A DNA stretch of 64,000 nucleotides, from assembly GCA_001724265.1 (NCBI GenBank), contig MEDY01000086.1, positions 1 to 64,000 on the forward strand, in the 5' to 3' direction. Source of the DNA: Rhizaria sp. SCN 62-66 (Eukaryota). The position numbers were made by a program, and so were the translations under genes. Positions within the stretch are counted from its first letter, which is position 1, and each line of letters starts with the position of its first letter. The notes under the pieces were generated by a model that worked only from the letters and a program-made list of their open reading frames with translations, was not told the DNA's origin and did no database searches. This document shows, piece by piece, positions 1 through 64,000 of the stretch.

Positions 1-154
1 CAGTGATGTTTATTGAGGATGGGGAGTCTGGCCGAGTGCCGCCACACCACAAACATGTGGGGGAAGAGGCTCAATCGGCCCAATTCGCGACCCCCGTGTA
101 AAATAGCCTGGCTGCCGCAGATGACGAGATGACCAAGCCAATAGTATGGCTAGT

Positions 155-203
155 AATACATACTTTTATGTGCGTTTTCAATACATACTTTTATGTGCAT
201 TTT
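155..203. repeat. Short tandem duplication (25-bp period)
   Basis: AATACATACTTTTATGTGC occurs at 155-173 and 180-198, each copy followed by (G/A)TTTT. Confidence 0.75.
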
Positions 204-265
204 AGTAGTACTTAAGTCATATATGTTTCAACAATAAATAGTGAACGGTCAAGTAGGAATACTCC

Positions 266-617
266 TGTTACCGCCGACATTCTGCATAAAATTCCAGTCG
301 ACAGCATTTGCCGACCGCGATTTAAAGGTGGCGTTTCTTGTGTATACACACTTCGTTTTCCTGTGAACACAGACTCTCAATTTCTATGAAAGCAACAAGA
401 ACCAAGTATAGAATTCGAATAATATGTATGTAAATGATATCATAAATTGTTATTGTTGTTTTCATAGAAAAAGAGAGTCTGTGTTCACAGGAAAACGAAG
501 TGTGTATACACAAGAAACGCCACCTTTATATACCCGCCCCGAAACGACCGTGGGTGGTGTTTGCCCCAGTGTGAGCCTGTGAGACTTGGTATTTTATGCT
601 AAATGTCGGCGGTAACA
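266..617. mobile_element. Small non-autonomous TIR element with TGT...ACA ends and 5-bp TSD (Ginger/TDD-like MITE or solo-LTR-like), interrupted by a nested MITE
   Basis: TGTTACCGCCGACATT (266-281) is the exact reverse complement of AATGTCGGCGGTAACA (602-617); the match extends to 27 bp with 2 mismatches. Direct repeat ACTCC flanks both ends (261-265, 618-622). Confidence 0.75.
325..526. mobile_element. MITE with long perfect TIRs and TA target duplication (Tc1/mariner-type)
   Basis: 323-378 is the perfect reverse complement of 473-528 (56 bp including the flanking TA), extending imperfectly about 20 bp further inward. AT-rich core with no convincing coding capacity. TA at 323-324 and 527-528. 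Confidence 0.85.
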
Positions 618-888
618 ACTCCTTGAAACACAGAGGTGACCAGAGATGCTTGCGGCGTCCAGGCACAACTGGTAACAGTAACCATGGTAACGCAAAGGGG
701 ACAAAGAGAGAAAAAAGAGTCGAGAAATAATATGTTTAGCTGTTTGTATGATTGATTAATTAAATGAACGCGTTCAGATGACGCGGCGATTGAAACAAGC
801 GTTTTGATTGACACCTAGTTGCCTGTGTACGTTTCGTTGTTCGCAGGCACGCACTCCTGAGTTGTTGGCATTGTTGTGTGACGTGTGG

Positions 889-917
889 ATAAATAAGCGA
901 TAAATAAGCAATAAATA
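889..917 (-). promoter_or_regulatory. Cluster of three UAUUUAU AU-rich elements in the putative 3' UTR of the CCCH gene
   Basis: Plus-strand ATAAATA at 889, 900 and 911 (11-nt period) reads TATTTAT on the gene's sense strand. More copies at 1417, 1451 and 1467. The 3' UTR extent is unknown. Confidence 0.4.
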
Positions 918-2101
918 CACCGTTGCACACAAAATAATAGGGCAAGCACAGCTGACAAAATACAGCCTGGAGATACAGGGAATAAGTGTCAACGAAAAGA
1001 CTCAAGTGACAAGAGCACTTCTGCTGGAGTCGCAATCGATGATACGAGTCGAATCGAGAGCAACAGCAACAGCAAAGGAAGGCAAAACATGCGCAGAGAA
1101 GACCAACGCGCACAGCCCAGGTCAAAAACACAACTCACGGAACAGAAACAAGGAAGAAAAAAAAACGCTTTGAGAATAAAGTACAACAAAGCAGTGAACG
1201 ATGAAACGAAACAGAGACAACGAATAGACTGAAGTGATCATAATGGTGCGATGAACAACAGCACCGAACGAAAGCAACAACAACACAGTACAGTGCTAAG
1301 TAGTAACATTATAGTTTGGATATAAAGATTACTTTCGGTCACAATCAAAGACCATTGAGAGTTTTCACACAAGTCAGCTCGAGCAAACCCGATCAAAGTC
1401 ACCAATGAACGATGACATAAATATGAGTCGATTTGTTATCAATCGACTCGATAAATACCTAAAATAATAAATATCGCACGCTCCGTTAATCTCGCTTTCT
1501 CTCGCCCTCGGCAATAAGACCTGAGCCTGAGAGTGTCGACTATTAATGTGTTGTGTTGTGTTGTGTCGATGCCACGATATCGAGCACTGATGTTGATTAT
1601 AGATACTAATATACTTCGTATATGGCCTTTGTAGAGTTCTTAGGACGGCCATAGTGTGATCATGCCGGTTATTGTGGTGAATAAGAGTGGGCTACTTTGT
1701 TGTGCTGTGTTGTGTTGTGCGAGCGATTCGCGATCCGGAGACAATTAGACTGAAGTATTGCAATTACAAAGGGCACTTACACCAGGTAAGTACAAGACAT
1801 AGAAACATAGCAGCAACGATAGGAATTGCTGTTATGCCTCCTAACAATGTCTTGTTTGGTCATCCTTCGTAACTGAGACACATGTGTCTACGACAAAAGC
1901 ACGAAACACTGCAAATTATACAAGATAGAGATAACTGCGTTAAAAAAAAACACGACTGCGAAAGAATAAAATAGGAACATCACAGCAACAAAACAAAACA
2001 CAAACTCCAGCACTCTATGTGCAACAAATCAAACAGCAATAACATGATAGCGACACTTGACGGCGACAGGCAAAGTAGGCAAGTACCCCTAAGGGGGTAC
2101 C

Positions 2102-3639
2102 TTAGTTGGTGACACGCTTAGTCTCCTACTCCGTTGCGGACCCCGCCGCGCTAGCCGCAGTATCAGCAGTGGCGCTGGCGCTAGCATTGCCGCCACCGTT
2201 GGGACTGCAGTTGTTGATGTTGCTGTCGTCGTCGGCCGAGGCGGCCAGTGGCTCAGCGGCGACGACGACGATGGGGGCGGCCAGTGCGGCCCACAGTCCC
2301 AGCGGCTTGCTGTGGTGGCTGTTGCCGGCGCTGCTCAGAACCGTGCTGCCGATCCCAACCCCGGCCACAGGCACGGCCGCAGTTGCTGCAGAGGCGGGGC
2401 CGGTGCCGAAGCTGCTGTTGGCGCTCACGCCGCCGGCCTCGAGGGCGGCAACGCCGCTGGCGCTGCCGCCAGCCGTCGTGGTCGAGGTGGTGAAGACGGC
2501 GGCGGCGAACTCCGCGCTGCGGCTGTGGCCGAGAGACGGCAACAGCGCAGCCGCCGCCGCAGTCGTGGTCGTCAAAGTGGCAGTGGTGGTGTGAGAGGAG
2601 GAGTCGAGGGAGAACTTGGTGGCCTCGAGTGAAAGCGCGCCGAGCCCCAAGTAAAACTGCTCGCTGGTGCTGCTATTCGACATCGCAACGTTGCCGTTGC
2701 TGTTGTTGACGCCGGTGTGGCCGTAGACCGAGGCGGCGGCGGCGGCCAGCCGCGGGGAGTCGGCCAACAGCTCCCGGCCGGCGCCAGCGACCGCGGCCGC
2801 GGCGGCGACTGCAGCCGCGGCGGCGGCGTCTGAGGCCGAGAGCACGGCTACCGCTGCGCTGTTGCTGCCATTACTACCATTCGTGGTGTTGATGTTGTTG
2901 CTGTTGCTATTGTTGTTGTTGTTGTTCACGTTAGGGTGGTGGCTGAGAGTGGATGAGGAGGACGAAGGGGACGGGGCAGGGAAGGAGGTGCCCAGCACGG
3001 TCGCGACCATCGTTGGCAGATCAATGTCATTTGCACCCGCGACAACAAGGTGTGCATTATTCACACCAGCGTTTGTGCTCGTGCCAGCACCAGCGCCAGC
3101 GCCAGTGAGAGAAAGAGGGACGGGTGTGTGTGCGCGGCCGAGTAACGGGGTGCCGGGCGCTAAGGGGGTACTTACCCCAGGTAACGGGGTACTTACTCCG
3201 GGCACGCCGCCCGCTCCGAACGAAGGGGTCCCCGGCACCCTTCCTGCCACCGCAGCGACAACAGCAGCAGCAGCAACAGCAGCAGCGGCGGCGGCGGCGG
3301 CAGCGGCAGCGGCGGCGGAGCTCGAGTGGGAGTGAGAGTTGGAGGTGATCGAGTCCCCGCCGACGCTGGTCGAGGCTGAGAGCGCCGGCGACGCGGAACC
3401 CGGGGCCAGGAGGCCGGCCGTCGTCACACTCAACCCGCCCATGCCAGCGCCAGCCACGCCAGTGCCAGCGCCAGCGCCAGTGCCAGTGCCAGAGCTGGAG
3501 CTAGAGATGGCAGAAGTGCCCGCGATGCCGCTGTTGGCATTCGCGGCAGCGGCGGCGGCGGCGGCAGCGGCTAGAGTAGGTGAGAGGAGGTTGCCGTCTG
3601 AAGTTAAGCCGCCGAGGGGCAGAACAAACGCGTCGTTAT

Positions 3640-3670
<31 letters not shown>

Positions 3671-6600
3671 CAATGACGGCGTCACTGAGGCGGCACCAGC
3701 ACTGGTGGAGATGGGTGCAATGCCGAAGAACACTGAGTTGCGGCCGACGCTGACGCCAACGGTGCCCGCAGTGCCCATATTGGCACCATGACTGCCACTA
3801 GTAGCGTTGCTGCTGTTGGCAAAGTTGCTGCTGGCAGAATTCGTGCTGCTGGGCAAAGGAGACGGGGAAGGCGCACGCAAGTTCGCGGCACGGGACGGCG
3901 TCGACAGCGGCAGCGGCGGCAGCGGCGACGCGTTTGCGGCGGCGCCGGCAGCAGCAGCGGCGGACACGGCAGCGCCGAGGGCATTAGTAGTGGCGGCGCC
4001 TGTCGCGCTACTATGGAAGGGGGCGGGGGATGAAGTACGGGACGACACCGCTGAAGACGGCAGCGACGCGCGCGCTGCCCCGACGAAACCCGCATTCGCT
4101 GTAGCCGCAGCCCCTGTCGCATTCGCACTGGCGCTGGCGCTGGCGCTAGCGTTGGCACCGGTGGCGGCCAGAGGGCTCGCCATCGTGCCAGCGCCTGCGC
4201 TGCTGCCGCTGCCAGCGACGGCGGCCCCGGGGACGTTCTGCGAGACAGAGCCCTTGCGGGGGGACGCCAGCGGCAAAGGGGGGACGCCTGGGGCCCCCGC
4301 TCCAGTACTCGCGAGTGCGCCAGTACTCGTGCCCCCGGCACTCGCAAGGGGGGCGCCAGCGCCGGAGCCCGAGACGCTGGCGGCGCTGCTCATGATGAGG
4401 TTGGCGCTGTTGTTGCTGTGCGAAGGCAGAGGGAGAGCGCCCGTGTGCGAGCGGGTGCGGGAGGGCTCGCGGTGGAACCCGGAGCCGAAACCGCCGAAAC
4501 CGGAGCCGAAGCCGGACCCAAAGCCGCCGCCGCTGAGAGTGGGGTTGTTCAGGCCGCCGCTGAGGCCACCGCTGTTGATGGTGTTGTTGTTGAAGCCGGT
4601 GCCATCGACGGTGACGGCAACGTCCGTGTCGGCCTCGCTGTTGTACTGCTGCTGCAAGAGCGCGGCGGCGGTGGCGGCCGGCGTGGCCACAGGCACCGTC
4701 ACCGGCACGGGCACGGTCACGGCCATTGGCACTGCGGGGCTGAAGCCTGCGCTCGACACGGGCCGGGGACGAGTTGCATTCGCATTCGCACTGGCGCTGG
4801 CGCTGGCGCTGGCGGTGGGGGTGGCGGTGGGGGAGGCTGAGCCGGCGGCCGCAGCCAGAGAGCCAGAGCCCATCGAACCCAAAGAGCCCCCCGCAGCCCC
4901 GGCGCCGACAGTAGGGGAACTAGAGCCAGCGCCAGCGCCAGCGCCGGAGATCGAGCCAACAGAGCCGGCAGTGGCCGTGTTGATGTTGATGTTGATGCTG
5001 CGGCGGTTGGGAGTGGGCGGCAGAGCGCTGCTGCTGCCGCCGGTACCGGTACTCGAGGTGGTCGCGGTCACCAGGGGAAGCTGCTGCTGTTGTTGCTGCT
5101 GCTGCTGGTCAGAAGATAAGCTGCCACCGGCTCCCGTGCGGAGAGGGGGGCGGGGCGGGGCGCCGGGCGTGGTACTTACATTCGAGGTACTTCCAGTCAC
5201 ACCGCCTGCGCCAGCAGAGGCGGACGGAACGAGTGCGGGCGAGAGGCCATGGACACTGCCCGAGGTACTTACATTGCCGCCAGGTGTACTTACACTGTAG
5301 GCGGGCATCAGCGACGCGACTCCGACACACACGGTCGAATTGGAGGCATTGGCATTGCCGCTACTGTTGCTGTTGCTGGCCGTCATGTTAGCATTGGTGG
5401 CGGCGGCGTTCGCAGACGAGGTCGAGAAAGAGAACAGCGGTGCATTAACTGCGTTGGTAGCATTTGTGCCAGAACCCGTGAGGGCGCCGGTAGCACTCGT
5501 GGCTGCGCCGCCGCCGCCGCCGTACTGGTGGTGGTGGGCGGGCACCGGGGTCGATGACAGCGCCAGCGGGGGCATGCCGCCGTAGCCACCGGGGCCTAAA
5601 GGAGCGAAACAAGGGAGAAATAAAGCAATATGACAAGAGTGAGGATAAAACATGGTCATAAAACAATATCGCACCAAAACGAAATTAAATGAATGTAAAA
5701 CTTAGTTTTTCATGTTAAAGTATAATTTGGAGCCGTAAAGAAATGATATATGCGGTCTGATCTCTTGTTTTGTGAATTGTACACGTACCTGGCGTGGAGG
5801 GCGAAACGACGTTTGAGTAGCTCGACAACGGGGTCATGGCCTGCGTTAACGCCGCCGTGACGTCCGCCGCCGCCGCCGCCGCCGCGGCGGCCGCCGCCGA
5901 GAGAGGGGCCGCGGGGGAGGCGCCGTAGCCGCTGTTGTTGTTAACCGCATTGTTGTTGTTGTACGCGCCCTGGCCGGCGTTGTTGTTGTTGCCGTAGACT
6001 GAGCCGGCGACAGAGCCCGCGGCGGAGAAGGCAGGGATGGGCGTGGGGTTATATGGCGTGCCGAACAGACTCGCGCCGGTCACATACGCACCGTTGTTGC
6101 CGCTGTTGCTGTTACTGTTCGCGGCATTGTTAGCATTGTTGTTGTTATTGTTGTACATCTGATACCCGGTGTTGTTACCACCATTGCCGTAGTACTGCTG
6201 GGGCTGCTGCTGTTGAGAGGAGGACGAGGGCGGGAAAGGGTTCAGTGCAGCCGAGGCCGGTCGCGGCGGCACCCCGCCGGTACCCCCACCAGTACCCATG
6301 AGTCCGCCGCCGACACCGCCGCCGACGCCGCCAACGCCAATGCCGCCGCCGCCGCCGAAGCTGCTGGCGGGACGGGCGATGCCGGTGGGGGCGAGCAGCG
6401 ACTGGCCGCCGCCAGAGGCAGCCGCCGCACCGGTTGTGTTGGCAGCGTTGGGGGACACGGGGCCATTGGGATTGTTGTTGTTGCCACCGTTGGGGTTGGG
6501 ATTGTAGGGGTACGAGGGGCGGATGTGGGGCGAGGGGTGGTGCTTGTACAGCCCAGGCCCCGTTCCGTGAGACTGCATGAAGCCACCGCCACCGCCGCCG

Positions 6601-9389
6601 CCGCCACCGCCGCCGCCGTTGTGGTTGTTGCTGTAGGCGTTGAAGGGGAGCTGATTGATGTTGCCGTTGCCGTTGCCGTCTTCGTCGTTACCGTGGCCGT
6701 TGTGGTGGTGGTTGGGGTTAGCGCCCCAGTACGAGTCAGCTTGGCTGTTGTCGTTGTTGTTGTTGGTGCCGCCAGTGTAGGTGTTGTTGTTGTTGTTGTT
6801 ATAATTGCCACCGCCGCCGCCGTAGCCGCTGTACTGGGACCCCTGCTGCTGTTGGGGATTGTGGACATGTCCGCCAGCAGCAGTGTTGTTGGGGTCGTAG
6901 TAAAAGCTCCCATGCTGCGACTGAGCCCCCAGTGAAGGAGCTCCCCAGCCGCCCCCGCCGCCCCCGCCGCCAACGCCAGCGCCAGCGCCGCCGGCGACGA
7001 CGGCGGTGCTGTCGACGCCCCCGTACTCGCTCCCGTAGTGTCTACCGTGGTAGCCGCCGGGGAAGGTGTTGTTGGGAGCAAAGCCGTTGCCGCCGCCGTC
7101 ATCGTCGTCATCATCAACATCGTTGTTAGTATTATTGTTGTTGTTGTTGTTGTTGTTGGCGTTGTAGGGGCCGCCGAAGCGAGACTGCTGCTGTTGTTGT
7201 TGGCCATTGTTGTAGCTGCTATACTGGTTCCCAGTGGTGATGTTCGCGGCAGTGGTAGAGCCAGCGCCAGAGCCGTGGTTGGAGGCGACAGAGGGCGTAC
7301 TCACACCCATCGAGCCGCTACTTACATTGTTCCCGGCAGCCGCATTGCTGCTGTTGTTGTTGCTGGGGTTGACGGCGATGCGCATCGGCGGCGACAGAAT
7401 GGTTGGGGCAGCGTTACTGGCATTGGCAGCGTTCGACTGAGACTGGTGCTGGTGCTGAGGCTGGTGTGGGTGTTGGTAGCCATAATGCTGTTGCTGCTGC
7501 TGGTGGTGGTACTGCTGCTGGCTGTTGCTGTTGTAGTTAGCCGGTGAGAAAGCGGGCGCCGAGAGGGCCGGAGACGCCCCCCTGCCAAGCCCGCCGCCAA
7601 GGCCGCCGCCAGAATGGCCGCCGCCGCCGCCTCCGCCGACGGCGACGACTGCGTTGCCGCCGCTGCCGCCGTGCTGCTGCTGGTTGTGGCCATGATTATG
7701 GCTGATGTTAGAGTGGTGGCCGTGGTGACCGCCGCCGCCGCCGCCGCCTGAGGCAGGAGTTAAGCCGCCGTAGCCGCCGCTGCCAGCGCCAGCACCAGAG
7801 CCAGCGAGGTTGTTGTTGCTGCTGCGGCCGCCGCCACCCCCGCCATCGTCGTCGTCATCGTTGTTGATCGGGCCGGCGTTGCCGCCACCAGCGGCGCTGT
7901 TGCTGGCGCTGCCGTTTGTGCTGCTGTTGCCGTCGTCCTCGTCGTCATCGCCCACCTCGTGGATGAACCGACACCGGTGTCCGTAGGGACAGAAGCCGTC
8001 CTTGAGGTAGTTCTTGCAGCGCTCCGTCTTGTACTTTTTGTGCCGGCTCACCGGCCGCAGGTCGATCTCACCGTGCGCGAAACGGCACTTGAGCCCATAC
8101 CGACAGAAGTTGGTCTCGGCGTAGCTGCGGCAGAGCTCAGTCTTGTACAGGCTCGAGTCTGCGCCCGCGCCCGCGGCGTTGGCGGCGGCAGCGGCAGCGG
8201 CGGCGGCAGCGGAGGCCGAAGCCGAGGACGAGAACGAGTCGCGGTGGCCGGAGATGGAAGTCAAGCCACCGGTGGAGGTTAGGCCGCCCGCCGAAGTCAA
8301 ACCGCCGCCGCCACCAGCAGAAGCGTTGGCGGCGTTCGCAGGGGTGAATGGGACAGCGGTCACGGTCACCGCTACCGCATTCGCCCCGTTGGCCCCGGAG
8401 CCAGAGCCAGAGCCTGTACCAGAGGTGTTGTTGTTGTTGTTGTTGGCAAGGGAATCGGAGGCTGCGAGGGAAGTGGCGCGGCCGCGGGCGGTAGCGGAGT
8501 GACCGTGAGAACCACCGGGACCCCCGTGTGTTCCGGCCGAGTCGTCATTGGCGTTGCTGTGGTGGCCGTAACCAGAGCCGCCAGCAGCGTTGCCGTCGTA
8601 GCTGCTGCTGTTGTTGCCGCCGTTGTTGTTGTTGTTGTTGTTGTTGTTATTATTGTTATAGTACTGCTGATGGTAGCCGCTGCTGTTGTTGTTGCTGTTG
8701 TTGTTGTTGTTGTTGCTGTTGGGGGAAGCTGGAGGCCGACCGCCGCCGCCGCTGGTGTTGCTGTTGCCGGCGGCCACGGCAGCCCAGCCACCCATCACAC
8801 CGCTGTTGCTGTTGTTGCGGGCTGAAGAAGTGGGGGGCAGCGGCGGCGTCGCAGCTTGGGGCAAGGACAGCGCAGCACTCACGCCGCCAGAGCCAGCGCC
8901 AGCGCCAGAGCCGGTGGCTGCAGAGGACGAGTACGACGGCCGAGGCGGGGCCAGCGAGCCGCTGAGGCGACGCGCCCCCGCGTTCGTACTATGGCCTCCA
9001 GCGCCGGTGCCAGAGGCGGCCGCGGCGGCAAATGAGAACGCGGTGTTGCCGCCGCCAGAGCTGGTGTTGGCGCTGTTAGAGTTGGGGTGAGGGATCAGTG
9101 GCACTGGCGCCCCAGAGCCCGCGCCCGAACCAGCGCCAGCGCCAGTGTTGGAGCCTGAGGCTGTGAGTCCGCTGCTGCTGCGAGAGTGGGTGGCCGGCGA
9201 GGGCGGCGTCGAGAGCGAGTGGCTGCCGCCGCCGCCGGCGGCGCCGGAGCCGGAGCCATAGTAGCCGGAGCCTCCGGGACCGGCGTTCGGTCGCTGTTGT
9301 TGGGAACGGGGGGCCGAGGCGGCGGCAACAACAGACGCCGCGGTGACGGCAGGCCTTCCAGCATTGCTGTTGTTGTGAGACGACGACAT
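2102..9389 (-). CDS. TIS11/ZFP36 (tristetraprolin/Cth2-family) tandem CCCH zinc-finger RNA-binding protein. Exons 9389-5789 and 5595-2102; 2,364 aa if the TAG at 2126-2128 is read through, 2,356 aa if it terminates there
   Basis: LYKTELCRSYAETNFCRYGLKCRFAHG...YKTERCKNYLKDGFCPYGHRCRFIH (about 8150-7959) is a canonical TTP tandem zinc finger: YKTEL lead-in, CX8CX5CX3H twice, 18-aa linker. ORFs 5715..9389 and 2126..5677 join in phase across an AT-rich GT-AG intron. The remainder is N/G/S/A/Q low-complexity sequence. Confidence 0.88.
5596..5788 (-). other. Spliceosomal intron (193 nt) of the CCCH gene
   Basis: CCAG|GTACGT...TTTAG|GC, AT-rich. The phase-1 junction restores a GGC codon. Confidence 0.85.
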
Positions 9390-10447
9390 TGCTGCGGACG
9401 GAAAAGGGTTAAACAGGCGTACGCCGCTGTTGGGTCGTGCGTAGTGCGGAAGTTTACGGGGTGTTAAGTTCGCAACACTGAGAGGTGGAGTGAAGCTGAA
9501 GGCTTAAGGAGAAAGGGAGTGGGTGTGTGAGTGTTAACTCTGTGTTCAGCCCGCGCAGCTGAGGGGTTGGGGGGAGAGTGCGCGCGGAGGAAGCCGGGGT
9601 GGAGAGGCGCGCGAAGGAAGCGGGCTGATGGGGAGAGCGCAATGCAAGTAAAAGGAGGGTCGGGGAGGGATGTGTGGTAAGGGTCGGGACACAGGAAGTC
9701 GGGGGGGATGTTCCGGGCGTTGGAGGCGAAGATAAAGAGCGGAAGTAGCAGCAACATGATAGATGAGTTAAATATGTGAATGGTACAGGTTCATGAAGTG
9801 GTGGACGAATTGACGAAGAGGACAAACTGTTACGGCCTGCTTTGTGGCGTGCTTTGAAGAGTGTCTGGAACGAGCTTTGAGTGCATGGAAAACGTTCGGA
9901 TTTGCCAATAGACCGTCGTTGAACCAGAGCAACAATCAAATATGCGTTGTGTCGCACACATTTCAAAACAAATTCAAAGTTGCATTCGTGCCCCAAGGAA
10001 CCTCACAGTCAGAAATCTCTGTTTCCCAAAGTCCAACTCAACTCGTGGTTCAGGTTCGTTTGGCTTGCGTCCGAGGCTGAGGCCGAGGCATCAAGTGACC
10101 GTGAGACAGCATCGCAAGCCCTCCTGAGCAACAAAGCACTCTCAATAGTGTGTCTCATGCAAGCAAACACTCGTGACATAATTGGAACTTGAAATAGATA
10201 TAAAACTGAGTTGACTGTGATTTAAACGTGGTTTTGTATTCGCACAGATTGATGCACCTGTGTCTATATCTCGTCATTAAACTGACTCAAAGAGGCCCAC
10301 CTGACCACTTGAACTTCTAAATAAACACCTCTACAAATAAAAGCAAGACATTAGCATGCAACTCGTCGCCAGAAATGTGTGGTTTCTGTTATTTCTACTG
10401 TTGCGCCTGTCTTGGTGCTCGAAATGACGATCTAGTGGTAACTAGGC

Positions 10448-11575
10448 TCACTTCTTCTTCGCACCATCCTCCTCTTCGTTATCATCGTCATCACTGCTGT
10501 CAGAGAGGTCAATGCCGAGCGAAAACATGCCGGCGATCTTCGCCTTCTTCTCCTTGTCGCCAATCACCACGCTCTGGCTACTCGCAGCCGCGGCCGCAGC
10601 CGCAGTCGCTGTCGCATTCTTCGGATCAGTCGAGTCGGAGCCGGTCGCAGCGGCGGCGGCGGCGGCAGCGGCGGCTGCCTTGAGGCCCTCGCTGATGTTG
10701 GCGGCCACAGTCTGCCTGTCCCCCGCCCCGACCCCCTCCAGGTCCCTGCCGCCCGTGTCCTGTCCGAACCGCTTCCCCAAGTCCCTGAGCTCTTCCCTGC
10801 GGGCCTGCTCCGTGGCGGCTACGGCGGCCGCGGCGGCGTCGGCCTCTGCGTCCAGGTCCCCCGGGTGTGAACGCGGACACGTCGTCCCCCGCGTCGCGCA
10901 CGCCGCGCCGTACTGGCACGGCTTCGACCGCGCCTTCGCGCCCCCGCCCCCGCCGACGATGGGGCGGCCGGCGGGGAGCCCCGAAGCGGTGTCTGCGTGG
11001 CTGTGCGCGCTGCCGTCGGGACGGATGCGGTTCCCTGGCGCTGCGCGGTTGATTGCCGCAAACCGGGCGGACACGTCGGTCTGGTCAGTGGCAGACTCGT
11101 CGGCAATCCATTTGAGCAGCGCGCGCTCCGCCTCGACGTGCCGGATGCGGCGGCCCGACAGGTCGCGGCAGGATGAGAAATTGGTCGTCTTCTTGGCGCC
11201 GACCTTGCCCGTCGCGGAGCGCAGTTTTGCGCCGAAACCGCCCTTGCCGCCGCGCAGGCGGGACAGAACTGTGATCGTGACGTCGTCAAAGTCGCTGAAG
11301 TCGGGCGAGGGGACGCTTAGAGCGCAAACTGGGGAAAGGGAAGAAGAAGAGCTAGAGGCGTCATTGCTCCCGTTCTGGATGTCGTGCTTTGAGAGGCAGG
11401 AGCGAAGCGGGGTGTCCGCAGCTGCGGTCAGCAGAGTGGTGGCAAGTAGCAGAGACTGCGAATGGGCCGGAATCCCGTCGAGGCGCGTAATGGCGGTCTG
11501 CAAGTCGGCAAACGTGGCGTCGGCAGAGAGGTCGAGCAGAGCGACTCCGCCGCGCAGGCGGCGCACGAAAATCAT
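10448..11575 (-). CDS. SDE2: Splicing regulator / replication stress factor SDE2 (ubiquitin-like N-terminus, GG|KGG cleavage site), intronless, 375 aa, TGA stop
   Basis: Ubiquitin-like N-terminus followed by the diagnostic RLRGGKGGFGAKLR...KKTTNFSSCRDLSGRRIRHVEAERALLKW motif. Confidence 0.9.
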   Translation of the reverse strand: MIFVRRLRGGVALLDLSADATFADLQTAITRLDGIPAHSQSLLLATTLLTAAADTPLRSCLSKHDIQNGSNDASSSSSSLSPVCALSVPSPDFSDFDDVTITVLSRLRGGKGGFGAKLRSATGKVGAKKTTNFSSCRDLSGRRIRHVEAERALLKWIADESATDQTDVSARFAAINRAAPGNRIRPDGSAHSHADTASGLPAGRPIVGGGGGAKARSKPCQYGAACATRGTTCPRSHPGDLDAEADAAAAAVAATEQARREELRDLGKRFGQDTGGRDLEGVGAGDRQTVAANISEGLKAAAAAAAAAAATGSDSTDPKNATATAAAAAAASSQSVVIGDKEKKAKIAGMFSLGIDLSDSSDDDDNEEEDGAKKK

Positions 11576-12009
11576 ACGGATATCCGTGATAGCAACGATC
11601 TAGCGTCGCAAAAGTGATGTAAAAGTGAAGCTAGGTTTGCTTTAAAACGTATAACAACTGTCTTGTTTCCGTTTGTCGATCGAAATCTGCAGGGTGCTTC
11701 TGGCAAGATAGCGCTCAATGAAGGGACTTTTGGGAGGCTCTTTCGGACCATTAGACTTTGTGTCACAGAAAAAGCGTATGTGGTGGGAATGAAATACGTC
11801 ACTGGGACTTGTAGCAACAGGTTTATAATGTATTTATATCAAGTGATAACAGCAACAGTGCATTGAAAATCCACGAACTCAGCGTTATTATCCCGCCAAA
11901 CCGGCATCTATGGCCCCAAATCTTCGCAAGTAAAGTGCATACGCCCCTTGACTGCGAAACCCAAGTCTTAAGCAGACGAGTACAGTAAGAATCCAGCTGA
12001 CATACGCTC

Positions 12010-13882
12010 TCACATGGGCAGCGGCTGCGGGTGGCGCACAAAAGTGCGGTCATACGTGGTCTGGACGGGCGCCAGCAGCACCTGGGGCTGCGGCCGCGTC
12101 GCCCTAAAAGGATTACTCCTCTGCTCGACCGTCACCGCAAACTGACTCTGCGTTGCGCTAGCGCTGGCAACAGGGTCAAACCCGTCGTTGTTGTAGTTAT
12201 TCGTCACCACAACACTGGTACGGTTCGCCGTCAGCGTCTGCGCCAGACTCTTGCTTTCCTTGCCGGGCCGCTGCTGGAACTCCGGGTCCTGGAAGCTGGC
12301 TTTATAGACCGATGCCGGCGTGGCCTCGCTGAAGGGCGCTGCCCCGCTGTTGATGGGCGCCACGCCCTCGATGCGCGAGTGGCCGTGAACGCTCTCGCCC
12401 GTGAAGGTCGACCCGAAGCGTGACGCCGCCAGCGCGGTCTTCTCCTCGCGGCTCAGAGGCACCTCGCGCTGAGACATGAGGCGTGTCTGGCCCGAGGGAA
12501 AGTGACCGTGCTGCCACCCACCGGTACCCACGGTACCCATGGAGCTGCCGTAGAGCGCGGGCGGGGCGCGCTGCTGGTTGCCAGCGTAGACCTTGCTGTC
12601 GTTCGTCCCAGTGCCCTTGCAGGGGGGATCAACCGGGATACGAGCGAAGCCGCTTTGGCTAGGGATGGTGCGCTCGTAGGGCGGCAGACCGCGCCGGGCC
12701 TCGGCGGCCGCAGTGAGCAGGGGCGCGGTGGCGATCTCGGCAAAATACGTCGTCGAGTACGCCGGCTTGTACGTGGAATCCTGAAGTGAACGGAGAGAAA
12801 GGCGAAAACAAGCGCGGAGAAAAAACAAGGTGAAAATACAAAAATGATGAAAACTCCGTGATGACATGATGAAGAGCGAAAATTGCGCAATGAGAATATG
12901 TGAAACAGATCATCTATCATAAATTTAACACGTATGAAGAATATATATGTGGTCACATCTCTGTTTTAGTGCTCACTCTGGAAGGGATGAGAGCGTACCT
13001 GGCGCGCCTCGTATTCGGCCTGCTCGGCCGTCAGCACGGGCGGGAACGACACAGCCTGCGCCGCATTGAGCGTGTATCCGGTCTCCGCGCCTCCGGCGGC
13101 GCGGTAATCGTCGATGGTGGGGACGTAGCCGCGCAGGGAGGAGCGGGACGGGTCGGGGTAGGAAAGCGCAGTGTTGGTGGCGTAGGCCCACGCCGGCGCC
13201 GGGGCGCGGGCGGGGTTGGCGACCTGGTCCGCAGTCAGGGGCAGGTCCTTGGAGGTGAGGTAGTCGCTGATAGGCTTAAAGACGTTGCGGCGCGGCGGCA
13301 TCGAGTAGCGCGCAGCGGCAGCGGCGTGGGCAGTGGCTTGCAGGGAGTCGGTCGAAGTGCCACGTGTCGCCTGCGTCGTCGTACAACACAAAGCAAGATA
13401 TTTCACAGTAAATATAGACACAGCTCAGTTAGTATGCTTGCTCATTGGTGACGATCAAAAGGAAGCGTGTTATGATGAAGTTTTAGTTTGATTTTCGTTG
13501 ATATAGCTGGGCAAAACGTATGTTTAGTGAAACGCCACATGACTGAGATATGGTTGTAGGTGAGCGCCAGTTCGGAACTCGTATGAGACTAAAGGAGACT
13601 GACACTGCAATGCAAGGCAGGGTAACGTACGTCATGCGGCAGGTTCTCCTTCACGGCGTCAAGCGCGGTGCTAAAGGGACGGTTATTGAGCGCGTAGCCG
13701 GATACAACCGCGCTCTGGCCAGCAGTGGCGAAAGGGCGGCCGCCGGAGCGCGCCTGCTGCTGTTGCTGCAAATGGGCCGCAGGGCCGCCGGGGCCGTGGC
13801 TCTCGGCGTAGGTGGTGCGGTAGTGGTCCATCATGTCCCCGCTGGCGGGCTTGGAGCCCACGCGAAGGGGCTGAGAGCTCAT
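12010..13882 (-). CDS. Probable ciliary microtubule-inner protein, PPP1R32/SAXO4-like. Exons 13882-13631, 13370-12999, 12780-12010; 464 aa; TGA stop
   Basis: Three GC-rich ORF pieces join in phase 0 via GT-AG introns. Repeated short motifs HYRTTYAESH, SGYALNNRP, ETGYTLN, YSTTYF, QSGFAR, SVYKASF and TTYDRTF resemble SAXO/Mn-type repeats. The gene model is well supported; the product call is from recalled resemblance only. Confidence 0.55.
12781..12998 (-). other. Spliceosomal intron (218 nt)
   Basis: CAG|GTACGC...TTCACTTCAG|GAT, AT-rich, phase 0. Confidence 0.8.
13371..13630 (-). other. Spliceosomal intron (260 nt)
   Basis: GAC|GTACGT...ACGCAG|GCG, AT-rich, phase 0. The acceptor position is less certain. 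Confidence 0.7.
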
Positions 13883-14541
13883 GGCAGGCTGGACGCTTGG
13901 TGAGCTCTGCAGGCGGACGGAGGCGGAGAGAAACGCAAGGTATGGTAAGCAAAGGTGAACTGTAAGAAAATGTAGAGTAAATTTTTAAATAAAACACACC
14001 GATAATTAATCGCTGTGTAGGCCACTAGCCATTTAACGGAAATTTCACCCCGCTATTACCACTGAAACATGTCTCTCATCGTAACGGCTGGATCGCAGTC
14101 GGGTCTCGTCTCTGTCTCGTTTGTCGGTCTCGTGTCCGGCCGACGATGACACTGCAGAGAGGGGCCTCTCGAGAAGTTCTTTCGGTCAGATCTCCACCGA
14201 GGCAGAACGACCGCCAGCACTCGTAAATGATGTTGAATCCCGTAGAACTGTGTCGTTATTACTACTATTTCTTGTGATTTAATTCCAGTCTGCGATATAT
14301 GCCTCGCCAGACAGCCCAACACGCAGCCCACGCTCACCGTCTCCCCACACTCACTCCCCACATGCTCCTGCAACGCTCCGCCCGCTTCAACCACGCCCGC
14401 AGCGTAAACCCTTACGCACCCTCCCTCAAAACAACCTGTTGCACCCCGCTGCACTTACCTCGCCGCACAACTTGGTCTCTACTCAGCCTGGCCCCCACCA
14501 GCGCTCGCAGTCTCACTCGTCTGCACGCCGCCGGTGACACG
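13883..14541. promoter_or_regulatory. Divergent (head-to-head) intergenic region, probably a bidirectional promoter with 5' UTRs
   Basis: The start codons at 13882 (-) and 14542 (+) point away from each other about 660 bp apart. A likely 5'-UTR intron acceptor (CTGCAG) lies 24 nt upstream of the 13882 ATG. Confidence 0.45.
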
Positions 14542-15360
14542 ATGCAATCCGCCGCCGCGCTAAGCTCGCCCGTGGACTCGACGACCGCGGCCGTGACGGC
14601 GGCGCTGGCCCCGCCGCCGGCCTCGCCCTCAGGCGCCTACGGCTCCGGCCTCAGCACCGGGGACGGTCACAACACGCCCGTCGTCGCTGTCCCCACCACC
14701 GCAAACGCCGCCAACTCCGCCAAGCCGACGCCTCCGACCGCGACGGCGCCGGTGACTGCGCCGACCAACACGTGGGTGTTCGGCTACGGCTCGCTGATTT
14801 GGAAGCCCGACTTCAAGTACACGGAGCGGCGTGTCGGCTACATCAAGGGCTTCAAGAGGCGCTTCTACCAAGGCTCTACTGATGTACGTCCCCCTCCACA
14901 AAACAAGATATATCTCGCCACAATTAGGCCTTATAGCAATGCCACTCTGCACCATGGTGCATTATAATATTTTTTATCTAGATCATATTTTTTTATTCTA
15001 CATCTCTCTCATCTTCTGCGATTTATACCCTCTTTATTGATCTTGACCTCGCAGCACCGCGGCACCCCCGAGTACCCCGGCCTCGTCGTCACGCTGCTGC
15101 CGAGCTACGCGCCCGACCCCTTCGACAGCGAGATGTCCGACCTTCTCGCGTCGCCGCAATGCCCCGAGGGGCTGTTGGAGACGTTCGCGGCCTTCACCGC
15201 TGCTGCGACGCCGCCCCCGCTGCGCGCCGCGGCTCGGGCCAAACTGATGCAGATCCTCAGTACAAACGCGCTGCCGCCGCGGAGTGTTGAGGCGCTGCTG
15301 TCCTGCATCAACACCATGAATAACAGCAACAGCACTGCTTCAGTAGGCAATGGCTACAAC

Positions 15361-15392
<32 letters not shown>

Positions 15393-16489
15393 CAACAGCA
15401 GCAGCTATAGTCGTGGTATTGGCAACGCGGGTCTCGTCAGTGCAGGACTCAACCGGAGCGCGAGCCTCAACGGCATCGCCACTGCTAGCAGCGCTGCCAA
15501 TAACCCGTTTCCTAACACTATCAGCTGCAACACCGCTGGTTTGGCGACGGCCACTGGCGGCAGCGGCGGCGGCGGCTGTGCCAGCGGTGCTGCGAATGGA
15601 GGTAACGGCCCCCCGTGCTTTTCCCCCGAGTCGGCAGCGGCGGTGACGACGGCGGCCGCTGTGCTGGGGGGCCATGGCAGCAACAGCAACGCGCTCTCAA
15701 ACAACAACGGCGTCAGCATAAGTGCGGAGACGGCGGAGACTCTGGCTGCGGTGGCGGCCGTCACTGCCGCCGTTCCTATGCGCGGCGAGTGCCCCTTAGC
15801 TTTCATGAGGGCCCCTTACACGGCCCCTTACACGGCCGGCAACGGCGGCGGGGGAACTTACCCTGGCGCGACAGCAAGTCTGGGGTCTCAGATGGGTCCT
15901 ATGCTGCCCGGTGTCAGCCCCATTCATACCAGCAACAACAACAACAACCACGGCCTGAACGTAGCCGGCGCCAGCTCCAGCGCTTACCCCACCAATGCCA
16001 GTGCTAATGTTGATCCAAGTGCGCGTGCGACTCAGTTCAATCGGTCCGCCAGTGACGGCATCGACGAAGACGACGAGGCGCTCTTTAAGTTAGGCCGCGC
16101 CGGAGGCGACCTCTTTGGCGCCGGCGCCGGCACTGGTGGCGCGGCTGCGGACAGCAATCTCAACGCTGGCGTTGGCAGCGGCGGCGTCGGCAACGGCGGC
16201 GGCGTAGGCGGGCTCAAAAGCGCTGAGCAGCTTCTCAGCAGTCTCGGCATTGACTTGGGTCACAATACGAGCTCGAGAGGAAGCGGCAACAACAACTCAT
16301 ATAGAAGCGCCAGTGTGTCCAGCCGTGACAACGACAACGGCAACAGTGGCGAGGGCGGCTTAACTTTTGACTCTGGCGGCTTAGCTTTTCAGCGGTGTGA
16401 CCAACAGCTTCAGTGTGGTTTAGTTAAGTCGCTGCTGCCACAGTCCTTGTCACCCTCACAGTCGCTGGCCGCCCAGCCACAGCTGCAGT

Positions 16490-16521
<32 letters not shown>

Positions 16522-19500
16522 GGTGTAAGTGCCAGTGCGAAGCTGAGTTCGATTGTTGTAAATACCCAAGATCAGCAGCAGCAACAGCACAGTCCTGAAC
16601 TGACGAGTCCCTGGGTTGTCAGTCCCTTAGATCCAAGCACCCCAATCCAGCCCTCGGCGTCCAAGTACCCCCTTAGAGACCCTACAGTCGAGGACAAGAG
16701 GACGCATGGTCTAGCTGTTGACGTGAACAACAATACCAGCAACCCGAGTAGTGCGATCTCTGTCGCGTCGGTGCCCAGTGTAAGTACCCCCTTGGACTCA
16801 GGGGCGACTCTAAGTACCCCCGGCTGCGGTGTAAGTGGACTCTCACTCGTCGTCACTCAAAACAACAACACCAGCAACAACAGCAGCAACAACGACAACA
16901 ACAACAGTCTCCTGATGACTGCTACTGCGGCTGCTGCGGCTGCTGTAACCACCCAACGTACCGACCCAACTGCGACTCTATCGGAGACGAAATCTGACTC
17001 TGCGCCGGCTGCTTTTGACCCTGTGAGCGCATTAGCTCGTGCAGGTGTGAAAGCGAGTGCTGCTGATGTTGCTGCTAACGCTGCTGAGAATGCTGTTGTC
17101 AATGCGACTGGGGATGCCACCACAAGTCCAGTGACCACGGTCTCGGTCACTGACTCGAGAACTGGCCAGACCGCTACTCTCGTCACTGCGACCCACGGTC
17201 ACGGTCACGGACAAAGCCACGATGCTGCTGCTGCTGCTGACTTGTCGAAGGTTGCTGCGGCTGAGACTGGGACTGGTGATGCTGCTGCTTCCGCTGCTCA
17301 CGGTCAGTCTGTGGGGGTGGTTGCTGCTCACGGTCACTCAGCTGTTCTCAGCACTCCTGCCGCACATAGTCATTTCACCTACCAGCCCCCCAACCCGTCT
17401 CCGCCCCTGTCCCTCCTCTACAACTCTGACTTGGTGGAGGTCTGCTACGGTGTGGCGTATCGCATCGACTCTAGTGACACGGACGCTGTCATGAACTACC
17501 TCATGAACCGAGAGAAATGCGGATATGCGTACGTCTAAACCACGCTAAAACATGAATTGACAGCCTATATCGTATTCACTCGCAGTGTAACTGTAATTTA
17601 TGGTGTACTACCGTATTTCAATGTCTTCCAATTTGTTTAAATTGCATATGTGCATATTCCTCACGTCTCGCGATGTTTTCCCAATTGCACTCCTTTGCTT
17701 TACACCTGCTAACACAGCTGCGAGGAAGTCAAAGTGTACTTTTGCGATCCCTGCCCCGGCGCCGACCGCGTGTGCGCAGAGCGTCTGCCGCGCTCAAGGC
17801 CCGGATCCCGCGCCGGGTCCCGCGCCCCGTCTCGTCCCGGCACGCCCAGGGCCTCAACACCGGGGCTGCCCATGGCCCTGAACGGCAGCAGCAGCAACAA
17901 CAGCAACAACAACAACAATACTGCGGGCACTTGCGTGGGTGGGGGCTATGCGCAGTCGCGGCTGTCTCTGTCATGCAAATTCGACATGAACAACAACAAC
18001 AACAACAACAACAATGTCACGAGTATCACAGGTACTGAGAATATTGCTGGGCAGGAAGTGAAGCCGCCCCTGGGCAAGTTTGAGTATGACTCACGCGTTG
18101 GCCAGGGCAGCTTCGTCAATGCTCTCCCGACAGGCAGCCCCAGTAGTAACAATAATAACATCAATAATGCATGTGCGAGCTCGAGCGATAATCTCACCAC
18201 GAATGGCAGTCTGAACGCTAATGTCGGCGTTAATATGGGGGGCGCTAGTACTGTAAGTGAGAGAAGCAACGCAGGCGGTGTGTTGCTAGCCCCGACGGCT
18301 ATTGCGACTGGTCCATGCCACAACAAGACCGCCATCATTGTCGGCTCTCCAGTCAGTGGCGCCCATAACAACACGCTCAATACGAGTCCGTCGCTCTCAG
18401 GCTTGAGCACCGCGGTCGGTGTAAGTAGCCAGTCCGGCGCGAGCTCCATCGGGCTAAGTACCGGCGTAAGGGGCTTCCTGCGCTCACAGTCTTCGTCGCG
18501 GCTCAAGTCCCTGCCGCCGCCGCCGTGTTTGTCGTCGTCGTCGTCCTCACTGTCGACGCATTCGTTCCATACGAGCATCAACGCGGCCAACAACAGCACA
18601 CTCACGAGCACCAGTGGTGCCAGCGGCATGGGTGCGCAGAACGCGTGCTCGAGTCCGAACTATTACAGCAACAGCAGCGGTAGCAGTGGGATCACTGGAG
18701 GTGGTGCCGGCTCCAACCCTGGCAACACGGTGTCTGTTGCCGCTGCCCCCGTCGTCTCCCCGTCCATGGCCGCCGCCAACGCTAATAGCTCCCCCCATAT
18801 CGCTGGCGCCGGCGGCAGTAGTAACGCGGTCATTGGTCTCGCGAACGGCCACAGCCGCAGCAACAGCGCTGCCGCGTCCCCCCTCGTCACGGGTGTCACG
18901 GGTACCGGTGCTGCTCACGGTCACTCGGCGGCGGCCGCTGCCCACAGTCACCTGTATAGCCACAGCCCCACACTGCCTGTGCCGGTGCCGGGGCCAGCGA
19001 CTGTGTCCAGCGCCGGCCGCTCAGTCGCTGGCTCCTTTGTTGGCTCTAGCGCTGGCGTTGGGATAGTCAGTCTTTCTAACACTGGCACTGGCGCGGGTGC
19101 GTTTGGATTGGCTTCGCCGAGCAACAACAGCAGCAATGCTACCACTATTCTGAATAGTAACAACAGCAACAACACTGCTACTGCTACGATGCGCGGTCTC
19201 AGTCCGAGCCACTGCCCTATCCCTCTACGGTTCCCGCCCACGACGACCACGAGTACCACGAGTATCGGGGGTACCGCGGCGCCAGCGGGTGCCGCGGGTT
19301 CCGGGAGCTATAACTCCGCCGCCGCTGTGAGCGTCAACAGCGGGGTATTGGGAGCCGCCAGCGGCAACCAAAGCCCGGTTCCACTGCCTCTGCCTGTGCC
19401 ACAGTCCCAGCAACAGCAGCAGCAGTTGTTGTCGTTGACCCAGGACCAGTCACCCGTCATCACAGCGTCTCCGTCTACCGCGGCCAACGGTGGCGGGGTA

Positions 19501-20445
19501 AGTTCCTCCTCTACCGCGGGCAATGTAAGTGGGATCCCGATGCCTAAGGGCCGGCCGCTCGCGGCAGCCACGGCTGCTGCTCTCCACCCCGCGATTGCGA
19601 CTGCAATTGGGAATGGGAATGGGAATGGGACGAGTGTGAATGGTGCAAGTCCTATCGTCGGCAGCCTGCAACAGGGCGCCTCGGCACCCACGCTGTCGTC
19701 CTCTGTTCTGCTCGCTAGCAACGCCAATGCGGCTACCGCCAACAGCAACGGCACCGGGAGCTCGAACGCGATCGGCTCAAACGCGAATGTCACGCTTAAC
19801 AGCACTAGCGCACTTTGCAAAAACAATAACAACGCACTGCCCCTCAACAGTCCTGTCAACAGCTACAGCAACAGCAGCAATAATGCGAACTACAACGCTA
19901 GTGCCGACAGTAAATGCTACTACCGCTCCACCGGCCAGATGTACTACCCGCCCTCGCCGGTGCCGCACAGCCACCAAGAGCGGCCGGGTCACACCCCCGC
20001 CGCCGTCTCACCCTGCATCATGGCCGCGCGCGCGGGCGTTGAGGTTCCTCTCACCTTTGCCACCACCACGCAGGCCGCGCGCGCCACTGCGGCTGCCGCG
20101 CAGGCCCATAGTACGGAGCCGGGGGGCGCGACGAGCGCGGTGGAACTGGAGGCGCACGTGACGTTCGCGCCGGTGCCAGAGTCGGACACTGTGATGGCCG
20201 TCTGCTGGCGCGCGAGCGAGGACAACGAGGAGTACACTGGCCCCGCGCCCGTGGACGAGCTGGCGAAGCGCATCGCGGCGGCGCGGGGCATGAGCGGGCC
20301 CAATGTCGACTATTTGGTGAACCTGGCACAGTCGCTGCACGGACTGGGCGTGCCGGACCTGCACGCCGACATGCTGTGCGCGCGGGTCAAGTACTACCGT
20401 GATATGGGACTCGTATCGCCCGATAAACTGCTCAACTTCCCCTGA
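14542..20445 (+). CDS. CHAC: ChaC-family glutathione-specific gamma-glutamylcyclotransferase with two huge low-complexity insertions. Exons 14542-14883, 15055-17528, 17718-20445; about 1,847 aa; TGA stop
   Basis: Colinear ChaC motifs: [14 protein letters not shown]...[31 protein letters not shown]...[10 protein letters not shown] (catalytic Glu region); [38 protein letters not shown]. Both introns restore the frame, and the first restores the DHRGTP motif. Confidence 0.9.
14884..15054 (+). other. Spliceosomal intron (171 nt) of ChaC
   Basis: GAT|GTACGT...CTCGCAG|CAC; splicing produces the conserved STDHRGTP. Confidence 0.92.
17529..17717 (+). other. Spliceosomal intron (189 nt) of ChaC
   Basis: GC|GTACGT...CTAACACAG|C, with a CTAAC branch-like motif; phase 2. 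Confidence 0.85.
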
Positions 20446-21651
20446 GTTGTGCGGTGCGCGTGGGGGAGTCTGGAGCGCCACAGGCGGCACCACTCGGTCG
20501 ATGTGAGTATTCGGACTCGGATGCGGAAGACTTGCTGGTTAATCCTACTTGTAAAGATTATGTCTTTTTTGATTTTGTCTTTGTGATTTATATACTATGT
20601 ATCGACGCTTCTTAATAAATTGAATAACTATTTGTGATCAAGTCACTCGAAATGGAAAAAACAACAACATAATATGTGACTAGTGTCAAGTAACTGCGGC
20701 CTTATTTTTGCTCACAGCAGAATCACGTTACTTGTTTTGTGATCCCGGTCTACGTGTTATTTGTGAGTTGTGTGTGAATTGAAAGATTCAACTATTCGCA
20801 ATTCGGTGCTTTATATAGAACTTTCAGATATGAACTGTATTGTATCATCAGCCTATCACGTACTCGTGGAACATTGGGACTAATCGAAACTATGAAACTG
20901 GCAGAAATGCAACAAAACAAGAGCTATTAAAGAAAAAAACAGGGGGCTTAAAAATAAATACTCTTTGCCAACAGTCTAACACATTATTTGTTTCTTAAAC
21001 CGGCTGATTTCGACTTGAACATGCTCGCGAGGAGTGCGCTTGCACCACAACCACAATTGCAAATTGCGGTCCACACCGCTGGTCGAGAGCATGGGACTGG
21101 TCGGGGTTGTGGCGCCCAATCGATACCGTTGGGCATCACGACTAAATCGCAATGGAGGAAATATTATTAAAGAGGCCTGGCTTTGCGACTTGGAGAATGC
21201 TATTCATTTTGATGCAGTTGCATTTGACGGACACTATGGTGCATATCTCGCACATTTTTGCGACCCTCTCACTCCTCGACTCGCCCTTCACTCTCGCCTC
21301 CCACAGACTGCTCTCTAGTCCTCTTAACCTCCCCACAAAGAAGCCAACCGGCCGCGTTTTCCCACAACAGTGTGTGGTATTTTACCCGCATCGCTTCACA
21401 GGCGCGTCCTTGACACTCCGGCGTCCCCGTCAGCTTTTCTCCTCTCCCAGCCTGGCCCTTCGCGCCCTCCCGCCCCAGCGCGCTCGGTCTGCCCTGAGTC
21501 TCCACTGACTACCTGGTGGTGACTGTAACCCCGCTCGCCCCGTTACCCGCCGCCCCCGCGCCCCGCCACCCCCGCGCCCCCACAGTCCGCGCCCCGCCCC
21601 CGCCCCCGCCGCGACCGCGAGCCCCGCGACTGGACAGCGACCCCGTGCGCC

Positions 21652-23138
21652 ATGCTCACGCAGATCTTCCTCTACATCTACCGCCAGTTCCTCTCGCCCT
21701 ACATCCAGATCGATGAAGAGAAGGTCAGCATTGCCCTCTGGAGCGGCAGCCTTAGCCTTGAGAATGTGCGCGTGCGCGCCGATGCCTTGGACTTCCTCGA
21801 CCTGCCGATTGTGGTTGAGCACGGCGTGGTGGGCACTTTGACGCTGTCGGCCGACTGGGCGCGCTTCCACAGCGTCCCAGTCAAGGTCAGGCTTGCAGAC
21901 GTCACGGTGCTTGTGCGACCCCGTGACCACAGGTACGGGAGCGAATCCACTGGATATCCGACAGATTTCACTGCCTTTACCGCTATACCCATTGTCTTTG
22001 ATGCATAATGCGGCATCACATATCACCATCACTCACTTCTATCTCTCTTCTCTCCTCGTGCTGTACCGCGACCGTGCTATTTTTGTAATTCTAGGACGAT
22101 CTCCGAGGAGGATGTGCGCAAAATCGTCGCTGCCCGCCACGAAGCCGCCCTCCGCTCCGCCTTCGCGACCTTCCAGAAGGAGCTCACTGCCGCCGCAGCC
22201 GCCGCCAGCGCCAGCGCCAGCGCCAGTGCCAGCGGTGGCAGTGGCGTGGGCCACTTTATCGCCCGCATTGTGAACAACATCCAGGTCGAGGTGACGAACG
22301 TGCACGTGCGGCTTGAAGCATTCTCGCCTGACTCGGCCGGCCTCGGTAAGGCCACACCCCCCAGTGCCTCCAGCGCCAGCGGCATCAGCGGCGCCAGCGC
22401 CAGCGCGACCGCGGCCAGTGGCGGTGGCGGGGGGGCCGTGGGCGGGAGCAACTCGGCTGCTGCGGCGGCCGCGGCCGCTGCCGCTGCTGCCCGGGCGCGG
22501 GCCCGCGCGGCGAAGGGCCTCTCTCTGCGCGGCGGCGGCGGCAGCAGCAGCGCTGCGGGCACTTACACGGGGGGAACTACTTACCCCGGTGCGCGGGGCA
22601 GTCGCCGGCCGTCGACCTCCGCCGCCCTCTCTGCTGCTGGTGCTGTTTCTGCCGGCTCTAGCTTGGGCCGCGGTGGCAGCAGCCGCAGAGGCAGTCAGCG
22701 GCCACGGCCGGCGACGGCCACCCCTGCTGTCATTGGCGCTGCTGCTGCTGCTGCAACTAGCGGCCCAGTTGGAGATACAACTGATGCTGAGACTGGTGGC
22801 ATCGCCGAGGCAGGTATCGCGATTGACACTGACGTCGACGCCGACGCCGATGCTGAGGCTGCCGAGGCCGACGTTGAGGCGTACGCGGCCGAGGCCGAGG
22901 ACAGTATGAGTGAAAGCAACAGCAGGAGCCCTGTGAGTGGCGCCCGCTCCGTTGTTTCGACCGTCTTTGGCCCTGTGCCGGCCCCCTCGAGCAGCGGTAA
23001 CAACAACAACAACAACAACAAGGATAAGGCGTACGTGGGGACAAGTGCTTTTTCGAACCACCTCCGCCGCCTCCGTAAGCAGCAGCAGCAGCAGCAGCGC
23101 ACAAGTGCTGGAGCAAACATCAATGACGACGCCTCCGC

Positions 23139-23169
<31 letters not shown>

Positions 23170-26100
23170 AGTAACCCTGCAACCGCGACCGCGGCCGCGG
23201 CCCCGACTGCGGCCGCGGGTGATGACGACAGCGTTGGTGGCATCGCCCTCGCATGCGGCCTGACTTTGTCTTCGCTGACGGTGGTCACGACCCTTGCCGA
23301 CGGCACGCGCGCGTTCGCCGCGCCCGACGCCGCGGGCACAATGCATAAGCTTGTGACCGTGAGCGGGCTGGGGTTGTACTGGGGTGACGGCTGCAAGGTC
23401 ACGGCCATGGACCTGGCTCTGCCCCCGCTCAGTAATGCACAGCCGCAGTTTCAGTCGCAGTTATCATCGGCAATGGACGCAGAGTCTGTTGGCGGTGATA
23501 CCAGTGCTCTGGGCTCACAGTCAGTTAATCCCCATGACTCTGACAGTGTAAGCGCGAGTGTAAGCGCGAGTGCAATCAATTCAGCTGCTGTGAGGACGTA
23601 TAATGAGGCGATTGCGCGGATTAACGGCTGTTTCTACTCGTATGCAGTCCGCAAGTCGCTCGCCACTGCGCTCGCCGCTCACAGCCACATTTACTTTGAC
23701 AACAACAATAGTAGTTTGATCAACAGCAGCAGCAGCGGTAATGCCAATGTATCGAGTAGTGCTGCTCTGTCTCCGCTGCTTTCCGCCGCAAACACGAGCA
23801 CAAACACCGTGAATACGGTCAATGCGAATGCTATTTCTGGCGCCAGCGCCAGTCGCGCGTCGCCACTGCCGTCTATGCCTGTGTTTATGCGTTCCCTCGA
23901 GCCCCGCAGCGTCATCATGGCGGCCGACATCACCGTCGCGCTACACCTCGCCCCCTCTGCCACGACGACGACAGCCTCCGCAGCTGAGGCCACGAACGCG
24001 AGTGTGATGGAGAGCGTCACTGTCGCGGCAGCCACAGTCGCTATCGCGCTGCCGTCTCTGCACATCGCGCTCAGCTCGACGCAGTTGCAGCACGTGCAGC
24101 TCCTCGTCTCTCACCTCACGTACCTGACGACGCTGCTGCGGCACGCACCCGCGCTCGCGCCGCCGGTGCGACCGGGCCCAGCGGCCGAGGCGGCCGTGTT
24201 CGTGGCCTCGGCGGCCGCGGACGCGGTGCTGCGCAAGGCGCAGGGGCAGCGACGCTGGCAGCTTTACTCGCAACAGCTGCAACAACAGCAACAGCAGCAA
24301 CAGCATCAACAACAGCAACATGCGTCTGCTTTGTTCCCGCGTCTCACTGCTTCGAGCGGCAGCAGCGCTCTGAAGGTCAACGCCGCCGCTGATGCAGCGG
24401 GCAGCGACGTGTCCGAGCCGTCGTCATCCCCCCGCTCGACCGCAGCGGCAGCAGCAGCTGCGGCAGCCGGCCGTCTCTCTGTCGCTGCATCTAGTGCTCC
24501 CTCAGCAGGCAGCACATTCCCTGGGTCAACGACGACCATGACTGTGCTCATCGCGCCCCACGCGCTCGGCCCGACCGAGTTCGCCCCCGCCGACGCCCGC
24601 GGCCGCCGCCTCGCCCTGCGCAGCGCCGTCGCGGGCGCCTGGTGGGGCTGGGCCATCCAGGTTGTGCGCGCAGGCGTTGCGCTGCGGCTGCGCAGGCGCT
24701 CTCTCACCCACTTGTGCCGCTTCAGGGTGGCGCTCAGGCAGTACGCGCCTCTCTACCGACAGGTCCGTCTCTCTTCATGCTTGTTCATTTTATTTTCACA
24801 AAATCGATATCTCATCCAGTTTCTTTTTTAGGGAACATTTTACATGTATTTATGTTTAATTAGTTGTTATTTCCATGTTTTAGTCTAATTAATTTCAATA
24901 TTATCTTATTTATATACTTCATTGACTGTTTTTTTGTAAATCGCCGCTCGTTGTGTTTAGGTTCTCGCTGATCGTGCTGGTCCTGACGCCGCTGCGGACG
25001 CGTCGATGATCGAGGCCGCGTGGCCTTTAGACGTAGTACTTACATTCCGCGCCGCCGTCGAGGCCCAGTGGCGCGCCGCGAAGACCGTGGCCGAGGCCAT
25101 CGCCACCGCCACTCTCGGCAACCACACTAGCGCCGACGACGCGGGCGACGGCGAAGACAGCGGTGGCGGCGGTGGTGGGATGCTGGGCTGGGTGCGCCGC
25201 GCCGCCGCCGCCGTTGCGGCGCCCGTTGCGACGGCGATGGTGACGGCTGATCTGGCGCTGCGCGGGGCCCGCTACACCGACCCTGTGGCGACGATGACCC
25301 CCGTCTCCTTACTATCGGCTGCGGCGCGCGCACGGCTCGTGGCGCTGGCGGGCGCGGAGGCCGTCGCCACGCTCGACCAGCAGCAGCGCAAGGCGCAGCG
25401 CATCGCGTTGATCAAAATCAAGCAACAGGCCACTGCAGTTCCTGGCAGTGCAAGTACTAGCCACGGACATGTAAGTACCCGCCTGACCACCGCGGCCCCC
25501 GCAGTGACCGTGAGCGACGCCGAGGTCCTGGAGGCGCTGCGACGCAACAACAGCGCCGCATGGGCCCTCGAGCCCTCGTACGCGCTGCTGTTGCCGGCGC
25601 CCTGGGCGGCGCCGCAGTCGGCCACGCAGGCGCTCGAGCTCACCGAGGCCGAGGCCGCGGCCGCCGCGGCGGCTGCCATCGCGGGGGGCTCGGCTAGCGC
25701 TGGAGCGGGCGCCGCCGGCAACGCACACACGAACGCAGGCAGTGCCAACAGCGCTGGCGATGCGGCGCTGGCTGGTAGTAAGAGCGGTACAAGTGGGCTC
25801 ACTCGTGAGGACGTGAGTATCTCGGTGAGTCTCGGCCACGCGAGCATTACGCTGTGGCAGCCCAGTCTGGTGCGTTATAACAGGCGGCTGGCGGCGCTTA
25901 GCGCGGCAGCTAGCGGGCAGGAGTACTTAGAACCCTGGTACTTAGAACTACCCAAGGCGATCCCTATCACGTTTGTCTACCCTACTGCACCGCAGCAGCT
26001 GCCACAGGCACAGACGCTGCAGACCCAAGTGCAGCCTCAGTCGTCCAGTCAGATCCAGACCCAGGGGCTGCCGATGCTGTTGGCGCCCCCGTCGTTTAAG

Positions 26101-29100
26101 CAGACGCAGTCGCCATTCCTCACCGCAATGAGCGCCCCCGCAGTCACTCTGGCCCACACTGCCAATAATGCTAACATGAACGTCCACAACAGCAACGTTC
26201 GCAGGCATATCCCCGCAGCGCCCACCGCTACGACGACGACGACGACGACGACTGCGAGTACGAACGGTAACCCTAGCAATAGTAGCCCATCTACGACGAC
26301 TGCTGTTGCTGGTAACGCCCACAACGTGAGTGTACCTGCCACTACTGTCAATAGCAGTCCTGCCGCGGCGCGTGTGGCGCCGCTGCCCCCGTTCCTGGCC
26401 GTCCCCACGCAGCTTCCCCTGCTCATCGACGCCTGCGAGGCCTTCCCTGCGCTGCCGCAGTCGCTGTGCCCCGTGGCGTCCCCCAGCGACTGGGCGGTGA
26501 TGGAGCGGGTCGCCGTCAGGGCCAAGGTGCTGGACTCGGTCCGCCGCCAGCAACAGCAGCGGCAGTAGTCGCACGCGCAACAACAGCAGCAACAGCAGAT
26601 GTTGAGCGCGAAGGCGGCGAGTCGCGCTTCAAGCCCGTTGCTGACCCTTACGAATGGAGGTGCCTTGCGCAACAGCAACAGCAGCAGTAGCAGTAGCAGT
26701 AGCTCTTCCGCTGGCACAATGCTGAGCTATAACAACGCAGCAGGTAACAATACTGCTGCTCTTGATGTTGAAAAGACTGCTTCTGAGAACAACAACAATC
26801 CTGGCTCTAGCTCTAGCTCTAGCGAAGTCTCTGGTGCGAGTGGCAGTGACGATGAGTGCGAGAGCCTTAGTGACAGCAGTGTAACTACCGCTGATGCTGA
26901 CAACGCTAAGTCTGACAACAGTAAGCAGGCTAAGCGCAAGGCTAAGCGCGCTGCCCGCCGCGCCAAGGCCGCCTTGACTTCGAGCGCCACTGCGATTGTG
27001 CCTGCGCGTGCGGCTGGTGGCGACTCTGATAGAGAGGGCGGTGACAGCGCCGGTGTCGACACCATCGCCCCGCTACCTCTGCGCTTGCCCGCGGTCACGA
27101 ATCTCTTCTTGCCGTCGACCCCCTTGAACAGCAACAGCAAGAGTAGCCAGGCCGCCGCAGCCGCAGTGACCGCCGCTGCCGCCGCAGCGTCAACCGCCTC
27201 AGCCCGCGCCTCCGCCGCCGCCACAGCCGCCTCTGCCGCCGCCGCGGCCCGCGCCCTGTCCGGCCTCTGCGGCCGTCCCTACGCTGCCGTGACCCGCGGG
27301 ACGTGGGACGCTCTGCTGGCGCAGTCGCTGCCCTGCGCGCATGGCCACCCCGTGCACGCCAGGCTCAGGGCCGGCACCGCAGCGGCCGCGGCGACGGCGA
27401 CGGCGATCATGGTCGCGTCGCAGACTGCGGCGGCGGCGGCAGCGGCGGCCACGGCGGCGGCGGCCGCGGCGGTTGCTGCGAGTGCCCTAAATGGCGGTGC
27501 GAGTGCGGGTAGTGCTGTAAGTGGCAGTAGTCTAAGGGGCGTGTTGCCGTCGCCCTTACACGCGCGCAGCCCGATGCACACACCGTCACACTCAAATTCG
27601 CTGCGGTCGCCCCTGCACCAGCACAGGGACCGCGGTGTAACTACCCCCTTACATGCCGCTGCCAAGACGCCCTTACATCACTTTGGCGGCGGGGTTCCGA
27701 AGACCCCCTTGCACGCCGGAGCAAAGACCCCCTTACACCGGAGTAAGCAGCAAGCCTTTTTCGCATCCCCCTTCAGCTCCCCTCAGCCCCACACTGCCAA
27801 CAACAACACCACGAACGCGGCTGTGAACGCGAGCGCAAGCGCCGCCTCTGGGACCGCGGCGAACGCGGCAACAGCGACGACGACTGCGACTGCATCTGCA
27901 TCCGCGCCTGCAACCGCTGCAGCGCTGTCCTTCCCGGTTGGTTTGGCCGCCCTCGTCGTCGCTCTGGCCCAGCACGGCGTTCTCCTGCACACGGCGACCG
28001 GCGCTGGCGCCGAGTGGACCGTCGCGCCCGCGGCAGCGGCCGCGGCGCTGCCGGGTTCAGCCGCCGCAGCGGCCGCCGCAGCCGCGGTTGCCACAACGGC
28101 CACGGCTGCCGCTACTGCCGCGGCCGCTGCGGCGGCGGCGACTACCGCGGCCAACTCTGCCCTCGCAGCAGCTGCGGCAACAGCAGCGTCGACTGCAACT
28201 GCGCAGCAAAGCTCGTCTAGCTCGCAGCTGCAGCCACAAGCTTCTCTGGCGCAGTCACAACTGCAGGCACACCAGTCTCTGCTGCTGCAGCCGCAGTCGG
28301 TGCTGCAGTCCATCTTTCCCGTCAGCATCCCGTCCTCCTGCGCCCTCATCGCCACCACCCCGGCGCTGGCCGCGGGCCTTATTACGGGCGCCGCCGTGAC
28401 CTACAGCACGCCGTGCGCCTGCTGCGCGCGCGCGCTGGCGTCGGCGGGCACGCAGCGCGCGTACCACCGCCACCGCACGCGCCTGGCGACGGCGTTCTTG
28501 CTCGGCGCAAAGCCGGCGCGCGCCAGCCAGGGCCCGCTGAAGCCCGCCGCCGCGGTGCACTTGGTCCAGGCCGAGGTCACTGTCGGCCTCGGCGGAGGGG
28601 AAACGAGTGTTGAGGCTGTCGTTGGCGCCATTTATGCGCACCAAGTAACGCAGCAGCAACAGAAGACGCGGAAATCGGGCAAGAGTCCTGATGCTGTGGC
28701 CGCTGCGACGGCCATGGGCTACGACAGCAACAGCAACAGAACCTCCACTTCGAGTATTCACGCTAGCTCCGGTGCTAATGTCGGTGTCTCTAGTCTGACT
28801 CCGACTACGAGTGCGAGTACAACCGCGCCTCTCGTGCACCCGCGCGCCCGTCGTCTCGCGCTGGCCCTGGCCGCCACAGACTCCCTCCTCCTCTCCCGCC
28901 ACACGATCACGCCCTTCGGTGCCCGGCCCCTGTTCACTGCGCTCGTCGCGCCTCAGGGCCTCGCGCGCGTCGCGCCCCGGGTTGCGGCCGCGGCGGCGCT
29001 GAGGGCGCAGCGGCGGCGCGCGCCAGGCGGGTTTGTGGTTGAGCGCACCGCCCCCGGCGCAGCCGTGGCGGCGACCGCGATCTCAACGCTCAACGCTGAC

Positions 29101-32100
29101 AGTAAGCAGCATCAGGGGCGTAATTCCTCGAACGCTGATGAGAGCAAGAGCTCGCATATTGCGACTGATTTCAGTGACGGCGACGATGACGACGATGATG
29201 ATGACGACTTTGACATCCTCAGCACTGATAACAACACCGGCCGCCCCCACAACCACAGGAGTGCCAACGAGACTAACGCCTCTGCGACAGCGCCCATGGT
29301 ACCGCACACAGTCAGCGCCGCCGCGGCCGCGCTGGCCCAGCTGCCTTCCGCGCTGCGCCGCCGCGCCCGCGCCGCCACGTCCGCCGTGGCCCCCGCCGGC
29401 TGGGGCGTAGCCCCGCTGGCTCGGCGGCTTCTGCACGGCAAGGGTGTGCCGACCGACACTAGCAACGGCCTGCCCGCGCCTCTGTCACTGCCACTGCCTC
29501 TGCCCGCAGCTGGCGCTGGCGCGGGCGAGAATGAACAGCAGCAGCCGCTGCTCGCGCTCTCGCTGCGTCTGCGTGCGACGCCGACGCTGCAGCAGCCGCA
29601 CACGAGTGTGATTGCGCGGTCCCAGTCGCTCGACATCGTCGTCTGCACGGACACGATCGCGCTGCTGACTAAGTTCGCCGAGAACGCGACTGTCTCCGCG
29701 TTCGCGCCCTACCCGCACCCGCCGGTGCCCACCGCTAAGCATCACAGCCACCATCACGGCCACGACAACGCTGGCGCTAATACGAGCAGCTCGAGTGCCT
29801 CTGGTGGCGCTGCGGCCAAGGCTAGCTCGCCCGGCTCCAAGGACGACTTGTGGTTAGACTTGGACCTGCGTTCTCTGTCGTCCCTCAACAACAGCAACAG
29901 CACCGCGAACGGCGCCACGAGCAGCGGCCAGCTCCAGTACATGCTGCACAACCAGGTGCGGCTTTACTTTGACATTGCCGCCGCCGCGCCCACGGTTATC
30001 ATTGCACACCCGCAGGCGGCGCGCGGCGAGCTTGGGGCCATGCTGGTGCTAAACCTGGGGCACCTGACTGTGAAGACCAAGAACCTCACGAATGCTGTGG
30101 ACGCAGTTGCGACGCTTGCTGGCGTAGCTACAACAGCGACAGCTAGCTCTGGCGCTAGTAATGCTGCGACTATTGTCAGTTCAAACCCTATTCCTGGCTC
30201 TGGCTCTGGCTCTAGCTCCGGTACTCGTGTCGGTGATACCGCAAACGCAAATTCCGGTAAAGCTGGCGCAAAGGAGTCATCAATATCTGTTGTTGCTTCT
30301 GTTCCTGCGAGCAGCAGTAAGGCTTGCTCAGCTGTTGCCAGCGACAAAGATGACGACGATGAGGACGAGGAAGAGGAGGAGGACCAGTTCTTCGATCCCG
30401 ATGCCACCACCACGGACACTGAAGCGAATAACAACAACACCGCCAACCCGACGAACATCGACACATCGGCGGACAACACAGGTGTCTCTGTGAACAGTAC
30501 GCCGAAGCACTCTGCTCTCAACACGAGCAGCAACAACACAAGTACTGTGAATGGATTGCTGTCACCTCCTAGCCTGCGTTTGAGTGCTACTAACAGCGGC
30601 GGCTTAGCTTCCGCCTACACGCCCCGCTCCTCTGGCGGCTTCAACAACATCAGCAAAGACAAGACGAACGCAGCAGATGTCGCTGCCAGTGGCGACCAGC
30701 TTAGCGGCTTAGCTTCTGGCGCCTTCTTGTACTCGCAGCTGCACAAGACGCTCAGCGTCAAGAGCAATAACAATCTTGGTAACGCGAGCTCCAGTGACAG
30801 CAACAGCAGTGAGGATGATGATGACGTTGCAAGCGACAACTCCAGTGCCAGTGCCAGCGCCAGCGCCACTGACAACGACGGTGAAGGTCACGACGGCCGC
30901 AACAAACGCCTTGCTAACGCCGGCATCAGCGGCGGCGACGGTGGCGACAATGTGGCTAGCGCCAGGGCCAGTCACAACACAAGTGCGAATGCGGTAGGCA
31001 ACAGCGGCAACAGTCGTTTCTCTCTCGACAACAACGAGACCCCGCGCAAGCGCAAACTTAGCAGCGCAATCGACGCTGCCCGTGCAATCAGTTTGAGTCC
31101 AAGCTCTGCCAACAGTGCCATCAACGATGGCCAGCTGTACGGCGTCGAGGCGGTTCTCAAAAAGTCCCACCTGTTCGACCACATCGAAGTCACTCTGGCG
31201 CACATGCACGCCAGTCTGGTGCCCGTGGCGATGTGGCTTTGGGTGAGGCCGCAGCGACTCGTCCCGCTGGTGCCGCCGCGCGACACCCCTTACATCGGCG
31301 ACGGCGCGGGTACTTACGCGAAGCACGGCAAGAGCAACAAGGACAAGTCTAAGGCCAAGTCAAGTCACGGCGGCACTGCTGAGAGCGTTGGCTCTGCTAG
31401 TTCGCTCTTTGGTCACGGCGCTGTCGTCGAGTCCGAATCGGAGTCTGAGTCAGAGACTGGTGAGTCCAAGGCCGACTGGGATCGCGGTGACTCGTCAAAG
31501 TTTAGCCGCGTCCGCGCACTGTATGCGCAGACGTTTGCATCTGCAGCATTGCTGGCAGAAGAGCATTTCTCATCACCCTCGTTCTTTAACAATGCAAGCG
31601 CCAATGCAAGCACTTCTTCGAGTGACAACAGTGACTCTACCGCCGCTGCGTTCTCCAGTGGTCTTGACAGCAGCGCGAATAACCCGTATTCATCTGTCGC
31701 GCGCGCGCTGCCCCCGGCCCTGACATTCCTGACATCGGCGCGAGCCACCCCCTTACTTGCCCCCCTCACAGTGCGCCTCTCGGTGTTATCCTCGGTTGCC
31801 CCGCTGCACCCGGCATTCCCGCGTGTGACTGTGAGCGCAGTGGTGTCTGAGACCGTGGTTACAGTGTCTGCGCTGCAAACGAAGCGGTTGTGCCAGTTGG
31901 TGACAGGGCTCACGACCGCGTTCGCGCCCCCCAACGCAGCTGCAACCAGTGACGCAAGCTCCACCGGTGTTTCCTCCGTTGCTGCTGAGCCTGCCTCCAC
32001 AAAGCCGCAGCAGCCGAAGCAGCCTAAGGCTCAACCCAGGGCTAAGCCTCAGACTGCTGCTTCTGCTGCTGCTGCGGCTACGGCTGCTTCTAGCACCGAC

Positions 32101-35100
32101 GCTACTGCTCGTGCAAGCGGTAATGTTGCATCTGATAAGAAGGTCAGTGATAGTTCTCGTACTAAGAAGGCTACGACGAACACAACAGTCGCTACTGCTC
32201 CGAACGCTGGCGCTGGCGCCAGTGCAACGACTACAAGCGTCGTTATCGGCGACAGTGTTGCGCTGCGCAGGCGGCCCAACTTCCAGGTCCACTTACACTG
32301 CCCCAGTCTCAAGCTTCGGCTCCGCAGTGACCCTTTTTCTGCCCAAGCTTCTGCCGCCACTTCCGCTTCCGCCGGCAACACCAGTGGTGATGCTACGGGC
32401 TCAAGTGCCAGCTCTAGTGCAGCAGCAAATAGTGCTGCTGCCGCGGCTGCGTCGTGCCTGCTTTCGCACACTTTGTCTGCCGACGCTGTGGTCGCCAGTC
32501 TGTATCTGCTTGCTTTCCAGCAGCGCGCGCGATGGACCGCGCTATGCGCCGCCGCCGCTACCGCCGCGCGCGACGCCGCCGCCGCCGCTGCAGCCACGGC
32601 CACGGCCACGGCCAGTGCGAGCTCCAGCTCTGGCGCCGGCGCCGCCGTGGCCGCCGTCCGGTGGGCGCAGCTGTCAGCCGCGGCACTTGCATCGTTTGCG
32701 GCGGCCCCACTGTTGTCGTCGGCGGCGACAGCAGCGAGTGCGCCGGTGTCTGTGTTTGGCGCAGCGTTTGCGGACAAGCAGCAGCTCCAGCGGAAGCCGC
32801 GACCGCAGCAGCAGCATGGCTCTGGGTATGTGTTCACTGCACAACCCGTCCCTTTGCCGTGGCAGCAGCAAGCTGTTCTTGCGAAGCAACAGCAGTTGCA
32901 GCAGCAACAGCAGCAGCTGCAAAAGCAAAAACAGCAGAAGCAGCAGCAAAACGCGCGCATGTTCCATGCTCAGTACAACAAGAGCCGCGGCCTAGCTTCC
33001 AGCGTTAGCGGCAGCTTATCCTCCTCGATGATGCCTGGGGACGGCTTGACTTCCCGCAAATCGAACCTCTCTGCGTCAACGATGCTGCCCCCGGCGAACG
33101 CCACCAAGAGCAAGGCGAAGAGCAGCAATGGCAACGCTTCGAAGAAACAGTCGTCGCTGTCGCGGTCGCAGTATTCTCTCGCTGCCAGCACAATGCTGCC
33201 GTCTAGCGCTGACTTCACATCAGTCTCAGGCTCTGGCTCCGGCACTGGCGCGAACCTCGGTGCAAGTGTCAGCGGCGGCAAGCAAGCGCGGGCACACGCT
33301 CTCTTGCGCACTGAAAAGCGCAACAACAACGCTTCACAGGCGCAGACACAGGCGCAAACTCAACAGGCTGCCCAGGCCCAGGCCCAGGCTCAGGCTCTAG
33401 CGCAGGCGCAGGCGCAGGCGCAGCAGCGTCTCGCCGAGGCCGAGGCCGACGCGGAGACCGCCGCCCTCGTGGCCTCGGTGCGCGCGCAGTGGCGCTGGCG
33501 GGGGCACTCGTACATCGAGCGGCTCGTTGACTCTGGCGCGTACCGTATGGTGTCGGCGCTCAAGTGGGACAACGGTCTACTCAGTGCTGGCAAAAACACG
33601 AATAACAACGGCAGCGACAACACGAGTAGTGGAAATACTGTGATTGTTCCTGTGTCGAGTCTAAGTACCTCCGAGCGCGACCTCTTCGAGGTGCATCTAA
33701 GTACCCTGACCTGCGAAGTCATTGCGAGCGACTCCAAGCTCTTTGCTGCCGTCGCCCTGTCTGACATCCAGCTCACAGACGCCAGCGCAGTCAACGATGC
33801 GTTGTATGGGCGCGTTGTGACATCGAAGCCGCCGCCGCTGCTGGCGTATGCGATGGCCAGGACCAAGATCACCACTGTCGCCGCCACCAACACTCTGAGC
33901 AACAACAACAGCGGCGGTATCGGTGCGGGTAAGAACGTGTCAGGCCCCAAGACTCCTGCCGGTGCGGCCAACGCGTCCGCTGGCTCTGGACTGACGACTC
34001 CGGACCATTCGCGTCGCGGCTCTCTTGCCCCTGCCTCGGCGTCTTCGGGCAGCAGCACCACCGCTGCAGTGAGTACTCTCAACACGCCAGTTGTGCCGAG
34101 TCATAGTGGCACCAGGCTGACCGCACCCTCCCCGGTCCCTTTCGCTCTCACTCTTCACAGCGCAAGCGATGCCCGTACCAACGAGTCGCATGGCAGTATT
34201 GCTCACAGTGCCGGCAGCGGCAAGCTCAGGGGTAAAGCGAAGGCTGTGGCGGCCGCGGCGGCGGCGGAGGCTGAGGCCGTTGCGATTGCCGCCGCTGAAG
34301 CCGCTGCCGAGGCAGATTCCCGCGTGATTATGATCACGTTTGAATCGTTCTTTCCTTGCATCACCACGAGTACGGCCGACTACCGCAATGCTACAACTAG
34401 CTCTGCCAATGCTGCTGCTTCTCGAGGTGTTGGGGTTGCCGTGTCTAAGGTTGCGGTGTCTAAGGGGCCCGTTACAGCATCGTGTAAACCTGTCAGTAAA
34501 CGCGCAGGCATCCAAAGTGATAGAGTCATTGTGTCGCCGTATCATGGCCGTGCGGTGACTGATTTGCCCACTTTCTCCCGTGCTAAGCTGCTTTTGAACG
34601 AGATTCACGCCAACTTCACTCAGTCCGCTGTGACCAACATCACGACCGCACTCACTGCGTTTGTTACTGCCGCCACGACCGGCCTTGCGCCCGCCACTGA
34701 CGACTGCAATACCAACGTCATCAGCAGGAGCGGTTGCAAGGATGGCGACGTGGCGAATAGCTGCAATACCGCTGGCAACGTGGTTGCAACGATGACTTTT
34801 GAGATTGCCTTTTTAGAGTCGTCATGTGTGGCGATCGCTCGCTCCCGCGGCTTAACTTCCGCAGACGGCGGCTTAGCTTCCGACGGCACTGCTAACAAGT
34901 CTAAGGGTGCCAGCGATCGTGACCGGCGTGACCGTGAGCAGCATCAGCAGCAATCCGACTCCACTGATAAGCTCGCTCGCGAGAATTCTGCTCGCTCGAC
35001 TGCGACTACACCCAACGCAAGCATTAGCGCCGGTGTAAACACGGTCCCCAATGTAAGTGCCAGTGCCCGCGGTGTAAGTACCGCGGGTGACCGTGAGCGC

Positions 35101-38100
35101 CTCGTCCCCGACCCTCTGGACCGCGTTCTGACTCGCCATGAGGCCTACCTCAGCTCCCTGCAGGAGCAGGAGACGTGGCTGCGCGTCACCCAGGCCAAGA
35201 TCGCGCGCGCAGGCGCCGACCGCAGCGCCGCGGGCCGCCTCTGCACCGTCGGAGAGAGCCTCGGCAGCGCGATTAGAGCCACTGTGGCCGCGGCGGTCGC
35301 GGCGGAGGCGGCGGCAGAGGCTGCTGCTGCGGAGGCCTCGGCGGCCGAGGCTGCCGCGGCTGACGCGGAGGCAGGAGATGCCGCGACAGGAGCCGATGCT
35401 GATGGTGACGGTGGCCTGGTTGACGAAGACGGTGACGACGCTTGGAGCAAGAGCAATGCTGGCGGCTATGTGACACTCGGTGTTGCCGACCGCGCTATCG
35501 GCTACGGTGCGGGCTACAGGGCTCGCGGCAAGGCCAACGAGAACAACGACGAGGACCAGGGGGATGACGAAGGCGAAGACAACGCAGCTCGGCAGCACCA
35601 GCAGCAGCGGCGTCGTGTTCTGCCTCGCTTTACCTCGACTCCGAAGTCAAGCCGCTCTCGCTTAAACGCGGACAGCAACAACAATGGTAACAACAACGAC
35701 AACAACACTGCTGCCTCAGCGACGGCGGCTGCGACTGAGACCGAGTCGGACGCTAAGGCTTCTCGCAGTCACGACGCACCTGCGAATGCGCAGTCTAAGT
35801 ACCGCCGTGGCAAAGGTAAGTGGTGGTTCTCACTGCCGCATCCAGCTTTCGCACACTACCCGGTGCCCTTTACCGTTGTCGGCGACACTGGCGCAGTAAT
35901 CAACGCTGCTGCCAACGCCGCCGCAGACGCTGCCGTAGCCGCCACATTCAACAACAACGTTGATGACGGCAACAACAACGTGACCACCAGTCATAGCAGC
36001 GATGTGAACACCAGTGTCCGTATTCCGTCGCTGCCACGTGCGTTTGCCACTGCCCGCCGTCGCTGCCTCCGCGGCCACTGCGCTGTGCCCACCACACACG
36101 CACACCACAGTCGCCACTCAGCCGCGCACCACCACAGGTCTAGGCAACCGGCGCGCGCCGTGCACTTAGACGGCGGCGCGGTGCAGTACACGGCCTGGCA
36201 CTCACTGCTGCCGTCCAACGAGAGCGAGCTCGTCCGCCTCGGCCTCGCGCCGCCGCTGCTGCCGCCAGTTCTGCTGCCGGCGCCCGCGGCAGCGGTGGCG
36301 GCGGCCGAGGCGGCGGCCGGCGCGGCGCTGGCTGGCGTCGGCGTGGACAGCAACGACTGGGAGTATTCGCTGGGTTACGGTGACAGTAACAACGCCAACA
36401 GTGCTGCGAACGATGAGGCTGAGGCGGAGGCCGCTGCTGCTGCCGACGCCGCTGCTGCGCTGAACAACGATGGCGATGACAGTGACGATGATGACAGCGC
36501 GTCCGTGGTTGTCTTGGACACAACGGTCGACTCGGTCGCAACTCCCGGCGCGGGCACCCGCTCGAAGGCAGCAAAGGTGAGCGTTAACGCGAACCAGACT
36601 GCCAGTGCAACTGCGAGTCGCAAGCGTTCCTCGTCAGTCTCGTCCTCCGCATCCTCGTCCTCCCTCGCTGCCGCCGCCGCCGCTGCCGCTGCCACTGCTG
36701 GTCTGGGTACTGGAGTCAACGCCTTGTCCCCCGCCGCGGCCGCGCGCCGCCGTCGCCGCGCTCTCCTGCGCGGCGCGGAACTGCGGATGTCCGACTTCCC
36801 TGTCGCCGCCTGCGCGGGTCTGGCCCCGTACAGTGTGACTGACGCGGCCACAGGCCGCCGCTACCGTCACCGCGCCGCGCTGCTGGGCTCTAAGCGCAAG
36901 TCGAGCGCCCGCAGCAGCTGTGACAACGGCGAGTGCGACTGCGAAGGCAACGGGGATGACGATGACGACGATGATGATGACGACGACAGCAACAACAATG
37001 TTGCAAGCGCTCTCTTTGCGCTGCCGACGCTGCTCGTCGTCGCCCGTTTGCGCCACGTGAGCGTCACTCTCCACGACGAGACGACGCGCACGGCGCTGCT
37101 GCTGGCGTCTGCGCGCTCGCTCATCGCTGAGGCCGACATGCGCGACGCGGCCGGGCTGCGCGCGCGATGCTCGCTGTCTGCCGTCGACGTGCTCGACACC
37201 AGGGCCACGTCGCGCGCGCTGCGGGCTGCACTCACCGAGGGCGGCAGCACTCTGGCGGCCATCGTGCGCCGCAACCTCACCGGCGAAACGCACCAGCACC
37301 ACCCTAGCTACGGCAATAACGGCTCTAGCGCGAATTGCGGCGGCGATATGGTTGTGGTGGCGCCTGTCAGTGTGCTGTCCCGCAGGTCTCTGGCCGAGGA
37401 CGGCAGCGCACCGCTGCTTGCGGTGGAAATCTCCCAGCTCAAGGACAGGCGCGGAGTGCTTACGGTCACTGCCCACGGCGGCCTTCGATCGCGCTCACAC
37501 GCGAACACCTCTGCGAACACTGGCGAAAGCGACAGCAACGCTGACTATGACAGCAACTACACGGACGGCGACAACGCCAGTTCCTACAGTGTGAGAAGCA
37601 CTCGCTCTCACCGCGGCACCGCCTCTGCAACTCGCAGCAGCGCGGGCAAGCCGCCATGGCAGCAACTGCAGCGGCAGTGGCCGTCGCTGGCGCGTCTCCC
37701 TCCGCACGCGGCCCTCCTGCCCGGCGGCCCCCGCGCCGTTGCCGTGGCCGAGCGGGCGCTGATGGCGTCGTTGTTGCGGCGCGAGCGGGAGGCCGAGCGC
37801 GGACTGCTGCTGGAGCACGACATCGCCATCGCCGCACGGCTGCGGTCACTCAAGTTTACGCTTGACCCCGGGTTTGTGGTCGACTTGGTCAAGTTCGCGA
37901 AAACGCTTGCCAGTGTGAATGCAAGCACGAGCAGCGCTGCTGAGAGCAACTGTGATGCAAGTCGCAGTGATGCTGCAGCGAGCAACGATGCTAGAAATGA
38001 TAGCAAGAAGGAGACAGGTGAAAATAGCAAGCCTACTCCGGATGCTACTACGAACAGTAGTTCGCATGTGTCCGCGTCGCTTATCTCCGCAAAGATCATG

Positions 38101-41100
38101 CTTAACAACCCGCTTATTCTTATTCCGATCACGAACAGTGGTAGCATCAGCAGCTCGACTCCATCTGCTGGCTCCTGCAGCGCAAAGAATGCCACTGTTG
38201 CTGACGCTCTGGCAACTGCTGCCTCGGCCGTCGCCGCTGCCACTGCCGCTGCTGAAGGCGCGGATGCTAAGAGCTCCCCTGTTGACTCTAATGCAACCAC
38301 ACCTGATGCCGGCGGGAGCACCCCCGGCCCAGGGCAAAGCAAGCGTTCGTCGTTCGCGAATGCTTACAAGGCCCGCAAGACGCCTCAGACTCCGTCTCAA
38401 CCTAAGACTCAGTCTCAGACTCCGAATCAGAGTCAAACCCAGACTCCCGATGCTAATGCTGCTGCACCTGTGGCAAGCTCGGCCTACGAGTACTTTGTTC
38501 TCGACTTAGGCAGCTTCGATGTATCCACAACGGCAGTGTTGTCTCTCAGCAACACGCAGATTCTGCTGCCGCTGCTCTCGGCACCACCTGTGTTCGAGTC
38601 CGGCGCTGACTACCTCCTGCCGAATCTCAGCGCGCCCGCCAGCGGTGGTGCGAGCGTCACTGCTGCAGAAGTCAGCTCCGGTGCCGGCGGTGTGAAGAGC
38701 GGACCTAGCAGTCCTGTGGCGACGTCATCGAAGCCATCAAAGGCTGCGAGTGCTGCCGTTGCCTCGGCTGCGTCCGCTAGCAACAGCAACGACAACAGTG
38801 CGATCAGCAACAACAAGTTGTTCACAGCCACAGATGAAAGCACGCTCAATGACATCGACGTCATCGACAGTGCGCGTGCCGCTGACACGACGGCCATGAA
38901 TGACGGCGACGACATCACCGGAGACAGCAACAGCAACGACCTCGCATTACCTAGTGCGACGATTGCGAGAGACACTAGAGCTGTTGACGTAGAAACGACT
39001 CTGCCTGCTGTCGGCCTCAACGATGTCGATACGGCAGCGGCGGATGGAGATAGCAGCGATCTGCCCGCTGCAGCCACCGCGACGTCGGCAAAGGCGGTGA
39101 CTGCCACAGTCAACGAGCCCTCTTCATTCCCGCTGCACTCTCGCGTCCACGGCGTCTACAACACTCTCGCTGCGTCCTCGCTGGCGCCCTCCACAGCGCC
39201 GCTGCCCTTCGCCTCCGCAGTAGCGACGCCGTACCAGCTGGCGACGTGGTGCCCGCCGTTGCTGACCACTGCGCTGGCGCCGCTCATGCGCACGGAAGTG
39301 ACGGTGAGCGCGCTCAGGGTGACGCATCTAAGGGTGCAGCAGGAGCGGCTAAGTACCCGCGTGACGCTCACGCCCTTAGAAAACAGCAGCGGCGTCAGTA
39401 GCAACAACGCAAGCAACAACCACGCGTATCTGTACTACAACGATATTGCGCCGACGAATGTCAGCTCTGTTCTCTTTGCACCGCAATCGCCTTTTGGGCC
39501 AGCAAGCGCGGTCTCTGCTGCTGCGAGTAGCAATATTATGCGGAGCGGCTCGAAGGCACAGCATCAACAGCAGTTAATCCAGCAACAGCAGGCGTTCGGT
39601 GCGATGACTCCCTTGCGTACGCATGGTGGCTTAACTTCCGCCGGCGTCCTCGCCTCTCCCGTCGTGGTCGCTGCCTCTCCGTCAGTGCCCCACTCTCTGA
39701 TGACGCCTCTCGGCGCCGGGAGCCGCCGCAATAGCACAACTGCCGGCGGCGGCTTGCCTTTGACTGCAACGCGCCCTCATCCTCCTTCCCGCACTACGAC
39801 TGCGGCGAGTGGAGCTGCAACGCCGCTGCCGAACAGCAGCGTCCCGTTCTCGTCCCCCGGTCCTGGCATGCTTTCATCAGGCCACTTAGGCGGATTCGCG
39901 CCTATGACGACTCCGCTGCGCTCCTCCGCCTTTGCGCCCGCACACAGTGCTGCCACACCGGCGACTGGCACTTCAACTGTTCCTGCAGCCGCGCCTGCAA
40001 CGCCAGCAGCGTCAGCATCCACGGCGAGTACTGTGAGCAGCGCAGTGTGCAATAGCACTGAGCCGCTGGTGCCGTACTACCACACGCGCGCCAAGCACCT
40101 GATCGAGGAAGTGACCGTGAGCGCGCGCGTCACGACGCCGCTGTGCCGCGCCGTCACCGCGCGCAGCCCCGCGCTGTCCGTGGCCGCGGCCGTGTCGTCC
40201 GTGGCGGTGCTTGTGGACACGGACGACATCAAGACGCTCGCGGGGATGGTCGTGACCGCGATTGCGCCGATCCTCGCCATTCTTAACGACAACAGCTGCG
40301 ATGCTTGTAGAGAGCACAGCTATCGTTCTGCGACTGGCGACAAAACTACCTGTAGCGAGGAAAGTGCCCCCAGCGATGGTGTTGCCGTGAGCGATAACGA
40401 AACTGCGCCTGAGGAGCAGAAGAGCGACGCGGCTAGCGGCGTAACTTCCGCAAAGCGCAGTTCGGCTGCCGTGGGCGCGGCATCTCTCTGGGGACTGCCT
40501 GTGGTTCCGAGCAGCAGCCAGAGCAGCAGCAAAATGTCGCTGTTCAGCCCCATTCGTAACCGCAGCAACACTAACGCGGCGGATTACTACAGCAGTTATG
40601 CTGACATTGCTGAGTCGAAGGACGATCAGTCACTGTACGGCGATTTAAGTTCCCCGGGCGCGAACGTAAGTACCCAGATCGAGCTTATGTGGATCGGTGA
40701 CGCTCTCGCGCTCGGGCCTGTCCTTGGGCTTGGACATGGTCAAAGTTTAAGTACCCCCTTACACGCTGGTAGCTTCTTTCACCGCGCCTCTGGTGCTGCT
40801 CCCGATGCGGCACTCACACCAAGTCTTAGTACCTTGCTATCGTTTGACTTCAACCCCCTCGACTCCGCAGCTGTTCTTGCAGCGGCCTCGGACAACACTG
40901 TCCCTAGCACGGCGAATGCGACCGCTGCAGCTACCACTGACAGCAAGGACGCCGATTCTGCCGAGAGCGCTGCTGCTGCTTCTGCTGCCGCGACGACTGT
41001 GCCTCCTGTGTTGCCGCCCTTGTCACTACTTGCGCAACGGCCCATGCCGACGCTGTGGCCCTCTCTGCTTCTTACGGCGGCAGCCAACAACAACAACAAC

Positions 41101-43115
41101 AACAACAACAACAGCAGCAACAACAACATGGCTGGCTCCCCGGCTGCCGTCTCCTTCGCCGCCGCTGCCTCTGCCGCTGCTGATGGCAGCTTGACTGGCG
41201 TTCAGACTGGATTCTTCGCTGACATCGAGACCGAGTCTGGACTGGCTGGCTTCAGTTTAGAGACTCGTGACGTTGGCGCTGGTTCTGATAGCGACTCCCG
41301 GAGCCACAGCCACAGCTACGGTCACGGCTACTATGGCCGTAACGCGGTTGGTGCCGAGGACGGCGGTGATGACAGTGCGAGTGAGTACGACTACGACGAA
41401 GACGAGGATGACAGTGACGAGGTTGACGGCGTTGGCTATGTCAGCGACGGCGACGACAGTGGCAGCGACTATGGAAGCAGTTTTGGCTACAACGGCTACG
41501 GGTATCGTTTCGGCTTCAATGGAAGCGAAAGTCAGTTCTATGTCGATGGCAATATTAACCACGACTACCAGAATGAGAACACCAATCCCAACGACATTGA
41601 TGTGTATCTCAGTAGCAGTGACTCTGACAACTACTCTCTGCACCACCGCAAGACCGTGGGCAACGACAGTGATGATACCGATAACAACTCGGATGTGCTT
41701 AGTCTCAGTCTCGGCAGCAGTGTTGGCAGCGGCAGCATTGGCAACAACGACGAAAACAACGACTCGGCGCGGGGTGCTTTGAAGTCAGGTCGCGTTGACA
41801 ACAAGTCAAGCCGTCCTGGATTTGACCGCTATCGCACTGCCTATGACGGCAGCAACACTGACACTGGTCAACAGCAGAGTCGTTACAACCTCAACGCGGG
41901 CGCTGACACCCACTCCGTCACAAACTCCCCCTTCGTCTCGCCCACCAACGCGGCTGCGACCGCGAGTGCGAACGCGATCGCCAGCAACAGTGCCGCCGCC
42001 GCCTCCGCCGCGGCGACGGCCGCGAGCGTCCGCCGCGCCCTCCGCCGGCGCCGCCGCCGCGTCGCCGCCTCGGTGCTCGGCGCGCGCGAGGAGGCCACTG
42101 CGCTGGGCCTCGCGGCCGCCGTGAGCTACGACACTGTCGTCGCGGCGCGGCAGCTCTACCGCAGCGCAGTGGAAGAGAGCCTCGAGAGGCAGGCCGTGGC
42201 CGCGTGGCTGCGCGCACTGGACCTCTCTGCCAGTGTCAGCTCGGACAGCGGTGCTGCTGCTGCTAACGCCCAGACGGTGGGATCCCCTTCACGGCAGTCG
42301 TCGCCTGTCAGCGTGAACGCCAAGACTAGCGTCGACAGCAATGCCACGCCTAGTGCCACCGCTAATGCTGCTGCTGCTGCTGCTGCTGCTGCCGTCTCAG
42401 CTGTTGTCGCTGCTGCGGTTGGGTCGCGTCAGCAGCACTTAGACCTGCGCCAGTTGTACTTACAGTCGGAAGAGCGGCTGCTATCTGAGGTCCCGTCGGT
42501 GGCGCTCACGGTCACCCTGGCGCGCTTCAGCGTCGAGCTGTGGGCCGTCAACGTGCCCACGGTCACCGCGCCTGTGCCAGTGTCGCGCTTCAACAGCCAG
42601 TACAACGCGCTGGTGCAGGCGCTCTTCACCCCGCCGCCGCTGCACTTGCTTCCCAACAGCGCCAACTCGACCGCCAGTGCGAACAGTGGCGTCGCTAGTG
42701 CTGCGCATGTGAGTGGCAGTCCTTCAGACCCCATGACCCCAGTTCTGAGCAACACCAGCAGCGTCAGCAACGCCGCTAACGCTGGTGCGAGCGCCGTCGC
42801 CGGCTCTGGCGTCAGCGCCGCTGCGGCCGCCGCGTGGCGAGACAACCAGCCTTCGCCGCGTCACCGCGAAAACATGCGCAGCATCAGCAGCAGCATCGTT
42901 GCTATTAACAACAGCAACAACAGCAAGAGCTCGACGTCGACGTCGACGCAAGGCTTGCGTGCGCTGTCGCCGACTTCTGCGTCGAACGGTGGCCAGAGCA
43001 TTTCACTCCGCGGCTTCACGTTCGGCGGCAACGACAATGCCGCGACAAACGGCAACGGCCACAATGGTGTCGATAATGGCCGAACGTCGTTCGCAAGAGC
43101 TGCCCCTGCGCCCAT

Positions 43116-43151
<36 letters not shown>

Positions 43152-46100
43152 CGGCGTCTCGTCTGCTAGCATTAGCAGTGCGCCAAGTGCGTTCACGTAC
43201 ATGGGCCGTGCTATCACCAACGACCTCGCCGCCTCTCTGTGGCCCGCTGCACCGCCCTCAAACATCGGCGTCAACGGGAGCTACAACAGCACATCAACGG
43301 CCTCTGCGGCGACCACGCTGCCACCTCCTCTGTCGCTACCTGTGGTGCGCTTCTCCCTCTCCGGTCTGGCCGCCGCTCTCGAAGTTAGGCCGCTGCAGGA
43401 CACGGTCCTCCTTAAGGCCGAGGTCGCCGCAGTGACCGTGCGCGACCTGCGGCCCGACTGCTCACACCCGGCGTTCCGCACCATCTTCTCGGTCCAGGAC
43501 AAGGCGCGCCGCGTCCAGAGGCGCCAGCTGCGGGCACACAGGAAGCAGCAGCTGCAGCAGGCGCGCTCGAACGCGGCCGCCGCCGCTGCTGCTGCTCGTG
43601 CCCACGCCCGCGCGGTCGCTGCTGCTGCAGCGGCCGCCGCAGCGGCAGCGGCTCACAGTCACCAACGCGGGAGTAAGTGGAGCGGTGTAAGTACTGGCTC
43701 GTCGGCCGGAGGTCTAAGTACCTCTGCAGTCGGTGCTCATCACCGTCTAAGCGGTGGAATGCCGCACAGCCCTCAGAAGCTCCCCAACCTCATCGACACC
43801 CGCAATCACCCCTACAATTTCAGCTTCCCTCCCCCCGAGCAGCAGCACCAGTTCTCCTAGTACCAGCAACAGATGAGCCAGCAGCTGCTGCACCAGACGC
43901 CCTACGACGAGCGCAGCTCCGTCTCGGGTGCCACGTTCCCCATCAAGCGCGAATTCGGCATCGCGCTGGCTACCCACCCGCTGCCTTTTTTAGACCGGCC
44001 CAAGGACGCCGAGCTGCTCGGCAAGGTGCGCCGTCGCCAGGCGCGCCGGCTGAGGCAAATCGCGTCCTTTTTCCCCGCCAACGCGCACGCCCGCGGCCAC
44101 GGCCGCGGGCTCGCTGCGCACAGCAGCCGCAACGCTGGTGACGGCGGCAGTGGCGCGCTTGGCGGCGCCTCTGGCACGGGCAAGGCGTTCTTTGCGGCTA
44201 AAAACACGTTCTCAGTCGAGGGCGATGGCAATAGCAACGCTGGCGGCGCTGGTCACGGCCACGGCCACGGTATCGGTCTCGGCGACGGCTCCGACACCGA
44301 CGCTGCCGCTGCTGCGAACGATCTGTACGGCCAGTACTACGACTGCGGCGACGACGACTTTCATCACAACAGCCGCAGCCCCCCGCGCAACTACAGCACG
44401 TACTACGCCAACACCGCCGCGAACGCTGGCGTCGCAGTTGGCGCCCACGGCCACGGCTCCTCGCAGACCAATGCCCGCAGCAAAAGCAGCAACAACCCGT
44501 GGGGCGCGGAGGCCGACTTTTTCGGAACCCCTGTCTCCGGCACAGGCGCCGCCGCCGCTGCAGCCGCCGCGACGGCGACCGTGATCGCCGCCGCGGCACA
44601 GCGGGGGCTGGTGCCGGTCGCCACCGCTACGAGCGGGGCTGGCGGCGCGAATGTCGGCCGTCGCGGTTCCCGTTCGCTGTGGTCGCCGCATCAATACCAG
44701 CGGGCACGGAAGCCGCGGCAGCAACGCCCCAGCCGCAGTCCCAGTCGCCGCAACAGCCAGTCTCACATCCACGCTCATGGACACGGTGGCGGTGGCGGCA
44801 GAGACAGTCTGATGTCTGCGGAGTGGGGCAGCGTCTGGTCCATGCAGAGCGACGGCGACCAACACAGCAACCCGGGCGGCAGCGGACGTGGCGGCAGCGA
44901 CAGCGAGCTGAGCGCTGACCAGGAGGCCGAGGAAGAGGCGGCCTGGGGCGACGGGTTCAACTTAAGCCGGCTGTGCCGCCACCACGTGTCGTCCGGCAGT
45001 GACGCGTCGGACTCTGAGGGCCACGGCAGCAGCAGCGACAGTGAGAATAGTGGCTGCGACAACGAAGACAGCGACAACGACGACGATGACGACGATGACG
45101 GCGACGACGATGACGACGACGCGAGCGCTAGCAATGACAACGGTCTCAACATCGCATTTGCCGCTCTGCAAACCGCGCACGCGCGCGCAAAGTCGACCCA
45201 CACCAGCAGCAGTAGTGGTAGCAATGCCACGACTGCTGCCGCCGCAGCTGCAGCGGCCGCGGTTGCCTCAGCCGTGTCCGCCGCCGCTGCCGCCGCGTCT
45301 GCCGTTACCGGCACTGGCAGTGGCCCTCTTGAACTGGCCTTCAACCCGTCTAGCTTTGGCCTCGACCCCGCGTCCCTGTCTCTGGCGCTGACGACCGCGG
45401 CCACGCACTTCGCCCGCGGCCGCGCATTCGTGCGCGCAGCGGCGAGGGCCCGCGCTGCGGCGGCCGCGGCAGAGGCCGAGGTCGGCTCCGGCGCCGGCAG
45501 TGAAGGCTCTCTGTCATCATTGCCGCACAGCGCCATGGCGGCGACAGTTGTCTCGGCCATCACCGCGTCGCCGTCGCGCACTAAGCACAACCACGGCCAC
45601 ATGCCTGTCTACGCGCACGCGCACGCCCACGGCCCGAAGCACGGTGGCCGGCCGCCGCATCACCCGGCCAGCGGCGTCGGCGCTGGCGCTGGTGCTGCCG
45701 TCAGAGCGGGCGCGGGATCGGCCGCGTCTGTCGGCCACGGCTTTGCTCCTGTGGCTCTCAAGAGGCAGCTGAGTGCTGGGCAGCAGCGCCGCATGAGTGT
45801 CACTACTCCAGCTGTTAACTCCGCCTCCGCTGAATCGAACGCGAACACTGGCGTCGCTAACCTGGGCTGCGAGAGCAGCAACAACAGCAACATCGGCGTG
45901 AATGCGATCGCGAGTGCGTCCGTGGCCGAGCCCATCGCGGGCACTTTGCTGCGCCGCCGTCTCTACAGGGCCCTCTTCGGCCGCTCCCGCACGCACCAGT
46001 TTGGCTACTTCGCCGCCCGCAACCACATTGACTACGCGCTGCACTGTCTCTCCAACAGCAACGCGGCCAGCGCTGGCGTCGGCACGGTGACCGTGCTGAG

Positions 46101-49100
46101 GCCTGCGCAGCGCCCGTCTCCGCTGCCGCCGCTGCTGCCGGTGGCCTCTGTCATTGGATTGATGCCAGTGTGTACCTATTCGACCGGTGGCGCCGTGCAC
46201 AGTCACTCCCAGGCCCAGCAGCAGCAGCAGCAGGGCTTCTATGGCTTTGCGGCGCCGGTGTGTGGTATCGAAGTCAAGCCGGCCCTGTCGGTGTCGCTCG
46301 TCACCAAGACTGTGACCCCCGTTGCGCCCTACGACGCTGACGTCATCAAGACTCTCAACGCCCTTAGCACGCCTGTGGACAGTCTAAGTGCCCCCTTAGA
46401 CCGCGCCGCGGCCCCCGCAGAGTCGGCGTGGTTGCACCCACTCGCCCCGCTCTCGGGGCTCGCTGCACCGACCCGTCTGCCCGCTGCCCCGGCGCTGCCC
46501 CCGCTGGCGGGCCGCGACACGCGCCTCGAGACCACTCTGCGCACGCCCGCGGTCACGGTCTCGCCCGGCCTCGTCGCCGCGCTGGTTGAGCTCATCGCGG
46601 GGCTGCAGTCGAGCGTTGAAGCGGCCGCTGCGGTCGCCACCAAGGCGCTGTCCACCCCCACTAAGGAGACGGAAGCTAAGTCGCCACAGGGCAGCTCAGG
46701 AGTTAAGCCGTCGTCGACCACAGCCTCCGAGTCTGCAGCGGGGGCGCCGCCTGCGCTCCCCCTGCTGCCTGCGCCGGCGGTCATATCCCCGCCGCTGCCC
46801 GTGTCCGTCTCTGGCACGACGGAGATCACACTGCGCCTGCGCAAGGCGAGGATGACAATTTTTTCAGAACCCTCCGTCCCGCGCTTGCGCGTGCCGCCCC
46901 GTGTGTGGCGTGAGATTGCAGTCGCCACGGCCAACGCCGCCGCCACCGGCGGTCTCAACAGCAGTGTGAACAACGCAAGCGGCAACGCGGGTGTTCTGAC
47001 ACCGAACAGTGGCAATGCTGCGAATCTCATTGCTGGCGCCGTGCCCAATATCTCGGCCGTCCCAGGCACCCCGCGCGGTGGAGGCCTAACTTCCTTCACT
47101 GCCGCTGCGGCGACGCGGCTGGGAACCCCGAAGAATGCGAACCGCTTGCATCGAGGCCGGCCCTCATTCTCTGCTGACCCTGCCTCGGTCGCTGCCGCAG
47201 CGGCCGCCACTGCTTCCGCCAAGAACAACGCGACCGCGAACCAAGCTGCTCCCGGTAAGTTGCCTAACACTGGCTCTGGGTCGAGCTCCAACACCAGCGC
47301 CTCTGCTAACAACAGCAATGCCTCAGCCAACCCGACCGCTGCCGCGAGCGTGTCTGGTGCCGGTCTGTCCAACACTGCGAACGCGCTCGCGGCCGCGCCG
47401 TCGCTGCGCACCCTGGCCCTGCTCGCCGCCCCGCCCTCCCGCCGCCGCCTCCGCGGCCTGTGCCTCGGCCTCTCCGTTGCGGCCACAGTCGCCGTCGCGC
47501 CGAGTGGCTCCGTTGCTGTAAGCGGGCGGCTCGCCGGCGCCCAGCTCTGGCTGTGCCTCAATGGCACCGGCGCGACCGTGAGCAGCGTGATGGGCAGTGC
47601 GATCACTAACGCCAGCGCCAGTGCGAATGCCGGTGCGGGCGCGAATGTGAGCACGAACAAGAGCGGCGCCGGTGTGATTATGCCTCTGTTCGAGACGCCA
47701 GTGCAGGTCGCGGTGCAACTCGCACTTACGCCTGAGACTGTCTCAATCTCCACTAACAACAGCCAAAGCAAGTCTAGTAGCACTGCGCAGAACGGCAGCG
47801 CGAACGTAGAGCCCGAACTCCTTGCCTCGGCCATTCTCGCCACCGCTGCCGACGCCGCTACTGCAAACGTAGCTGTCAATCCCGAGCTTAACTCTCGCGC
47901 CGCACGTGCGAGTGTATCTACCGCAGCTGCGGCCGTCGCGGCGGGCGTTGCGGTGGGCAACAAAAGCGGGCTGTGCAACTGGCTGGCCGCGACGCCGACA
48001 CAAGTCGCGGCGCTGCTGCAGGCGCGCGCTGCGCCGCCGCTGCCGCCCAGACTGCTGCAGCGGCGCGGCATTGTCCTCTGCCACCACAACAACACTACCG
48101 CTGCTGATGGTAGTCCTCATGTGAGTGGAAGCAATGACAGCGGGGCGAAGAACACTGTGAACGCGACGCACGCGCGCGTTGCTGTCTCGACGATCGAGAT
48201 GTTCGTGTCGTTGCTGCAGCTATCAACAATGATGAAGCTTGGCGATGCGTACACTTCTGCGCTCGCAGCACAGACGCGGAGCACCAGCAGTGACACTGCT
48301 AACGACGATGACAACAAGAACGCGAAGCCGGCGAACAGCGGCCCCACTGCTAAGGCGACTGTACCTGCTGCAACCGCTGCGACGACGACTGCGGTGGCCG
48401 TGAGTACAGCTGCTCCCGAGCCCCCAACCTCTCCCCTGGCTGGCCTATCTGAGTTTTTCGGGACCGTGGTCGCCAGCCTTGGCGCAGTGCGTATCGTATT
48501 CCTGAACGACTCCCCCGGATACCACACGCCTCTGCTCGCGTTGCGGTTGTCACACACAACGCTCACGCTTGCCGGCGATAAGCCTCCGCAGCCCAAGAGC
48601 GCCGCACTAAGTACCCCCTTAGACGGTGTGAGTGCGTTGCGCGCGCAGCCAGGCCCACTCACTTCAAGTCACACGAGCAGCTACAATAGCAATGACGCCA
48701 GTATCAACACGAACGCATTGTCACTGCTGTCTCACTCGAACTCGCAGTCGCAGGTGTCTCTGCTGACCTCGTCTGCCGCATCAGTTGTTGCCTCTGCTGT
48801 CGCGCTATCGGCCCCTGCCCCCGCAGTGCTGATCCTCGATCTCCGCTGCGCGCTGGACTGCTTTAACTCCGAGCTCAGCTCCTGGGAGCCCTTCCTCGAG
48901 CAGTGGGCGCTCGAGCTCTGCGCCTCCCCGTCCACTCTGCTCGTCCGCTCAGCGCACCCGCTGCTGCTCACAGTCTCCGCCCCCGCGGTCTCCGCGGCAG
49001 CCACGGCCGGCGCGGGACTGGGCCGCACTGTGGCCGTGGCCGCGGCTGCCGGCGCGCGCGGGCGGGCAATGCGCGCACTGAAGGCATACAGCGCGCACAT

Positions 49101-52100
49101 TAACAACGCTAGTAGCAACGCAAACGCTGTTAATGCTAGCTCTGTTGTTAACACTGCCAGTGATGACAATGTGGTGCTGCTAGCGCTTGTTGACTCTGCT
49201 GCGGAGGCCGTTGCGGCCGCGGCGGCTGCAGCTGCGGCCGCTGCGGCAGCAGGCTCTGCCACCGCTGCGTCTGGGGGTCGGTCGACTTATCGCATCCGCA
49301 ACCTTACCGGCTACCCGCTCACGTTCTCCTCTGTGTCCAACTCGAGCCTTGGCGTCAACACGATTGCGAACAGTAGCCTGAGCTCCAATAGCTGGCTCTC
49401 GAGTGCAGGCATGACCAACTTGCTGTCGCCGTCGTCTTCGTCCGAGCTTGCTGCCAACGCGAATGTTGACAATGGCAACAACAGCATCGGTGTCAACTAC
49501 AACTTCTTGGCCTCGACTGGCGTCGCCAGCAGGTCAGGCTCTGGCTCCGTCATCATGCCAGGTGCTGAGGGTCTCTTACGCTTAGGTAAGGCCTCTCTGC
49601 CCCGCGCCCGTCGCGCGCGCGCGCACGCTGCCTACCACAGCCAGTTCAACAGCGGTGGCGGCGACGGTGCGGACAGCGTGGCTGACCGCTACAGCGCCAG
49701 TGCCGCTGGCAGTAGCAGCAGTATGATCAGCGGCGTTGGCGTCAACGGCCTATCTGGCAGCGCTAGCGGCGCCGTGAGCAACAAGAACTCCGTCACTGGC
49801 GCCGGCGCCAGCCACCGCAGCCACAACGGCGGCGGTCTGGCTCGCAGTCGCCGCCGCAAGGCGCGCACTGGCCGCGCACTCGCTGCGATGGTGCAGAGTG
49901 GGCTCAGCCCCGCCGACGCGGCCGCCACCGTCGCTAGCGCTAGCGATGATGACAACGATGACGACGTTGACGGAGACGCTGGCGCTGGCGTCGACACGAT
50001 GGTCATCGGCGCCACAATCGCCGCCGTCGACACGAGCGTGCTTGCAGCGGCTGCCGGTGGCGCTGGCACTGGATACGGCTACTCCTATGATGACGGCGAT
50101 GATCGCGATAATGTTGACAGCGGCATGTGTGCAGCTGCAGCCAGTCACGACGGCCACGCCCATCGCATGAGTCCGCGCCGCACGGGCTCCGGACACGGCC
50201 TCGGTCGTCGGGGTCTTGCGCTCTCAACTGACGAGGATGATGACGACGAAGATGGCGATGGCTTTCACAACAACAGTCGCTACTATGCCCGGAGCCGTGC
50301 GCGTAAGAGCAAGTACCACTTTGACGATGAGAGTGACTGCGGCAACGACCTCATCTCGACATCCGACGACGGCAACGACGACTTTGTCAACAATCCTGAC
50401 TATAGCAACAACGCGGACACCCAGCGCCAATACGGCGACAGCTACGGCATCGACATGCCTGCTGCGAGCTCGAGTAACGGCTGTTTTTCGTTCAGTCGCA
50501 AGGACGCCCGCCGCGCCGCCCGTGCGCGTCTGCAGCGACACGCGGCTTACTTTCTGCACCCTGTCGCCGACGGCGCCAGGCACGCGCGCTACTACGCGCC
50601 CGCAATCACGCTGCAGCTTGCCTGTCCGGTCACTGTGTTCAGCCAAGCGGCGCAGACCGAGACCGACAACAAGCAATGCCAGTCGCAGACTCCGTCTCAG
50701 TCGCTTGGTCAGCCGCAGTCTCAGTCCCAGCCGCAGCTACAGCAGCAGTGGGGCCTGTGGGGCTGCGTGGCCCGCATTCCCCTTGACGCGTTCACTCCCA
50801 GCTCAACCGCCGCGGGCTCCGCGGCCGCGAGCACTCAGCAGCAACAGCATGAGGCGCTGGGCGCGGGCTTCGCCGGCAGCAGCAGCGGCACTAGTGGCGG
50901 TGGCAGCGGGAGCGGCAGCGCCGGCAGCGTGTTCCCGCTGATGCCGACTGCGCGCAGCGACCAGGCATGGCCGCTGCTCACGGTCACTTCGCAGCCGGCG
51001 GCGCTGCAGATCCCGACCTACTTACACGCGCCCGGCGCCTACGCCACCGCGAGCACGCGACTAAGGGGCTCTGCGGGTGGTGCCTCAGCTGCGGCTAGCA
51101 ACAGACCGTACTTGGACGCCTACTTAGCTGCCCACGGCCGCCCCCTTGTCGGCATGGCATCTCCCCTCACCGGACTGCCCACAGTCACCCCCGCGCAGTC
51201 CGCGGCCGCTGCTGCTGCTCACGGGCACTTCGCTAGTAACGGCAACGCCGGCGCAGTGCTGTGCGCGACGAAGCAGGCCGTGGTGCCGCTGTCGTACGTC
51301 TACTGCCGGCTTGAGACCAGCACTGCTGCGGCCACGGCGGCGGCGGCGGAGGCCGCGGCGGCGGCGGCGGCCGCGGCTGCTGCTGCAGTAGTTGGTGGTG
51401 AGCCTGTCATCGTGCCTGCAACCGAGAACAGTAAGTATTTCATCAACACGGCACTTTACACCAGCAGCATCAACAGCGACGGCGATGATAACGATAGCGC
51501 TGCTGATGCCAGAGCGGGTGCAACTGGGAACGATGCTAGTGACATGGGCATCAACGCCAGGAACATGTTGCTGGTGACACCGACGGCACGCCCCAGCACT
51601 CTCCCAACCATCACAGTCTCGTCGACATGCTTTTTCGCGAACCGCACTCTGCTCCCGCTCGAGATCATGATCGTCGACACTCTCACCCAGTGCGAGATGT
51701 TGCGCGCGTTCGTGACTCCCGGCGACTCGCTGCCGCTGCCGTTCTTGCAGGGCGTGCCGGCCGCGGTCAAGGTGCTCGTCAGGCCCGCGGGCGTGAGCTA
51801 CTTAGACTCCAAGTGGGAGTGGCCCTTAGACGGGCTCTCCTTTGCTGAGATCCACGCTGCAACCTCCAGCACGAATAGCAGTACCGCCAAGACGACCGCT
51901 AGCAACAGTCATGCAGGCGGCAATGAACGCTTCCTGACTTGTGCGAACAGCTACTGCACTCGCGCCCGCTCTCATTCCAACTCGGAAATTCACAACCAAA
52001 GTCACAGTCAGCTCGACAGTAATGGCGGTGCTAATGAGCATGGGCCGTACGCGGTCGCAACTCCCGCTGCCGTAGCGACTGCGATGCAGATGAAGGGCCA

Positions 52101-55100
52101 AGAAGAGTTCGTGTTCTGCGCCAAGGTCGTCATCACGCGCACGCCCACGCTCGCCACTGCCGGCGGCGCGGCTCTGGCGCAGAAGCAGCTGCAGCAGCAG
52201 CTCGGCCTGTTGTCGGCGGCTGACCTCATCACGATCGCCTTTGAGCCGCCGCTTGTGTTGACGAACTTCCTGCCGCTGCCCGTGATTGTGAACGTGAAGC
52301 TTCGCGTGCTCTCACAGACATTGGTCACGTACAAGACCGGTGATCGCAAGACGAGTGCTGACGTTGAGTCTGCTGAAGACGGCAACGACGCTTCGGCTTG
52401 GTTCCTCCCTGGCCCCGACGCGCCGCTGTCCGCCTTCTACGTGCCGGCCTCCGCGTCTCTGCTGTCGCTCGCGCACGGCCAGTCGGCCCACATCCACTGC
52501 TTCGACCTCGCGCCGCGCACTGTGCCCTCGCACCTCACAACCAACGCCAACGCGGACAGCAACAAGAACATTAACTCTATGAACAACCCCAAGAGTCCCG
52601 CCGGCTCCAGCGCAAGCTCTATCCCCTGTGGCACGTTGTTGTCGCTGCCGGTGACCGCACCCGCGCCCGCGCTGGTGACCGCCGAGATCAACCTTGCCCG
52701 CCCGCGCCGCACGCGCGCCGCGGCCCGCGCCCGGCTGCAGCGCGCGGTGTTTGAGCTCGTGGCCGAGCTCGTCGCCACGATGCCGACGGCGGCCGAGCGC
52801 GCGGCGGCCGAGGCCGAGGCCGAGGCGGCCGCGGCCGCAGCCGCGGAGGAAGAGTTTGAGGGCATCGGGTACGACTTTGAGCAAATCAACGCCAACTCCA
52901 ACACGGCCCTCAACAGCTATACTGTTGGGAGTGCTATGGACGGCGACGGTGGCCTTGCCGGTGTAAGCAACGGATCCGGTGCTGTCGATTCGGGCACGCT
53001 GACACGCGATGTGCTGTCATACTCGATGTCGCTTGGCAATACATTTAACGGCGGCAACTTGAATGACACCACTCTCGGTGGCGCCGGTATTAATGTTACA
53101 GATACGGCTCCTCCTCCTAGTGGCGTCATGCAGAGAGGCCTTTCCTCATCTTCGATTGCTGCGTTTGCCTCTCCGACCAAGAATCACGCAAGCGGGGGCA
53201 ACCGTCCTGTGCCCGCGCCAGTCCACAGCCGAACCCACAGTCGCCGTAGTGTGCGCGGCAGCAACCTCTCCCAGTCGCACTCGAGCGCGAGCGCCAGTGC
53301 GGCTGTGAAGAGGCGCGACGCCGCCGCGACTGCGCGGGCCGCCACTGACACTGCAACTGCGGCTGCCGCTGCTGCCGCGGCTCTACTGACGCGCAAAGAG
53401 CGGCAGTTTGACGCGGATATTCTCGCTGCGTCCCAGTTTGACGCCGGTGCTCTCAGTCAGTCCTACGCCAACACGGACAACTACGCGTACGGCAACGTGG
53501 ACAGTGCGAGTGTTGCTGTCAATGCTGGCGCCACGCAGCCGCCACAGTCGCAGACGATGCGTCACCGCCGCCGAGCTGGCGCTCTGTTTGCCGGCAGCAG
53601 CAACAGCGTCTATGTGAGTGACGACGACAACGACTACGACGGTGGTAACAGTGAGGTTGACGACAATGCGGGCACTAACTCTGGTTCCCCACTGACGCTG
53701 CCCGCGGCGGCCCTGTCGCCCAACGATCTCTTCTCGCTCCCGTTCGCCTACAACACGACTGCGAACAACGGCGCGCCTCTGAGCACGAGCACCAACAGCA
53801 GTGTGGGCAGCAGAAGTCTCAGTGCTGGTGCAAACAACGTGTTCGCTGCCCCGTCTTCTCACAACAGCAGCAGCAGCAGCAGTATCAGTGGCAGTAGCAG
53901 CAGCAGCAGCAGTAGCGTGAGCAATAGTCACCCCTACCAGTCACTGATCACAACCAACTCTAGCACAGTCACTCTCAACAGCGACAGCACTCACACCGCT
54001 GGTGTCGCCGCTGATGACGAAAACGATGCCGCTGTGAACAGTGCTCGCGGGCGCGAAGCTGCAGCGACTGAGACTGCTGAAGCCTCCCGCGGTCACTCTG
54101 CGACGGACGGTGCTGGTTCTGCGCACAGCGGCAGCCGCTCTGCGCCGGACGAGGCCGCGGGCGCGTGGACCTGGGCGTGGGACTGGGCCCACCTGGCGCT
54201 CACCCTGCTTAGCGTGCCCGCGCCAGAGCTTCCCGCGCGCGCCGCGGCGCTGTGCCGGCCTACCCCGTTGCTCGCGGCGGCGCTGGCGGAAATCGTGGCG
54301 CGCGCGCGCAGTGCGGTGACCGAGGACGACGTATACCTCTCCGGCCTCAGCTCCAGCGCCAACGCGGCCGCCATGGCCGCTGCCGCCGCTCATGGGGGCC
54401 ACTCGCAGGCGCAGGCGCAGCCGAACGGCGCTGGTCTTGGTCTCGGCCTCGGACTCGGACTCGGACTCGGCGCCGGCGCGAGCGCGAGTGCTTGCGGTGG
54501 CGTCGGCGGGCTTCTCGGCAAGCAGGCGAGTGAGTGGAGCGATACGTGGTCGAAGCCTGCTATCATCCACACGGTCGCTGTCGCGTCGTCTAATAGCGAT
54601 GTCAATTGCGATGTCTCTGTTGAAAGCACTGCGGACGAGTCAAAGTGCTCTGAGAGCACTGAGTCTTCGACTGCAAGCTCCTCGACAGCTGTGTCCCCGT
54701 CGACTGACTCAGTGTTGGTGCCAACCGCAGTGCGCTCGCAGTCGCAACGCGTCTGCGACCTTAAGGGCAACGTGCTCACGGTCACTCTGCGCTACAGCCA
54801 TAGCAACACCTCTGTCGTCACGCTCACGGTGCCCTACTGGTTCGTGAACCGCACAGCGCTGCCGCTGCTCTTCGCCACGGTTACGGCCCCGAGTCTGCAG
54901 GCACTGGACGCGGCCACAGCGGCTGCGGAGTACAACGCGGACAACAGTGCTATGCAGTCGAAGAGTGAGATCGCGAAGTCTAAGCGTCTTCTGGCAGGTG
55001 TAAGGGTCGAGCCGTGCGCCGGTCAGCCCGTCGCATCGCAACTGCAAGCTCGCACTGATGCGCTTCTGTCCGCGCAGCTTCAGCAGCAACAGCTTCAGCA

Positions 55101-58100
55101 GCAGCTCTTTACGGCTGGCTCTGTCAACAGCTCCAATAGTAACGCCAACTACACCTCGTATGCTCCGAATGTCAGCGCCAACAGCGGTAGCAGTATGCTC
55201 ACCGACCTGTGGTCACCGGCGCTCAAGCTGCTCCCACCCCACGTCGGCGCAGTGCCCGCGGCCGCCCCTCTGACTGCGACGACGCGCGCGGTGCTGCTGG
55301 GCGCAGACGTCTCCGCCACCACGGCCACCGACGCGCTCAGCGATATCTTCACAGACTCTGGCTCAATATACTCCAATGGCAGCGACAACACCGCTGTGAA
55401 CGACGGGCTTCGTGTCGCGCTGCTGTCGGACGACTGCGAGCCCTGCATGGACGTCAACGTCACGCTGCCCAACACAGACATCCTGCTCTCGTTCCGCGAG
55501 TCGCTCTACGGCAGGCCCAAGCGGCTTACCTTCGAGCAGTTCGCCGAAGCCTTCCCGGCGCCCGCGGCTGCCGTGTCGCTCTCCACCGCCACAGCTCTCC
55601 AAATCCATCACAACGCCTCGAGCGCAAGTTCGAGCTCTAGCTCTAGCGCGAGCGTTGGCTTCAGCCGCCTCTTCCGCGACCGCCGCAGCGCTGCCGACCG
55701 CGACCGCGCCGAGCGCGAGCGCGAGCGCAGTGACCGCGACCGCGTCTCCGCCTCGGTCGGCACCGCCGGCGCGCAGTCGGCGCTGGCCGCAGCGCAGGCA
55801 GCCGCGGACGCTGCCGTCGCCGCCGCGCGCGTGTGCGGCGCGCTGCGGCTGCCACAGACGCGGTGGAGCTCGCCCTTCAGGCTCTACTCGGCCGGGGAAG
55901 ACGCGGGCACTGCGGCGGGCGCCGCGGCGGGCGCGGCGGCGGCGGCGGTGTTGGCTGGAGGCGCGGACGCTGTGAACGGCAGTGGCAGCGCTGGACTGTA
56001 CGGTGTGATCACGCTCACCGAAGATTGCAGCGGTGAGGGTAACGATGTGAAGAGTGAGAACGCAGTGAGCTACTGCAGCAGAAACCTCGGCGACGACAAC
56101 GACGGGATCGACGACGATTGTGAGAGCTATATCTACAGCAACAGTTGCGGCGACGGCTCTGCCTCTTGCAAGAGCAAGAACAGGCCCGGTTTCCCAGTCT
56201 ACGACAACGATCTCCAGTCGTACAACCCCCACCGCTGGGCGCTTCTGCTCGCTGAGGCGAAGAAGACTGTGAGCGGCGAGCTCGAGCTTGTGCTCTCCGC
56301 TCGCCGCCGCGCCATCGGTGCCTTCCTCGGGCTCGGATCTAGCAGCGCAAGCTCTAGCTCTTGCACTAGCAACGACAACGGCACTGGAGCACACGTGCTC
56401 GGCGGCGCCGTCACGAGCACGGCCATCGACATCGCGACGTTCGAGCGCGCAATGACTGCCGTGCGCCGCGCCGCCACTAGCCCCCCGCTGCTGCAGCGGC
56501 CCGGCTTGCTCTCGCCGGCCGGCGTCGCGCTCTTTGCCCCACTGACCGACACGAACTCGTCGTCGACGTACGTGCAGCTGGGCCGCGCCCGCGCAGTGCT
56601 GCTGCGGCTCTGCGCCCTCGAGCCCGTCGCCGCCATCGACGCCGCGTTCGCGCGGCTGACCGGCGTCGCGCAGTCTGCCACGCTCAGCGCCAGCGCCGCG
56701 CCGGACGTGGTCGCGCTATGCTCGGTGTCGCAATGGATTGCCAAGAGGGCGCAGATTGCGATCATTGAGGCGAAACGCGGATATGCGGCGTATCTTAACA
56801 GCAAGAGTAACTCAAGTGACGTTCGTGAAACTACTAGCAGTGCTGGCTTGAGTGGTGATGCGAGCAAGGATGTTTCGTCTTCTGGCGCTAAGCAGCCTTT
56901 GTTTGGCGCTAAGCCGCCACCTCGCTCGTTCGAGTTCAGTGTCAGTGTCCTGGACCTCAACCCTCCAGTCCACTCTCTCACGAACACGGCGCGCTCGCAC
57001 GGCCACAGCAACAGCTCGCTGTCGACTCTGACTGCCGGCTCCTCGTCTAAGTACCCGCTTCAGGCGTCTAAGTACCCCACGCGTGTAGTCACCATCGCGC
57101 CGCGCTTCTTGCTGATCAACCGCACGCCGTACCTGTTGCAGCTCTCGCAGGTCGGGACGCGCCACCGCTTCGCGCTGCCGCCCCACACGCAGCGCACATG
57201 GCACCGCGCGGCGCCCGCGCTGCCGGCGCGGCTCACGGCGCGCGTGTGGCGCAAGGGCTGGCTGTGGACGGCTCCGGGCCACGGCTTCGCGGCCGACGTC
57301 GCGGGCGACAGCGCCGGCGTGATGGGCAGACTCGAGGGCGAAGAAAGCGCCGTTATGGCCGTGCGCGTGCGGGCCGTCGGCGCGCAGTGGGTGCTCACAG
57401 TCACTTCCGTCGCGCCCGTGGTCGTCACGTCGCTGCTGCCCGGCAACAGCAGCACTGGTAATGACGCAGCTGTCGTGCCTGATCAGGCGGCGCTTGCTGC
57501 CGCGGCCGCGGCTATTGCTGCTGGCGTTTCCAATACGGGCCCCGGCTCGAACACCAGCTCTAGCGCGGTCTCAACGACAACTACAACGACTGGCGGCGTC
57601 AGGCTGAACAACCTCACTGCACTGACTCTCTACTACCACCAGCACGGCTTTCCCGCCCGCTCGTTCCTTCTGCCGCCCTACTCCTCGGTGCTGACGGCCT
57701 GGCCCGAGCCCTGCGCCCCGCACCGCGCGATGGCGCTCACTGCGGCGCCCCCCGGCTGGGTGCCCCCGCCGCCCGCGGCGCTGCGGCAGCTCCGCCAGGG
57801 CGGCGGCCGGCGGGCCGAGGCGCTGGCGCTCTTCACCGCAGTCGTCGCCAACGTCGGCGCGCGGCTGGGGCCGGGGTTCACGCTGATCCGCGGCTACAAC
57901 AACCAGCCGCAGCAGTTGCCGCTGCTGATGGCGGCGCACCAGACGCAGACTGGCGTCGCGGGTGGCGCGGTTTCGAACAGCAATAAGACGGGTTCTGCCT
58001 CTGTGGGTGGCAACAGTGGTGCGAACGGCGAATTCCTGTACAAGGGCGCCAAGCAAGCCGCGAAGCGTGTCATCACGACTGCGACGACGACTTTAGAGTC

Positions 58101-61100
58101 TGCCGCTGCCGCCGCCGCCGGTGTCACCGTCACCGCCAACGCCGCCTCGGGTGCGAACCCTGGCGGTGAGAACGTCACATACGGCGACATCGGCCGGCTG
58201 CTCCTGCTGTCGCTCGCGGTGGCTGCAACCGCGCCCACTGGCCCTGGCTCTGGTGTTACAAGCAGCGGCAGTGTCGGTGCTGTGGGCGCTGGCGGCCAGC
58301 ACAGCGGCGCTCTGGCGGCGGCTATTCTCGCGCACCAGCGGCGCAAGGCGGTGGCCACGGTCACTGCAGCGACAGCTGCCCTCGGTAACAACGCCAACAG
58401 CGGCGCCGGCGGCTTCAGTGGCAGCAAGCGCGGTGCTAAATTGCAGCAGAAGCCTGTCTCTACTGCGGCAGCGAGTGTTGCTAGTAACAAACGTCACTAC
58501 TACTACGACGGCGGCGATGAGGACAGCGGCGACGACAGTGACAACGACGGTGAGAACAATAGCGCTCTCAACGCCGCAACAGCCTCCTCTCACGGCAATG
58601 GTGCGGAGGGTGAGTTGGCTGCAACGGCCACGACTGCGAATGCGGCTAATACAACCGCAGACGCAGCTCACGTCCCCGGACACGGGATCGGTCACTCTGC
58701 GTCGTCGTCCAAGGACTCTCTGGCGCCTTTGGGCTGGCACGGCGACATCGGCACGTACCCCGTCTCGTCTCTGCGCAAACACGCGCCCGTGGCGCTATTC
58801 CACTCGCCGCACTACCCGTGCCCGATGCGCGTGTTGCGCGCCATTGATCCCTCGCTCAGCGAAGACGACGTGCTGCAGCGCGTGGTCGAGGACACGCCCC
58901 ACATCCCTGAACGCTTCCTCGCCGAGATGCTCACGGCGGCGCGCGGCGCACCGGGCTACAACCTCGCCGTGATGCCCGTCGCCGTAACCGTGGCCGCGCA
59001 GGCCGGCATGGTGGCCGTGCTCACAGTCGCGCCCGCCGGGGCGGAGGAAGTGGCGGCGCGCGGCTTGACTTTGATCACGGCCCCCTCTGCGTCGACGTCG
59101 TCCTCTTCTTCTGCGGCGTCTCTGTCACAGGCAGGGTCGGATGCGAGTAAGAGCAGCAATAGCGAGAGTGCTCTGTTGAGTTCCAGCGGTATCTACAACG
59201 ATGCTAGTCCCAACAGCTCGACCACGAACGCTGCGACTACAACGATGAGTGGTCCAACTGCGACCGCGACAGACGCGCTAGATGGCAGTGGCAAGGGCAC
59301 TGGCGGCGCTGGTGGTAGCAGCAGCAAGGCTCTGCAACTCGCTGCCCCCGGTGCTTTGACGCGCTACATCAACGATGAGATCCGTCGTCGTCGTGCCAGT
59401 GGCTTAACTTCTTACCAAGACGAACACCGCAGTGTCAACAGCGGTAATAGCGCGAGCTCGAGCGGCCTAACTTCTTCCTCTGACGCCCCGTGCGGCCTAA
59501 CTTCGACGCTACCGTCCGTGCTCGCGCGGACGTACGAAGCGACGGCGCTGCGCCGTGCGGCCCCCGTCTTCACGCTGGAAGTGCGCCTCGCGGGCCTCTC
59601 CGTCTCGGTCGTGACCGCGCAGCAGCCCGGCTCGGCCGCAGCTGTGGTGCTCCTGCGCGAGCGCGAGCGGCGCCAGCGGGCGCAGGCCGAGCTGTGGCGC
59701 CGGGGCCAGTTTTACCGCAGACGCGGCCACGGAGTGCTGCCACCCGCCAGCGAGTTGGCGCCGCGGCCGTTCGCGCTCAGTCTGCATAGCAACAAAAGCA
59801 ACGGCGGCGGCGGCGGCGGCGGCGGCGGCAGCGCTGGTAAGGGCGGCAAGGACGCTGCTAGCGGTCGTTATGCTTCTGGTGGACGTGGATTTGCCGCGAA
59901 GCAGCATAGCAACAGCGCCAAGAGCGACGACGACCAGACGCACAACACCAGCGGTGAGGGCTACGAGTCAGCCTACTACTACAGCAACCACAGCGTTCCT
60001 AGCAACAACAATAACACCAGCAACGACGCCAATGCCGCCGCTGCGGCCGCCGCGACTGCTGCCTCTGCCGCTGCTGCTGCCGCGACCGCGATCGCTGCTG
60101 CGGCGGTGAACGACGACACCGCCGGCCACCGCGCACGCCCGCGGCCGACGTCGCTGTCGAGCTTCCATGTGTCGCCACTGTCGGTGCGCCGCCGCGAGCT
60201 GCTGCTGCTTACGGTCACGGCGGTGCTGGTGCGCACAGTCACATTCCCGACGCGGCGCGACGTCGAGGCCGCGGTCGGCGCCATCCAGCTCGACAACCAG
60301 CTCGGCAACGGCAGCGAGAAGCCCGTCGTGCTGCACAGGCCAGGCGCCGGACAGCTCGGTGCAGCCTCCGCGGCGTACACGGGGGCGAACGCGGCTGCCT
60401 CTGGGGCTTCCGCGACTACTGTAGCTGCTGGTGGGAGTGTGAGTGCTCCCAGCGCCGGTGTAAATACCATGGGGCTGCCCCCGCGCATCACTGACCGGCC
60501 CTCTTGGGCCGCAGCAGTGGTGCCTGCTGCCGACGTGGCGGGGCTGTTGGCGCAGCTGATTGCAGCAGCACGTGAAGACGCTGAAATCGCCGAAGCCGCT
60601 GCTGCCGCTGCTGCCGCCACAACGCCGAACCGCGGTCATGACGGCGACGGCGACAACAACGATGACGACGACAATGACGACGATGACGCGTCACTGGCTT
60701 TGTCGAGCGTCAGTGCCGCCGGCGGCAGTGGCGGCAAGTCTAAGCGCGTTCGTTGGGTGCCGCCTCAGACGATTGACCCTTACAACGAGCTTTACTCGCC
60801 GGCTCGGTCCCCAGTGCTCACTGCAGAGGCGCGGGCCGTCGTCATCGCTGCGCTGCGGGACATCGCCTGCGTCACGAGCACCGCGGTCGACACGATTGCC
60901 GCCGCAGTCGCTGCCGCTAACGCCGGCACCAACGCTGACGCCAAGAGTGTGGCGAGCGCGGTTGAGTCCGAGGTCGCGTCCGCCGCTGTTCTGGCCGCCA
61001 CTGTCGCCGATGTGCGCCGCTACCGCGCTCTTGCGCTGCTGCTCTCAGAGCGGCTGCGGCTGAGCGCGGAGCAAGAGTGGCTCGCGCGGGGCGCGGTGTG

Positions 61101-64000
61101 CTACTTCGGCGTCTCGCAGTCGCTGTCGCGGTCTAAGGGACCCCTTACTTACTACCCGAAGCTGTGCGTGCGGGTCGACAAGCTCGAGATCGACTTAGAA
61201 GAGGACTTCCTTGTGGAGGTACTGACATTCGTCGGATCGATCACGCAGGCCCTTACACCGCTGACCACGACGACGACCTCGCTCCAGCATCAAATCGCCA
61301 CTGCGCCTCACCCGAGCACAGTCACCAACAACACCACCGCGGGAAATGCCAACGCCAACGGACAGCCGCAGGTGTTGCTCTCGCCGGCGCACTTCGCCTC
61401 TGCCGCGCCGCCGTTGGCGCTGCCGGCCCCGTCGCTGGGATGGCGGCTTAATTTGTCGTCGCCAGCCACTGTCGCTGCTCTAATCCCGGCCGCGGTACTC
61501 GCGCGCTACGCGCGGCAGCCGACGCTGCAAGTGCCAACCGCCACGCTCTACCGCAACAAGAGCAGTCTGAGCGCGAACAGCGGCTCGACGCAGACTGGGG
61601 CGGCGGCTGGCGCGGGGGGCACTGAGAGCAGCGTCGGCGTTGTGATGCCAGTGCACGGGCTCGGAACGCTACAGGGCGGCGGCAACTGGAGGCCTGCCTT
61701 CAGTGCACTGCTCCAGTCGCCGTCGCTGCCGTTTGCCTCCAGTAACAACAACGTGAATGCAAACAACATGAGCTCTAACACTGCTGCAATTGACTGCGCT
61801 TACGCCAGTCTAAGTACCTCGCTGAGTAACAACAGCAGCAACAGTCTTGACAGTCTCAACACGAACAACACGGACTCATCTCCGGCAGGAACTGCGACTT
61901 GCGCTGCAACTGACCGCAACTCTGCCGCTCTTGCTCACGGCTACGGCCATGGCGGCCTGAGTCTCGACCCTGAGGCCGAGGCCGCTGCCGAGGCCGAGGC
62001 TGACGAGCGCGACCTCATGCGCCGCATCATCATCGCGCTCGAACACACAGGCGTTCCGCCCGTCATTACTGCACACGGCGACGTCGTTGCAGGCCGCGTC
62101 TTCGGCCACGCGGATCTTGGTCAGGCCGCCTACCTGGCGGAAAGTCAAGCCACGTCTATGAATGCGAACACTTACGCCGCCTCTGTGTCCGCGAACGTTG
62201 CTGCGATGTTCAACCGAGGCGGTCTGGTCAAGCTAGCGGCGCCGTTCGCCACAGAGCCCCCGGCGGCTGCGGCGGGCTCTGCGAAGCGGGGAGCCGCGCT
62301 TGCCGCGGCTGCTACTGCGGAGGCCGAGGCTGAGGCCGAAGCCGAGGCTGCCGCCGCTGCTGCTGATGCTGCGAACGAGGCTGACTACGATGACGACAAC
62401 AATAATGATAGCGATGAGAGTGGTGCTTACTACAACGCGAGTAACGGCCATAGCAGCGCCGGCGACGGGAGCGATGGCGAGTATTACTACAACAGCCACG
62501 GCCGTCACACCGGCACGGCCACTGCGTTGGGCTCACTCACCATTGATTGTGGCGATGACGATCAGCACAACAGCGGTTTTAACTCTGCTAGTGACAACGA
62601 CAATAGTAACAGCGCCTACGTCAGTGACAGCGACGCCGGTATTGCACCGGATGCTCGCAAAGTTAAGCCGCCGCGTGGCGCTCGTCCGTCACTCCAACAG
62701 GGTGGCCGAGCCTCCCACAGTCGCAGCTCGAGCTTGAGCTCTGACGTTCACAGCAATCACCACGACGGCGACACTAGTTTCTCCGGGAACGGTGACCACA
62801 ACGACGTCTATCTTTCCCCGCAGCAACAATACCAACGTCAACTCTTCAGTAACAACGCTCGTAGCAGTCACACTCAGAACCAGACTCAAACCCATAGCCA
62901 GAGCACCAGTCAGTCTCAGGCGCCGACTCAGGGTCAGACCCAGACTGGGCCCACGTGGCACCTGCTGCCGCCGCACGTCGCCGGCGAGTTGGCCCTGCTC
63001 CGCGCGTACGTGCGCCTGTTATCGCACTCGCATGAGTTGCACCACCTGCAGGACGAGCTGGCCACCGCCGGGACCGGTGCGGACGCCTCGGTGTCGTACT
63101 TCGGTGACGTGTCGCTGCATGCGTTCAAGCTCGTCGTCTCCTATAGCACGGGCAATGCGAAGCTGCTGGAGTCGTTTCTCCCGCAGGCCTTCACGCCCGC
63201 CGCGGCGAACACCGCGCCCGCCAACACTCGCGCGAGCAGTAGCACGAGTGCGAGTGCAGTACAGGCGCAAGCGCAGTCGCAACATCAACAAACCGCAGCA
63301 ACAGCAGCAGCAGCAGCAGCAGCAGCTGATGATGACGGCGTTATGAACAGCAAGACCGCGTCTCTGTACAACTTCGAGGTCGCGCCGCGGTCCGCGCTGT
63401 CATTCCTGCGCACCACCACGAGCACCGCGCTGGCGCCCTACGCCGCCGCCGCGCTGCGCGCCGCCACCTCGGCGCTGCTCAACATTAACTCGGCCGCGCT
63501 CACGGTTGCGCCGTTGCGCGTGCGCCACAGCCTCGCCGCGTCGCAGGCATTTCAGGCCCAGGTCGCGCGCCACTACGGCATCGCGCTCGCGGCGAACTTA
63601 CATCGGATTCTCGGCGCTGCGGAAGTCTTCGGCAATCTGGGCGGACTCACTGACGCGCTCATCAACGCATTCATGGACTATTTCTCGGAACCCGTCATCG
63701 CGGTCTCGGACTCGGCACGCGCGGCGCCGACTACCCTCGCCGTCCCGCTCGCAGTCGCGCGCGGCTTGACTTCCGGTCTCGCCCACGGCCACCGCGCGCT
63801 GGTGCAGCACATCGTCTTCGGGGTCGCCAACACCATCGCGCGCACGACGACGTCCCTGGCCAAGGGCACTGCGGCGCTGACCGCCGCGCTGGGCGTGTAC
63901 TGTGAGCCCGACCCGGCCGAGCTCGAGGAGGCCGCGGCGCGCGGGCTCACGGTCGCGAACAACGCGGCCGGCGCTGCGGCGGCTCCTATGGGCGAGGCGG
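21652..64000 (+). CDS. VPS13: VPS13-family bridge-like lipid transfer protein, giant (>13,900 codons, 3'-partial). Exons 21652-21932, 22095-24762, 24961->64000, with two in-frame TAG codons (26566, 43858)
   Basis: Chorein-N domain (MLTQIFLYIYRQFLSPYIQIDEEKVSIALWSGSLSLENV...IVNNIQVEVTNVHVRLE), then AWWGWA and a FFAT-like EEEDQFFDP (30361-30399). After the second TAG, in the same frame: FNSELSSWEPFLEQW (~48860), YRIRNLTG (49288), PPLVLTNFLP (~52250), VPYWFVNRT (~54830), IAPRFLLINRT (~57095), IQLDNQL (60283) and VPS13_C HYG...HRILGAAEVFGNLGGL...DYFSEP (~63570-63700). The ORF track lists no frame-1 ORF after 43860, consistent with no stop up to the window end. Confidence 0.92.
21933..22094 (+). 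other. Spliceosomal intron (162 nt) of VPS13
   Basis: AG|GTACGG...TTCTAG|G, phase 2, joins the Chorein-N segments in frame. Confidence 0.85.
24763..24960 (+). other. Spliceosomal intron (198 nt) of VPS13
   Basis: CAG|GTCCGT...TGTTTAG|GTT, very AT-rich, phase 0. Confidence 0.88.
26566..26568 (+). other. In-frame TAG inside a poly-Gln tract of VPS13 (candidate recoded codon)
   Basis: CAG CAA CAG CAG CGG CAG TAG TCG CAC GCG CAA CAA CAG CAG CAA CAG CAG = QQQQRQ*SHAQQQQQQQ. The same frame is open on both sides. Confidence 0.7.
43858..43860 (+). other. In-frame TAG inside a Gln-rich tract of VPS13 (candidate recoded codon)
   Basis: EQQHQFS*YQQQMSQQLLHQ. The frame stays open for over 20 kb afterwards and encodes the conserved VPS13 C-terminal domains. 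Confidence 0.7.

Follow-up and report, generated by a model that had tools for sequence, protein, structure and literature searches.

The window, the 64,000-nt stretch of DNA analysed here, contains a CCCH-protein ORF on the minus strand, a ChaC gene with an insert and a giant VPS13-like ORF, all of which carry copies or halves of one short nucleotide word, TAAGTACCCCCTTA. The host, a GC-rich microbial eukaryote, comes from wastewater and is uncultured. Some 20–45 nt beyond the TAG that closes the CCCH ORF, two overlapping copies in opposite orientation (2081–2105) form a composite with a 9-bp hairpin (AAGGTACCCC/GGGGTACTT), bearing out an earlier report of a copy outside coding sequence. Within the CCCH ORF, two minus-strand copies lie 21 nt apart at 3161–3195, a perfect 14-mer (3161–3174) and one with a single mismatch (3182–3195), and encode G-V-S-T-P-L-P / G-V-S-T-P-L-A. 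Three left halves (TGTAAGTAC) follow on the same strand at 5172–5294, with TAAGT at 5174, 5267 and 5288, two of them 21 nt apart. A high-depth contig joint (3193>3464), whose shorter side has only 29 letters, hints at the double motif elsewhere.

The ChaC insert holds a plus-strand cluster (16662–16840) of two copies with one mismatch each, encoding S-K-Y-P-L-R at 16662 and V-S-T-P-L-D at 16781, together with two left halves (16811, 16832). Over 16529–17529, DNA contigs from two further runs match the window without a difference, and a search for relatives of the insert gave only the protein itself. In the VPS13-like ORF, two antisense left halves (GTACTTAG) lie 15 nt apart (25923–25946, minus strand). 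Further on, the plus strand carries a copy with one mismatch (27638–27651) and three right halves, CCCTTACA / CCCCTTGCA, encoding K-T-P-L-H (27638–27740); two pairs of left halves (35054–35825; 35054/35075 and 35796/35817), 21 nt apart within each pair, the second pair in a different frame; and left halves at 40646 and 40667, again 21 nt apart, followed by a perfect 14-mer at 40748–40761 that encodes S-L-S-T-P-L-H (40646–40761). Antisense left halves recur on the minus strand, singly at 31310–31318 (GTACTTAC) and as a pair 21 nt apart at 42437–42466. The remaining plus-strand sites are a full-arm copy with one mismatch in the core (46385–46398, AGTCTAAGTGCCCCCTTAGAC), a perfect copy with CTAAG...CTTAGAC arms that encodes A-L-S-T-P-L-D (48608–48621), and two second-frame copies 21 nt apart (57048–57078), encoding S-K-Y-P-L-Q / S-K-Y-P-T, of which that at 57048 has two mismatches. 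A variant palindrome at 61134–61147 (TAAGGGACCCCTTA) keeps the outer arms around a different core. Every place at which the first-pass annotation had put a recurrent inverted-arm element holds the motif or half of it, including the reversed half-sites (GTACTTA at 25923, 25938 and 31310) and the second frame (SKYP at 16662, 57048 and 57069).

Enrichment and anatomy of the word

The word exceeds expectation under a null that preserves the encoded proteins, the check proposed with the original claim, here run in the window ORFs. In 200 synonymous-codon shuffles of six window ORFs, copies with at most one mismatch averaged 0.06 (largest count 2), compared with eight in the real coding DNA; TAAGTAC occurs 27 times against 2.96 (largest 8) and CCCCTTA 17 times against 3.01 (largest 7). 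Across the whole window, ten matches with at most two mismatches compare with 0.05 in 100 dinucleotide shuffles, and in an unbiased 7-mer scan the left half ranks directly after one triplet-repeat word. Extrapolation from the 64 kb and from ~75 kb of loci picked because they bear the word puts good copies at roughly one per 7–16 kb genome-wide, with half-sites several-fold more frequent. In the window, 8 of 19 close TAAGT pairs are spaced by 21 nt; since the spacing is broader (15–24 nt) in loci of the metagenome Ga0209958, described below, we do not treat 21 nt as a property of the word.

The extended word, GT[C/G]TAAGTACCCCCTTAGAC, spans ~20 bases and consists of 7-base inverted arms around a 6-base asymmetric core, TACCCC. 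The inverted arms described earlier as CTAAG...CTTAG are real; their length had been underestimated, the arms being GTCTAAG/CTTAGAC. Arm centres are 11 bp apart. The reverse complement of the word differs from the word itself, and the inverted repeats are limited to the arms, so that it is not a perfect palindrome of the HIP1 type. The asymmetric core is conserved to the same degree as the arms; other palindromes with the same outer arms differ in their cores, and their arms are spaced by 4, 6 and 8.

Metagenome loci

A metagenome scan with the 16-mer returned 95 loci, 33 of them from the single metagenome Ga0209958. At two positions that the search did not fix, bases are conserved in this metagenome: T at position −1 in 28/34 Ga0209958 sites compared with 9/49 elsewhere, and C at position +2 in 27/34 compared with 7/49 (Fisher p ~1e-8). 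After masking of the seed copies, TAAGTAC occurs at 0.32/kb in Ga0209958 loci and at 0.06/kb in GC-matched other loci. Conservation stops ~2–3 bases beyond the 16-mer, and the third arm position is C in 16 and G in 18 of the 34 sites. The matches in other metagenomes, which lack the flank pattern, look like chance or bacterial DNA. The source of the window and Ga0209958 may not be independent of each other; the window matched none of the 95 loci at E≤1e-10, and the comparison gave none of its own sites an orthologous partner. When the 95 loci were compared with each other by blastn (E≤1e-15), no flanking similarity emerged between different Ga0209958 contigs (n = 32), around whose copies we found neither a target duplication nor a longer repeat or template element.

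Reading frames, strands and codons

The word has been written into many unrelated genes, where it occupies all four stop-free frames and both orientations, and the same nucleotides yield four peptides, [VL]STPL, SKYPL, (S/A)KGVL and LRGYL. Among 29 unambiguous sites (in ORFs ≥150 aa), 19 read as sense [VL]STPL, four as sense SKYPL, five as antisense KGVL and one as antisense LRGYL; a single 854-aa ORF contains both orientations. The word is predicted to be translated; ORFs of up to 1215 aa read through it and keep their frame, its 16 nt not being a multiple of three. Amino-acid composition alone predicts an antisense fraction of 0.315, and the split among the 29 sites is close to this prediction, with 6/29 antisense (P = 0.15); with the eight sense copies of the window added, the count is 6/37 (P = 0.03), a mild sense excess.

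Codon choice at the sites is biased toward the word. GTA makes up 6.3% of Val codons, and CTA and TTA 3.8% and 5.2% of Leu codons, yet V-S-T is written GTA AGT ACN in 10/20 cases, L-S-T as CTA AGT ACC in 8/24 and T-P-L with TTA in 10/22, confirming the suspicion that rare codons are forced. STPL is encoded by AGT ACC CC[CG] TT[AG] in 5/6 cases, and 6/8 near-full copies in the window ORFs read as [VL]STPL. The word therefore acts at the nucleotide level: the spread over frames and strands, its excess over the synonymous-codon null and its origin by substitution (see below) show that the constraint bears on the nucleic acid (DNA or RNA) and not on the encoded peptide, as the first-pass annotation had proposed.

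Word copies in conserved domains

Insertion could be distinguished from substitution at only 2/34 sites, which lie in RagA and kinase domains, and at neither does the word add length relative to homologues. The antisense LRGYL site falls inside a RagA helix and aligns without gaps with LEMNL of human RagA. In 120 RagA homologues the corresponding segment is L-E-[ST]-H-L; both Leu residues are present in 120/120, and R, G and Y lie outside the four commonest residues at the three middle columns, which cover all 120 rows. In the closest RagA relative, at 58% identity, this stretch is equally long and reads LRAHL in place of this organism's LRGYL; named relatives at 42–46% identity come from oomycetes and diatoms. 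The antisense AKGVLTP likewise fits without gaps between the APE and DVY of kinases. The ungapped alignments, the LRAHL of the sister RagA and the absence of common flanks therefore argue for substitution, not insertion; sequence comparison shows the word arising in place, even at otherwise conserved residues.

Discussion

We favor, at a probability of roughly 45%, a model built on the anatomy of the word in which it is a genome-wide DNA recognition word that substitution creates in situ and that selection or drive then maintains. Most simply, a sequence-specific protein would read it on DNA as a dimer on the CTAAG/CTTAG arms, the 11 bp between arm centres corresponding to one helical turn. 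We propose that sites accumulate because partial matches would already be advantageous, either because selection favours a role at the chromosome level (recombination, repair, replication, cohesion or modification) or through a transmission bias, for example biased gene conversion; both lines of reasoning have been put forward for the uptake sequences of bacteria and for HIP1 in cyanobacteria. Some observations speak against details of this model. The sense excess (6/37 antisense, P = 0.03) would also follow from an mRNA-level signal, the palindromes with other cores and arm spacing (4, 6 and 8) are easier to reconcile with a hairpin than with a rigid dimer, and a simple symmetric dimer would not need a conserved asymmetric core. 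The 64-kb window encodes no candidate reading factor. A bolder version, in which the word would be a eukaryote's own version of the uptake, Chi or HIP-type words of bacteria, with a dedicated reader and a transmission bias or 'self' mark, overwriting conserved housekeeping codons genome-wide, is a tentative extension and somewhat doubtful.

The leading alternative, which we consider unlikely, is an mRNA hairpin with a 7–8 bp stem and a UACCCC loop, bound by an RNA-binding protein or the ribosome and affecting pausing, localisation or stability. The best copies fold well, one of them at −10.7 kcal/mol (0/200 shuffles as good), and the composite at 2081–2105, in the 3'UTR, reaches −14.3 kcal/mol (4/200 as good); the sense share (31/37) is above the expectation from composition (P = 0.03), and the palindromic arms are kept in variants with other cores. 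The copy at 48608 folds at −6.0 kcal/mol. Against a hairpin, the copy at 40748 reaches only −1.6, and a G at arm position 3, present in half of the copies, creates a G-G mismatch (−5.0 kcal/mol). Changes between C and G at this position (16/18) are not accompanied by a change of the partner, compensating flank changes were not seen, and covariation is uninformative with nearly invariant arms. Because C and G are equally common although G breaks the stem, sequence recognition fits better than pairing. At least 6/29 sites are antisense, including those in RagA, the kinase and the ORF with both orientations, and a hairpin model would have to regard them as by-products or as serving antisense transcripts. 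Rfam gave no family match in the window. Read data over 2000–21999, in every case contigs, came from two runs labelled as RNA and from two DNA runs; among the RNA pieces listed, none covers a motif site, and the known intron at 17536–17712 is almost devoid of RNA cover. One RNA-run contig crosses the AT-rich intron region 5384–5725, so the RNA library may contain DNA or unspliced RNA.

Less probable still is that the word is a functionless by-product of a drive or mutation process (biased gene conversion, templated repair) with no role in the cell. Such a process could account for substitution even in the conserved RagA helix at the cost of three unusual residues, for copies in both coding and non-coding DNA, and for the abundance of partial sites in the window ORFs (27 TAAGTAC compared with 8 near-full copies), which resembles a mutation–drive balance. 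Yet we know of no eukaryotic process that writes a fixed 16–20 base word without flanking homology, and the Ga0209958 contigs yielded no template element or longer repeat around the copies. This alternative differs from the recognition-word model solely in whether the word's reader serves the cell.

The first-pass annotation had also suggested the footprint of a tiny mobile unit that helps to generate the protein insertions; a MITE-like miniature element, or one akin to Rickettsia palindromic elements, would insert in frame and feed the long insertions. Palindromic arms, TA-rich ends and local clusters are reminiscent of such elements, and the majority of sense copies are found within low-complexity inserts, in which insertion could still have occurred. 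This origin is contradicted at both testable sites by the ungapped alignments and by the sister RagA, which has equal length and LRAHL at the same columns; moreover, 16 nt is not a multiple of three yet the frame continues, and neither target duplication nor shared flanks were found in the 32 contigs. We consider it very improbable.

Still harder to sustain is a peptide motif under selection, [VL]-S-T-P-L-[DA], perhaps a proline-directed phosphosite, with codons shared through recent duplication: [VL]STPL is the commonest frame (19/29 sites; 6/8 near-full window-ORF copies), but the same bases give SKYPL, KGVL and LRGYL elsewhere, rare codons are fixed (5/6 STPL), non-coding copies exist and flanks are unrelated. 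The spread over frames and strands contradicts this reading. Equally implausible is a splice signal, either a U1-binding 5' splice-site look-alike (GTAAGTA) or a mini-intron of 16 nt with GT...AG borders: roughly one copy in two starts with GTAAGT and ends with TAG, but 16/34 start with CTAAGT, excision of 16 nt would shift the frame of ORFs of up to 1215 aa that cross the word, and the encoded Leu residues match invariant columns. We set the U1 reading aside because the organism's own introns begin mostly with GTACGT, GTACGC or GTCCGT.

In bacteria, genome words that run counter to codon preference and protein conservation are signs of systems for uptake, recombination or methylation; to our knowledge, no such genome word has been described in a eukaryote. 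A text search of about 8.4 million papers and preprints did not find the 14-mer, and a literature keyword search on genome words returned prokaryotic cases only. If read by a protein, the word would point to an unfamiliar chromosome-level system in a little-known protist lineage and provide a clean model of nucleotide-level pressure traded against protein sequence; if drive spreads it, the word would represent a new kind of selfish sequence, one not dependent on insertion. For practical purposes, it is a sharp marker for binning the organism's contigs from metagenomes.

Comparison with known systems

REP/BIME (~35 bp, extragenic) and Rickettsia palindromic elements (100–150 bp, in frame) are inserted units that add length. 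Like the word, they are short palindromes in very many copies, and the Rickettsia elements lie in frame in genes; unlike them, the word adds no length at the two testable sites. The CTCF and PRDM9 motifs, ~15–20 bp eukaryotic factor sites known from animals, are similarly long, asymmetric words found at thousands of places, including exons, with one protein reader. Unlike the word, they are not known to prevail so strongly over codon choice and conserved residues.

HIP1, the highly iterated palindrome GCGATCGC of cyanobacteria, is much denser than the word. Both are short palindromic words far above expectation, scattered over the genome including coding DNA, kept at the nucleotide level and of unsettled function; HIP1 is an 8-bp perfect palindrome of bacteria, whereas the eukaryotic word has 20 bases, an asymmetric core and only quasi-palindromic symmetry. 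One account ties HIP1 to orphan methyltransferases (PMC4390886).

The word resembles bacterial iterated genome words, a eukaryotic counterpart of which our searches did not find. DNA uptake sequences owe their accumulation to natural competence together with a word-preferring surface receptor, a route that is not known in eukaryotes. They include USS in Pasteurellaceae and DUS in Neisseriaceae, according to one source (PMC1939737). At 9–12 bases, and with single copies that are not palindromic, they differ from the word in length and symmetry. The likeness lies in a core with weaker flanks, occurrence in both orientations, many variants with 1–2 mismatches, and placement in genes where the protein tolerates it. 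With words of the USS, DUS and HIP1 kind, the word shares an excess over a coding-preserving null, presence in both orientations and all open frames, and an apparent origin by substitution, not insertion.

Excess of the word in the window

The first-pass annotation proposed that a nucleotide-level motif, TAAG-TACCCC-CTTA, is written into CCCH, ChaC and VPS13 exons. Each site it listed holds the motif or half of it, and the motif in the window is a real finding. With ≤2 mismatches, TAAGTACCCCCTTA occurs 10 times, against 0.05 in dinucleotide shuffles. The motif also exceeds a synonymous-codon null, the comparison that the annotation had suggested: with codons permuted 200 times among positions of the same amino acid in six ORFs, the 14-mer (≤1 mismatch) was observed 8 times (shuffle mean 0.06, largest 2), TAAGTAC 27 times (2.96, 8) and CCCCTTA 17 times (3.01, 7). 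When all sense-strand 7-mers were scanned against the codon null, TGTAAGT ranked second (15 vs 0.61) and TAAGTAC third (22 vs 2.06), behind one triplet-repeat word. The motif does use rare codons, as had been claimed: GTA, CTA and TTA make up 6.3%, 3.8% and 5.2% of the codons for their own amino acids, and motif codons encode 10 of 20 V-S-T, 8 of 24 L-S-T and 10 of 22 T-P-L tripeptides.

A longer word with genome-wide extent

A single search of the metagenome collection with STAAGTACCCCCTTAG yielded 95 loci. One metagenome, Ga0209958, contributes 33 of them (34 copies on 32 contigs) and may not be independent of the window's sample. These 33 loci have a GC content of 0.51–0.72, carry low-complexity ORFs in the style of the window and encode eukaryotic proteins (RagA, PRMT5, TBCC, Gpi16, Thg1, Dus, a kinase). 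No overlap was found between the window and the 95 loci, nor any similarity outside the word between any two of the 32 Ga0209958 contigs.

The flanking positions −1, +1 and +2 were left free by the query. T precedes the word in 28/34 Ga0209958 copies vs 9/49 distinct copies from other metagenomes (Fisher p = 6e-9), A occupies +1 in 22/34 vs 11/49 (p = 2e-4) and C occupies +2 in 27/34 vs 7/49 (p = 3e-9). Since these flanks are free in the query yet conserved, the full word is GT[C/G]TAAGTACCCCCTTAGAC, in which GTCTAAG and CTTAGAC are inverted repeats around an asymmetric core, TACCCC. With seed copies masked, TAAGTAC density is 0.32/kb in Ga0209958 loci vs 0.06/kb in GC-matched loci elsewhere; it is 0.45/kb in the window. 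The word's extent is genome-wide. In other metagenomes, the 16-mer matches resemble chance hits or bacterial DNA. Some of these metagenomes have repeats of their own that carry the 16-mer (L009/L033 and L010/L020/L040/L074; one such repeat in soil contigs is the tandem GTAAGTACCCCTTAAG-GTAAGTACCCCCTTAG), with flanks and composition unrelated to the word family of Ga0209958 and the window.

Half-sites are much commoner than full copies and often locally grouped: the left half is R-G-T-[C/G]-TAAGT-[A/G]-C-C, with 39 occurrences in the window, and the right half is CCCCTTA[C/G]A. Among same-strand TAAGT pairs ≤70 nt apart in the window, 8/19 are spaced by exactly 21 nt; in the Ga0209958 loci the spacing is 15–24 nt in steps of three. 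The sequences between paired halves are dissimilar, so the pairs did not come from fresh tandem duplication. Such graded partial sites would be expected under a balance between mutation and either selection or drive. The same half-site also forms non-coding palindromes at 1770–1795 (CACTTAC-ACCAG-GTAAGTAC) and 205–220 (GTACTTAAGTAC).

One string, four peptides

Frames were assigned from the longest ORF spanning each copy. This kept 29 of the 34 Ga0209958 copies; L045, L051 and the plus-strand copy of L048 lie in ORFs <150 aa, and L082 and L088 were ambiguous. Sense copies read [VL]-S-T-P-L-[DA] at 19/29 sites and S-K-Y-P-L at 4/29, antisense copies (S/A)-K-G-V-L at 5/29 and L-R-G-Y-L at 1/29; all four stop-free frames of the word are used. 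One 854-residue ORF (L055) contains both orientations, one copy each. Amino-acid composition of proteins in the window predicts an antisense share of 0.315, with which the observed 6/29 is compatible (P = 0.15). Once the 8 sense copies of the window are counted in, the share is 6/37 (P = 0.03), so that, under this crude composition model, sense copies may be mildly over-represented. Four different peptides from one string, together with non-coding copies, exclude a peptide motif and bear out the central idea of the first-pass annotation, that the constraint is on DNA or RNA.

The word is translated, not inserted

At the two sites where alignment was checked, in RagA and a kinase, the word forms part of the protein and adds no insertion. 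In a RagA fragment (L077) the antisense copy encodes L-R-G-Y-L inside a helix, opposite LEMNL in a gap-free alignment with human RagA residues 159–216. Across 120 homologues, a biased sample from the "longer" length class that is mostly stramenopile, the word columns are contiguous and both Leu are fully conserved; between them, the three columns contain E/Q/K (104/12/4), S/T/K/N (86/29/3/2) and H/Q (116/4), so R, G and Y occur there in 0/120. In a second set of 120 proteins of similar length, LRGYL is present only in the identical protein, and the closest relative (58% identity, near-identical around the word segment) has LRAHL. In a kinase fragment (L047) the antisense copy encodes A-K-G-V-L-T-P, gap-free against M-T-G-T-L-S-T in the stretch flanked by the APE and DVY landmarks. 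The word's 16 bases are no multiple of three, and still single-frame ORFs of up to 1215 residues cross it. The gap-free alignments and the kept frame show that the word arises by base substitution where the protein tolerates it, and in some cases unusual residues are the price. Most sense copies sit in disordered sequence that cannot be aligned.

The proteins compared with this RagA include P0121 and P0122 (the latter from a sister lineage), and one metagenome protein is 58% identical; the nearest named relatives, from oomycetes and diatoms, share only 42–46% identity. Judged by this one protein, a deep-branching stramenopile is a possible identity for the organism.

DNA site or RNA hairpin

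We favor a word recognized at the DNA level, to which we assign a probability of about 0.45. Both orientations are present in proportions near the coding-tolerance expectation, coding and non-coding DNA both hold copies, and the 11 bp between arm centers match the usual dimer geometry on one helix face. Selection for an mRNA hairpin is the less likely reading. Perfect-arm copies do form good RNA folds (−10.7 kcal/mol; 0/200 shuffles as good) and moderate DNA folds (−5.8 kcal/mol), a composite at 2081–2105, just beyond the terminal TAG of the CCCH ORF, gives a 9-bp stem, and palindromes with the same outer arms and different cores occur at arm spacings of 4, 6 and 8 (examples: CTAAGGGCGCCCTTAG in L025, TAAGGGGCGCCCCTTA in L028). 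However, the third arm position is C in 16 copies and G in 18, although G creates a G-G mismatch (−5.0 kcal/mol). The fold of the perfect 14-mer at 40748 reaches only −1.6 kcal/mol, and a search for compensating flank changes revealed none. These objections, together with both orientations, non-coding copies and the 11-bp distance between arm centers, lead us to prefer the DNA-level word. Its sites may be retained for the cell's benefit or may spread via transmission bias.

Other readings fail. An assembly artefact is excluded by 16529–17529 (three sites), which is identical in contigs from two other runs, and by the word's consistency with protein alignments. A mini-intron or otherwise excised sequence does not fit, as 16/34 copies start with CT, the frame is preserved and the organism's introns mostly start with GTACGT. 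The footprint of a tiny mobile unit, one of three mechanisms proposed earlier, is contradicted, as is a miniature element: no length is added at the two aligned sites, and there is no target duplication or common flank.

Genes and setting of the window

The window is eukaryotic DNA with a GC content of 0.57–0.69 outside the first 2 kb, and is matched in sequencing runs from bioreactor, wastewater and sludge metagenomes. It carries a CCCH zinc-finger gene on the minus strand (ORFs 2126–5701 and 5715–9503), a ChaC gene (14968–20445) and a VPS13-like reading frame from 22009 to the window end. The small ChaC enzyme domain is interrupted by an intron and a very large low-complexity insert of about 800 residues: exon 1 closes with profile positions 57–89, and positions 100–174 follow about 800 residues into exon 2. 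The VPS13-like frame, ~42 kb, is open save one intron and two in-frame TAG codons at 26566–26568 and 43858–43860, both in glutamine-rich contexts (CAG CGG CAG TAG TCG; TTC TCC TAG TAC CAG). Each might be a CAG altered by a C-to-T error or variant, a codon that is read through, a gene border or a case of rare TAG use for Gln; the ChaC gene stops at TGA and the CCCH ORF at TAG.

Introns are short and AT-rich, with 5′ ends GTACGT or GTCCGT in the window (5′-site G at about 17531, 24763 and 5790(−)). Across the window and the Ga0209958 loci, 5′ splice sites are mostly AG/GTACGT (also GTACGC, GTCCGT, GTGCGT) rather than GTAAGT; in one intron, CTAAC lies at 17701–17705, 5 nt upstream of the 3′ end. 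The AT-rich flank contains a nested inverted repeat (266–617; arms 320–409/442–531, 90 nt and 91% complementary, within arms 266–296/587–617) that may be a foldback or MITE-like element and is without relation to the word.

Comparison with known systems

Neither the 14-mer nor its complement matched the text of roughly 8.4 million papers and preprints, where only 10-letter substrings appeared, in 33 papers, on unrelated topics among the matches listed; this text search and a keyword search found no eukaryotic precedent for such a word, and to our knowledge none has been described. In known systems such words are read by competence receptors and methyltransferases. The closest analogues are prokaryotic, namely HIP1 of cyanobacteria (PMC4390886) and the DNA uptake sequences found in Pasteurellaceae and Neisseriaceae (PMC1939737). 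Like the word described here, both are in excess at the nucleotide level, lie inside genes in more than one frame and in either orientation, have many near-miss variants and arise by substitution. The word differs from both in being longer, only quasi-palindromic and eukaryotic.

Follow-up and report, generated by a model that had tools for sequence, protein, structure and literature searches.

The VPS13 locus and its open frame

The window (the whole stretch of 64,000 nt that was analysed) carries a giant VPS13 gene on the plus strand as well as SDE2, ChaC, SAXO-like and CCCH zinc-finger reading frames. The features are summarized in Table 1. The VPS13 model consists of three exons, the last of which runs off the window with its frame open, and covers at least 13,996 codons. 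VPS13 proteins usually have a length of 3,000-4,000 residues. The gene described here is several-fold longer, being inflated by low-complexity inserts of Ala, Ser, Asn, Gln and Gly.

Table 1. Features of the VPS13 locus and of the neighbouring zinc-finger gene end
Feature	Position	Strand	Remarks
End of CCCH zinc-finger gene, last exon (TAG)	2126..2128	-	codon read; collapse of coding score and GC
VPS13 exon 1	21652..21932	+	chorein-type N-terminus; VPS13_N profile match; splice sites read
VPS13 intron 1	21933-22094	+	between exons 1 and 2
VPS13 exon 2	22095..24762	+	VPS13_N profile match
VPS13 intron 2	24763-24960	+	198 nt, AT/CT-rich, four frame-1 stops
VPS13 giant exon 3	24961..63999	+	13,013 codons; still open at window end
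TAG1	26566..26568	+	codon 1519 of the gene model; CGG CAG TAG TCG CAC; Gln at -1, Ser at +1, T at +4
First in-frame ATG after TAG1	26599..26601	+	+11 codons
TAG2	43858..43860	+	codon 7283; TTC TCC TAG TAC CAG; Ser at -1, Tyr at +1, T at +4
First in-frame ATG after TAG2	43873-43875	+	+5 codons
VAB domain match	57079..57195	+	PF25036; downstream of both TAGs

Exon 1 matches VPS13_N (PF12624) at profile positions 12-98 with 54.4 bits (E = 6.6e-15) and exon 2 at positions 171-224, both matches being partial and below the full-length cut-off. The atlas VPS13_N clusters score 0.97 for exon 1. Near the other end VPS13_VAB (PF25036) reaches 26.3 bits against a cut-off of 22.6 over a short stretch of 38 residues, and 20.1 bits if rescored within a 1000-aa piece. 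Weaker matches are found in the expected order, namely VPS13_M (E = 0.069) and profile positions 53-149 of VAB (E = 0.057), the latter correctly located upstream of the VAB match in Table 1. The preliminary description had placed conserved VPS13 domains beyond both TAGs; this holds for VAB, which exceeds its cut-off, while the matches are short and the others weak. As in VPS13 and other bridge-like lipid-transfer proteins, a chorein-type N-terminus is thus followed by VPS13_M and VAB in canonical order. In contrast to those proteins most of the rod is without Pfam match, and none of the six pieces between TAG1 and TAG2 matches any Pfam family. The order of the domains puts both breaks inside the lipid-transfer rod.

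From the start of exon 3 to the window end, frame 1 is interrupted solely by the two TAG codons, resulting in three contiguous stop-to-stop ORFs (24961..26568, 26569..43860 and 43861..63999, open at the 3' end). TAA, TGA or frameshifts do not occur in any of its 13,013 codons. The last frame-1 stop ahead of the open stretch is the intron stop at 24958. The two remaining frames contain 279 and 576 stops over these 39 kb, and frame 1 is therefore open far beyond chance. The stop scan agrees with the earlier claim of an exon broken by two TAGs and nothing else, and the quoted peptide contexts were re-read and match (QQQQRQ*SHAQQQQQQQ for TAG1, QQHQFS*YQQQMSQQ for TAG2). Runs of Gln lie within 1-4 codons of either TAG on one or both sides. 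As already cautioned there, neither TAG is located at an alignable residue, both lying in low-complexity linkers; searches for relatives of either TAG region and for related DNA found none. The observation of in-frame TAGs in a giant VPS13 is confirmed.

Sequencing runs, RNA and selection past the TAGs

TAG1 is crossed without differences or gaps by a contig of run X2 (25893-26662) and by a polyA-RNA contig of run X5 (26408-26658), the latter unspliced. A contig of run X3 (43160-44305) crosses TAG2 with no difference; this confirmation comes from one run only, which belongs to the source's own study. The agreeing contigs derive from three runs of two studies dated 2016 and 2025, and no alternative letter was found at TAG1 or TAG2 in any of the four runs compared. 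Reads were placed at 85% likeness, such that reads of other organisms are possible, and depths are low (2-8 per contig) with rare variants dropped from the contigs. Since the contigs of other runs are identical and the RNA contig crosses TAG1 unspliced, the TAGs are not assembly errors. Moreover, polyA-RNA contigs reach parts of the stretch past both TAGs.

Differences between samples were used to evaluate the frame downstream of TAG1. Among the 25 differences listed, 24 sit between TAG1 and TAG2, 19 affect codon position 3 (P = 1.6e-5) and 18 are synonymous, compared with 26% expected at random. Because of this bias the frame past TAG1 has been under selection, and some decoding past UAG is therefore plausible. 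The variants may predate the TAGs. The X2 strain on its own, with 8 synonymous versus 7 non-synonymous differences, is weak evidence. Its listed deletions comprise 3 and 12 bases, both multiples of three; the sole listed insertion, 2 bases at 36743, is a minority form in a high-depth repeat. Past TAG1, a single base is missing at 27146 in one X3 contig (depth 5.2 of 5.2); this deletion adjoins a CAA/CAG repeat and may stem from another organism. Apart from TAG2, the 12,477 codons after TAG1 are free of frameshifts, TAA and TGA in repeat-rich DNA.

Codon usage, gene ends and known recoded systems

The coding frames of the window (18,945 codons) contain 2 TAG, 519 CAG and 120 CAA. TAG thus accounts for 0.31% of the Gln-type codons (2/641) and for about 0.1 per 1000 codons in frame, and the ratio of TAG to CAG is 0.004 vs 0.23 for CAA to CAG. 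In the other 5,932 codons no TAG is observed where about 0.9 are expected. This near-absence agrees with selection against the codon rather than with a synonymous role.

The exon-3 ORF is GC-rich, and 454 of its 13,013 codons (3.5%) encode Gln. Among the single-base changes that would create a stop in this ORF, 62-67% produce TAG, with CAG>TAG as the largest single class. It had been argued that decay should also yield TGA or TAA, which is not borne out by these proportions. The nonsense-target model gives a probability of 0.38-0.45 for both stops being TAG, and the exclusive occurrence of TAG is therefore not significant; for both being CAG>TAG the probability is 0.02-0.15. In GC-rich, CAG-rich giant ORFs, TAG as the only stop, beside Gln codons, is the look of ordinary nonsense mutation, and a tally of terminators is needed before a code is inferred from such ORFs.

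The SDE2, ChaC and SAXO-like ORFs all end in TGA as described before, with homology supporting the end of ChaC only. A fourth end, the TAG of the CCCH zinc-finger gene on the minus strand, had been overlooked. Gene ends in the window are accordingly TGA in three of four cases and TAG in one. Past the zinc-finger TAG the coding score, 0.56-0.91 before it, turns negative, GC3 drops from ~0.8 to ~0.4, and no coding signal is seen in any minus frame. GC across this codon falls from 0.70 to 0.41, which resembles the three TGA ends. Because coding signal and GC collapse exactly at the TAG, it is probably a working terminator, of a C-terminus without homology support, and UAG probably still terminates. 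The next in-frame stop is a TAA 8 codons on, and a short readthrough extension to this TAA is possible.

TAG is also read as Gln in NCBI table 15. Lineages with UAG=Gln resemble the window in having in-frame UAG without UAA or UGA, TGA as terminator and Gln-rich surroundings. However, UAG is common in those lineages. In the ciliates Hartmannula sinica and Trochilia petrani it makes up 18.5% and 31.8% of the Gln codons and occurs internally in 78-84% of genes (PMC11687900). Iotanema spirale has 204 in-frame UAGs in 126 genes (1.6 per gene) with no gene ending in UAG, and exLh has 384 in 71 genes (PMC5304391). Suppressor tRNA genes were reported for two of the UAG=Leu ciliate genomes. Here there are two sites in 18,945 codons and a probable TAG terminator next door. 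Condylostoma, Parduczia and Blastocrithidia would be alike in giving one codon both roles, sense within genes and stop at their ends. In-frame stops are nearly absent here, whereas they are abundant genome-wide in such ambiguous codes (PMC5304391, PMC4967479, 10.1101/2022.04.12.488043).

Interpretation of the in-frame UAGs

The preliminary description had proposed that UAG is read as Gln or suppressed. The TAGs being genuine, the intact downstream frame and its synonymous bias speak for this, while a share of 0.3% of the Gln-type codons speaks against it. Gln as the residue is a guess, TAG2 being flanked by Ser and Tyr codons instead of Gln. Taken together, tolerated or recent mutations are a likelier explanation of the two TAGs than a changed genetic code.

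We tentatively favour a standard code under which the giant VPS13 carries two genuine premature UAGs, tolerated by near-cognate readthrough. The host is a GC-rich, intron-bearing eukaryote of wastewater reactors that most likely keeps the standard code, with UAG presumably ending genes throughout the genome. The TAGs may have arisen by single-base substitution, TAG1 likely from CAG and TAG2 from CAG, TAC or TCG, both in disordered low-complexity linkers within the lipid-transfer rod. A near-cognate tRNA, chiefly tRNA-Gln(CUG), would sometimes outcompete the release factor at UAG, and a low level of full-length VPS13 would still be made.

A similar effect is described for standard-code yeast, where stops inside Gln-rich tracts are read through as Gln (snf5-Q225X and Q267X; PMC13192750, preprint). 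The yeast effect requires the stop to lie between two Gln codons and is promoted by a C at +4; it rises with the Gln content of the transcript, which is 7-20% in the yeast cases, Snf5 having 16.7% (PMC13192750). The present case shares the premature UAG within a low-complexity Gln tract, the need for the downstream part and the independence from any code change. It differs in that Gln borders TAG1 just at -1 and does not border TAG2 at all, that +4 is T twice instead of C, that Gln amounts to 3.5% and that two stops occur in series. Hence neither TAG shows the QXQ flanking or the C at +4 of the yeast type, and the Gln content lies below its range. A stimulating RNA structure 3' of the TAGs was not detected (z = 0.40 and -0.36). 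Serial stops moreover multiply low efficiencies, e.g. 5% x 5%, and it is doubtful whether such a trickle could sustain selection on 12,500 downstream codons. A giant gene with two internal stops yet signs of constraint is a natural case and a candidate for readthrough.

A very recent loss under the standard code is doubtful, while deserving serious consideration. TAG1 would truncate VPS13 after 1,518 residues, TAG2 would be a later neutral mutation, and the 37 kb downstream would simply be too young for frameshifts. The evidence for a standard code (rarity of TAG, the zinc-finger end, the nonsense-target model) applies equally to such a loss, relaxed selection after the first stop predicts two stops in one gene, and low divergence between samples implies that little time has elapsed. 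The deletion at 27146 also fits, unless it stems from another organism. However, synonymous changes strongly predominate among the differences between the TAGs, the X2 deletions are multiples of three with the 2-base insertion being a minority form, and the long frame after TAG1 lacks other defects. In addition, runs from 2015 and from 2025 agree on TAG1, which is thus fixed or common, and polyA-RNA contigs cover parts of the stretch past both TAGs.

Incipient or ambiguous decoding, in which a suppressor tRNA with CUA anticodon or a weakened eRF1 lets UAG be read internally, probably as Gln, and as stop at some ends, appears unlikely. It would account for TAGs that are real, fixed and transcribed, for purifying selection on a downstream frame with no other defects in 39 kb, and for TGA at three of four ends with a back-up TAA behind the lone TAG end. 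Very low usage would be normal for the early phase of a reassignment. The reading is opposed by a low prior for any code change, the restriction to two sites in one gene, neither at a conserved residue, and the lack of TAG in the other 5,932 codons, where just ~0.9 are expected. The window contains neither tRNA genes nor Rfam matches. Known ambiguous codes often use their stops as sense (PMC5304391). We give a similarly low probability to an ambiguous intermediate in which UAG is being captured as sense codon (probably Gln) at very low usage, with back-up stops at some gene ends and TGA as main terminator. If UAG decoding had indeed changed, UAG alone would have been reassigned independently once more, in a GC-rich lineage that is not a ciliate and perhaps at an early stage, which would bear on the debate of codon capture versus ambiguous intermediate.

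A complete UAG=Gln reassignment, in which TAG is never a stop and the zinc-finger gene ends at the TAA, is very unlikely. Both interruptions being TAG, the three TGA ends and the Gln-rich surroundings agree with it. However, known UAG=Gln codes use TAG 60-100 times more, and UAG would be expected frequently and in multiple genes, whereas both TAGs are in VPS13, where the absence of other stops is not significant. At the observed usage, the chance that a sense TAG would come to lie among the final 8 codons in one of four genes is ~0.3%.

Termination followed by re-initiation or internal initiation is highly improbable. Three polypeptides would be made, restarting at the ATGs listed in Table 1. 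ATG makes up 0.83% of codons and the joint chance of both being so close is ~0.5-0.9%, a proximity noticed post hoc. Both breaks are located within the lipid-transfer rod, whose groove has to be continuous, and, special viral signals aside, eukaryotes are not known to re-initiate after ORFs of 1,500 and 5,700 codons.

An artefact, be it an error of assembly or sequencing, the collapse of a heterozygous CAG allele or the removal of the TAGs by tiny introns, is barely credible, since the low depths with loss of rare variants and the single source-study run at TAG2 are opposed by identical letters across runs and studies, by the RNA contig colinear across TAG1, by GT...AG candidates from 26565/26568 to the CAG/CAA run whose lengths are 1 mod 3 (by eye) and by the real introns at the locus, which are 160-200 nt long, AT/CT-rich and start with GTACG or GTCCG.

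Two TAG codons in the giant VPS13 exon

The features discussed here are collected in the table. Exon 3 of VPS13 is read in frame 1 and, as the preliminary description had stated, is interrupted solely by the TAG codons at 26566 (TAG1) and 43858 (TAG2), a point we confirmed over all 13,013 codons within the window. The remaining two frames contain 279 and 576 stops in the same stretch. The gene comprises at least 13,996 codons (21652-63999, +), and its frame does not close inside the window. Low-complexity inserts of Ala/Ser/Asn/Gln/Gly enlarge it to several times the size usual for a VPS13.

Positions of features in the window
Feature	Position	Strand	Remark
CCCH zinc-finger gene, exons	~9503-5715, 5701-2126	-	Pfam zf-CCCH
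Zinc-finger terminal TAG	2126-2128	-	ends last ORF of 1,191 codons
SDE2	10451-11575	-	
SAXO4-like gene	12010-13984	-	three exons
ChaC-like gene	14278-20445	+	
VPS13 exon 1	21652-21932	+	gene start 21652
VPS13 intron 1	21933-22094	+	
VPS13 exon 2	22095-24762	+	
VPS13 intron 2	24763-24960	+	
VPS13 exon 3	24961 to past window end	+	frame 1
TAG1	26566-26568	+	VPS13 codon 1519
ATG 3' of TAG1	26599-26601	+	11 codons downstream, in frame
TAG2	43858-43860	+	VPS13 codon 7283
ATG 3' of TAG2	43873-43875	+	5 codons downstream, in frame

The chorein-type N-terminus is matched by Pfam. A VAB match (26.3 bits, cut-off 22.6) lies 3' of both TAGs, and two further matches of lower score (VPS13_M 735-759, VAB 53-149) follow the order expected of the family. 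Between the TAGs no Pfam family is recognised, nor is almost any of the VPS13 rod overall. Because of the order of the Pfam hits, both TAGs are predicted to lie within the lipid-transfer rod, in putatively disordered inserts. Among up to 8,000 word-sharing candidates of set length ranges, the only protein relative over the TAG1 region was the window's own 520-aa ORF and none covered the TAG2 region, while the VPS13_N exon found none among longer proteins (439 word-sharing candidates, set length ranges); with candidates and lengths limited in this way, these searches are weak evidence of absence.

Both TAGs are genuine and not assembly errors. We compared contigs from four sequencing runs with the window over 25200-45100. 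TAG1 is crossed without differences or gaps by a contig of X2, a 2025 run from another study (record 1, 25893-26662), and by one of X5, a polyA-selected metatranscriptome (record 17, 26408-26658). TAG2 is crossed without differences by a contig of X3, another sample of the source's study (record 16, 43160-44305). Moreover, the 520-aa ORF, which ends at TAG1, is present on 5 contigs in the protein collection. X2 DNA likely covers TAG2 as well, judged from bin depth. No alternative letter was seen at either TAG in the four runs, at low depths and in contigs, which drop rare variants, so that a minor CAG allele may exist. An artefact is hardly credible, as identical contigs from other runs rule out an assembly error at both sites. 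Splicing or editing is ruled out at TAG1, to the extent contigs can show, by the colinear, unspliced RNA contig, although such libraries may contain DNA. Tiny in-frame introns around TAG1 were rejected for the same reason and for their lengths, which are 1 mod 3 (read by eye). Among the X5 RNA pieces listed, those nearest TAG2 end at 43758 and start at 44065, an interval that belongs to the listing and is not a finding.

Constraint beyond TAG1 and possible readthrough

Comparison of the window with the four runs lists 25 single-base differences, 24 of them between TAG1 and TAG2. Third codon positions account for 19 (P = 1.6e-5), and 18 of the 25 are synonymous, against 26% expected for random changes; X2 alone, with 8 synonymous and 7 non-synonymous differences, speaks against this bias. 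Of the X2 indels listed, both deletions (3 and 12 bases) are multiples of three, and the single insertion, of 2 bases at 36743, represents a minority variant at a repeat of high depth. The listed variants may be older than the TAGs. On balance, the frame past TAG1 has recently been subject to purifying selection, which does not date the TAGs. Hence the gene fits poorly to an old pseudogene.

One short X5 polyA-RNA contig (39207-39240, +) carries 7 differences in 34 bases, all 7 of them third-position and synonymous. It resembles either a diverged allele or the orthologue of a close relative expressed in the same community; the cluster may also stem from a more distant relative, thereby weakening the synonymous tally. 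One X3 contig (depth 5.2) shows a 1-base deletion at 27146 (+), 3' of TAG1 and beside a CAA/CAG repeat, which may be a frameshift of one strain if real, or else a cross-mapped contig.

The reading we tentatively prefer, possible rather than probable in itself, retains the standard code: a near-cognate tRNA would read both genuine premature UAGs at low efficiency. Novelty would then be low. Standard-code yeast offers a precedent by near-cognate Gln readthrough (snf5-Q225X/Q267X, preprint PMC13192750), to which the fit is partial. In contrast to yeast, Gln codons flank neither TAG on both sides, T occupies the +4 position in each case, and Gln content is 3.5% in this VPS13. With two stops in series, two low efficiencies are multiplied, and no readthrough-stimulating RNA structure was found 3' of TAG1 or TAG2.

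A loss of function appears rather doubtful and would have to be very recent. The preliminary description had argued that decay should also yield TGA and TAA. We counted all single-base routes from a sense codon to a stop across the VPS13 ORF. TAG is the outcome of 62-67% of them, CAG>TAG being the biggest class (373 sites), and two random nonsense hits would both give TAG with a chance of 38-45%, or both be CAG>TAG with 2-15%, depending on transition bias. The argument fails because random nonsense hits mostly produce TAG here; the TAG pattern requires no code change.

TAG usage and termination

The ORFs of the window (18,945 codons) contain 519 CAG, 120 CAA and 2 TAG, so TAG makes up 0.31% of Gln-type codons. 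Were TAG and CAG synonymous, mutation by itself would be expected to drive TAG toward the CAA level. In contrast to the window, TAG accounts for 18.5% and 31.8% of the Gln codons in the known UAG=Gln ciliates, with internal UAGs in 78-84% of genes (PMC11687900). In Iotanema UAG terminates no gene and stands in frame 204 times across 126 genes; the rhizarian exLh has 384 such codons in 71 genes (PMC5304391). The 64-kb window contains neither tRNA genes nor Rfam families.

The zinc-finger gene seemingly uses TAG as a stop. At its TAG the coding score of that frame, 0.56-0.91 bits per codon up to this point, turns negative, GC3 declines from ~0.8 to ~0.4, and no coding signal follows in any minus-strand frame. 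GC falls from 0.70 to 0.41 between the 300 bases before and after, as at three TGA gene ends (0.65 to 0.41, 0.62 to 0.45 and 0.66 to 0.42, 300 bases each side). Around TAG1 (0.68 to 0.54) and TAG2 (0.67 to 0.69) there is no drop of the gene-end type. The next in-frame stop is a TAA 8 codons on, so the gene would end at the TAG or just beyond.

This end counts against full reassignment and not against an incipient one, as a very recent or ambiguous reassignment would leave former TAG terminators in place. Incipient or ambiguous decoding by a dedicated suppressor, a code change caught early, is nonetheless unlikely in our judgement. Full reassignment is very unlikely. Assuming that it is old and complete and that TAG is used as rarely as in the window, the chance that one of four genes carries a sense TAG among its final 8 codons is ~0.3%. 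The earlier proposal that UAG encodes Gln or is efficiently suppressed thus finds partial support: suppression is plausible given the constrained frame past TAG1, whereas full reassignment is opposed by TAG usage and the zinc-finger end. Termination followed by re-initiation at the downstream ATGs is highly improbable, even though only 0.83% of codons are ATG and the two positions have a joint probability of ~0.5-0.9%, a post hoc figure.

Sample, lineage and neighbouring genes

The window is eukaryotic with a GC of ~0.6-0.69. Its introns are short (~160-200 nt), AT/CT-rich and begin with GTACG or GTCCG. The sequencing-run look-up traced it to bioreactor, wastewater or activated-sludge communities. 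In X6, a DNA run from 2024 filed under a named (coded) organism, two contigs of 151 bases each (depth 2) match 26714-27202 (+) with 0-1 differences, the rest of its small share being repeat matches. The eukaryote may be present there at trace level, though we draw no conclusion from X6.

Scans of the genome and viral contig collections turned up no related DNA, and the metagenome contig collection gave no relatives for the VPS13 mid segment and the VPS13_N exon. Atlas neighbours of this exon come from mixed phyla. The atlas cluster nearest to the SDE2 query would point to Perkinsozoa, but at 0.79 it stays below the bar of 0.9 and no placement is claimed. An exhaustive protein search with SDE2 yielded a single clear collinear orthologue (P0005, 308 aa, E 4e-58). 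It lacks the inserts, comes from a related organism and is encoded on JGI/IMG and Logan contigs, the longest of 16,827 bases. The lineage is poorly sampled, as the hits ranked below are much weaker (E 5e-25). None of the three ORF pieces of the putative SAXO4-like gene named in the preliminary description has a Pfam match. In the ChaC-like gene the 176-position catalytic profile is divided among three exons, and ~1,600 residues of low-complexity insert separate the conserved pieces.
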